41,650 nt of DNA, taken from positions 1 through 41,650 of the forward strand of contig CAMOCH010000001.1 of the NCBI GenBank assembly GCA_946610655.1. The letters run 5' to 3'. The stretch comes from an uncultured Clostridia bacterium (GTDB lineage: Bacteria > Bacillota > Clostridia > Christensenellales > UBA1242). This document shows, in pieces, positions 1-41,650 of this stretch. Both the position numbers and the translations under genes were made by a program. The notes beneath the pieces were generated by a model. That model was given only the letters and a program-made list of their open reading frames with translations. It ran no database searches and was not told the origin of the DNA. The number at the start of each line of letters is the position of its first letter. Position 1 is the stretch's first letter.

Positions 1-642
1 AGTTTCATATTGTTCTTTATTAAGTGGGCAATTTATATAATCTCCATCACCCTGACCTTTACCATATCTATCTGCAACAAATGCTTTGCTCATGTCTATG
101 GTGTCTCCATCAACAATAGGTGCAGATGCATCATAATAATGACATTCTCCACCACATTTTGCCTTTAAATTTTCATAAAGTTTACCAGATGTGAGTGGAC
201 CTGTGCATATTACTGTGTTTGCATTTAAATCTATATCTTCAACTTGAGTGTTAACCACTTCTGCAAATTCAAGACGCTCAATTTGTTCAGTAACTTTTTT
301 AGAAAATTCTTCTCTATCAACAGCAAGAGCTGCTCCAGATGGCACTTTGGTTTTTTCTGCCATTTTTAAAAGCATAGAATCCCAAATCATAAGTTCACCT
401 TTAAGCATACCACTGGCAGAACTTGGGTCTTCACTTTTGAGCGAATTACTGCAAACAATTTCTGCTAAATTTTTATTTGAATGTGCCGGAGAATAAAATA
501 GTGGTTTTTGCTCAACAAGTTTACATTCTATACCCCGCATAGCAAGCTGATAAACACATTCGCATCCAGAAAGTCCACCACCAATAACTAACACTGGTGA
601 TGGACTTTTTAAATTTCTTTTGTTTACTGTAATGTTACTCAT
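1..642 (-). CDS. trmFO: Folate-dependent tRNA (uracil54-C5)-methyltransferase TrmFO (Gid), N-terminal about 214 codons; 3' part lies beyond the window start
   Basis: Absent from the ORF track because it is open at the window edge. Minus-strand translation from the ATG at 640-642 gives MSNITVNKRNLKSPSPVLVIGGGLSGCECVYQLAMRGIECKLVEQKP...SNSLKSEDPSSASGMLKGEL. It has an FAD-type GGGLSG motif typical of TrmFO/Gid. The start overlaps the topA stop by 8 nt. The topA-trmFO order matches B. subtilis. Confidence 0.85.
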   Translation of the reverse strand, partial: MSNITVNKRNLKSPSPVLVIGGGLSGCECVYQLAMRGIECKLVEQKPLFYSPAHSNKNLAEIVCSNSLKSEDPSSASGMLKGELMIWDSMLLKMAEKTKVPSGAALAVDREEFSKKVTEQIERLEFAEVVNTQVEDIDLNANTVICTGPLTSGKLYENLKAKCGGECHYYDASAPIVDGDTIDMSKAFVADRYGKGQGDGDYINCPLNKEQYET

Positions 643-2746
643 CAATCTCTTGACTTTCCTCTTTCTTTTGTTCAATTGGAGTCTTTGTTGAAAAATTACA
701 TTTTGGGCAACTTACAACTTTGCTCTTTGTGTAATACTTAACAATCATATCAGTATTGCAATTTGGACATTTTTCTCCTGCAGGGATATCCCAACTTACA
801 AAGTCACATTTTGGATATCCTTCGCAGCCATAAAAAGCTTTGCCTTTTTTGCTTTTAAGTTGTCTTATATTTTTGCCACATTTTGGGCATTTTGCAACAA
901 TTGGTTTTTCTTCTTCAAGTGGTTTTGTGTTTTTGCATTTTGGATAATTTGGGCAAGCAAGAAATTTACCAAACTTTCCAGTTCTTATAACCATTTTGCT
1001 TCCACATTTATCACAAACAACATCACTTTCTTCGTCTGGAATCTTTGCATTATCACCACTTACTAGTGCTGCTCTTATTTCTTTTTCAAATGGGCCATAA
1101 AATTCAGCAACAACATTTTGCCAGTCTTTACCCATATATTCAATATCATCAAGATTATCTTCCATTTGAGCAGTAAAGCCAATATCCATAATGCCTGCAA
1201 AATGTTTGTTTAGGTAGTCAACAGCTGTTCTACCAAGTTCTGTTGATTTTATTGCTTTACCTTTTTCTTTTTCAATATAGTTTCTCGCATACAAAACACT
1301 GACTGTTTGTGTGTATGTTGCAGGACGACCAATACCTTTATTTTCCATTGCATCAACAAGACTTGCTTCGGTGTATCTTGCCGGTGGCTTGGTGAATTTT
1401 TGTTCTGGTTTTTTATCTTTTTCTTTAAAGATATCTCCTTCTTCAATATTTGGGAGTTTGCTAGATTCATCATCATCTTCTTCGGTATAACTTGTGTAAA
1501 CCTTTGTATATCCTTCAAATATTGGAGTTCTGCCTGTAACTTTAAATTTATATCCAGAATTATCAATATCGGCGCTTATGCTATTATAACTTGCATCTGC
1601 CATTTGACTCGCCAAAAATCTGTCATAAATTAATTTATACAATTTATATTCATTTTTGCCAAGAAGGTCTTTCATTTTCTCTGGAGTATTATCAAGAGAA
1701 ATTGGTCTTATTGCTTCGTGTGCGTCTTGAACATCTTTTTTATTTTTAAATTGTCTTTCATATGGAGGCAAGTATTCTTGACCATATTTTTCTTTAATAA
1801 ACCATTTTGCTGCATTTTGAGCTTCTGGGCTAACTCTGGTTGAGTCTGTTCTAATATATGTTACAAGTGCTTGTTTTCCACCTGTAGAAAGTGGCGCACC
1901 TTCATATAATGTTTGAGCAGTTTGAGTTATAACTTTTAGACTCATACCAAGTTTGTTGCCTGCTTCTTTTTGCATACTAGAAGTAGTAAATGGCGCACTT
2001 GGATGAGAATATGTTACAGATTTTTTAACACTTTCAGCAACATAAGTTCCTGTTTTAAGTTTTTCCAAAATCTCGTCCATTTGTTCTTTTGTTTTGATTT
2101 TTTTATCTTTGCCATCAACCAAGGTTGCTTTAACAACTTCTTTTGAACCTTCTTTATGCAAACTTACAACAAGTGTCCAATATTCTTCTGGCTTAAAGTT
2201 TTCTATTTCTCTATCTCTATCAACAACAAGCTTAAGTGTTACGCTTTGAACTCTGCCTGCACTCATGTTTGCTTGAATTTTTTTGCAAAGAATTGGACTA
2301 ACTTTGTATCCCACAAGTCTATCAAGAACTCTTCTTGCTTGCTGAGCGTCAACCAACTTTTGATCAATTGGTCTTGGATGTTTTGCAGCTTCTTGAACTG
2401 TTTTCTTTTCAATTTGGTTATATGTTATTCTGCAGTTGCTTGTTTTGTCTATTCCAAGCACTTCACACACATGCCATGCAATTGCTTCACCTTCTCTATC
2501 AGGGTCGGTTGCTATCAAAACATTATCTGCTTTTTTATATTCTGCTTGCAAATTTGCAACAACTTTTTTCTTGTCGGCAGGGATAACATATTCTGGCGCA
2601 AAATTTTTAAGAATATCTACACCAAGCCCTTTAGCCGGCAAATCACGAATATGTCCAAAAGTTGGAACAACCTTGTAGGCATCTCCCAAATATTTTTGAA
2701 CACTTTCTCTTTTTCCTGGTCCTTCAATTAAAACAAGAGTTTTCAT
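635..2746 (-). CDS. topA: DNA topoisomerase I (type IA) with three C-terminal Cys4 zinc ribbons
   Basis: 703 aa. Toprim N-terminus (LVLIEGPGKRESVQKYLG, DPDREGEAIAWH), catalytic region YIRTDSTR, and C-terminal CDKCGS..CPNYPKC, CPKCG..CEGYPKC and CPNC..CPKC motifs. Confidence 0.95.
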   Translation of the reverse strand: MKTLVLIEGPGKRESVQKYLGDAYKVVPTFGHIRDLPAKGLGVDILKNFAPEYVIPADKKKVVANLQAEYKKADNVLIATDPDREGEAIAWHVCEVLGIDKTSNCRITYNQIEKKTVQEAAKHPRPIDQKLVDAQQARRVLDRLVGYKVSPILCKKIQANMSAGRVQSVTLKLVVDRDREIENFKPEEYWTLVVSLHKEGSKEVVKATLVDGKDKKIKTKEQMDEILEKLKTGTYVAESVKKSVTYSHPSAPFTTSSMQKEAGNKLGMSLKVITQTAQTLYEGAPLSTGGKQALVTYIRTDSTRVSPEAQNAAKWFIKEKYGQEYLPPYERQFKNKKDVQDAHEAIRPISLDNTPEKMKDLLGKNEYKLYKLIYDRFLASQMADASYNSISADIDNSGYKFKVTGRTPIFEGYTKVYTSYTEEDDDESSKLPNIEEGDIFKEKDKKPEQKFTKPPARYTEASLVDAMENKGIGRPATYTQTVSVLYARNYIEKEKGKAIKSTELGRTAVDYLNKHFAGIMDIGFTAQMEDNLDDIEYMGKDWQNVVAEFYGPFEKEIRAALVSGDNAKIPDEESDVVCDKCGSKMVIRTGKFGKFLACPNYPKCKNTKPLEEEKPIVAKCPKCGKNIRQLKSKKGKAFYGCEGYPKCDFVSWDIPAGEKCPNCNTDMIVKYYTKSKVVSCPKCNFSTKTPIEQKKEESQEIDE

Positions 2747-2818
2747 AAAATCTCACTTACTTTTATATTTGCATGCATATAAATGATATTAAATAATAAA
2801 TATAATTATAATATAATA

Positions 2819-2869
2819 TTGGCAAAGTAAACTGCCAATTTATTGCGTGCTACTTTTGAATACTAGCAC
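2819..2869 (-). terminator. Two tandem 6-bp hairpins downstream of the S51 peptidase gene (possible weak terminator)
   Basis: Hairpins GTGCTA..TAGCAC (2847-2869) and TTGGCA..TGCCAA (2819-2838). On the minus strand the second is followed by a T/A-rich tract. The stems are short. Confidence 0.3.
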
Positions 2870-2897
2870 AAACATTTTGGTGTTGTCAAATATGTTT

Positions 2898-3608
2898 TTA
2901 TGCTTTTTTTGACAATTCCTTGCCGTATTTTTGACTTTCTTTTGTTATTGCACGAATCATTTTTTTATTACTAAAAAATATATTTTTTAGCTTTCCATTT
3001 CTAACACTTACAAACTGATTGTTTTTTATTGTTAAAAATTTTCCTCTTCCTAAAAATTTTGTTTGCTTAACATGTGCATCATAACATTCTTTGGCACTAA
3101 CCATTTTTTTATCTACACCAGAGTATCTAGTTTTGCTATAATGCACAACCACACTTTTATCTAAAATTTTAAGTCCATCATAATCACTTAATTCTTTTTC
3201 ATATGGTTCATAACTTAATGTATGCAAAAGAGTGCTTCCTGTGATAACAGCTCCGGCACTATCACCTATGTATAAAACACCACTATTAATTCTTTCCCTA
3301 ATTTCATCAAACCAATCAATTTGAGTAAGTTTATCTTTTAGCCTGCAAACATTTCCACCACTAACAAAAATAATATCAAATTGATTTGTCTTGTGTGTAT
3401 GACTAGATAGTGTGCAAATATTTTTTTTGTCAATACCTGCCAAACACAATGCTTGTTTGCATAACGCGAGATAATATTTATTATCTTCATCAGCAAAAGG
3501 AACAAACAAAACCTTTTTGTTTTCTATATCATTTCCAAAAAAACTTTTTATATATTTTTTAGCATCAAGCATTCTTGAAAATGCTGAAAATAATAACATA
3601 TTAATCAA
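2898..3608 (-). CDS. Peptidase S51 (dipeptidase E-like) family protein
   Basis: The protein aligns by eye to PepE. VLFVPFA matches VFIPFA, IIFVSGGNVCRLKDKL matches IIVGGGNTFQLL, and LYIGDSAGAVITG matches LYIGWSAGAN (nucleophile Ser). The track start at 3608 is a TTG. An ATG at 3597-3599 (fourth codon) is an alternative start. Confidence 0.7.
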   Translation of the reverse strand: MINMLLFSAFSRMLDAKKYIKSFFGNDIENKKVLFVPFADEDNKYYLALCKQALCLAGIDKKNICTLSSHTHKTNQFDIIFVSGGNVCRLKDKLTQIDWFDEIRERINSGVLYIGDSAGAVITGSTLLHTLSYEPYEKELSDYDGLKILDKSVVVHYSKTRYSGVDKKMVSAKECYDAHVKQTKFLGRGKFLTIKNNQFVSVRNGKLKNIFFSNKKMIRAITKESQKYGKELSKKA

Positions 3609-3683
3609 TTTAAAAATCTCACTTTTTTACAAATTTATTTGTTATTTTAATGATTTAACCATGTTTTTGAATGGTTTTAATTC

Positions 3684-3700
3684 AAATTTTGCGTTTTTTA
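3684..3700 (-). repeat. Stop-codon-overlapping motif copy 1 (minus: TAAAAAACGCAAAATTT)
   Basis: Plus strand reads AAATTTTGCGTTTTTTA. Its final TTA (3698-3700) is the dprA TAA stop. Confidence 0.85.
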
Positions 3701-4789
3701 GTAATTTACTGAATTAATTTTTTCATAGTAATTACCGGACAATTTTCTCACCTTTCCCATGATTTCAAGCATAGATAATTTGGTGCTTATTTCTTGCATA
3801 TTAAGTTTTAAATTTTCACATATTTCATCAATATGCATTTCTCCATCATTCAATAAATTTAAAATTTGACTACTTATTAAATCTAATTGAATTTCTGTTT
3901 TCTTTTCCTTGCGAGAAGCAATTCCAAATCTATCCAAAATATCTTTTGGAGAAAGTGTTAAGCACTCTGGATATCTTGATATCAATTCATTTGTTCCTTT
4001 GCTTTGCTCACTAGTAATATTTCCAGGAACACAAAACAATTCTCTACCTTGTTCAATTGCAAACATCGCCGTGCTTGTTGCTCCACTATGCACACCAGCC
4101 TCAACAACCAAAGTTCCTTCACTAAGTCCACTAATTATTCTATTTCTTCTAATAAATGTGTATTGTTTTGGTCTTATTGTTGGCCTATATTCACTAACAA
4201 GCAAACCTTTTTGAGCAATTTCTCTTGCTAGTCCAACATTCTCTGACGGATAAATATTATCAAGTCCACCAGCCAATACTGCAATCGTTTTGCCACCAGC
4301 TTTTAATGTTTCTCTTGCACAGCATGCATCAATACCATAAGAAAGACCACTAACAGTAACAAGACCTGACTTTGCTATTTTTGCAGAAAAATCATTGGCA
4401 ACATCTCTTCCATAAAAAGTTGGTTTTCTTGTTCCAACAATTGCAAAACATTTTTTGTTTAAAAGTTTTTTATCGCCGATTGTATATAAAACAAATGGAG
4501 GGTCATCAATTTGTTTAAGCAAATATGGATACTCTTCATCTAAAATAGTTATTGCTTCAACAGAATATTTTTTTAAAAAAGATTCAATTTCTGCTCTTAC
4601 TTCTTCAATATTTGTTTTACTAATTTTTTCTATATGTTCTTTGTCTAAGTAATATTTTAAGTCTGCCTTAGACAATTCAAATATTTTTGTTAATATGCTT
4701 AATCCATTAACAAGACATTCAATTTTTTTATATGGAACGTCTAAAAAATCTAAATATATTAAAGACAATGATTCATCACTAATTTTCAT
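3698..4789 (-). CDS. dprA: DNA processing/protecting protein DprA (Smf)
   Basis: 363 aa. Rossmann-like DprA core (AIVGTRKPTFYGRDVA, SGLSYGIDACCARETL, IAVLAGGLDNIYPSEN, RNRIISGLS, VVEAGVHSGATSTA) and a C-terminal winged-helix-like tail. SD GAAGGGA lies upstream. Confidence 0.9.
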   Translation of the reverse strand: MKISDESLSLIYLDFLDVPYKKIECLVNGLSILTKIFELSKADLKYYLDKEHIEKISKTNIEEVRAEIESFLKKYSVEAITILDEEYPYLLKQIDDPPFVLYTIGDKKLLNKKCFAIVGTRKPTFYGRDVANDFSAKIAKSGLVTVSGLSYGIDACCARETLKAGGKTIAVLAGGLDNIYPSENVGLAREIAQKGLLVSEYRPTIRPKQYTFIRRNRIISGLSEGTLVVEAGVHSGATSTAMFAIEQGRELFCVPGNITSEQSKGTNELISRYPECLTLSPKDILDRFGIASRKEKKTEIQLDLISSQILNLLNDGEMHIDEICENLKLNMQEISTKLSMLEIMGKVRKLSGNYYEKINSVNY

Positions 4790-4840
4790 ATTTTCCCTTC
4801 AATTTAATAAAAATCATATTAAATTTTAACTTTTTAAACC

Positions 4841-4857
4841 AAATTTTGCGTTTTTTA
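4841..4857 (-). repeat. Stop-codon-overlapping motif copy 2
   Basis: Plus strand reads AAATTTTGCGTTTTTTA. TTA at 4855-4857 is the comM TAA stop. Confidence 0.85.
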
Positions 4858-6381
4858 TAAAGATAATTTATCAATATTTCTATAACTTATTGCTTCCAAT
4901 ATATGGTTTGATTTAATATCTTTTGAGCCATCTAAATCTGCTATTGTTCTTGCAACTTTTAATATTCTTGTGTATCCACGAGCAGACATATTAAATTTTT
5001 CAAAAGCATTTGCAAGCAAGTTTTCACTCTCTTCATCTAACACACAATATTCTCTAACTTGCTTATTTGTCATTTTTGCATTGCAATAAATTCCTGTTCC
5101 TGCAAATCTTTGTTGTTGAATTTTCCTTGCTTTATCCACGCGCTTCTTAACTTCTGCGCTAGATTCTTCAAGTTTATCACTTTTTAAATCTAGAAAAGCA
5201 ACTCTATCAACATCAACTTTTATATCAATTCTATCAAGAAGTGGTCCAGAAATTCTTTTTAAATATTTAGAAATTTGGGTTGGTGAGCATGTGCACACCA
5301 AATCTTTACTTCCATAATTTCCACATGGACATGGATTCATGCTTGCAACCAATATAAAGTTGGCTGGATACTCATATGTTCCAGACGCACGAGAAACTGT
5401 TACAACGCCATCTTCAAGTGGACCACGAAGCGTTTCTATGGTTGCCCTTGAATATTCTGGCATTTCATCCAAAAACAAAACCCCATTATGTGCTAAACTA
5501 ACTTCTCCTGGTTTTGCATCTTTGCCGCCACCAATTAAACTAACGTTTGTTGCTGTGTGATGAGGACTTCTGAATGGTCTTGTTGTAACAACACCTTTGT
5601 TTGAGTCTAACACACCAGCGATACTATGTATTTTTGTTATTTCTAGAGCTTCATCAAAAGTCAAATCTGGCAGTATCCCAGGAACACATCTAGCAAGCAT
5701 TGTTTTTCCTGCTCCAGGAGGCCCTGCCATCAAAATATTATGCCCACCACTAACAGCAATTTCCATTGCTCTTTTAACTGCATACTGACCTTTTACTCTT
5801 GCAAAATCTTCTTTAATGTAATCATTGTGTTCAACTTTCCATTCGTTATTTTCAACTTTTTCAAGGTTACCTGCACCATTTAGAAAGTCGCAAACTTCTT
5901 TTAAATTTTTTGCAGCATAAACATCAATGCCGGTTATATAGCTGGCTTCTTTTTGATTATCAAACGGAATAATAAAGCTTTTAAAGCCTTTTTCCTTGGC
6001 ACTAATAAGAAGTGGCAAAATTCCTCTGACTGACTTAACATTTCCATCAAGGCCAAGTTCTCCAAAATATATATAATTTTTTGCAGCCAGTTCTTTAACT
6101 TGTTCACTTGCAACCAATATGCTTATTGCAATGGCGAGATCAAAACTTGGTCCCTCTTTTTTTGCACCGGCTGGAGCCAAATTAACTATCACTTTTGATT
6201 TTGGAAATTGAAACATACTATTTTTGATTGCAGACTGAACTCTTTCTCTGCTTTCTTTAACAGCTGTATCTGCAAGCCCAACAATATCGTAGCCAGGAAG
6301 ACCCCTGTTGATATCAACTTCAACATCAACTTTATATCCAGAAAGCCCAGAGAGCCCAAAACTATTTACTTTTGCTAACAT
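4855..6381 (-). CDS. comM: Mg-chelatase-like AAA+ ATPase ComM/YifB
   Basis: Lon-protease-like N-domain, Walker A (MAGPPGAGKTM), Walker B (VLFLDEMPE) and a ChlI-like C-terminus. The track ORF starts at 6438. MLAKVNSFGLSG at 6381 is preceded by SD AGAAGGAA and matches family N-termini. Confidence 0.9.
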   Translation of the reverse strand: MLAKVNSFGLSGLSGYKVDVEVDINRGLPGYDIVGLADTAVKESRERVQSAIKNSMFQFPKSKVIVNLAPAGAKKEGPSFDLAIAISILVASEQVKELAAKNYIYFGELGLDGNVKSVRGILPLLISAKEKGFKSFIIPFDNQKEASYITGIDVYAAKNLKEVCDFLNGAGNLEKVENNEWKVEHNDYIKEDFARVKGQYAVKRAMEIAVSGGHNILMAGPPGAGKTMLARCVPGILPDLTFDEALEITKIHSIAGVLDSNKGVVTTRPFRSPHHTATNVSLIGGGKDAKPGEVSLAHNGVLFLDEMPEYSRATIETLRGPLEDGVVTVSRASGTYEYPANFILVASMNPCPCGNYGSKDLVCTCSPTQISKYLKRISGPLLDRIDIKVDVDRVAFLDLKSDKLEESSAEVKKRVDKARKIQQQRFAGTGIYCNAKMTNKQVREYCVLDEESENLLANAFEKFNMSARGYTRILKVARTIADLDGSKDIKSNHILEAISYRNIDKLSL

Positions 6382-6409
6382 ATTTATTCCTTCTTTATTT
6401 GATAAAATA

Positions 6410-6438
6410 ATTTTAACACATATAATTGTTATTGGCAA
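6410..6438 (-). promoter_or_regulatory. Candidate sigma-A promoter for comM-dprA
   Basis: Minus strand reads TTGCCA, 17 nt, TAAAAT, with TGT immediately upstream of the -10 (extended -10 like). Confidence 0.5.
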
Positions 6439-6475
6439 TAATTTTATCGAACATTTTTTCTATAAATATTTTTGC

Positions 6476-6505
6476 AATAAAAAAAACTGGGGGTCTCCCA
6501 GTTTT
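6476..6505 (-). terminator. Rho-independent terminator after rpsU
   Basis: Minus strand reads AAAACTGGG-AGACC-CCCAGTTTT followed by a T-run. It starts 5 nt after the rpsU stop. Confidence 0.8.
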
Positions 6506-6509
6506 GCTT

Positions 6510-6689
6510 TTAGCCTTTACGAGCGCGTTTTCTTGCAGCTTCGCTCTTTTTCTTTTTAGCAACAGAAGGTTTAACATAAGCTTCGCGTTTACGGATATCA
6601 CCAATGATACCATCTTTTTGACATTTACGTTTGAAACGTTTGATAGCGCTTTCTACGTTTTCATTTTCGCCTACTTTAACGGTTGACAT
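6510..6689 (-). CDS. rpsU: 30S ribosomal protein S21
   Basis: 59-aa ORF not listed as such in the track: [59 protein letters not shown]. It has a strong SD (GAGGAGGTG) 6 nt upstream. The position after mtaB matches Bacillus. Confidence 0.9.
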
Positions 6690-6728
6690 GTTTTCACCTC
6701 CTCTTATAAAAAATCTCTAACGAAAAGA

Positions 6729-6757
6729 ATCTTATCACAAGGCATTAATTTTGTCAA
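6729..6757 (-). promoter_or_regulatory. Candidate sigma-A promoter for rpsU
   Basis: Minus strand reads TTGACA, 17 nt, TAAGAT. It begins 5 nt after the mtaB stop. Confidence 0.5.
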
Positions 6758-6761
6758 GTGA

Positions 6762-8039
6762 TTAATCACAAATTTGGCACTTTGCCCCGTCCATCATAAG
6801 TTCATTAAGCTTTACATTAACAATTGTGTTACCAGCAAGTTCTTTTGTTCTATTTTTTTCTATATAGCACTTAATGTAATTGTCTGTGTGAGCTGTATAA
6901 TATTCTCCGTCTGTGGTTTCAATAATAACCTTTTTAACGGCATCTTTTGCTATGTTTTGTTTTATAAATTCATCATGACCTGCTGCAGACAACGCTTTAA
7001 GTTTCCACACTCTGTCTTTTACACCATCTGCAACATTCTTAAATTTGGCTGCCACTGTGCCATCTCTTTTTGAATATGGAAACACATGCATTTCAAAAAA
7101 GTTTGCTTTTTTGCAAGTTTCGTAAGTTTCATCAAAAAGTTCTTCTGTTTCGGTTGGAAAACCTACAATAACATCAGTAGTTATTGCAGCAAGTGGAAAA
7201 TATTTTCTTATAAGTTCAACTTTGCCCAAAAACTCTTCTTTTGTGTAGTGCCTATTCATATCTTTTAAAACTTTGTTTGAACCACTTTGCATAGACAAAT
7301 GAAAATGTGGACAAAAATATTCATCTGTCAATAAATATTTCAAAAATTCATCATCAATAATATTTACTTCAAGCGATGAAAATCTGTATCGCATTTTTTG
7401 CTTTACTGAAGAGTCGTTAACAGATTTAATAAGTTTTGCAACATCAACCAAACTTGTGCCGTCATCAAAATCTTTTCCGTAACCAGACAAGTTTATTCCA
7501 GCAAGAACCACTTCATTAACCCCAGAGTTTTGCATGTTTAAAAGCTCATTTTTAAGTTCTGCAAGTGATCTAGATTTTTCTCTTCCACGAACATATGGAA
7601 TCAAACAATATGTGCAAAAATTGTTGCAGCCATCTTGACACTTTAACACTCCTCTGGTTCTGTTTGAAATATGTTCGTTTGAATTTATCATTTTAACATT
7701 ATTATCACTACATATTTTTGCAGCAATTTGAATTTTATTTTGTGTGCCAATAACAAATTTAACATTTGGTATTTTTGAAAAATGTTCACTGTTATTTTCA
7801 CTTGCGCAACCTGCAACATACACATCTGCTTTTGGATTTATTTTGAGAAGCTTTGTTATCATGTTGCGGCTTTTTCGTTCACCTTCATTAGTTACAGCAC
7901 AAGTGTTAACAAAATATACATCTGCAAATTCGTGACCAAAAACAACAGAAAAACCACTTGCAGTAAGAACCCCTGCAATGGTGTCTGACTCGTATTGATT
8001 GACTTTGCAACCAAGATTTACTATTGCGACTTTTTTCAT
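6762..8039 (-). CDS. mtaB: tRNA t6A37 methylthiotransferase MtaB (MiaB-like radical SAM enzyme, YqeV family)
   Basis: 425 aa. N-terminal UPF0004 domain (VNLGCKVNQYES), radical-SAM CxxxCxxC (CNNFCTYCLIPYVRG) and a TRAM-like C-terminus. It shows synteny with rsmE and rpsU. Confidence 0.85.
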   Translation of the reverse strand: MKKVAIVNLGCKVNQYESDTIAGVLTASGFSVVFGHEFADVYFVNTCAVTNEGERKSRNMITKLLKINPKADVYVAGCASENNSEHFSKIPNVKFVIGTQNKIQIAAKICSDNNVKMINSNEHISNRTRGVLKCQDGCNNFCTYCLIPYVRGREKSRSLAELKNELLNMQNSGVNEVVLAGINLSGYGKDFDDGTSLVDVAKLIKSVNDSSVKQKMRYRFSSLEVNIIDDEFLKYLLTDEYFCPHFHLSMQSGSNKVLKDMNRHYTKEEFLGKVELIRKYFPLAAITTDVIVGFPTETEELFDETYETCKKANFFEMHVFPYSKRDGTVAAKFKNVADGVKDRVWKLKALSAAGHDEFIKQNIAKDAVKKVIIETTDGEYYTAHTDNYIKCYIEKNRTKELAGNTIVNVKLNELMMDGAKCQICD

Positions 8040-8090
8040 TTTTTCTCCATTTTTTAATGATTTATATATATTTTTTCACTTTTTTTATGT

Positions 8091-8107
8091 AATTTTTGCG
8101 TTTTTTA
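8091..8107 (-). repeat. Stop-codon-overlapping motif copy 3 (one mismatch)
   Basis: Plus strand reads AATTTTTGCGTTTTTTA. TTA at 8105-8107 is the rsmE TAA stop. Confidence 0.8.
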
Positions 8108-8824
8108 CTCTAAATACTGACTTATCACAGACACACCCAAAATTGCTGCTGTTTCAGTTCTAAGTATTCTTTTGCCAAGACTAACTATTTTTGCTCCAGC
8201 ACTTTTTAATGCATCAATTTCTTCATTTGAAAAGCCACCTTCTGGACCAATTACTATTGCAACATTTTGGTTTTGTTTGATTGCTGGCAAATAATCTTTT
8301 AGTAGCAAGTTTTCTTCATTTTCATAAAAAACAATAAAGTGATCATATTTTTTTACACTAGCCACAACATCTTTAAACGACATTACACCTTGCACATTTG
8401 TAAGTTTACTTCTGCCACATTGTTTGCACGCCGAAACGGAAACGCTTTCAAGCTTATCAAGTTTGCCTGTGTTTGATTTAACATCACAAAATTTACTTTC
8501 AAAAACAACCATGTTGCTTGCACCAATTTCGGTTATTTTTTGCATGATAAGAGAAAGTTTATCTCCTTTTGCGAGCGCCTGAAACAGATCTATTTTTTGC
8601 ACAGGATTTGCTATGTTTTTTGTTTTGCTTATTAACTTAAGTTCGGCATTTTTTTTGTTAAGTTTTGCAACTGTTGCTACGTAATTATAATCATCGCCAC
8701 AAAAAAGTTCAACATTTTCACCTTCTCTTGTGCGCATTACATTTGCTAAGTGATGAAATTCATCACCTTCCAAAACCACATTTTCGCCGTCTATTTTATC
8801 AATATAATATCTTTTTAATTTCAT
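8105..8824 (-). CDS. rsmE: 16S rRNA (uracil1498-N3)-methyltransferase RsmE
   Basis: 239 aa. PUA-like N-terminus (HHLANVMR) and a SPOUT C-terminus (IVIGPEGGFSNEEI...LGKRILRTETA). Confidence 0.85.
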   Translation of the reverse strand: MKLKRYYIDKIDGENVVLEGDEFHHLANVMRTREGENVELFCGDDYNYVATVAKLNKKNAELKLISKTKNIANPVQKIDLFQALAKGDKLSLIMQKITEIGASNMVVFESKFCDVKSNTGKLDKLESVSVSACKQCGRSKLTNVQGVMSFKDVVASVKKYDHFIVFYENEENLLLKDYLPAIKQNQNVAIVIGPEGGFSNEEIDALKSAGAKIVSLGKRILRTETAAILGVSVISQYLE

Positions 8825-8860
8825 AACACACTTATTATATCAAATTTATAATAAAATGCA

Positions 8861-8888
8861 ATAAAAAATGGTGCGTTTGCACCATTTA
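8861..8888 (-). terminator. Rho-independent terminator after dnaJ
   Basis: Minus strand reads AATGGTGC-AAAC-GCACCATT followed by TTTTATT. It starts 4 nt after the dnaJ stop. Confidence 0.65.
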
Positions 8889-8891
8889 TAA

Positions 8892-10031
8892 TTATATCTT
8901 ACTTTGATATGCTTTCTTTTTTGGATATTCTTTGTCAAGAATTGATTTGTCAAGTTCTTCAACAAGTTCTCGTTCTTTCTTTGAAAGAGTTTTTGGCATT
9001 TCAACAATAATCTTTGCAAACAAATCACCATATGTATTTTTATTAAGAACTTTTGTACCCTTTCCTTTAACTGTTATTATGCTGCCCGTTTGAGTGAGTG
9101 CAGGAATTGTGATTGTTAACTTTTCATTAATACCTGCAATATCAATTTTTTTGCCAAGAAGTGCGTCAGTAAATGAAACATAAACATCTTCAAAAACATC
9201 ATATCCATCACGCTTTAGCACTTTGTGCGGAGAAACTTTTATAACAACTTGAAGATTTCCTGCAGGACCTCCATTCTTACCGGCTTCTCCCTGTCCACGA
9301 AGATTAAGTATGGTTCCATCTTCAACTCCACCAGGAATGTTGATTTCTATATTTCTATTTACTCTCGTGTAACCGTTACCCGAACATTTTTCACATTTTT
9401 CTTTTATTCTCTTTCCTGTTCCACGACATTCTGGACATGTGGTTTCTGAAAGCATTTGTCCAAACATTGTATTTTGTCTTGTTGTTACAACACCGCTTCC
9501 ACCACATCTTGAGCATGTTGTGTATGCCGTACCATTTTTTGCACCTGTGCCATTACATGCGCTGCAATTTTCTGCTCTCGATAAATTAATATTTTTCTTA
9601 ACACCAAAAGCTGCTTCAACAAAGTCAAGATTTATTCTTGCTTGAATGTCAGCACCTTGCATTGGAGCATTTGGATTACGTCTGCTTTGTCTGCCAAAGC
9701 CACCGCCAAAAATGTCTCCAAAAATATCTCCAAATCCACCAAATTGTGAAAAGTCAAAACCGGCACCACCACCGGCACCACCACCTGCGCCGCCACCAAA
9801 GTTAGGCATTCCGTTTGGATCGCCATAATTATCGTAGTTTGAACGTTTTTGCTTGTCTGACAAAACTTCGTATGCTTCGTTTACTTCTTTTAATTTTTCG
9901 GCAGCAGTACTATCACCCGGATTCAAATCTGGGTGATATTTTTTTGCCATTTGGCGATATGCCTTTTTTATTTCGTCATCTGTGGCCGTTTTTGAAACGC
10001 CAAGAATATTATAGTAGTCTTTACTTGCCAT
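8892..10031 (-). CDS. dnaJ: Molecular chaperone DnaJ
   Basis: J-domain with HPD ([11 protein letters not shown]), a G/F region, four CxxCxGxG zinc motifs and a C-terminal substrate-binding domain. Confidence 0.95.
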
Positions 10032-10251
10032 ATGCTCTCTTTCAATTATTTATAATTATATTAATTTAAACAAAGAAGCAAACTCTTCAAATTATATCAA
10101 ATTTAAAGGGTTTGCAGTTGTTTTACATACTCTTTTCTTAGGTTTTTTTATTCAAGTATATCTAATTAAAGAGTTTGTAGGGGTTTGGGGAGAATCTCAC
10201 TCCCCAAGTTTCTTTTGATACTTTTCTTTAAATTAAAGAAAAGTTAATTCA

Positions 10252-12096
<1,845 letters not shown>

Positions 12097-12780
12097 TTAC
12101 TCGCCAATTACAACTTGTGCATAGCGAATGACTTTTTTATTTGATGATAGTATGTAACCCTTTTGATAAACGGCCGTTACTTTTCCGATTTGTTTTTTAT
12201 CCTTAACTTGAACCTTTGAAATTGCGTTGTGGAAATTTGAATCAAATTCTTGCCCCAGAGCATCAATTTCTTCAATTCCCAAATCAACAATCATTTTTTG
12301 AAGGTTTGCATAAATCATTTGATAACCTTTTTTTACTGTTTCATCTTGATTTACTGAAAGCGCCATTTCAAATTGATCAATCACAGGGATTATCTTTTTT
12401 GCAATATCTTCTGTTGCGCTTTCTTTTGCTTCAATTTCAATATTTTTATTTCTTTCTTTAAAGCGCTCCAAATCTTTTTTGTAACTAACTGCTATGCGTT
12501 GGTTATCCATTGCTTCGTTTTTGGCTTTTTTAATTTCTTCATCGGCTTTTGCAAGCGTGTTTTGAATTTCTATAAAAGCTCTTTCATAATCTTCTATTGT
12601 TGGCTCTTCATCGTGAGCACATTCATGGTCGTGTCCACAGTTGCAATGTTCATGCTTATACTTGTGTTTATGTTCATGTTCGCAATTACATTTTTCATCT
12701 TCGCATTTGCATTCTTGCCCGTCATTGCAGCCGCAATCACATTCATCATTGCAATTACATTTTTTTTCTTTTTCTGCCAT
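12097..12780 (-). CDS. grpE: Nucleotide exchange factor GrpE with an atypical Cys/His-rich N-terminal extension
   Basis: The C-terminal about 160 aa are a typical GrpE coiled coil plus beta domain (DLERFKERN...FDSNFHNAISKV...GYILSSNKKVIRYAQVVIG). It sits between hrcA and dnaK. The first about 58 aa carry about 12 Cys and 8 His. Confidence 0.9.
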   Translation of the reverse strand: MAEKEKKCNCNDECDCGCNDGQECKCEDEKCNCEHEHKHKYKHEHCNCGHDHECAHDEEPTIEDYERAFIEIQNTLAKADEEIKKAKNEAMDNQRIAVSYKKDLERFKERNKNIEIEAKESATEDIAKKIIPVIDQFEMALSVNQDETVKKGYQMIYANLQKMIVDLGIEEIDALGQEFDSNFHNAISKVQVKDKKQIGKVTAVYQKGYILSSNKKVIRYAQVVIGE

Positions 12781-12781
12781 C

Positions 12782-13771
12782 TTATATCTCCTTGTCCGTT
12801 AATTCTTTTATTGTATCCGAAACCTCTTTTAAAACAGATATTGCTTTGGCGTAGTCCATACGAACTGGTCCAACAACATTTGCTGAAAGTGTTTTGTTAC
12901 CCTTGAGTTTATATGTTGCTGAAACAATTGATAAGTCGTTGTCTCCAACACTTATTTTAATTTCAACATCTTCACCACCATCTGATGTGTTATTTATTAT
13001 TTCATCACTATCCACAAGCTTGATTGCATTTTTCAATTTTTGAATGTTTTCAAATTCTGGATAATCCATAAATTTTTCTTTGCCTGCAACTGCAATTTGT
13101 GGTCTTTTTTCATACTTACCTGCAATTGCAAATATGATTTTGGTGAAAAGTTCTTTATATTTTATTAGTTCCTGTGAAATAAGGTATCTTTCTTCTTCAA
13201 GAGCTTCAATTGGTTTTCCCGCAAAAAGTTTTGTTAAAATTGTTGCTGCTTCTTCCAAATCTTTTTGAGATGTATTTTCAAGTGAAACAATTTCACTAAT
13301 CACACCAATATCTGTCACAACAACAACCAATTTTGAAGTGCTAGAAAGTTCAACCAATTTTATGTTTTCAATAATGGCTCCAGTTCCACCCATGTAAACA
13401 ACTGATGCATAATTGCACGCATCAGATATTGTTTGAGCTGAACGAGTCATAATTTCATTCAAATTAACAAGTTTGTTCGTAAAATTTGACTGAATTTGCG
13501 CAACTTCTTTTTTAGTAAGTTTTTTGGTTGGCATCAACTCTTGAACATACTTTTTATATCCTTCAGCAGTTGGCACTCTTCCACTTGATGTGTGAATGTG
13601 TGTTATGTAGCCAAGTTCTTCCAAACTCATAAGCTCATTTCTTATGGTTGCAGAACTTACATCTGGCATAAACTTTTCTTGAATAGTTTTGCTAGAAATT
13701 GGCTCACCATTTTCCATACCAGCTTCAACAACTGCTTTAAGAATTTTTTCTTTTCTTTTTGAAAGTTTCAT
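12782..13771 (-). CDS. hrcA: Heat-inducible transcription repressor HrcA
   Basis: 329 aa. Winged-helix N-terminus (LSKRKEKILKAVVE...ISSKTIQEK...SSATIRNELMSLEELGYI..HTSSGRVPT). It is the first gene after the CIRCE element. Confidence 0.9.
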   Translation of the reverse strand: MKLSKRKEKILKAVVEAGMENGEPISSKTIQEKFMPDVSSATIRNELMSLEELGYITHIHTSSGRVPTAEGYKKYVQELMPTKKLTKKEVAQIQSNFTNKLVNLNEIMTRSAQTISDACNYASVVYMGGTGAIIENIKLVELSSTSKLVVVVTDIGVISEIVSLENTSQKDLEEAATILTKLFAGKPIEALEEERYLISQELIKYKELFTKIIFAIAGKYEKRPQIAVAGKEKFMDYPEFENIQKLKNAIKLVDSDEIINNTSDGGEDVEIKISVGDNDLSIVSATYKLKGNKTLSANVVGPVRMDYAKAISVLKEVSDTIKELTDKEI

Positions 13772-13821
13772 TTTTATCCTTTTTTATTATATGCGAATAA
13801 ATTTGAATTTATACACATTTT

Positions 13822-13848
13822 TTAGCACTCTTTGTGTTTGACTGCTAA
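13822..13848 (-). promoter_or_regulatory. CIRCE operator (HrcA binding site)
   Basis: Reads TTAGCACTC-N9-GACTGCTAA, one mismatch to the consensus TTAGCACTC-N9-GAGTGCTAA. It lies between the promoter and the hrcA start. Confidence 0.85.
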
Positions 13849-13856
13849 CAGAACAT

Positions 13857-13885
13857 ATAATATCACTGCTAGCAACTATTGTCAA
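13857..13885 (-). promoter_or_regulatory. Sigma-A promoter of the hrcA-grpE-dnaK-dnaJ operon
   Basis: Minus strand reads TTGACA (13880-13885), 17 nt, TATTAT (13857-13862). It sits 8 nt upstream of CIRCE. Confidence 0.65.
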
Positions 13886-13952
13886 CAGAAAAGTGAAAAA
13901 TTTTTAAAAAATTTTTTGACTTATTTTGACGTTCTTGACTTTTTTTGTAAAA

Positions 13953-13980
13953 TAAAAAAAAGAGCCAAAATTTGCTCTCT
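13953..13980 (-). terminator. Weak rho-independent terminator after hemW
   Basis: AGAGC..GCTCT stem (5 bp plus A/T pairs) followed by T8 on the minus strand. Confidence 0.45.
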
Positions 13981-13997
13981 TTACTTATTAATAATTA

Positions 13998-15140
13998 TTA
14001 TATTAATTCATATATTATTCTATTTAAAACAAGGAAGCCTTTGTCGGTTGCTTTGATTACTCCTTCTGGAGAAAGTGTAACAAAACCACCCTTTATAAGC
14101 ACTGCAAGTTTGTTTTTATTTTTTGACAAGAAGTTTTCGCCAAACTCTTTTTCATAATCTTTAGTGTTAAGACCTTTTTCTGTTCTTAAAGCAAGCATAA
14201 CAAATTCTTCTTGTTTTTCTTCTTTAGAAAGTTCATTAGCAATTTCGGTTGCCAATTTTTCTTGACTTAATCTTTCATGATAAAGTTGAACATTATCAGT
14301 GTTGCTAAATCTAACTCCTGAAACATAACTATGCGCTGAAACACCAAAACCTAAATAATCATTTCTATCCCAATATGTTTGGTTATGAGTGCATTGGAAA
14401 CCTGGTTTTGCGAAGTTTGAAAATTCATAACGAGCATATCCGTTTGCTCTTAAAATTGAAAGCATTTTGTTATACATTTTAATAACTTTATCATCAGGGA
14501 CAACGTTTTCTAGCCCTGCTTTAACTCTCTTATATAGTTTTGTTCCTTCTTCAACTTGAAGCATATAACAAGAAACATGTGGAATTTTTAAAGATATCAA
14601 GTGCTTAACTGCATTTTCAACATCTTTTTCTGTTTGTCCAGGATAACCGATGATTAAATCTGCATTTATGTTTGAAACGCCTTGATCACGAATTCTTTCA
14701 ATTGCGTTATCAAAATCTTGAACGGTGTGAGTTCTTCCCATTGCTTTTAATATTTTTTCATTTGTTGTTTGAAGACCAATACTAAATCTATTTACACCAG
14801 AGATAATATACTCTCTTATTTTTGCATTTGTTATTGTGTTTGGGTTTACCTCAACAGTTATTTCAGCATCATTTTTAACACTGAAATATCTGTAAATATA
14901 TGAGAGAACATCTCTTATTGTGTTTGCTGGCATAAATGAAGGTGTGCCACCACCAAAGAAGATACTATCAACACTGAAATATTCTGCATACTCTTTTGCT
15001 CTCATTTTTATTTCTGTGAAAAGATCTTTAACATAAATTGCTTTTTCTTGATCTGTGCCAACTTTTGAATTGAATCCACAATATTCACATTTTCTTTCAC
15101 AAAATGGCATATGGATATATAAACTGAGATTCTTTTTCAT
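13998..15140 (-). CDS. hemW: Radical SAM heme chaperone HemW (HemN-like, oxygen-independent coproporphyrinogen oxidase family)
   Basis: 380 aa. CxxxCxxC (FCERKCEYCGF), GGGTPS, and a HemN_C-like tail. It sits between lepA and hrcA as in Bacillus. Confidence 0.85.
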   Translation of the reverse strand: MKKNLSLYIHMPFCERKCEYCGFNSKVGTDQEKAIYVKDLFTEIKMRAKEYAEYFSVDSIFFGGGTPSFMPANTIRDVLSYIYRYFSVKNDAEITVEVNPNTITNAKIREYIISGVNRFSIGLQTTNEKILKAMGRTHTVQDFDNAIERIRDQGVSNINADLIIGYPGQTEKDVENAVKHLISLKIPHVSCYMLQVEEGTKLYKRVKAGLENVVPDDKVIKMYNKMLSILRANGYARYEFSNFAKPGFQCTHNQTYWDRNDYLGFGVSAHSYVSGVRFSNTDNVQLYHERLSQEKLATEIANELSKEEKQEEFVMLALRTEKGLNTKDYEKEFGENFLSKNKNKLAVLIKGGFVTLSPEGVIKATDKGFLVLNRIIYELI

Positions 15141-15205
15141 ACATTCACCTCTTTTAGCATTTTATACAATAATTATATTGTATAAATTTGGTTTAGTCAA
15201 TATTT

Positions 15206-16999
15206 TTAATCTATTTTCAAAATACTCATGAATGCTTCTGCTGGAAGTTCCACGCTGCCAAGCATTCTCATTCTCTTTTTGCCCTCTTTTTGTTTTTCAA
15301 GAAGTTTTCTCTTTCTTGAAATATCTCCACCATAACATTTTGCAAGCACGTCTTTTCTAAGAGCTTTTACCGTTTCTCTTGCAATAATTTTGCCACCAAT
15401 GCAAGCTTGAATTGGAATTTCAAAAAGCTGTCTTGGAACAACTTCTTTAAGTTTTTCTGCAATATTTCTTCCTCTTTCATAAGCTTTTTCTCTGTGAACA
15501 ATAAGTGAAAGTGCGTCACAAACTTCGCCATTGAGCATCATGTCCATTTTAACCATATCACTTGTTTTATAACCAGATAGTTCGTAGTCTAAGCTTGCGT
15601 AACCATGTGAACAAGATTTAAGTTTGTCAAAAAAATCATAAACAATTTCGCATAGAGGAAGTTCATATTCAAGTTTAACCCTTGTTTTTTCAATATATGT
15701 CATATTATTAAACACACCACGCTTGTTTTTTGCCAAGTCCATTATGTCTCCGACATACTCTGGGGGTGTATATACATTTGCAAGAATCATTGGCTCATCA
15801 ATGTGATCAATAAGCTCAACTTTTGGCATATTGCTCGGATTTGAAATTTCAAGCATATCACCATTTGTTTTATATACATTATAACTAACACTTGGTGCTG
15901 TTGTGATAAGTTCCAAATTGAACTCTCTCTCAAGTCTTTCGGTTATAATTTCCATATGAAGAAGACCCAAAAAGCCGCATCTAAAACCATATCCAAGAGC
16001 TGTTGATGTTTCTGGTGAATAAATTAATGATGCGTCTGAAAGTTTAAGTTTTTCAAGTGCATCTTTAAGCGCATTATATTTGCTTCCATCAACTGGGAAA
16101 ATACCTGAATAAACAACAGGCATAACCTGCTTATAACCAGGAAGTGGCTGAGTTTCTTTTCCACTAATACAAATTGTGTCACCAACACGAATATCACTAA
16201 CAGTTTTTATGCTGGCACAAATATATCCAACATCTCCAGCAGTAAGTTCATCTTTGGTTGTCATTTTTGGAGTAAACACACCAACTTCAACAACTTCATA
16301 TATTTTATCTTGTTGAAGCATATGAATTTTATCCCCTGCTTTAACGCTTCCATCAACAATTCTAACCAAACAAACTCCACCTTTGTAGTTATCATAAAAG
16401 CTGTCAAAAATAAGAGCTTTCAATGGTTTTGTGTCATCAGCAACAGGTGCTGGAATTTTATCTATAACAACATCAAGAACTTTATCAATGTTTATGCCAG
16501 CTTTTGCAGAAACAAGTGGCGCATAGCTGGTGTCAAGTCCAATGATATCTTCTATTTCTTTTTTAACTTCATCTGGTCTTGCACTTGGCAAATCAATTTT
16601 GTTAATAACAGGAACAACAAACAAATCATTCTCTATTGCAAGGTAAACGTTTGCAAGGGTTTGTGCTTCAACGCCTTGGCTTGCATCAACAACCAAAATT
16701 GCACCTTCACATGCAGCAAGAGAACGACTGACTTCATAAGTAAAGTCAACGTGTCCTGGGGTATCTATTAAGTTAAGTTCATATTCTTTGCCATCTTTTG
16801 TATATTTCATAGTTACAGGAGCAAGTTTAATGGTTATTCCTCTTTCTCTTTCAAGGTCCATACTATCAAGAAGTTGTGCTTTGCTATCTCTTTCACTAAC
16901 GGTGCCTGTTATCTCCATGATTCTATCAGCAAGAGTGCTTTTGCCATGGTCTATGTGTGCTATAATACAAAAATTGCGAATTAAAGATTTGTCTTTCAT
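15206..16999 (-). CDS. lepA: Translation elongation factor 4 (LepA)
   Basis: GTPase motifs [14 protein letters not shown] and NKID, plus a LepA-specific C-terminus. The track ORF starts at 17041. [22 protein letters not shown] at 16999 has SD AGAGG and matches family N-termini. Confidence 0.95.
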
Positions 17000-17021
17000 A
17001 ATACCTCTTTTATATTTATTA

Positions 17022-17051
17022 ATTATATATAATAACAACAATCTTTTGCAA
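17022..17051 (-). promoter_or_regulatory. Candidate sigma-A promoter for lepA
   Basis: Minus strand reads TTGCAA, 18 nt, TATAAT. Confidence 0.4.
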
Positions 17052-17258
17052 GTATTTTATAAAATTTGCAGCATTTATAAAGATTTCTTTTAAAAATCCT
17101 ACCTTTTTATTAAAAAAATACCCCCACCACCAATAAAAATAGTTAATTTTGCTAGTATTTATACTAAAAATGTAGTATTATATAGGTAAGTCAGTTTGGC
17201 TTTATTAATGATTATCACACCATCATGGTGAATTTATATACATTATTATGGAGAACTA

Positions 17259-17996
17259 ATGAGTAAATTTGAAGATTGGATTAATTCAACCACATTTGTA
17301 AACCGTGGATTTTATAATAATGATGAAGTGCCTGAAAATAGCTTAAAAGCTATTAATCTTGCAATTCACAAAAACTTTGGAATATGCATTGAAGTGCGTG
17401 CCCTTGCCGATGGCACTATTGTTGTTTTTAATGATGCAACACTTGGAAGAATGACAAATAGTGACGGCTTTATTTATCACTCTACTTTGCACGAAATCAA
17501 TGAGTTATCACTACTTAATTCTAGTGAGAAAATACCTACTCTCACTGAAGTGCTTGACCTTGTTAACGGACAAGTTCCTATTATCATTAACGTTAAAACT
17601 TTAGATGAGCAAGAAGTTTATGAGTCAACTTTTGAAAAATATGTTTGGAAAACTTTGCAAGGTTATAAAGGCGATTATGCCATTGCGAGTGCAAATCCAT
17701 ATACCCTTGCTTGGTTTAAAGAAAACGCCCCAAAAGTTAAACGTGGACAAATAAGTTCTTTATACAAAAACTCAATACTTCCATTTAAAGTAAAGTTTAA
17801 ATATAAAAGAATGAAACTCAACTATCTTTCTGAACCAAACTTTATTATGTATAAAGCAAGCGACTTGCCTAACAGATTTGTTAAAAAAATAAAAGACTTA
17901 CCTATTCTTGCAAACCATGTTTACAGCCAAGAAGTCTTTGAAAAAAGCAAAAAACAAGCAACCAACTTTATATATGATGACTACTATGTTGAATAA
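17259..17996 (+). CDS. Glycerophosphodiester phosphodiesterase (GDPD) family protein, apparently lacking both catalytic His
   Basis: 245 aa; the only convincing plus-strand gene. GDPD-like N-terminus (VNRGFYNNDEVPENSLKAINLA...CIEVRALADGTIVVFNDATLGRMTN), with NRG in place of HRG and FND in place of HD. SD GGAGA lies upstream. Confidence 0.7.
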   Translation: MSKFEDWINSTTFVNRGFYNNDEVPENSLKAINLAIHKNFGICIEVRALADGTIVVFNDATLGRMTNSDGFIYHSTLHEINELSLLNSSEKIPTLTEVLDLVNGQVPIIINVKTLDEQEVYESTFEKYVWKTLQGYKGDYAIASANPYTLAWFKENAPKVKRGQISSLYKNSILPFKVKFKYKRMKLNYLSEPNFIMYKASDLPNRFVKKIKDLPILANHVYSQEVFEKSKKQATNFIYDDYYVE

Positions 17997-18006
17997 AAAG
18001 CAGCAC

Positions 18007-18040
18007 AAAAAAAACTTGAATTTAAATTCAAGTTTTTTTT
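18007..18040. terminator. Bidirectional terminator between convergent genes
   Basis: Reads A8-CTTGAATTT/AAATTCAAG-T8, a perfect palindrome flanked by an A-run and a T-run. It lies between the stop codons at 17996 (+) and 18046 (-). Confidence 0.75.
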
Positions 18041-18045
18041 ATTTA

Positions 18046-18630
18046 CTAATCTATATTAATTTTGCTAACATTGATTTGCAATTTCATGTATCCAGACAAA
18101 TCAATTCTTTCTGCTGCATTGTAATCTGTTACATATGCAGCAATAACATATTTACCAGTTTTATCTGCATTTAATGTTATTTCTTCTGTTTTTCCAGTTG
18201 TTCTATCCACAAAATATATTTGTTGTGTTACTGCATCAATAATTGCAATTTCAACATAATCTTTTGCGTTTGTTTCTCCATCAACTGTAATATCAAAAGT
18301 AAATCTTGCATTTGCTCCAGTGTTGTTTGAAACTTGTGCTTTGAAGAGTTTTACGTCATCAACAAGTGCTTCGTTTGTGTATAAAATTTCATCATAGTTA
18401 TTTACAACAACACCATTGTTATAATCATCAAGTTTTCCGTTGTAATATCCAACAGGACTAAATATTTCTTCTTTTGCAGTATTTGCTGTTAGGTTAAATG
18501 AATACTCATGAAGGCCAACTGCTGCAACTGGGTCTGCAAGAGCAAACACCACACCAAGAGAAATTGCAAGGCTTGCAACAACTGCTACTATTGAAGAAAT
18601 AAACAATGCTGTTAATCTTTTTTCTTTCAT
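18046..18630 (-). CDS. Hypothetical membrane-anchored or secreted protein
   Basis: 194 aa. N-terminal signal or anchor helix (LTALFISSIVAVVASLAISLGVVFALA) followed by a beta-rich domain. It has its own consensus promoter and SD GAGAGGA. Confidence 0.6.
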   Translation of the reverse strand: MKEKRLTALFISSIVAVVASLAISLGVVFALADPVAAVGLHEYSFNLTANTAKEEIFSPVGYYNGKLDDYNNGVVVNNYDEILYTNEALVDDVKLFKAQVSNNTGANARFTFDITVDGETNAKDYVEIAIIDAVTQQIYFVDRTTGKTEEITLNADKTGKYVIAAYVTDYNAAERIDLSGYMKLQINVSKINID

Positions 18631-18660
18631 AACAATATCCTCTCGTTATTTTATAGCCAT

Positions 18661-18689
18661 ATTATATATTAATAATTATTAGTTGTCAA
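18661..18689 (-). promoter_or_regulatory. Consensus sigma-A promoter for the 194-aa gene
   Basis: Minus strand reads TTGACA, 17 nt, TATAAT, a perfect consensus. Confidence 0.65.
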
Positions 18690-18712
18690 TAATTTTACTA
18701 TTAATTAGACTC

Positions 18713-18739
18713 ATAAAAAAATCGGCAAACGCCGATTTT
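18713..18739 (-). terminator. Rho-independent terminator after the pnuC-like gene
   Basis: Minus strand reads AAAATCGGC-GTTT-GCCGATTTT followed by TTTTATG. Confidence 0.7.
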
Positions 18740-18743
18740 ATTT

Positions 18744-19703
18744 TTATGAATTTTTTTCAATATCAACTGCTTTATCCCAGTATAAGTTTTGATACATTCT
18801 TCTAAGTTTAATAACTTTTTTGATATTAACTTTTCTTTTATTTAATATCACTCCACCATTTATGGTGTTCTTTCTATACATGCTCTTCCACAAATAATAT
18901 CCATATATTCCATCAGTAAGGCAAGCAACGCAAACAAGCATGTTTTGAGCATAATTTCCAAATGATGTTGTAACCATCATGCTAATCCACATTACTATTT
19001 GAAGCACTTGACTTATAATATACATCAAATATGATTCCATATATCTTCCACTAGAAAGAATTTTAACAATAACACCAATCGCAAAAACAATGGTTGAAAT
19101 GATAAGTGAAGATGTATTAAGAAATTTTAATAAAAAGTATCCAGCAACAAGCATAACAACAAACACAAAAATATAAATTGCCCATTTTTTTGGAGTTAAT
19201 TTCTTTACTTCAATTGTTTTTTCATCATACTTGCCAGTTTTTTGTGCTTTCAAGTTTTTTGTCCAGCTTATTATTGCAACAATATTAAGAGGAATATTTA
19301 TTGCTGCCATTTTGATAACTTCTCCCCAAAGCCCACTAAGCGAACAAATAACTATGTATATTATGCAATCTAGTATTCCAAAATAAATACCAAGAACCTT
19401 TCCTCTTGAAACCAAATCGATATTAAGCATAAGTACAGGAAGTTGAATAGCTGCAAGCCAAGTTGTTTTTGGGAACAATATCAAAAAGACGATGGTCATT
19501 GCAATAGATAAGCAATACCACCAAAATCTGAACACATGCTCTCTACGTAAGTTACGAATAACCTGTATTCTATCAACACCTTCCCCATAGATAGACTGAA
19601 ATCTTACTGCAGAATTAATGCCTAAATTTCCAGTTACATTTCCTTTTATAAGGTGTCTAGAATATGTTCTTCCTCTTCTGTTTATATTTTCTAAATTAGC
19701 CAT
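18744..19703 (-). CDS. pnuC: PnuC-family (nicotinamide riboside/NMN-type) transporter-like membrane protein
   Basis: Two PnuC-like half-repeats align by eye. LVSRGKVLGIYFGILDCIIYIV...GLWGEV...ISW corresponds to E. coli LEKISNYFFGLINVTLFG...LYASLL...GWYAW. ILSSGRYMESYLMYIISQVLQIVMW corresponds to ILMTRKYVENWLLWVIINVISVVIF. The start is set at MANLEN (19703) behind SD GGGGAGA rather than the track start at 19727, which overlaps helD. Confidence 0.6.
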   Translation of the reverse strand: MANLENINRRGRTYSRHLIKGNVTGNLGINSAVRFQSIYGEGVDRIQVIRNLRREHVFRFWWYCLSIAMTIVFLILFPKTTWLAAIQLPVLMLNIDLVSRGKVLGIYFGILDCIIYIVICSLSGLWGEVIKMAAINIPLNIVAIISWTKNLKAQKTGKYDEKTIEVKKLTPKKWAIYIFVFVVMLVAGYFLLKFLNTSSLIISTIVFAIGVIVKILSSGRYMESYLMYIISQVLQIVMWISMMVTTSFGNYAQNMLVCVACLTDGIYGYYLWKSMYRKNTINGGVILNKRKVNIKKVIKLRRMYQNLYWDKAVDIEKNS

Positions 19704-19713
19704 TTTCTCCCCA

Positions 19714-21879
19714 CTATTTGTTAACAATTAGTTCACTTGGTTTACTTGTGTAATATATGTTAAGTTTATGTAATGCTCTGGTGCAAACAACATAAAATAG
19801 ATTTCTCTCTTCCAGTGTATAATTTTTATCATTTGCATCACTAACAATAACAGCATCAAACTCTAGCCCTTTTGACAAATATGATGGCATAACCATAATT
19901 TTATCTGAATTAAAGGTTTTATCACGCTTACTATAAACTTTAACAGAACCTTGCAATTTTTTATCTATCACATATTTTTTAATTTCATCAGTTTCTGCTT
20001 GATTTTTAGTGATTATTGCAACAGATTTATATTGATTTTTCAAGTTGAGTGCATCTTTCAATAAAATCATATATTTATCTTTAACCGTCAATTTCTTCAC
20101 AAGCACAGGATCACCATGTCTTTCTATTTGATTGTATAATGGACTATCAGCTACTACTGTTTTTGCAAAGGAGTTTATCTCGGTTGTTGAACGATATGTT
20201 TTGCTTAAATACATACTTTCACTTCTAATTTTTTCTCTTGCCTCAGCAAAAATATTTAAAACCGAATCAAAGTTTTTATATGATGCAAAAGGCATTATAT
20301 TTTGATTTAAGTCACCAAGCAAAGTTATGTTTGCATTTTTGAAAATACTTGCAATAATTTTATATTGCATCAATGAATAGTCTTGTGCCTCATCAATCAT
20401 CACAAATTTAATTTGGTTTTGCGCGTTTGACCCAATCAATCTATTTTTGAAATACAAATATGCACTGACATCTTCATATGGCATGATGCCTTTATTAATG
20501 TTTGATTGTGTATAGTTGAATATTTCTGTTAGTTCATTAATTGTAAATCTGTTTTGTTTTGAAGTGCCAACAATATTATAAATCTCTTCAATTAAGTTAA
20601 CAAAATCATCTCTGTTTGAATATAAGCGATTATACAAATCTTTTGGTTTTATCTTTGATATTTGCAAGTTTTTACGCATTTTTGCAAGAATATTTTTGTT
20701 ATTTTGCGTTTTTATAGTTGTGTGCAATAATATCTTTTCAACAATTTTTTGATATTGTTTAAGATAACTTATGCCCTCTGAATCAAACTCGTTAGCTATC
20801 TTTTTCAGGTAATTTTTTTCTATTATAACTTTACCATCAACAACAATATCTTTTATGCCCAAAACCTCTTCTCTAATTTGTTCAAGATATTTTTCTATTA
20901 AATGTAAATACACTGTGCTAAATTTTAATTTAATAGAATTATAAACAACATCACGGGTTTTACCATAAATTTTTTCATATATGTCTGTTAAATTTCCAGA
21001 AACTTTATATTCAGTTAAAAATGTTTTAACATAGTCCATAAAAGTTGTTTGATAAACATTATCTTCACCAATTTGAGGAAGAACATTTGAAATGTAGTTT
21101 GAAAAAATATCATTTGGCGACAATATAAGCACATTACTATTGTTTATTTTATCTTTTAATGAATACAAAATATATGCAATTTTGTGCATTGCAACACTAG
21201 TTTTACCACTGCCAGCAGGACCACTAACAACAAGCACATCAACATCATTTTTTCTGATAACCTTGTTTTGCTCTTTTTGTATTGTGCTAACAATGTTCTT
21301 CATTTTGCCGTTTGTGTTTTCTTGGAGCATTTGTCTAAGCACATCATCAATAATTTGCATGTTTGTGTCAAACACTTCAATAATCTTATCTTTTTCAATT
21401 TTATATTGTCTTTTAAGGACAATCTTTCCTTTAATCTCATCTCCATTTGGAGTCACGTAACTTGCTTCACCCATTTCGTAATCATAGAACATACCACAAA
21501 TTGGAGCACGCCAGTCATAAACATAAAAACATTCATCATTTTCAAGTGTGGCAATACCTAAATATACAGGCAAAACATCTTCACCATCATCAAAATCAAA
21601 TCTGGCAAAATAAGCACTTTTTATCATGCGTCTATAACTTTTGAGTTTATCGGCAATTGTATTTCTGCTATATGACCTTCTATGAATATCTGCAATTGCA
21701 TATGTAAATTCAACATCAGATAATCTGTTTGTTGCATCCCAAGCATACTTCATTTCATCTTGAAGATCATCATTCAAATCGGCAACTTTACCACTGCTTT
21801 TTTCTATCTCTTTATTCAAAATATAGAGCACAGTTTTTAAGTAATCTTTTTCTTTCTTAAGTTCCTTATTATCTATCAT
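19714..21879 (-). CDS. helD: HelD-type UvrD-family helicase (helicase IV, RNA polymerase recycling factor)
   Basis: 721 aa. HelD-like N-terminus (YFARFDF...VYLGIATL...VYDWRAPICGMFYDYE), Walker A (VSGPAGSGKTSVAMHKI), a DEAQD box (VMIDEAQDYS) and C-terminal UvrD motifs (SKGLEFDAVIV...LFYVVCTRALHKL). Confidence 0.8.
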   Translation of the reverse strand: MIDNKELKKEKDYLKTVLYILNKEIEKSSGKVADLNDDLQDEMKYAWDATNRLSDVEFTYAIADIHRRSYSRNTIADKLKSYRRMIKSAYFARFDFDDGEDVLPVYLGIATLENDECFYVYDWRAPICGMFYDYEMGEASYVTPNGDEIKGKIVLKRQYKIEKDKIIEVFDTNMQIIDDVLRQMLQENTNGKMKNIVSTIQKEQNKVIRKNDVDVLVVSGPAGSGKTSVAMHKIAYILYSLKDKINNSNVLILSPNDIFSNYISNVLPQIGEDNVYQTTFMDYVKTFLTEYKVSGNLTDIYEKIYGKTRDVVYNSIKLKFSTVYLHLIEKYLEQIREEVLGIKDIVVDGKVIIEKNYLKKIANEFDSEGISYLKQYQKIVEKILLHTTIKTQNNKNILAKMRKNLQISKIKPKDLYNRLYSNRDDFVNLIEEIYNIVGTSKQNRFTINELTEIFNYTQSNINKGIMPYEDVSAYLYFKNRLIGSNAQNQIKFVMIDEAQDYSLMQYKIIASIFKNANITLLGDLNQNIMPFASYKNFDSVLNIFAEAREKIRSESMYLSKTYRSTTEINSFAKTVVADSPLYNQIERHGDPVLVKKLTVKDKYMILLKDALNLKNQYKSVAIITKNQAETDEIKKYVIDKKLQGSVKVYSKRDKTFNSDKIMVMPSYLSKGLEFDAVIVSDANDKNYTLEERNLFYVVCTRALHKLNIYYTSKPSELIVNK

Positions 21880-21906
21880 TTGTCACTCCTTTTGCATGTT
21901 TTAGCA

Positions 21907-23205
21907 CTATTTTTTATGATTATTCTTTATATTTTGCAGTTTTTGCTCAGAAAGTTTTATACTCTTTTCACTTCCATTTTCACTTGGTATATAGTAAACA
22001 TGGTCTTTAATTTCATCAGGCAAATATTGTTGATTAACATATCCACCATAGTCATGAGGATACTTGTATGCTGGTCTTTTTTCATTAAAATAATTTGTAT
22101 TTTTTAAATGACTTGGAACACTATCGTTATATGTTTGCTCAACGTCATCTGCAGCCAAATGCATTGCCGTTATCACACTGTTAGATTTTGGGCTCATACA
22201 AACATATATTATTGCATGCGTCAAAGGAATCAATCCTTCTGGCACACCCATCTTTTCAAGTGCAGTCATAGCCGAAACACTAACAACCATGGCTTGTGAA
22301 TTTGCAAGACCAACATCTTCACTTGAATGAGCAATCAGTCTGCGTGCAATTATAAGAGGATCACACCCTGCTTTAATTAATCTTTGACTCCAATAAACAG
22401 CAGCATCTGCATCGCTACCTCTAAGACTTTTACAAAACGCAGAAAGCATATCATAATAAATGTCTGTATCCATAGATATCACTCTGCCAGCCGTGCAGTC
22501 GTTAATAATCTCTTTGGTTATGGTAACTTTGCCATTTTTTGCTGGAGTTGAAAGCACAGCAAGTTCAAGATTACCAAGTGCAACTCTTGCATCACCATTA
22601 CAAGTTAATATTAGTTGTTCAAATGCATCGTCTTCAAGTTTAACATTGTATTGTTTTAAACCCTTTTCACTATCTATCGAATCAACAACAATCTTTTTAA
22701 TATCTTCTTTAGTCAATGAGTAAAATTGAAAAATTCTGCATCTACTTACAATAGCCCTGGTCATATTGGTATATGGATTCTCGGTTGTTGAACCAATAAA
22801 AATAATATAACCCTTCTCAATAGCTTCAAGCATGCAATCAGATTGTGCTTTACTCCATCTGTGACATTCATCAAGAAGCAAAAATGTTTTGCGCCCAGAG
22901 ACTTCTTTTTCATGTCTGGCATTATCTATAACTTTTTTAACATCAGCAACTCCACTAGAAACTGCATTGAGTGCAACAAAAAAACTATTTGTTGTTTTTG
23001 CAATAATATTTGCAAGGGTTGTTTTACCTGTTCCAGGTGGACCATAAAAAATACAGCTGCCAAGTTTATCAGCCATGATTGCTCTTCTTAAAAGCGAATT
23101 TTTGCCAACAATATGACTTTGTCCAACAAATTCATCAAGAGATGTTGGACGCATACGCTCAGCAAGAGGTGCTGTTTTAATAATATTTTCATCAAACATG
23201 TTCAT
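21907..23205 (-). CDS. rarA: Replication-associated recombination protein RarA/MgsA (AAA+ ATPase)
   Basis: Contains LAERMRPTSLDEFVGQ, Walker A (GPPGTGKTT), Walker B (LLLDECHRW) and a MgsA C-domain (YDMLSAFCKSLRGSDADAAVYW). The track start at 23244 is a TTG. An ATG at 23205 or 23199 fits family N-termini. Confidence 0.9.
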   Translation of the reverse strand: MNMFDENIIKTAPLAERMRPTSLDEFVGQSHIVGKNSLLRRAIMADKLGSCIFYGPPGTGKTTLANIIAKTTNSFFVALNAVSSGVADVKKVIDNARHEKEVSGRKTFLLLDECHRWSKAQSDCMLEAIEKGYIIFIGSTTENPYTNMTRAIVSRCRIFQFYSLTKEDIKKIVVDSIDSEKGLKQYNVKLEDDAFEQLILTCNGDARVALGNLELAVLSTPAKNGKVTITKEIINDCTAGRVISMDTDIYYDMLSAFCKSLRGSDADAAVYWSQRLIKAGCDPLIIARRLIAHSSEDVGLANSQAMVVSVSAMTALEKMGVPEGLIPLTHAIIYVCMSPKSNSVITAMHLAADDVEQTYNDSVPSHLKNTNYFNEKRPAYKYPHDYGGYVNQQYLPDEIKDHVYYIPSENGSEKSIKLSEQKLQNIKNNHKK

Positions 23206-23211
23206 AAAACT

Positions 23212-23240
23212 ATTATATACTATGTATATAATTTTGGCAA
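23212..23240 (-). promoter_or_regulatory. Candidate sigma-A promoter placed so that rarA would be (near-)leaderless
   Basis: Minus strand reads TTGCCA, 17 nt, TATAAT. The -10 ends only 6 nt before the ATG at 23205, and no SD lies in between. Confidence 0.4.
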
Positions 23241-23246
23241 ACAATT

Positions 23247-23960
23247 TTAAATCTTAAAATTATTGTATATGTAGAGAATGTTCGCAACTACTATTTTGAT
23301 TTTTTTATCAATATCATTTAATTCTTCAATAAAATAAAAAACGCATTTTCTATAATTAATATTCGAAATATTGCCAATTTTTACTAGATTTTTATTATAT
23401 TTTATTAATCCATAGTAAAAGGCATTTGAATATGTTGTTGATGAAACACAAGTTGTGACTGCCCCTAAATTTATATCTTTTTGAATTCTCTTCATATAGT
23501 TACATAACAACCTTAACCTATTATATAATTCAATCAATATTAAAGCTGGTAAAATATTAAGCTCTTTTTTATATAAATCATTAACTTTGATTTTTGCATT
23601 AATAAATTTTGATATGTTAATATTCCCTTGCATCAAAAGTTTATCAATACAAATTTTAGCTATATATTCAACTAAAGCACGCCCTTTTGCACTTCTATAA
23701 CGGCAAATTTGCGAATTTATTTTTCGTGACAAATTAATTGATATATTAAATAATTGTTGTTTGTAGCACTTAAAATTCTCTTCAGGGAATAGTGAGTAGT
23801 CAGTATTTAGTATTTTATAAATTAACTTATCTATTTTTATCGGTTTTAGCAATTTGTAGTAAATTTTTGTATTACATAGGTCATTTTTTAGTTTTTCCAA
23901 GCATTTTTTGCGTTTTTTATTTTTATGACTAATTAATTGGTTAATATCATTTATGTTCAT
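23247..23960 (-). CDS. Orphan hypothetical protein (Lys/Asn/Ile-rich, predicted helical)
   Basis: A 237-aa open frame in the most AT-rich part of the window, where stop codons are frequent, so it is unlikely to be open by chance. There is no SD, no recognisable motif and no transmembrane segment. Confidence 0.45.
   Translation of the reverse strand: MNINDINQLISHKNKKRKKCLEKLKNDLCNTKIYYKLLKPIKIDKLIYKILNTDYSLFPEENFKCYKQQLFNISINLSRKINSQICRYRSAKGRALVEYIAKICIDKLLMQGNINISKFINAKIKVNDLYKKELNILPALILIELYNRLRLLCNYMKRIQKDINLGAVTTCVSSTTYSNAFYYGLIKYNKNLVKIGNISNINYRKCVFYFIEELNDIDKKIKIVVANILYIYNNFKI
23329..23349 (+). repeat. Extended motif copy W (AAAATAAAAAACGCA core)
   Basis: The 15-nt core at 23331-23345 is identical to part of copies X and Z. 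It is inverted relative to X and lies inside the orphan ORF. Confidence 0.6.
23904..23928 (-). repeat. Extended motif copy X (minus: TCATAAAAATAAAAAACGCAAAAAA)
   Basis: Contains the TTTTGCGTTTTTTA core. It is a 21/21 inverted match to 25233-25253 and a 15/15 direct match to 24461-24475. It lies in the first codons of the orphan ORF, just downstream of the rnpB terminator. Confidence 0.7.
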
Positions 23961-23978
23961 ATATAATAAATTTTAAAC

Positions 23979-24006
23979 AAAAAAGCAGGATGATAAACAT
24001 CCTGCC
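23979..24006 (-). terminator. Rho-independent terminator of rnpB
   Basis: Minus strand reads GCAGGATG-TTTAT-CATCCTGC followed by T6. It directly follows the RNase P RNA 3' end. Confidence 0.8.
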
Positions 24007-24007
24007 C

Positions 24008-24344
24008 TAAGATAACCTATAAGCCGAGTTCTGTCATTTAAGATGATCATCTATCTAGTTATGCTGTTGCCAACATAATCAAGCGATTTTGGGAGCGAGC
24101 GAGCAACTCTTATGCCCCACATCTTGCACCACACTGAGTTTACAGCAGAAGTATGTCACCATACTAATGAGTGGGCTTTTACTCCACTTTTCCACCTGTG
24201 CCCTTTACAGCTAAGCTGTCAGTTGGCAGTCTATTTCTGTTGCCCTTTTCCTAATGTCACCATTGCTTGACGTTATCAAGAGTGTTTGCTCTATGGTGCT
24301 CGGACTTTCCTCACCACAAGTGGCGTAATCATCCAGTTATCTTA
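24008..24344 (-). ncRNA. rnpB: RNase P RNA (bacterial, type-A-like), about 337 nt
   Basis: The minus strand has the universal blocks GAGGAAAGTCCGAGCACCATAGAGCA near the 5' end and AGATAGATGA...ACAGAACTCGGCTTATAGG near the 3' end. These parallel E. coli GAGGAAAGUCCGGGCUCCAUAGGGCA and ACAGAACCCGGCUUAUCGG. A P1 stem forms between TAAGATAAC (5') and GGTTATCTTA (3'). The gene has its own promoter and terminator. Confidence 0.88.
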
Positions 24345-24349
24345 TAAAT

Positions 24350-24378
24350 AAGATATCACAAAGTTTAGATTTTGTCAA
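24350..24378 (-). promoter_or_regulatory. Candidate sigma-A promoter of rnpB
   Basis: Minus strand reads TTGACA, 17 nt, TATCTT. The predicted transcription start falls at the first base of the P1 stem. Confidence 0.5.
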
Positions 24379-24452
24379 TGTAAATTTTAATTGTTAGAAT
24401 AAGGCTCTGCTTTATATAATTTACATAGCATATTTTATATATATTTTACTAA

Positions 24453-24475
24453 ATTTGCAGTTTTTATTTTTATGA
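24453..24475 (-). repeat. Extended motif copy Y (minus: TCATAAAAATAAAAACTGCAAAT)
   Basis: A direct repeat of X. The 15/15 block TTTTTATTTTTATGA lies at 24461-24475 on the plus strand. It begins 4 nt after the sigK stop. Confidence 0.6.
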
Positions 24476-24478
24476 ATT

Positions 24479-25177
24479 TTATTTATATAAATCATCTTTT
24501 GCATATTTTTTTATAACTTCTAGAGCGTGTTTTTCTATTCTACTAATATATGATCTTGATATACCAAGCATATTACTTATTTCCATTTGAGTGTATTCAC
24601 TATATCCACAAATACCATATCTCATATATATCACTTTTCTTTCTCTCTCGGTCAATTTTTGATCAATGATTTTTTCAATTTGCTCAAATGCAATTTTATT
24701 ACTTATCTTTTCATCCAGGTCTTCATACTTATCTGGAATCACTTCGAGTAGTGACATCTCATTTCCATCTTTATCAGCCATAATTGCATCTTCAAGATAA
24801 ACTTGGCAGTTGTGTTTTTTGTTTGCTCGAATGTACATTAAAATTTCATTATCAATACACCTGGTTGCATAAGTTGAAAAGCTGTTATTTTTATTAGTGT
24901 TAAAATTTTTAATCGCTTTTAGTAATCCAATTGATCCTATTGCAATCAATTCATCTTGTGCCATATTCTGTTTATATTTTAAAGCAACATGCGCCACCAA
25001 TCTCATATTGTGTTTAACAAGTTTTTCTTCAGCCTCTTTGTCACCCAATTTATATTGCTCAAAAAGTTGTTTCTCTTCTTCACTACTAAGTGGTTTTTCA
25101 AATGCTTTATTTTCTTTTATTCTTCCAAACAAAAGCATTATTTTTGAAAATAATAAAGACAATAATTTAAATATCAT
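24479..25177 (-). CDS. sigK: Sporulation-type RNA polymerase sigma factor, SigK-like, with N-terminal pro-sequence
   Basis: 232 aa. It aligns by eye to B. subtilis pro-sigma-K. IKENKAFEKPLSSEEEKQLFEQ..GDKEAEEKLVKHNMRLVAHV corresponds to VKNNAFPQPLSSSEEKKYLEL..GDEHARNMLIEHNLRLVAHI. DKDGNEMSLLEVI corresponds to DKEGNEISLIDVL. GISRSYISRIEKHAL forms region 4.2. The hydrophobic 20-aa leader resembles a pro-peptide. The ORF is uninterrupted. Confidence 0.75.
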   Translation of the reverse strand: MIFKLLSLLFSKIMLLFGRIKENKAFEKPLSSEEEKQLFEQYKLGDKEAEEKLVKHNMRLVAHVALKYKQNMAQDELIAIGSIGLLKAIKNFNTNKNNSFSTYATRCIDNEILMYIRANKKHNCQVYLEDAIMADKDGNEMSLLEVIPDKYEDLDEKISNKIAFEQIEKIIDQKLTERERKVIYMRYGICGYSEYTQMEISNMLGISRSYISRIEKHALEVIKKYAKDDLYK

Positions 25178-25232
25178 ATTTTACTCCTTGATAAATTTTA
25201 TTATTTAATTAGACAAAATATGACAATTTGTG

Positions 25233-25262
25233 TAAAAATAAAAAACGCAAAAATTGCGTTTT
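25233..25262 (-). terminator. Rho-independent terminator after the U32 gene; contains extended motif copy Z
   Basis: Minus strand reads AAAACGCAA-TTT-TTGCGTTTT followed by TTATTTTT. Plus strand 25233-25253 (TAAAAATAAAAAACGCAAAAA) is the inverted copy of X. Confidence 0.7.
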
Positions 25263-25309
25263 AAAATTGAAATTTTATATGTTTTTAAGCGATTTATGAG
25301 AAAATTTTG

Positions 25310-26530
25310 CTATTTTCTTAAAATGTCACCTATTTGGATTTTACTAACATTACCAAAAATTTTAACCTTTGCTTGAACCAATTTTGCATCAACTATGTCA
25401 TTATTTTTATCATCAACAAGTTTCTCTATTGTTAATGTTGAACCCACTGGCAAGTTTGGAGATAGAATTTCCAAAGTGTCGCCAACGCTAAATTTATTTC
25501 TTTGTTCAACAACAATATAATCATCAGTTTTATCAACAACAATTGCAACAAATTTACTATCTTGTTGTTGATTAGAAGTTTCCAAATTTTGTCTTAGTTT
25601 GCCATCATTAATCATAAACCCAGTTGTGTAATCTCTGTGACTAGCTTTATAAAGTTCATCAACCAAATTTTGTGCAACCTTATATGGTTTATTATTTTTT
25701 ACGCATTCATAATAATAATCAATTGCTCTTCTATAACTGTTAACAACTGTTGCAACATAATATGGTGATTTCATTCTGCCTTCTATTTTAAAACTAACCA
25801 CACCTGCTTCAGCAATTTTATCAAGATACTCAATAAGCATTAAATCTTTGCTATTGAAAATATATGTTCCTCTTTCATCTTCTTCAACGGTAAGTTTTTG
25901 GTCAGGGCGAGATTCTTCACTGACATTATACTTCCATCTGCAAGCTTGCACACATTCTCCATGATTACTATCTCTGCCTGTTAGATAGTTAGATAACAGG
26001 CATCTGCCACTATATGAAATACACATTGCTCCATGAACAAACGCTTCAAGTTCAACATCAGGACAAAAATCATGTATTTTTTGGATTTCTTCAAGAGATA
26101 ATTCTCTTGCAAGAACAACTCTTGATGCACCCATATTCTTGTATGCTTGAACAGCATATTTATTTGTTGTGTTTGCTTGGGTTGAAATATGAATATTCAT
26201 TTTTGGAAAATGTTCTTTAATAAATGAGAACACACCCATATCTGAAACCAAAACTGCATCAACGCCAGCATCTTGAAGTTCTTTTACATAACTTTCAAGA
26301 CCATCAAAATCATTATCTCTTGCATAAACATTAATTGTTACATAGGCTTTAACTCCATGCTTATGAGCATAGCTGGCAGCCTCTTTAACTTCGAAATTAT
26401 TAAAGTTTGTTCCGTATGCTCGAAGACCATAATTTTTGCCAGCAAAATAGACAGCATCTGCTCCAAAATAGATTGCTGTCTTCAATTTTTCCATGTCGCC
26501 AGCTGGCGCTAAAAGTTCAATTTTTTTCAT
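25310..26530 (-). CDS. Peptidase U32 family protein (YrrO/TrhP-like, prephenate-dependent tRNA U34 hydroxylation factor)
   Basis: 406 aa. U32 signature (EAFVHGAMCISYSGRCLLSNYLTGRDSNHGECVQACRW). It lies directly downstream of a YrrM/TrmR-like methyltransferase, as in the B. subtilis yrrM-yrrN-yrrO cluster. Confidence 0.85.
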   Translation of the reverse strand: MKKIELLAPAGDMEKLKTAIYFGADAVYFAGKNYGLRAYGTNFNNFEVKEAASYAHKHGVKAYVTINVYARDNDFDGLESYVKELQDAGVDAVLVSDMGVFSFIKEHFPKMNIHISTQANTTNKYAVQAYKNMGASRVVLARELSLEEIQKIHDFCPDVELEAFVHGAMCISYSGRCLLSNYLTGRDSNHGECVQACRWKYNVSEESRPDQKLTVEEDERGTYIFNSKDLMLIEYLDKIAEAGVVSFKIEGRMKSPYYVATVVNSYRRAIDYYYECVKNNKPYKVAQNLVDELYKASHRDYTTGFMINDGKLRQNLETSNQQQDSKFVAIVVDKTDDYIVVEQRNKFSVGDTLEILSPNLPVGSTLTIEKLVDDKNNDIVDAKLVQAKVKIFGNVSKIQIGDILRK

Positions 26531-26571
26531 ATTTTCCTTTGTTTTAATATATTTTTTATATTTTTTTAGTT

Positions 26572-26588
26572 AAATTTTGCGTTTTTTA
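26572..26588 (-). repeat. Stop-codon-overlapping motif copy 4
   Basis: Plus strand reads AAATTTTGCGTTTTTTA. TTA at 26586-26588 is the TAA stop of the methyltransferase gene. Confidence 0.85.
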
Positions 26589-27185
26589 AACTTTAGTTGC
26601 AACTATCATTCCATCTTCAAGTTCAATAAGTTTAGCATTTTTTATATCTGTTCTATTCATAAAGTCATCTATAAATGATTTAAGTCTTTTTGTGATAGTT
26701 TTAAACCTTTTTGTGGGAGCTTTAACTGAGCCATCAACATAACCTCTAAACAAGACATTATCAATTAAAATTGTTCCACCACTTTTAAGAAGCATCATAA
26801 GCCCGTCTATCATATTTTGATATTGCGCCTTTGGCCCATCCAAAAAGATAAAATCAAAATATTCATTATATTTATCGTCAGCAACCATTAAAGCAACTTG
26901 AACCAAACAGTCGTCATTTATTATTTGAACCCTTTCGCTAAGACCTGCATCTTTAAAATTTTGAGTTGCTTCTTTGACTAAATTTGAATTATGTTCAATT
27001 GTTATAAGTTTTCCAGAACAATTTTTGATAATTGCCATGCCACTATAACCAACAGCTGTTCCTATTTCTAGTATATGTTTTGGATTAGTCTTTTTAATAT
27101 ACTCAATTAATATTTCATGGCTTTCATCTCTTATTATTGGAACACCCCTATGAGTGGCACTATCTTTTATATAAAGTTCTTCCAC
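26586..27185 (-). CDS. trmR: Class I SAM-dependent O-methyltransferase, YrrM/TrmR-like (tRNA 5-hydroxyuridine methyltransferase)
   Basis: 199 aa. SAM motif I (ILEIGTAVGYSGM) and an FDFIFLDGPKAQY motif of the caffeoyl-CoA OMT-like family. A GTG start lies 1 nt after the rnj stop, behind AAGGTG. Confidence 0.7.
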   Translation of the reverse strand: MEELYIKDSATHRGVPIIRDESHEILIEYIKKTNPKHILEIGTAVGYSGMAIIKNCSGKLITIEHNSNLVKEATQNFKDAGLSERVQIINDDCLVQVALMVADDKYNEYFDFIFLDGPKAQYQNMIDGLMMLLKSGGTILIDNVLFRGYVDGSVKAPTKRFKTITKRLKSFIDDFMNRTDIKNAKLIELEDGMIVATKV

Positions 27186-27186
27186 A

Positions 27187-29106
27187 CTACACCTTAAAGA
27201 TGATTGGAAGAATCATTGGACTTCTCATTGTCTTTTTATAGAAGAAATTACGAAGTGGTTTTCTTATAATATTTCTGAGTTCATTCCAGTCTTTATCTTC
27301 TGTGAAATCTGTGACAGCAAGTGTATCCATCAAAACAGATTTAGCTTCGTTAACAAGTTCTTCTGCTTCACCACTATAAACAAATCCACGAGTTATCATG
27401 TATGGGTCACTAAGGAGTTCTCCTGTTGAAGCCGATACACCAACAACAACAATAACAAGACCATCTTCACTAAGAAGTTTTCTGTCTTTTAAAACAACAC
27501 TGCCAACATCACCAATACCAAGACCATCAACAAGTTGTTCACCTGCTTGAACTTTACCTGATTTTTTGATTGAATTTTTTGTGAGTTCAACAACTGCACC
27601 AATTTCTGGAATAATGGTATTAATTTTGCTCATGCCAATTCTTTCAGCCAAATCAACATGTTCTTTAAGATGACGATATTCACCATGCACAGGAATAAAG
27701 AATTGTGGGTTTACCAATTTGTGCATAAGTTTTAATTCTTCTTGACAAGCATGTCCAGAAGCATGAACATTTTCATGAACAACAATTGCACCTTTTTGAT
27801 ACAACTTGTTAATTATGTTATTAATCATTCCTTCATTGCCAGGAATTGGACTTGATGAGAAAATAACAGTGTCGTTTTCTCCAATATCTATTTTTGAAAA
27901 TTCACCATTTGCAAGTCTAGTGAGAGCACTTGTTGGTTCCCCTTGGCTTCCTGTTGATAAAACAAGAATGTTTTTGTCTTCCATGTTGCCAACTTTGTCA
28001 ATATCAACAAACACATTTTTATCAAAATTGAATGCCCCAATTTTTAAGCCTGCATCAATGTTGTTTATCATACTTCTTCCAATAACCGCAACCTTACGAT
28101 TGTATTTTATTGCAAGGTCAATAATTTGAGAAACACGATATATGTTTGATGAGAAAGTTGCAACAAAAAGACGACGTGTTTGGTTATCTACAAACACTTT
28201 TTCAAGGTTTTCACCAACTGTTCTCTCTGATAGTGAATAGCCTGGTCTTTCAACGTTTGTGCTTTCGCAAAGAAGAAGATTTACTCCTTGTCTGCCAATT
28301 TCAGCAATTCTTGTTAAATCAATCATGTCTCCATCAATTGGCTCATAGTCAACTTTAAAGTCGCCTGTATGGAAAATTATTCCTGCAGGAGTTGAAATAC
28401 TGAGTGCAAATGCCCCAGGAATACTATGGTTAACTTTTACAAATTCAATAGTGAACACACCAAGTTTAACAATACTTCTGTTTTTAACAACAGTGCCTTT
28501 AACTCCACTTATTTTGTGTTCACGAAGTTTGTTGTCTAGAAGTGTCAATGTTAATTTGCTTCCAAACACAGGAACCTTTAATTCTCTAAGCAAATATGGA
28601 AGCGAACCAATATGGTCTTCGTGTCCGTGGGTTACAAGAATACCCTTAACCCTATCTGCATTTTCTTTAAGATATGTAAAATCTGGAATAACCAAGTCTA
28701 CACCAGGCATATCTTCTCCAGGGAAAGTAAGTCCACAGTCAACAACAATAATATCATCTTCATATTCTATTGCTGTTATATTCTTCCCAATTTCTCCAAC
28801 ACCACCAAGGAATATAATTTTAACGGCACTGTTTTTGCCACCTTTGTGATGATAAACTTTCTTTTGCTTTGCATCAAAAATTGAAGGGTCTATTGATTTC
28901 CCTTGTCTTTCAGCCATTTCAGCAAGTGCTTCATTTTTTAACGATTCTAAGCTGTTTTTATCAGCAAAAAATTGAACACGAGATTTGTGCTCTTGATAGT
29001 TTTGTTTCTTTCTTCTTGAAGGATTTTTTTGAGCTGGTTTTTCTTGATTAGTCTTTTGCTCAGTTGCCTTCTTTTGTTTTGCTTTTTGTAAGTTTGATTC
29101 TGTCAT
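27187..29106 (-). CDS. rnj: Ribonuclease J (beta-CASP metallo-beta-lactamase) with a Lys-rich N-terminal extension
   Basis: 639 aa. Contains GGVGEIGKN, HGHEDHIG, beta-CASP motifs and a C-terminal domain. About 85 extra basic residues precede the usual start. Confidence 0.9.
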   Translation of the reverse strand: MTESNLQKAKQKKATEQKTNQEKPAQKNPSRRKKQNYQEHKSRVQFFADKNSLESLKNEALAEMAERQGKSIDPSIFDAKQKKVYHHKGGKNSAVKIIFLGGVGEIGKNITAIEYEDDIIVVDCGLTFPGEDMPGVDLVIPDFTYLKENADRVKGILVTHGHEDHIGSLPYLLRELKVPVFGSKLTLTLLDNKLREHKISGVKGTVVKNRSIVKLGVFTIEFVKVNHSIPGAFALSISTPAGIIFHTGDFKVDYEPIDGDMIDLTRIAEIGRQGVNLLLCESTNVERPGYSLSERTVGENLEKVFVDNQTRRLFVATFSSNIYRVSQIIDLAIKYNRKVAVIGRSMINNIDAGLKIGAFNFDKNVFVDIDKVGNMEDKNILVLSTGSQGEPTSALTRLANGEFSKIDIGENDTVIFSSSPIPGNEGMINNIINKLYQKGAIVVHENVHASGHACQEELKLMHKLVNPQFFIPVHGEYRHLKEHVDLAERIGMSKINTIIPEIGAVVELTKNSIKKSGKVQAGEQLVDGLGIGDVGSVVLKDRKLLSEDGLVIVVVGVSASTGELLSDPYMITRGFVYSGEAEELVNEAKSVLMDTLAVTDFTEDKDWNELRNIIRKPLRNFFYKKTMRSPMILPIIFKV

Positions 29107-29128
29107 AATATATCCTTTATTTTTTTAT

Positions 29129-30043
29129 TTAGTCTTTGCTCAAATTGTTGTTTGTTGGATCAACAATAATCATTGGAGACAAATAATATCTTTGTCCCAT
29201 CAAGTAATAATATGATAAAAGTTTGAATGTACTAACAAGCACCATACTTGCAGGCACAGTTATTAAAAATCCTGCACCCAAAGTGAACACACCAATAAAA
29301 GTGTTTGCAAACAATATTGTTGTTACTGCAATAACAGCATTTCCAAAAATTTTCAAAAATCCCTTTTGATTTTTATAAACAGCAAACACACTTTTAAATG
29401 GATTTGCATTCATATTAATCATGCTTGGAGCAACACCAACATATGCTGACAATTGCATAGATTCAGTTACTATGTTTAGTATGATAATAATTGGAATTCC
29501 TACAATAGCAATAATTGTGTTCGAAAATAAACAACAATATACATATACAAACAATACTTTCATCAAATCAAATGGCAAGCACATTAATAATTTAACAAAA
29601 GCATATTTTGATGCTTTTGTAAATTTTGTTACCATTGAATGACAATAACCAGTGTTATTTAAACTAATATATGCATTGTTTTCAACATCCATGAGAACAT
29701 ATTCACCAAAGTTTTTAAGATATGAATTTATAAAATATACATCCACAAAAAACAACAATACAAATGGCAACAATGTTGAAATATTGCTCGCTATAATTCT
29801 TGAAAAATTTTCAAACGCATGGCTTATTTCAATAAATACACTGCCTGTTCTTGTGTAGATAACTTCCCAAACAGTTTTTAAATTATCATAAAATCCACCA
29901 TCTTGCAAAGCTCTTAAAATTGGATTTGCAACCACTGCTGCAAGCCCAACAACAATAAATACTCTTACAAGTGTGTATGCAAGCTGTTTCCATACAAACC
30001 TAAAATTAGAAGTTAATAACTTCATTGAATTTTTATAAATCAT
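29129..30043 (-). CDS. Hypothetical polytopic membrane protein
   Basis: 304 aa with about 6 hydrophobic helices. SD GAAGGA and its own promoter. It ends 22 nt upstream of rnj. Confidence 0.6.
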   Translation of the reverse strand: MIYKNSMKLLTSNFRFVWKQLAYTLVRVFIVVGLAAVVANPILRALQDGGFYDNLKTVWEVIYTRTGSVFIEISHAFENFSRIIASNISTLLPFVLLFFVDVYFINSYLKNFGEYVLMDVENNAYISLNNTGYCHSMVTKFTKASKYAFVKLLMCLPFDLMKVLFVYVYCCLFSNTIIAIVGIPIIIILNIVTESMQLSAYVGVAPSMINMNANPFKSVFAVYKNQKGFLKIFGNAVIAVTTILFANTFIGVFTLGAGFLITVPASMVLVSTFKLLSYYYLMGQRYYLSPMIIVDPTNNNLSKD

Positions 30044-30081
30044 ATTATTCCTTCATTCAAAAACTATATTATAGTTCTTTT

Positions 30082-30110
30082 ATTATACATTATGTATTAA
30101 ATTTTTGCAA
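30082..30110 (-). promoter_or_regulatory. Candidate sigma-A promoter for the membrane protein/rnj/trmR/U32 unit
   Basis: Minus strand reads TTGCAA, 17 nt, TATAAT. Confidence 0.55.
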
Positions 30111-30140
30111 GCATTTTTTGACTTGGCTTTTTTATCAAAT

Positions 30141-30168
30141 AAAAAAAAGCCCGGCATTTCTGCCGAGC
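30141..30168 (-). terminator. Rho-independent terminator closing the prophage late operon
   Basis: Minus strand reads GCTCGGCA-GAAA-TGCCGGGC (one G-U pair) followed by T8. It starts 7 nt after the last holin gene. Confidence 0.8.
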
Positions 30169-30174
30169 CACTTA

Positions 30175-30774
30175 TTAAATTAATTCTAATTTTTCTAAAA
30201 TTAATGACAAAATTTCTTTAAGTTCTTCTCTGCTCATTTCACCAATAAACAAATATTTATCATCTTTTGAATTTTCTTGATTTTCATGTGTTTCTTCAGC
30301 ATGAGTGTCCTCAACTGAAAAAGTCTCTTGAGCATTTTCTTCAAAAGTTTCTTCTTTTATTTCTTGCTTATCAAGTTCTTCGACAATTTTTTGCTCTTCC
30401 TTTTGCTCGATTATTGGTTCAACGTTTGTTTCTTGCATATTTTGATTATTTCTTAAAAATTCCAATTGTTCTTCAATTGTCATATTCTCCATATTCTTTT
30501 GAATATCCTCCTTTATTTTTTGGATTGTTTGATTGTTGCTTTCTTCTATTAGTTGTGTTTCTTTTTGTAAATCTTCAATTTTTTTGCTGCTCTTTGGACC
30601 AGACAAAATTCCAATTATAACAAGTATTCCACATATTCCTGTTGCAACACTCAAAACCAAATTATGATTTATTTCAACACCACAATATTCAGCAATTGTT
30701 CTTGCCAAAATAAGTGCAGCACTAACCAAACTAATCCAAAAAGAATAAGTTTTTGCTTTTTCTTTAAGAGTCAT
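30175..30774 (-). CDS. Phage holin (phi LC3 / Phage_holin_1-like N-terminus) with a long acidic C-terminal extension
   Basis: The N-terminus MTLKEKAKTYSFWISLVSAALILARTIAEYCGVEINHNLVLSVATGICGILVIIGILSGP matches the two-helix pattern of this holin family. The start is taken at 30774 behind SD GGGGGGAGA; the track start at 30882 lies inside the upstream gene. About 135 Glu/Gln/Lys-rich residues follow. Confidence 0.6.
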   Translation of the reverse strand: MTLKEKAKTYSFWISLVSAALILARTIAEYCGVEINHNLVLSVATGICGILVIIGILSGPKSSKKIEDLQKETQLIEESNNQTIQKIKEDIQKNMENMTIEEQLEFLRNNQNMQETNVEPIIEQKEEQKIVEELDKQEIKEETFEENAQETFSVEDTHAEETHENQENSKDDKYLFIGEMSREELKEILSLILEKLELI

Positions 30775-31048
30775 TTTCTCCCCCCTTGTCTTGATTTTCA
30801 ACTGAAGGTTCTTTTTGTTTACTGTTTCCTCCAATTCCCATGCTAAACTTAATATCTTCAACATCTTCTTTAACTTCTTCAACCTTTTTTAAAGAATTTG
30901 CAAGAGCTCTAATTATTTCCTGATATTTTTCTTCTCTTTTGTTATTTCCCATAATTAGAATTATAAGCAGCGTAACAAAAAGCATTGCCCAAACACCACT
31001 ATCACTCACAACATTCACAAGAATTTTCCACACATTTTCTAAGTCCAT
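30764..31048 (-). CDS. BhlA/UviB-family holin-like protein
   Basis: 94 aa. A single transmembrane helix (GVWAMLFVTLLIILIM) followed by NNKREEKYQEIIRALANSLKKVEEVKEDVEDIK. This matches the BhlA family pattern of a TM helix, then K/REXKY, then a charged helix. SD GGAGA. The start overlaps the upstream stop (TAATG). Confidence 0.55.
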   Translation of the reverse strand: MDLENVWKILVNVVSDSGVWAMLFVTLLIILIMGNNKREEKYQEIIRALANSLKKVEEVKEDVEDIKFSMGIGGNSKQKEPSVENQDKGGENDS

Positions 31049-31299
31049 TATTCCATCTCCACAACACTAATTTTATCATCTATTCTGCATACGCATAATG
31101 ATGCTGACACTGGTATCATTTGACTATAGATAAATTTGTTTTCAACATTACCTAAATCATATTTAACGTCATCAATACTAAAGACTTTTTTCTTTGTTCC
31201 AACATTTGAAACATACAAAAGCACATCACCATTTTGTTTGACATAAAATGCAACATATTTTGCTTGCCCAAGTTTCGCAATCTTTCCACTGAATGTCAT
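31048..31299 (-). CDS. Phage hypothetical protein (83 aa)
   Basis: SD GAGGTG. ATGA overlap with the upstream gene and TAATG overlap with the downstream gene. Confidence 0.5.
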   Translation of the reverse strand: MTFSGKIAKLGQAKYVAFYVKQNGDVLLYVSNVGTKKKVFSIDDVKYDLGNVENKFIYSQMIPVSASLCVCRIDDKISVVEME

Positions 31300-33299
31300 G
31301 CAGACACCTCAATTGTAAATCTTGTTTGAATTCCTTCTGTTTGGTCAGTCCCTAAATATACATTTTTCTTGTAACTAACAGTATATGACTCATTTGTGCT
31401 TGGAACATTTTCAAGCACTGTATATGTTTGATTTAAATTAATCGCAACGATACCACTTGATGTAAAGATAAGAAGCGTATCATTTAGAAATTCCAAATCT
31501 TGAATGGTTGATTGATCTATATCACTTGGGATTCCTCCATCAAACTCAACTGGGTTATTATAGTTTGTTAAACAATAAACCTTATATTCTACATTTTGAC
31601 CATCAACAAATTTTTGAGCATAATACATAAGATTTGGACTAATCCAGTTATACTGACATGGTGTAAGCGAAATACTATAGCGATATAGTTGTGGATAATA
31701 ATATAGCCATATGTATGGTGATTGACTTTTCTTTATAACAGCAGCTCTACTTTGACCTTTTAAAGATATTGAATCATTCACCATATAATATGATTGAAAC
31801 TCATGTGTAATATTGTTTGTACCGTCTTGGTAATACTCTTCAATTCTGTAGTTATCATCTGTACCATTATAGTTATTTGTAATGAACCCAATCATTGAGC
31901 CAAAGAAACTGCTTTGATACAATGCAAACATTGAAACAATGTAATCACATTGTCCATAAGACGCACTTGTTACCGTTAATGTATCACTACTGTATGTTGC
32001 ATAAATAAGCGCTGGATTTCTTGATGCTTGACCCAGCACTACTCCAAACAAAAATGTTCCATTGTTAAGTTTTATAATTTTTTCATCTTGCCAAGCATAA
32101 GAAGTATCAAATGTTTCATAAACTGAAAAATCTACAGTTTTTTCAATAAGTTCATTGTTTTCAATTTTATACATTCTCACATGAGGAATTGATGTGTATA
32201 TAACAAACACATTGTCTTCAAACATAATAATATTTTTTACATTGTTTGCAGGCACATTTGCCGAAAGTTTGTTAATCATATATGATTGGTTTTTATAAAA
32301 ATGCAAACTTCCACCAGACAAAAACGCAATTTTGTCTCCATCTTCACTAACCCATCTGGCATCATTTGCTGATATTGTGTTTATAAACGCACCAGCAACA
32401 TAATCTCCAAAACTTTTTGCAAAAGTTTTTTGAACATAGCTGGTGACTGCTTGGCTGTTTGAGTCTGTTACAGATGTTATTTGTTTAACATTATCATCAA
32501 TCGGCAAAATATAATTAATTTCAGAAGTTATTGTTTCAGTTTCAGTCTCCTCGGTTGCAAGCGATGCTAAAGAATATCTTAAAACTGGACTGCCACCAAG
32601 CAAATAGACAACTTCTTTTGTTTCACCACTTTCTATATCTGCACCAATATTAATTGTGAGTGTATCATTTTGAATACTTGATGAAACAGTGCAATTATAC
32701 TGATTATTTATCCTTGGAACATTTCGATATATTCCTGCAGAGTTATCTGCCAAAACATATCCTCTTTTTGCAGTGAATGTTGATGAATTATACTCTCCAA
32801 GAAGTGCTTTAATAAGATTATTGTTTCCACCACACAAATAACTTGCTCCACTTTCAATTTCCAAATATACGGTTAGTCTTATAAACATTATTTGTCCACT
32901 TTTTTTAACAACATTAATAACTTCATTATTATTGTTTTTAATTTGCACATGGTTGCATATATCCGGATTTAACGCACTGCTTGACGACATTCCTATTTCA
33001 CAAAAAGTCAACCCAACCTGTTCGTTCTCATTTAAAGTTACTGTTCTTTTAACAAACAAATCTCCTCCAAGTGGATTACATTGAATTTCTTCGAGAGTGC
33101 TCGCAAACGAAGCAACATAATTTGACATTTTGTCGCTGCTATAACTAACGCTAGTTGTGCCATTACCAAAAACAAAATAAGCTGTGTAATTTTCGAAAGT
33201 TTTTATAGAATCCAAAATATTATGTGTTAGCGTGTTATATGCTACATATGTTTCATCACCTTGTGATATTTCAAATTTATTATGTAATTTTATATTCAT
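31296..33299 (-). CDS. Phage structural protein, uncharacterised (667 aa; putative tail, spike or receptor-binding component)
   Basis: Strong SD AGGAGG. It is the last large ORF before the lysis genes. The C-terminal half has blade-like beta repeats rich in aromatics. No recognisable catalytic motif. Confidence 0.55.
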   Translation of the reverse strand: MNIKLHNKFEISQGDETYVAYNTLTHNILDSIKTFENYTAYFVFGNGTTSVSYSSDKMSNYVASFASTLEEIQCNPLGGDLFVKRTVTLNENEQVGLTFCEIGMSSSSALNPDICNHVQIKNNNNEVINVVKKSGQIMFIRLTVYLEIESGASYLCGGNNNLIKALLGEYNSSTFTAKRGYVLADNSAGIYRNVPRINNQYNCTVSSSIQNDTLTINIGADIESGETKEVVYLLGGSPVLRYSLASLATEETETETITSEINYILPIDDNVKQITSVTDSNSQAVTSYVQKTFAKSFGDYVAGAFINTISANDARWVSEDGDKIAFLSGGSLHFYKNQSYMINKLSANVPANNVKNIIMFEDNVFVIYTSIPHVRMYKIENNELIEKTVDFSVYETFDTSYAWQDEKIIKLNNGTFLFGVVLGQASRNPALIYATYSSDTLTVTSASYGQCDYIVSMFALYQSSFFGSMIGFITNNYNGTDDNYRIEEYYQDGTNNITHEFQSYYMVNDSISLKGQSRAAVIKKSQSPYIWLYYYPQLYRYSISLTPCQYNWISPNLMYYAQKFVDGQNVEYKVYCLTNYNNPVEFDGGIPSDIDQSTIQDLEFLNDTLLIFTSSGIVAINLNQTYTVLENVPSTNESYTVSYKKNVYLGTDQTEGIQTRFTIEVSA

Positions 33300-33309
33300 T
33301 TATTTCCTC

Positions 33310-35775
33310 CTAATTGCTTCTTTTTGATTCTGGAAAACACATTAGTCTTTCGTTGTGTTTGTTATCTGTTAGCGAATAATCCAAGTCAGCCCACATTTCA
33401 AGTCCACAATAAGTTGTATAACTGCCACCAATTGTAAAAATCATATTACTAAATGAACCTGTTCCATCACTGCTTGTATATCTATCTGGTTTATACACTT
33501 TTGTTTTAACACCATAGTATGTTCTTCCTGTTGCGTGAGTTGCAACATAGTTTACGGGCAATATTCCATAGCTATTATTTACACTATACAAAGTTACCCA
33601 ACCATTTAAGTAGTTCCCTGAAAAGTTAAAGCCATATTGGTTATAACCTGTGCCATCAAAATTCACATAGCTGTTTGCATTTGTTGGGTCAATGACCAAA
33701 TACTTTTTGTCTGCTGTAAAGAGTATTCCATCCATATATGTTTTTGCACTTCCAAAAAGGTCTTCAAGTCCAAAAATCTTATTATGATATGCAGCATTTG
33801 CTGGTGCTGCATATTGGTTTGATGTATCATTTGGAGCTTTTATACAATTATACATTCCACTTGTGTCCATTGTTCCAGTTAGTGGCAGTTGATTAGCTGT
33901 TGGTGCTTGATTTGAAAGCCAACCATATCCAAACATATTTGCACCATATTGCTCACCAATAAGCAGCATATTTAAAATTCTCAAATATGTTAAAAAATGA
34001 TAGCTAAACGTTGTGTAACAACTAGATTTGTAATTAGCAAAATTTGTAACAAAATCTTTGTGATTCACATCACTAAGTGGTCTTTTGCCAGAGCAACAAT
34101 ATGCCACACCATTATCTATATTTGTTTTATATGCACTAACATAAACATAATCATACTCAACACCATTTTTTGTATGAGATAAACACGAATATCCTGCCTT
34201 TGGTTTGTTAGAAACGCTTATTGAAACATTAGCCCTTCTTGTGTTGTAATATGCAGTAACGCCATCCCAATCTTCCTCAAATTTAACATACATTTTTGGA
34301 AATTGAATCATAACATCATATTCACCACTGGTTATATCAGCAGCTGTTCCATCTTCTTTAAGTGCATAGTTGTTTGGATTCAAATAGCAAACAACTTCTC
34401 CATTTTTAATCAAACATGGTTTGATTTTATTAAATGGCCACTTAGAAAGCAAATTGCCATTATCAATAAGATGACCATCACCATTAACATCAAATGATGC
34501 AAAAGTCCAATCTGCACAATCACCTGTAAATGTAATTCTGTGTGGGTTGTATGTATATTGAACTGCTTGAACATAAGACATATAATAATTAATCTCTGGA
34601 TTAAGGTCTATAGTGTATGTGCTACTTAAAAAAGCAAAATTTGAGTGTACTGTTTCACATAATCTATTTGCAAGCAAATCTTGATAAGAGTTTAAATATT
34701 TACTCAAATTAAAACTTATATCTGCATTAATTTGCTCAAAAAAGTCACTTTTATTATTAATATACAAGTATTTTTGCGTAAAAAACGCAATATTTGCATT
34801 AATTGATATAGAAAATGCAGATAAATTTGTGTCTTTTTGCGTAAATAAAATATAATTTTTATCTTTCTTTGTTGTGCAAACAACGAACATTCTATCAACA
34901 TAACTCTCTGCAATATAAACACTTTTATACTTGTCTTTTGGTGCATCTAAAGTTCCAGAAGAAGCAATACTATTTCCCGTCATTGTGCAATATTTTGGAA
35001 TGTTATTTTTTATATAACAAATCAAAATATCTTCAGCATAAGAGCTTGCACATTTTTTTGCATATACACAAGAAACATTTGTATCAATCAATTGTTCATT
35101 TAATGTTGGAGCAAATTTACTACAGAACAAATTCCCATTGTAATCTACTCTAAAAAAATATATTTCACCACTTGTTTTATGTTCAGCAAAACAATGAGAA
35201 ATTCCATTAGCAACATAAGTAAAGTCATCTTTAACAAATTCATTTTTTATAGCAGCCGTTGTCAAACAATATATCTCACCATCTTGAACATAACTAATAA
35301 TTAAGTTTTGACCAATTGGGAGCACTTGCATACTACATTCATTAACTGCGTAATCTTCTTTAATATAACCCCACGCAGAAAGCATATTTGACAAAACTTT
35401 TACAGTTTTGCCCTCATCTAACACAGTAATTTTCACAGAAATGTTAATCGTTCCATTATGATTAGTATTAAAAGATTTCAATAATAGTATTGCAGTTTGA
35501 CCAACTTCCAAAGTTCTTATCTCTGATGCAATAACAATATCATCAACCAATAGCTCAATTTTGGCTTGGGTTTTTGAAAGCACTGATAGTAAAATTTTAT
35601 TTTGAAAATTCACTTTACCATATATAAACATTGTGCCAGCATCAAATTTCCTACTTTCTGTTACATCTGTATTAATGGCTGAGTGTTCAAATTCTATGGA
35701 ATTGATAGAATTGTCATTTGCAATGTCATCTTCAAGTTCTGCAAATTTTAAATATGTGTATTTTGCATAGTCCAT
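33310..35775 (-). CDS. Phage tail fiber / receptor-binding-like protein (821 aa)
   Basis: The C-terminal region (HNKIFGLEDLFGSAKTYMDGILF...GWVTLYS..YGILP) resembles the F/Y-x-G-I/L-E-x-L-W/F-G motif region I recall from tail fiber/RBP domains of Firmicutes and Bacteroidetes phages. The N-terminal half is unrecognised. SD GGGGGTG. Confidence 0.55.
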   Translation of the reverse strand: MDYAKYTYLKFAELEDDIANDNSINSIEFEHSAINTDVTESRKFDAGTMFIYGKVNFQNKILLSVLSKTQAKIELLVDDIVIASEIRTLEVGQTAILLLKSFNTNHNGTINISVKITVLDEGKTVKVLSNMLSAWGYIKEDYAVNECSMQVLPIGQNLIISYVQDGEIYCLTTAAIKNEFVKDDFTYVANGISHCFAEHKTSGEIYFFRVDYNGNLFCSKFAPTLNEQLIDTNVSCVYAKKCASSYAEDILICYIKNNIPKYCTMTGNSIASSGTLDAPKDKYKSVYIAESYVDRMFVVCTTKKDKNYILFTQKDTNLSAFSISINANIAFFTQKYLYINNKSDFFEQINADISFNLSKYLNSYQDLLANRLCETVHSNFAFLSSTYTIDLNPEINYYMSYVQAVQYTYNPHRITFTGDCADWTFASFDVNGDGHLIDNGNLLSKWPFNKIKPCLIKNGEVVCYLNPNNYALKEDGTAADITSGEYDVMIQFPKMYVKFEEDWDGVTAYYNTRRANVSISVSNKPKAGYSCLSHTKNGVEYDYVYVSAYKTNIDNGVAYCCSGKRPLSDVNHKDFVTNFANYKSSCYTTFSYHFLTYLRILNMLLIGEQYGANMFGYGWLSNQAPTANQLPLTGTMDTSGMYNCIKAPNDTSNQYAAPANAAYHNKIFGLEDLFGSAKTYMDGILFTADKKYLVIDPTNANSYVNFDGTGYNQYGFNFSGNYLNGWVTLYSVNNSYGILPVNYVATHATGRTYYGVKTKVYKPDRYTSSDGTGSFSNMIFTIGGSYTTYCGLEMWADLDYSLTDNKHNERLMCFPESKRSN

Positions 35776-37190
35776 TATTCACCCCCAATATATGAATAAT
35801 CAATTGACAAATTTGATATATCAGCACCATCGTTTCCACTAAACTCCAAGCATAAATCATTAAACAAAATTGAAAGCTTTTTGTTTATATAATAATCACT
35901 TCCATCAATATCAAATTCATATGTCCCAAGGTCTGTTATAACTTTAAGTTTTACATCTGTTTTAGACAACAAATTTATTCTTCGAAGAGTTTTAATTTTG
36001 GCATTAGGTTCTAACTTCAATTTTATTGTTCTATACAAAAAATTGCGACAATTTGCCAAATTTATATCGTTTTTTGATAAAATATATGGTAAATTTGCAG
36101 AATTTTGATTTGTTGTTAATACACCAAAATATCTTTTATTTAAAATCAACGAGAAGATTCCTTGAATATTTGGGTCACAAAAAATCTCATTAATTATATC
36201 TTTATAGATGTCGATAATTAATATGAATTTTTGATTTTCATGACTCACCAACAAAAAGTATTGACCATCAAAACTATTGGCCACACTATCATCATTTATA
36301 TCAAAGTTTTTATAAATTTCGTCATAGATTCTTTTACAATTTATACCATCAAATTTAAATATACCAGAACTAGATGCAAACATAATAAAATCACCATTCG
36401 AACATATTGTATTTTCAAAAATCTTACCACTCGAAAAATACATTTTTGACATTTTAAAAGAATTTCCATTATTCGTGGATGCAATTTTAACTATACCAAA
36501 TTCTCTGATAACAAAAATATAATTATCTAGTGATACAACTTTTAAAACCTTGCCCATGTTATCACTAAAACTTATATATTTTTCTTCATCACTACTCATC
36601 GTCCATTCTGTTGGATCGAACGTGTCTGAATAATAAACCGAGTATAAATTATCAAGTGTTATAACAAACACCCTATCAAGACCAACAGCAAGAGATAAAA
36701 TTTTGGGAGCATCCAAAACTTCATATGGATTATCAATTCCGTTCCAAACCCACATTTCATCAGTTTTAGATGAAATAAGTAAATTATTTACACCATCATT
36801 TATAAACGTTTCAAAAGTTGGCCGGCTTGTTAGATTGATACTATTTAAATTTTTTAAAGTTCTATTTATATCATGTAGGTTATAATAATACACTTTGTAG
36901 TCAGCTGTTGCAAAAATCACATATTCAACAAGCGTTCCACTACTATATGTGGAGAACCCAAACACATCCACAATTTCAGCAATATTACCAAGCGCCGTTC
37001 TCAGTGTGCTGGCATTATTTTTATCAATCACTGTAGTCAAGTCTTCTATTGAAAATTGTGATTCAATTTTATCCTTGGCAGAAACGTTATAAAACTTGTC
37101 TGCGATACCTTTGTTTGGAAAAGATAACACATCTGAGCACAAGCCCATATCTTTGTCAAAAGCGAAATTTTTATTTATCTGTTTCATCAT
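35775..37190 (-). CDS. Phage structural protein, uncharacterised (471 aa; possible tail hub or nozzle, beta-propeller-like)
   Basis: It is the first large ORF after the head-completion genes. Strand-like hydrophobic/aromatic segments recur every 40-50 aa (VYYYNL, MWVWNG, VFVITLDNLYSVYYSD, YIFVIREFGIVKI, FIMFASSSGIFKFDG, YFLLVSHENQKFILIID). SD AGGGGG. The assigned function is inference only. Confidence 0.45.
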   Translation of the reverse strand: MMKQINKNFAFDKDMGLCSDVLSFPNKGIADKFYNVSAKDKIESQFSIEDLTTVIDKNNASTLRTALGNIAEIVDVFGFSTYSSGTLVEYVIFATADYKVYYYNLHDINRTLKNLNSINLTSRPTFETFINDGVNNLLISSKTDEMWVWNGIDNPYEVLDAPKILSLAVGLDRVFVITLDNLYSVYYSDTFDPTEWTMSSDEEKYISFSDNMGKVLKVVSLDNYIFVIREFGIVKIASTNNGNSFKMSKMYFSSGKIFENTICSNGDFIMFASSSGIFKFDGINCKRIYDEIYKNFDINDDSVANSFDGQYFLLVSHENQKFILIIDIYKDIINEIFCDPNIQGIFSLILNKRYFGVLTTNQNSANLPYILSKNDINLANCRNFLYRTIKLKLEPNAKIKTLRRINLLSKTDVKLKVITDLGTYEFDIDGSDYYINKKLSILFNDLCLEFSGNDGADISNLSIDYSYIGGE

Positions 37191-37744
37191 AGCCCCCTAC
37201 AAAATAAATTTTTTGAAGGTTTATACAGATTTCTTAATCCCTCTTTGTATTTTTCCTCCCAAATTCGAGCCTCTGCATATTGCAACTTAGTCAAATAATA
37301 TTCATAAACAACACCACAGCTTATAGCGTTTTCGTTAACACCAAGTGGCAAAACCAACGTATCACTTAAACTGTTGATATCGTTTGGATAATAAATGTAT
37401 GAAATTGTATATACACTACTTGAGTCAAGACCATAAATTTTTGTGCCATCAGTATTATATTTAACTTTTGAATTGCGAGAATTTTTTATCTCATTAATTT
37501 TAACAACTGAATAATTTAAATCTGCAAAAGAGATTTCTCCGTTTTCATTTGTTTCAACATATTCAGTGCTTCTATAACAATAAAAGTTTGAAGCAATATC
37601 TTTAATAACAAAATTTGTAAGCATAATAATTAATTCAAATTTTGAAGCATCATATTCTTCTTCATTTAAGTATTTATTAAGCTCAGAAATTGTTTGTTTA
37701 TCATCTAAAATAAGAGCAACATCTTTAATTAATTTAAATAACAT
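37187..37744 (-). CDS. Phage head-completion / head-tail adaptor candidate (185 aa)
   Basis: Assigned by position between capsid and tail genes. The start is set at MLFKLIKD (37744) behind SD AGGAGA. The track start at 37837 overlaps the upstream ORF. No family motif recognised. Confidence 0.4.
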   Translation of the reverse strand: MLFKLIKDVALILDDKQTISELNKYLNEEEYDASKFELIIMLTNFVIKDIASNFYCYRSTEYVETNENGEISFADLNYSVVKINEIKNSRNSKVKYNTDGTKIYGLDSSSVYTISYIYYPNDINSLSDTLVLPLGVNENAISCGVVYEYYLTKLQYAEARIWEEKYKEGLRNLYKPSKNLFCRGL

Positions 37745-37754
37745 AATATTTCTC

Positions 37755-38060
37755 CTATAACATTTTTTCGCAATTTTTTGTATAATATATGGTATTTTTA
37801 ATGTTTTCTTCTTCAATTTTGCGATTTTTCTCTTCAATTTGCCTAAATAGTTTTATTGCATTTTCGCGTCTTGTTTGTTTAATTTTATCAATCACATTAG
37901 GCAAAATTGGAAAGTCAAAAGTTAAGCAAATTTGATCATTAGAAGAATCAAACAACTCTATTTTGTTTGTTTTTCTGTTTAAAAAAAGTTGATATGTTTT
38001 GCTTATTTCTTTTATCCTTAGATAAATTCCAAACATATCTTTATATTCAATTTTTTCCAT
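37755..38060 (-). CDS. Phage hypothetical protein (101 aa)
   Basis: The track start at 38072 is a TTG inside the SD. An ATG at 38058-38060 sits 7 nt after GGAGA. It lies downstream of the capsid-gene hairpin. Confidence 0.5.
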   Translation of the reverse strand: MEKIEYKDMFGIYLRIKEISKTYQLFLNRKTNKIELFDSSNDQICLTFDFPILPNVIDKIKQTRRENAIKLFRQIEEKNRKIEEENIKNTIYYTKNCEKML

Positions 38061-38070
38061 ATATTTCTCC

Positions 38071-38103
38071 AAAAAATATTAGCTGGCAAACTGTGCCAGC
38101 TAA
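38071..38103 (-). terminator. Strong hairpin (attenuator or terminator) immediately after the major capsid gene
   Basis: Minus strand reads TTAGCTGGCA-loop-TGCCAGCTAA (10-bp stem) followed by TATTTTTT. Confidence 0.6.
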
Positions 38104-38113
38104 ACAAATATCA

Positions 38114-39298
38114 CTATGATTCCATAATACCAGTAATCTTTGCTTGACCACTTGGTTTATTACAAATTATGTCTGCATATTTAACAAGTGTTGCGCTATA
38201 TGTTGGATAGTTTGCATTTTGTTTAATTACTCTGCCATCTTCATTTTCAAGCCATTTCCAATCGCATAATTGATGAAGATTAAATTCTTTTGTGTTTAAA
38301 AGATACATTGTGTTTTCTGGAGCAAATCTATCTGAAACAACAGGAATACCATTATATGATATTGCTTTGTAACCACCTTCAAGTTCCATAACATCAATGT
38401 TTGAACGATAGTTTGCAAGATAGTATTGATAATTTCTCTTAACACCTGCAGAACAAACAATAAAGTCAACTTTGCTATCTGCATTTTCTTCCAAATTATC
38501 AATAGCTGTTTGAATGATAATATCTGTGATTTGAGTTGTAGTGTTATTGTTTGTAATATCTTTAATATATGGTGTCATCCAACCATATGTTGATTTACTT
38601 AAGCCATAAAGTGTTCCTGTGGTTTTGAATATTGCATCAAGACCAGTAAGTTCATTACCATAACTTCCTTGAACAACTAAAATTTTTGAAGCAAGAGCGC
38701 TTGCTGTTAATGTTTTATCAACAACAACTGCTTTATTTGTTCTATCAATAGAAACAATTCTCATGCCTGTTGCACCACTAACAGCAGCACCAGTTGAAGC
38801 ATCAACTGCATCAACAATCATGCCTTCCATAAGATTTTTAACAGTATCAACAGTGATTGCACTTGTGGTATTTGCAGAAGCTGTTGCAAGTTTACCAGTT
38901 CCATCACCATAAAGCATTCTTCCAAAGTTGAAAGCACTTGCTTTAATAAGTCCTTCCATTTCACTATTAAGAAGGTTTACAAATGCACCAGCACTATTTT
39001 CTGATGCACGAATAGCTTTATCAGAAATTTCAATTTTCCCATAAAGGTTTTTAAGTGATAGTTTAAATTGAGCATAGTTATTTCCACCAGCTACAGGAAG
39101 AGTTCCATCTTCTGTTCCTGCTCCAATTCCACCATTAAGGCCATATGGTGCAACCTTAATGATTTCCTTACCCCAAACATCAGCTGTAGTTTGGTTAATT
39201 TTTGCAAGAAGTGGATTGATTCCAGTGTTGAGTTGATTTGACACAACGCCTAAATACACTTCTTTCAATGCATTGTTTGCAGTTTGTAATGTTACCAT
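38114..39298 (-). CDS. Phage major capsid protein (HK97-fold family like)
   Basis: 394 aa, located after portal and scaffold. The segment KIEISDKAIRAS..GAFVNLLNSEMEGLIKASAFNFGRMLYGDGTGKLA resembles the Phage_capsid family pattern (..vs.e.l.ds...........l......e..a.l.GdGtg). SD GGAGA. It is followed by a hairpin. Confidence 0.8.
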   Translation of the reverse strand: MVTLQTANNALKEVYLGVVSNQLNTGINPLLAKINQTTADVWGKEIIKVAPYGLNGGIGAGTEDGTLPVAGGNNYAQFKLSLKNLYGKIEISDKAIRASENSAGAFVNLLNSEMEGLIKASAFNFGRMLYGDGTGKLATASANTTSAITVDTVKNLMEGMIVDAVDASTGAAVSGATGMRIVSIDRTNKAVVVDKTLTASALASKILVVQGSYGNELTGLDAIFKTTGTLYGLSKSTYGWMTPYIKDITNNNTTTQITDIIIQTAIDNLEENADSKVDFIVCSAGVKRNYQYYLANYRSNIDVMELEGGYKAISYNGIPVVSDRFAPENTMYLLNTKEFNLHQLCDWKWLENEDGRVIKQNANYPTYSATLVKYADIICNKPSGQAKITGIMES

Positions 39299-39309
39299 AA
39301 TTATCTCCG

Positions 39310-39984
39310 TTATTTTTCTAGCATTTTTGCAAAAATCTTGTTTGCATCACTAAGCGTTTTTGGTTTGTTTTGGTTTTCACTTATTGGAACATATCCACTA
39401 TCTCCACCAATAACTTTTGGACTGCTTGTTGATGCAAGTGATTTAATATATTTGTCAATAATCTTTTCTGTAATATCTTTGTTATTAAGAATATAATCAT
39501 CAACAAACTGTGGGTTGTTTACTATTTCTGCAGGAGTGCTTTTTTGTTTTTCCATAGAAAGTCTGCTTGCAATATCTATTCCATTTTGCATATAAACAAG
39601 CTCTTTATTTTTCAACAATTCATCTTTTATTTCATTAATGTGAGATAAAGAGTTTGGATTATTTTCTGCAAAATTAAGCAATTTTTGTGATAAAACAGTA
39701 TCAAAATCGCCATTTTTTTCAACTTTTTTGCAAGAATCATTTTCACTTGTTTTCTCAAAATTTTCATTTGTTAAGGTCTCGGATTTATTGACTGATTCCT
39801 CTGCATAAGTCTTTTTAAGGTTTGCAAGCTCTTGACTTTTTCTTGTAAATTCTGCCTGCAAATTGTTGTAGGCATTAAGCAAACTTGTTGCATCTTTAAA
39901 CTTCCCAGCAATAGAGCCAGATTCATTTTCAAGTTGTGCACCACCCAAATTTGTCTCTGGTTGTTCTATAAATTTTTCTTCCAT
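39310..39984 (-). CDS. Phage capsid scaffolding protein
   Basis: 224 aa, acidic and predicted helical or coiled coil. It sits between portal and capsid. The N-terminal KFKDATSLLNAYNNLQAEFTRKSQEL resembles scaffold/GP20-like proteins. Confidence 0.65.
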   Translation of the reverse strand: MEEKFIEQPETNLGGAQLENESGSIAGKFKDATSLLNAYNNLQAEFTRKSQELANLKKTYAEESVNKSETLTNENFEKTSENDSCKKVEKNGDFDTVLSQKLLNFAENNPNSLSHINEIKDELLKNKELVYMQNGIDIASRLSMEKQKSTPAEIVNNPQFVDDYILNNKDITEKIIDKYIKSLASTSSPKVIGGDSGYVPISENQNKPKTLSDANKIFAKMLEK

Positions 39985-39993
39985 ACTTTTCTC

Positions 39994-41650
39994 CTATTTT
40001 TCTTCCATCATTTTTTTATGTTTTTTAATATGTTCAAGAATTTTTTCATTATGTTCTTGAGAAAATTTTTCATGTTCATCAGACACCAAAAACCTAGTGT
40101 GCTCTTCAATGTGAATTTTATGATCATCAACCTCTAAAGGCTCTGTCACTTTTTCAATGTTTAGATTTTCCTTTATTGCTTTTTTTGTGTGCATAATTGA
40201 AATATCTTGAGAATTTTCCCACGAACCAAAGCCCAAGCTATCAAGAATTTTAACCCTAGTTCTGTTTGAAATTTTGCCATTTTCATCTGAAAGCAAGCCT
40301 TTATCATATAATTCAAGAAGTACACTCTTCCTTCTTGTTGCACTTTCTGTAAGTTCGTTTTCTGTATCAAGCACAATGTCATCATTTTCAAGATTTGCAC
40401 CTGTCCAATAATAAACTTCAATTTCTCCATTTTCGTCTGAGATTTGAGAAAGTCTTTTTGTTACAGCAAATTGCTTGTATAGTCTTATTACCATCGTTGC
40501 AATTTCCTTAACAGAATTTCTTATATGCTCGGCAACAACAGAAAGCCTTGTTTCATCTTGTTCAATCAAAAGAGTTATTGCTGAGCCACTAGAAACAGAT
40601 GACGGCAAAGTGCTATCTCTCATAATTTCACTAACACCACCAAGAATGTTAAACTCTGCAAGAAGTTTATTTTCTTCATCAGAAATTTCTTTTGGAACGC
40701 TGCCTGCATCCATAAACTGCGGTTTTTCACTGCCTGCTCTATAAACCAAGATTTTACCAGGAGCCAAGCCTTCATCTTCAAGATTATCAATATCAACAGA
40801 TCCATCTTCCACAGCAAGAACACCAGCAGAAAGCCTTGCAATAAATTCATGTTTTCTGTTTTTGATTGCATTGTATGTTCTTTGAACAGGAATAAGTCTT
40901 TCTATTACACTTGTTCCCCAAAAACTTCCAATTTGAGTGCTTGACACTTGTCTTACAAATGGATAACCTCTTTTACCTTCACTGATTACAGAATACGGAA
41001 GATCTCCATCATAAACAAGCGACCTGCCAACAACAATAGTAAGTCTTCCTTTTGGGCTTTTTATTGTTGGTTTCTCATATCTTTCAAGCACCAAAACATG
41101 GTCATGTTTTTTAATGTGTGCAAGCTTTGTAACGTTACTTCTTCCTGCAATCCCAGAATAATACGCCATTTCATCTAGCGCCAAGCTATCAATATCAGTG
41201 CCATTTTCATTAACACCATAAACTTCATTTACATATTTTGCAGGATACGCTTTTGCATGAATAATAGATGAGCATTCCTCAACACTTGAAACAGCATTAT
41301 TATCTGGGAATATTTCATATGGCGAACAAACAGAAATGTCAACATCTCCGGCTTTTATAGTCGCATTGTCTGCAACAGCAATAGTGTCGCCAATATCACT
41401 ATTCCAAGAAACTTTATAAAAACTTGTTCCAGTAATCTCACTCCACACTGTTGCTTTGCTTATAAGTCTTGAAAGTCCTGTTTTATTAAACACTCCATTT
41501 AATATGCTTTTTGAAAGCTTGGCGCAATACAAATCACTTTGTTCTGTGCCACTTGGTCTTACTGATGCCGTTGGTCTAACTTTTGCAAGTTTTGCAAGAC
41601 GCATTTCAATAATTGGAGCAATATGGTTAAATACCTCTCGACTTTCCCAA
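39994..41650 (-). CDS. Phage portal protein (N-terminus lies beyond the window end)
   Basis: The frame stays open upstream of the track Met (..WESREVFNHIAPIIEMRLAKL..) to the window edge. Its size (over 550 aa), its position before the scaffold and capsid genes, and an acidic C-terminal tail are typical of portals. Confidence 0.8.
   Translation of the reverse strand, partial: WESREVFNHIAPIIEMRLAKLAKVRPTASVRPSGTEQSDLYCAKLSKSILNGVFNKTGLSRLISKATVWSEITGTSFYKVSWNSDIGDTIAVADNATIKAGDVDISVCSPYEIFPDNNAVSSVEECSSIIHAKAYPAKYVNEVYGVNENGTDIDSLALDEMAYYSGIAGRSNVTKLAHIKKHDHVLVLERYEKPTIKSPKGRLTIVVGRSLVYDGDLPYSVISEGKRGYPFVRQVSSTQIGSFWGTSVIERLIPVQRTYNAIKNRKHEFIARLSAGVLAVEDGSVDIDNLEDEGLAPGKILVYRAGSEKPQFMDAGSVPKEISDEENKLLAEFNILGGVSEIMRDSTLPSSVSSGSAITLLIEQDETRLSVVAEHIRNSVKEIATMVIRLYKQFAVTKRLSQISDENGEIEVYYWTGANLENDDIVLDTENELTESATRRKSVLLELYDKGLLSDENGKISNRTRVKILDSLGFGSWENSQDISIMHTKKAIKENLNIEKVTEPLEVDDHKIHIEEHTRFLVSDEHEKFSQEHNEKILEHIKKHKKMMEEK

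Follow-up and report, generated by a model that had tools for sequence, protein, structure and literature searches.

A 41,650-nucleotide stretch of DNA from an uncultured Clostridia bacterium (the whole of this stretch is hereafter called the window) carries a conserved 13-base word, AAAAAACGCAAAA, that starts right at the stop codons of several genes. The word has the form A6-CGC-A4 and is usually followed by TT. It most likely marks the leading boundary of a small, putative promoter unit of curved DNA within operons. Specifically, we propose tentatively, and with somewhat less than even confidence, that the motif is a DNA-level, UP-element-like anchor that together with phased A-tracts forms compact internal promoters within operons.

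The exact 14-mer TAAAAAACGCAAAA occurs six times in the window, and matches with at most one mismatch number seven, compared to 0.28 ± 0.57 expected from 100 dinucleotide shuffles, none of which reached seven; a chance origin of the copies is excluded. A preliminary description of this DNA had reported four 17-nt copies and had judged them not to be expected from base composition. Both statements hold, and the observation is stronger than first reported. On the plus strand, AAATTTTGCGTTTTTTA is present at positions 3684-3700, 4841-4857, and 26572-26588, and AATTTTTGCGTTTTTTA is present at 8091-8107. As described earlier, the plus-strand TTA of each of these four copies corresponds to the stop of an ORF on the minus strand, namely dprA (3698..4789), comM (4855..6438), rsmE (8105..8824), and a trmR-like O-methyltransferase gene (26586..27185), which accounts for four of the six exact copies in the window. 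In unrelated genomes, by comparison, only four of 122 chance copies of the 14-mer terminate an ORF that is 80 or more codons long (Fisher p = 9e-5), and the overlap of the 14-mer with stop codons is non-random. The TAA had been regarded as part of the motif. It does overlap the stop codon, but its leading T lies outside the conserved word and is C, G, or A wherever the motif is not the stop. The earlier inventory was also incomplete, in that it missed two exact copies (23906-23919 and 25239-25252), a one-mismatch copy (34779-34792), and a variant with an A5 tract (20702-20715).

The minus-strand junctions that carry the four stop-overlapping copies are designated modules S1 to S4. Module S1 (3600..3700) separates dprA from an S51 peptidase gene; its core TAAAAAACGCAAAA occupies 3687-3700, its TAA is the dprA stop, and its A-rich spacer of 89 nt (98 nt to the called ATG) extends up to the peptidase start. 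In S2 (4790..4857, comM / dprA), the core lies at 4844-4857, its TAA is the comM stop, and the spacer measures 65 nt. The same spacer length is found in S3 (8040..8107, rsmE / mtaB), whose core at 8094-8107 holds the rsmE stop and is followed in order by ATTACA, 17 nt, and TATATA. The S4 module (26531..26588) lies between the trmR-like gene and a trhP-like U32 peptidase gene, with a core at 26575-26588 whose TAA is again the stop, and a spacer of 55 nt. We also confirmed that the 13-mer TAAATCATTAAAA is shared between positions 3645-3657 and 8052-8064, in both cases exactly 29 nt past the 14-mer.

None of the four stop-overlapping copies folds as RNA (MFE -0.5 to -5.3 kcal/mol; z-scores -1.0 to +0.7), as the preliminary description had noted in concluding that the copies are not ordinary terminators. 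However, this conclusion does not extend to a fifth copy in the window. The exact copy at 25239-25252, on the opposite strand, is one arm of the hairpin AAAACGCAA-TTT-TTGCGTTTT. With its T-run, this palindromic double copy (25232..25262, minus strand) forms a terminator-like hairpin 3′ of trhP and 5′ of a sigK-like gene (RNA MFE -7.8 kcal/mol, z = -2.9). It is among the predicted terminator-like sites and is wholly conserved in strain L305.

A census of 210.7 kb of sequence from the clade reveals that the exact 11-mer is present at 1.3 per kb outside genes versus 0.046 per kb in coding sequence, a 28-fold extragenic enrichment, with a motif density of about 1 per 7 kb. Single extragenic copies number 19 in the sense orientation versus 1 antisense (p = 4e-5). 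Of the 19 single copies, 12 begin precisely at a stop codon, and another two are found inside the final six codons of a gene. A makes up 54% of the sense strand of the spacers, which are unstructured as RNA. Phage contigs hold no copies beyond chance singles.

The motif is kept at the comM/dprA, rsmE/mtaB, dprA/S51, and trmR/trhP junctions in genomes with 53-57% DprA identity, where the flanks are unalignable. At the comM/dprA junction it is present in L202, L208, L209, and L210 (these copies are orthologous and so not fully independent) and absent from L205 and L215, whose junctions measure 9 and 7 nt. At rsmE/mtaB it is also found in L208, L209, and L210, and the L209 spacer (TTAACA, 17 nt, TATATC) can be aligned with that of the window over about 45 nt, including both of the promoter-like islands considered below. 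The trmR/trhP junction of L214 is 13 nt long and is without the motif. Junction lengths are bimodal, with 55-99 nt in the presence of the motif and mostly 7-13 nt otherwise, and no motif-bearing junction shorter than 55 nt was found among those compared across the clade. At a given junction the spacer with its motif is either there in full or missing altogether, and paralogous spacers are alike. The preliminary description had raised the possibility that the C-terminus of the upstream protein is gained or lost together with the motif. The spacer does behave as a unit, but the C-terminus does not change with it. Because proteins end at homologous residues with or without the motif, the TAA is the native stop rather than one supplied by the motif.

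The motif also persists where it is not a stop, which supports the promoter reading. For example, in L209 rsmE the T of the motif is replaced by G and reading continues for five more codons, and in L212 trmR the motif is retained and translated through in a different frame. Some copies in L215 and L208 lie 3′ of a complete terminator and 5′ of the next gene, and the L215 post-terminator copy is followed by an extended -10 sequence, TGTATAAT. Close strains differ within the modules. In the 97%-identical strain L211, the S1 motif is unchanged, and the next 29 nt are replaced by sequence resembling S3.

Measured from the C of CGC, the 3′ ends of A-tracts fall at -1, +6, +19/20, +28/29, and +39/41, with a mean spacing of about 10.25 bp. 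This register is anchored on CGC, with a clustering statistic of 559 versus 253 ± 42 for circular shifts (0 of 2000 shifts reach 559). Because the spacing corresponds to one helical turn, module DNA is predicted to have intrinsic curvature. Aligned without gaps, 11 modules yield the consensus TAAAAAACGCAAAATTnAnAAnAAAAAAnTnAAAAAnnATATn; the placement of the GTG and AAAAAT features was picked post hoc, after inspection of the data. Two non-A islands interrupt the tracts, TTnAnA right after the anchor and TATAT 17 nt further on, and they occupy the places expected for -35 and -10 hexamers in a sigma-A promoter. At two other junctions in the window, lepA/hemW and S51/topA, a canonical TTGACA lies a few bases past TAAAAA.

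We speculate that the A6-CGC-A4 word anchors the upstream end of a compact DNA module, some 50-60 bp long, that lies between co-directional genes and serves as an internal, sub-operonic promoter. The anchor, together with the curved A-tracts, would make up for the weak -35 element of this promoter. It would sit in the position of an UP-element proximal subsite or of a class-I/II activator site and might be bound there by the alpha C-terminal domain of RNA polymerase, by a putative factor that reads the invariant CGC, or by both. Such a module would take the place of the usual translationally coupled junction of 7-13 nt and would give the downstream gene its own transcription start; 55 nt, the length of the shortest motif junction, is roughly the least that could hold a promoter and a short leader. 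The genome is compact (8% intergenic), and the TAA overlap may be a by-product of the module abutting the upstream ORF, with the native TAA stop giving the first two A's of the A6 tract. Elsewhere in the clade, the word and its inverted copy form the stem of A/T-flanked hairpin terminators.

Several observations count against the promoter reading. Promoter-like sites are not more numerous than in shuffled sequences, and the score of a sliding -35/-10 search rises and falls periodically, with several peaks of nearly the same height, because the A-tracts mimic both hexamers, such that the favored register is not unique. In the near-identical strain L305, S4 differs by a single base (TATATT to TATATC) that would weaken the -10 element. 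A terminator-like hairpin intervenes between motif and next gene in L210 (dprA/S51), L208 (rsmE/mtaB), and L214 (trhP/sigK). Moreover, a strictly conserved CGC is unlike selection by alpha C-terminal domain binding alone, compaction offers only an indirect account of the zero-distance stop overlap seen in 12 of the 19 single copies, and A-rich spacers unstructured as RNA are equally predicted by an RNA-level role.

In such an RNA-level role, which we consider unlikely, single-stranded UAAAAAACGCAAAA directly after the stop would be a processing, stability, or protein-binding site in polycistronic mRNA. It might be cut by an endonuclease at the lone G of an A-rich unstructured stretch, or it might act as a ribosome standby or re-initiation platform; either variant would uncouple expression of the two cistrons. 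The sense orientation of single copies, the start of most of them at or just before the stop codon, and the nearly structure-free spacers all agree with this possibility, as does the location of the motif 5′ of a terminator-like hairpin in L214, L210, and L208, which is to say in 3′UTR or intercistronic RNA. In Staphylococcus and Streptococcus, RNase Y favors cleavage 3′ of a G within AU-rich single-stranded RNA. We know of no bacterial RNase with a recognition word so long. A 10.25-nt register is meaningful for double-helical DNA and has no known meaning for RNA. Furthermore, a 14-nt RNA site plus a Shine-Dalgarno sequence needs about 30 nt, yet the motif-bearing junctions measure at least 55 nt, and little upstream transcript is expected at the L215 and L208 copies that follow complete terminators. 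Relic status within the terminator system, which seems improbable, would mean that the word, an A-tract joined to CGC-A4, is the left arm of the A/T-flanked hairpin terminators of the clade, left as a half-site when the right arm went missing during gene fusion into operons and kept via the stop-codon overlap or residual read-through modulation. Full palindromes such as AAAAAAACGCAAAATTTTGCGTTTTTTT in L208, and their imperfect counterparts in L202, L205, and L209, all have folding energies of -7.8 to -19.7 kcal/mol and occupy expected terminator sites (trx/iscS in four relatives, trhP/sigK in the window). Because their imperfections in L202, L205, and L209 are G.U wobbles in the sense RNA only, the palindromes act as RNA hairpins. 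However, half-sites are unstructured, and a dead arm on which selection would act at the TAA only should have decayed over the divergence observed here, whereas five lineages retain 13 or all 14 of the 14 bases; the downstream array of phased A-tracts is also unexplained.

Among the three explanations in the preliminary description, whose interpretation is partly supported, a gene-end or intercistronic signal, acting on either DNA or RNA, that might include an UP-like element fits best, given that the motif is strand-specific, extragenic, conserved at orthologous junctions, and joined to phased A-tracts with -35-like and -10-like islands. The second, a miniature element that inserts at TAA and supplies the stop, is borne out only in part and belongs with the rather doubtful idea of a dispersed REP/REPIN-like or MITE-like repeat family. 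In such a family, copying from one junction to another, or gene conversion, would spread the unit or keep it homogeneous, with hairpins made by inverted doublets, singlets as half-units, and any effect on expression secondary. Whole-unit gain and loss, the 14-mer, 29-nt interval, and TAAATCATTAAAA common to non-orthologous modules, the S1 interior swapped in L211, and the occurrence of singlets alongside inverted doublets speak for such copying. REP elements often lie just past stop codons, and proteobacterial REP/REPIN families likewise comprise short extragenic singlets and hairpin-forming doublets in hundreds of copies per genome, as would be reached here if the density is typical. In contrast, the unit itself is not palindromic, terminal inverted repeats or target-site duplications are not visible, no transposase or RAYT was found in 210 kb, the phage contigs hold only the chance singles, and the stop is native. 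In addition, the motif is fixed at the same junctions at about 55% DprA identity while module interiors have diverged past alignment, which fits purifying selection on the 13-mer rather than a decaying selfish element. The third explanation, a DNA-uptake sequence kept by biased uptake and recombination in a competent lineage carrying comM and dprA, is highly improbable and was not borne out. As in USS/DUS systems, the word is over-represented clade-wide, at orthologous and non-orthologous sites, with inverted pairs in terminators; copies adjoin comM and dprA, a few exact coding copies occur in either orientation (window 23906; L210 18839), and the helically phased AT tracts after the core resemble the extended USS of Haemophilus. 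However, the 19:1 orientation relative to transcription, the 28-fold depletion in coding sequence, and the locking of copies to stop codons and fixed junctions are unlike such systems, and the density is far under that of Pasteurellaceae and Neisseria, where about one copy per kb is usual. To our knowledge, no sequence-specific uptake exists in Firmicutes.

The promoter reading finds its closest parallels in known upstream promoter elements. The E. coli rrnB P1 UP element has a proximal subsite, AAAAAARNR, at -46 to -38 (quoted in PMC2801614). As in that element, an A6 run and three non-A bases here directly precede a -35-like hexamer in an orientation-specific arrangement that would offset a weak -35. 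The differences are an invariant CGC rather than RNR, a further A4, a position about 2 bp further upstream if TTnAnA is the -35, and A-tracts that run on through the presumed spacer; both the promoter and alpha-CTD binding are putative here. At B. subtilis trxA and trxB, Spx and alpha-CTD read AGCA at -45 to -42 and then a poly-A tract just 5′ of the -35 element (PMC2801614). This Firmicute arrangement, with the GC recognized by a cofactor and the A-tract by alpha-CTD, likewise requires a GC dinucleotide followed by an A-tract abutting the -35 region (CGCAAAA-TT here versus AGCAAAAAAAT). However, the GC here would be about 3 bp nearer the -35 and is preceded by an A6 tract, and mtaB, dprA, trhP, and the peptidase gene are not a thiol-stress regulon. 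Curved regions with phased A-tracts also lie upstream of the Clostridium perfringens plc and phage SP82 Alu156 promoters, which share with the modules a low-GC Firmicute setting and several A5-6 tracts spaced by about 10-11 bp beside a promoter-like site. The array described here differs in being anchored to a sequence-specific 13-mer, in recurring as a family at many junctions, and in reaching into the presumed core promoter and leader.

Three matches in the window lie within genes. The exact 14-mer at 23906..23919 (minus strand) is located within ORF 23247..23960, where it codes for KNKKRKK with its TAA out of frame; the L212 ortholog has TAAAAACCGCAAAA at the matching codons, and this copy is unlikely to be an element, probably reflecting either chance or conservation at the coding level. 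The one-mismatch copy TAAAAAACGCAATA (34779..34792, plus strand) is antisense within ORF 33310..35775. Finally, the A5 variant ATAAAAACGCAAAA (20702..20715, minus strand) codes for IKTQN within helD and is explained by coding conservation, because the orthologous codons of L212 keep the variant.

Six exact copies of the 14-mer TAAAAAACGCAAAA, in its minus-strand reading, and one copy with a single mismatch occur in the window, where the G+C content is 31.7% and nearly every gene lies on the minus strand. The expected number of matches with at most one mismatch is 0.28 ± 0.57, and none of 100 dinucleotide shuffles reached seven. The four copies of the preliminary description were confirmed at plus-strand positions 3684-3700, 4841-4857, 8091-8107, and 26572-26588, and the TAA of each is indeed the stop codon of an open reading frame (ORF): dprA, comM, rsmE, and a TrmR-type O-methyltransferase gene, respectively. 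From these copies to the next gene the spacers measure 89 nt (98 nt to the called ATG), 65, 65, and 55 nt. As a null set for this placement we used 122 chance copies of the 14-mer in unrelated genomes, from among the matches listed in a scan with the 17-mer. The 14-mer closes an ORF of at least 80 codons in 4 of 6 cases in the window, compared to 4 of the 122 chance copies (p = 9e-5).

Four further copies had been overlooked. One exact copy, starting at 23906 on the minus strand, lies inside ORF 23247-23960, where it codes for KNKKRKK. The other exact copy (25239-25252) is on the opposite strand and pairs with its own inverted copy to form a hairpin followed by a T-run. The remaining two are a one-mismatch copy at 34779, which is antisense, and an A5 variant at 20702 in helD. 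We do not count the copies at 23906 and 20702, or those in dnaK of the relatives, as elements, because lysine-rich peptides conserved in orthologs explain them.

Apart from near-identical metagenome contigs (L001, plus L211 and L305 at 97-98%), the sequence collections contain only relatives at 43-59% DprA identity. Syntenic loci were taken from seven relatives (L202, L205, L208-L210, and L212-L215), which together with the window make up a clade sample of 210.7 kb, 8% of it intergenic. Taken together, the gene order in the window (lepA-hemW-hrcA-grpE-dnaK-dnaJ-rsmE-mtaB-rpsU-comM-dprA-pepE-like-topA), the presence of a sigma gene resembling sigK, and an RNase P RNA of class A suggest a spore former within the Clostridia.

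Comparison with these relatives raises the finding above chance repetition. The word is kept at orthologous junctions while the surrounding intergenic sequence is unalignable: the window, L208, L209, and L210 carry it at both the comM and the rsmE stop, and L202 carries it at the comM stop; at the dprA stop it occurs in the window and in L210, and at the end of trmR in the window and in L212. Junctions that lack the word usually span 7-13 nt (stop codon, Shine-Dalgarno sequence, and ATG), whereas junctions with the word span 55-99 nt. Exceptions among the wordless junctions are rsmE-mtaB of L205 (44 nt) and trmR-trhP of L213 (66 nt, no intact motif). In the L213 spacer (9932-10000), TAAAAAC is followed by 32 nt containing the hairpin CTATTAA-AAA-TTAATAG and then by AACGCAAAAAT, an arrangement that would fit a motif interrupted by a small insertion.

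ComM, DprA, RsmE, and TrmR end at homologous residues with or without the word, and the TAA is therefore each gene's own stop codon. This speaks against the earlier proposal of a miniature element that supplies the stop. The alignment of orthologous junctions suggested with that proposal does reveal word and spacer to be present or absent bimodally, but the C terminus is not gained or lost along with the motif. Where the word and the stop codon part company, the word persists. In rsmE of L209 a T-to-G change lets the ORF continue for five codons through the word, and in trmR of L212 a small indel shifts the frame of the word and the ORF reads through. Copies in L214, L215, and L208 lie 11-57 nt past the stop and are preceded by C, two of them beyond a complete terminator. 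Because the leading base varies where the word is not the stop, the functional word is A6-CGC-A4, usually followed by TT. That the motif "is" the stop codon seems to be a by-product of compaction, and not a new way to end genes.

In the clade sample, the exact 11-mer occurs at 1.3 per kb outside genes and at 0.046 per kb in 194 kb of coding sequence (28-fold), and single extragenic copies are oriented 19 sense to 1 antisense. Given this strand bias, the boundary position, and the deep conservation, we regard the word as a functional cis-element. Second, degenerate copies lie 32 nt downstream of the first in L202 (9928-9975), which is approximately three helical turns, and 43 nt downstream in L210 (20650-20710). 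The first L210 copy, TAAAAGCGCAAAAA, shares bases with a stop codon as well, and none of the other junctions is orthologous to this one.

The word appears to be specific to this clade, because the 12-mer was found once among 80 loci of more distant Clostridia (metagenome scan with MtaB, at most 46% identity) and no analogous motif was found in the rsmE-mtaB region of those MtaB relatives with under 40% GC. Among the matches listed for the 17-mer in the genome collection, there are only single chance matches in unrelated genomes. In the phage collection the palindromic form (see below) has no match, and the 16-mer matches 89 loci once each and none several times, which is a chance pattern. A literature string search for the 12-mer gave unrelated hits only.

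Each word and the spacer behind it can be viewed as a module, and 11 modules aligned without gaps on CGC yield the consensus TAAAAAACGCAAAATTnAnAAnAAAAAAnTnAAAAAnnATATn. Among 13-15 modules, the 3′ ends of A-runs of at least 4 bases cluster at -1, +6, +19/20, +28/29, +39/41, and +48/50 relative to the C of CGC. The clustering statistic is 559 versus 253 ± 42 for circularly shifted spacers, and 0 of 2000 shifts reached 559. The mean spacing of the A-tracts is about 10.25 bp, or one helical turn, and the modules contain at least three tracts of at least 4 bases about 10-11 bp apart, as phased A-tracts do. This register is a signature of predicted intrinsically curved DNA and has no obvious RNA meaning; the corresponding spacer RNA is 54% A and has essentially no structure. 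Phased A-tracts occur upstream of Clostridium promoters, and those of the modules resemble them.

Two non-A islands stand out by size: TTnAnA, immediately behind the word, and TATAT, 17 nt further on. They occupy the places where a sigma-A promoter would have its -35 and -10 elements. In roughly 70-90% of the 11 aligned modules the word is followed by TT, and both islands are included in the approximately 45 nt of the rsmE-mtaB spacer that can be aligned between the window and L209. Candidate -35 hexamers match TTGACA at 1-5 of 6 positions by a sliding score, and the combined -35/-10 score, confounded by the A-tract periodicity, fixes no single register. A consensus promoter scan, uninformative in such A/T-rich DNA, gave site counts no different from those of shuffles. 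GTG at +21 and AAAAAT at +25 are enriched, at positions picked after inspection and with two of the GTG cases orthologous; we take them to belong to the A-tract register rather than to be elements in their own right. At other junctions in the window TTGACA lies a few bases past TAAAAA, and thus the overlap of A-tract and TAA is a local style in a genome that is 8% intergenic.

Our preferred reading, which we hold tentatively, is a role at the level of DNA in which the word and its phased A-tracts make up a compact candidate internal promoter. This reading draws support from the helical register of the A-tracts, from module lengths that are never below 55 nt, from the -35-like and -10-like islands, from copies that lie past terminators and upstream of genes, and from the lack of any tie between the word and reading frame. 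The word may serve as an UP-like or activator-site anchor that, with the A-tracts, would build a promoter that stands in for translational coupling at certain operon junctions. The invariant CGC would require a factor that reads it. The word can be likened to the E. coli proximal UP subsite (AAAAAARNR) and to the B. subtilis Spx/alpha-CTD element, AGCA plus poly-A (PMC2801614). The element is best classed as a variant, specific to this lineage, of promoter-upstream or curved-DNA architecture with a sequence-specific component.

If the module is indeed an internal promoter cassette, then a compact genome can toggle a junction between two discrete states, tight translational coupling (7-13 nt) and an autonomous transcription unit (55-99 nt), by means of one reusable element of ~55 bp whose anchor, a 13-base word, is conserved in a family of uncultured gut and rumen Clostridia. 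The motif would then be a landmark for annotating operon substructure in these metagenome-assembled genomes and a handle on the factor that reads the CGC.

The comM-dprA spacer differs by one base between the window and L211 (97%), and the trmR-like-trhP module differs from that of L305 (97.8%) by a single change, TATATT to TATATC, with the palindrome unchanged. In the spacer between dprA and the S51 peptidase gene, L211 has the word intact and the next 29 nt replaced by a version that resembles the rsmE-mtaB spacer of the window, with the same 29-nt distance to the common 13-mer TAAATCATTAAAA. Thus, the modules act like a family of paralogs in which conversion occasionally occurs. Over window 3609-3683 versus L211 1845-1900, about 29-45 nt after the dprA-stop motif are almost wholly different and the flanks are identical. 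In the window version two inverted repeats, TTTGAAT/ATTCAAA and AACCAT/ATGGTT, overlap and are mutually exclusive.

The four stop-codon copies are, as previously concluded, not ordinary intrinsic terminators: they lack a hairpin with a U-run, and a terminator scan lists none of them. Their MFE values are -0.5 to -5.3 kcal/mol (z -1.0 to +0.7), with the motif unpaired in three and weakly paired in the comM copy (z 0.03). The palindromic copy at 25232-25262, by comparison, has the features of an intrinsic terminator (9-pair stem, 3-nt loop, tail TTATTTTT; MFE -7.8 kcal/mol, z = -2.9). Such palindromes, consisting of the word and an inverted copy, separate trhP from sigK in the window and trx from iscS in four relatives (e.g., AAAAAAACGCAAAATTTTGCGTTTTTTT in L208). 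They fold at -7.8 to -19.7 kcal/mol, the relatives' values including -12.7 and -19.7, and their imperfections are G·U pairs in the sense RNA only, so the palindromes act as terminators. A hairpin lies between the word and the next gene in three modules, which tells against an internal promoter. That the single copies are relic terminator arms seems to us quite improbable.

Other explanations bear on the same observations. An RNA-level, ribosome-linked signal at the stop codon would likewise predict the zero-distance lock of the word to that codon, and would constitute an unusually long, conserved intercistronic signal for bacteria; we consider it unlikely, as it leaves the helical register of the A-tracts without an obvious meaning. 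A repeat family of the REP/MITE type is less likely again. Its appeal lies in the bimodal presence of the modules and in the interior swapped between 97%-identical strains at dprA, but occupancy is conserved at orthologous sites, single copies are not imperfect palindromes and do not fold, and no inverted ends or target-site duplication show up on comparison of filled with empty junctions.

Also improbable, in our estimate, is a gene-boundary punctuation signal, read by a hypothetical family-specific factor, that sets sub-operonic units genome-wide at ~1 per 5-7 kb and from which hairpin terminators are built. Such a factor would act on DNA, or on nascent RNA where the ribosome terminates, and the signal would be no ordinary promoter element but the bacterial equivalent of the punctuation between organellar cistrons. 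The earlier idea of a DNA-uptake sequence (USS/DUS), prompted by oriented words at gene ends and by the presence of dprA and comM, is very improbable. Uptake sequences are balanced in orientation and occur about once per kb, coding sequence included, whereas this word is strongly strand-biased, rare in coding sequence, and present at about 1 per 7 kb in a sample of ~0.2 Mb, which is less than a whole genome.

Several candidates were rejected by eye. For -1 frameshifting on A AAA AAC, the frame of the heptamer is wrong relative to the stop. The motif and the downstream Shine-Dalgarno sequence are both purine-rich and would not pair. For an antisense terminator or promoter, the partner arm is absent and the upstream sequence unconserved. 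Key positions mismatch the consensus sequences for cre, CodY, PurR, Spo0A, ComK, and sporulation-sigma sites.

Past trhP in L214 (11225-11330), the word is followed by GTGCAAAACGCATGCAAAATCGCAG and then by a terminator hairpin whose left arm starts with AAAATCGCA, and AAAA(T)CGCA units recur at 29-nt and 12-nt intervals. This site could encode a very short transcript or be just a compound terminator. The sigK-like sigma factor gene (24479-25177, minus strand) is closest to SigK, at 248 bits versus an NCBIfam cut-off of 252, and upstream of it are the palindromic copy and a GTCATATT box resembling a sigma-E -35 element. At the Rfam gathering threshold, the sole match in the window is the class A RNase P RNA (24004-24344, minus strand, 216 bits; flanks to about 24378 and 23982). 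It has its own TTGACA-type promoter and a strong terminator (23982-24008), and lies between the sigK-like gene and the Pfam-less ORF 23247-23960 (minus strand). This 237-aa ORF also has no NCBIfam match, and L212 has an ortholog. Its ATG, 22 nt past the RNase P terminator, lacks a Shine-Dalgarno sequence, and the start is doubtful.

Large Pfam-less ORFs (667, 821, and 471 aa) and small BhlA/holin-like genes form a syntenic cluster at 30175-37190 (minus strand), which is found at L212 1-6320, L213 1-6229, and L214 1-3506 and adjoins RNase J in all relatives. The rsmE-mtaB-rpsU-comM synteny is interrupted in L202 (5629-8188), where genes for a Rep-like protein (PF23343) and for a serine recombinase are inserted upstream of comM. 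Finally, a CIRCE-like inverted repeat, TTAGCAGTC-N9-GAGTGCTAA, lies at about 13800-13835 (minus strand), upstream of hrcA (12782-13771) and downstream of a TTGACA/TATTAT promoter, and is expected to be the HrcA operator.
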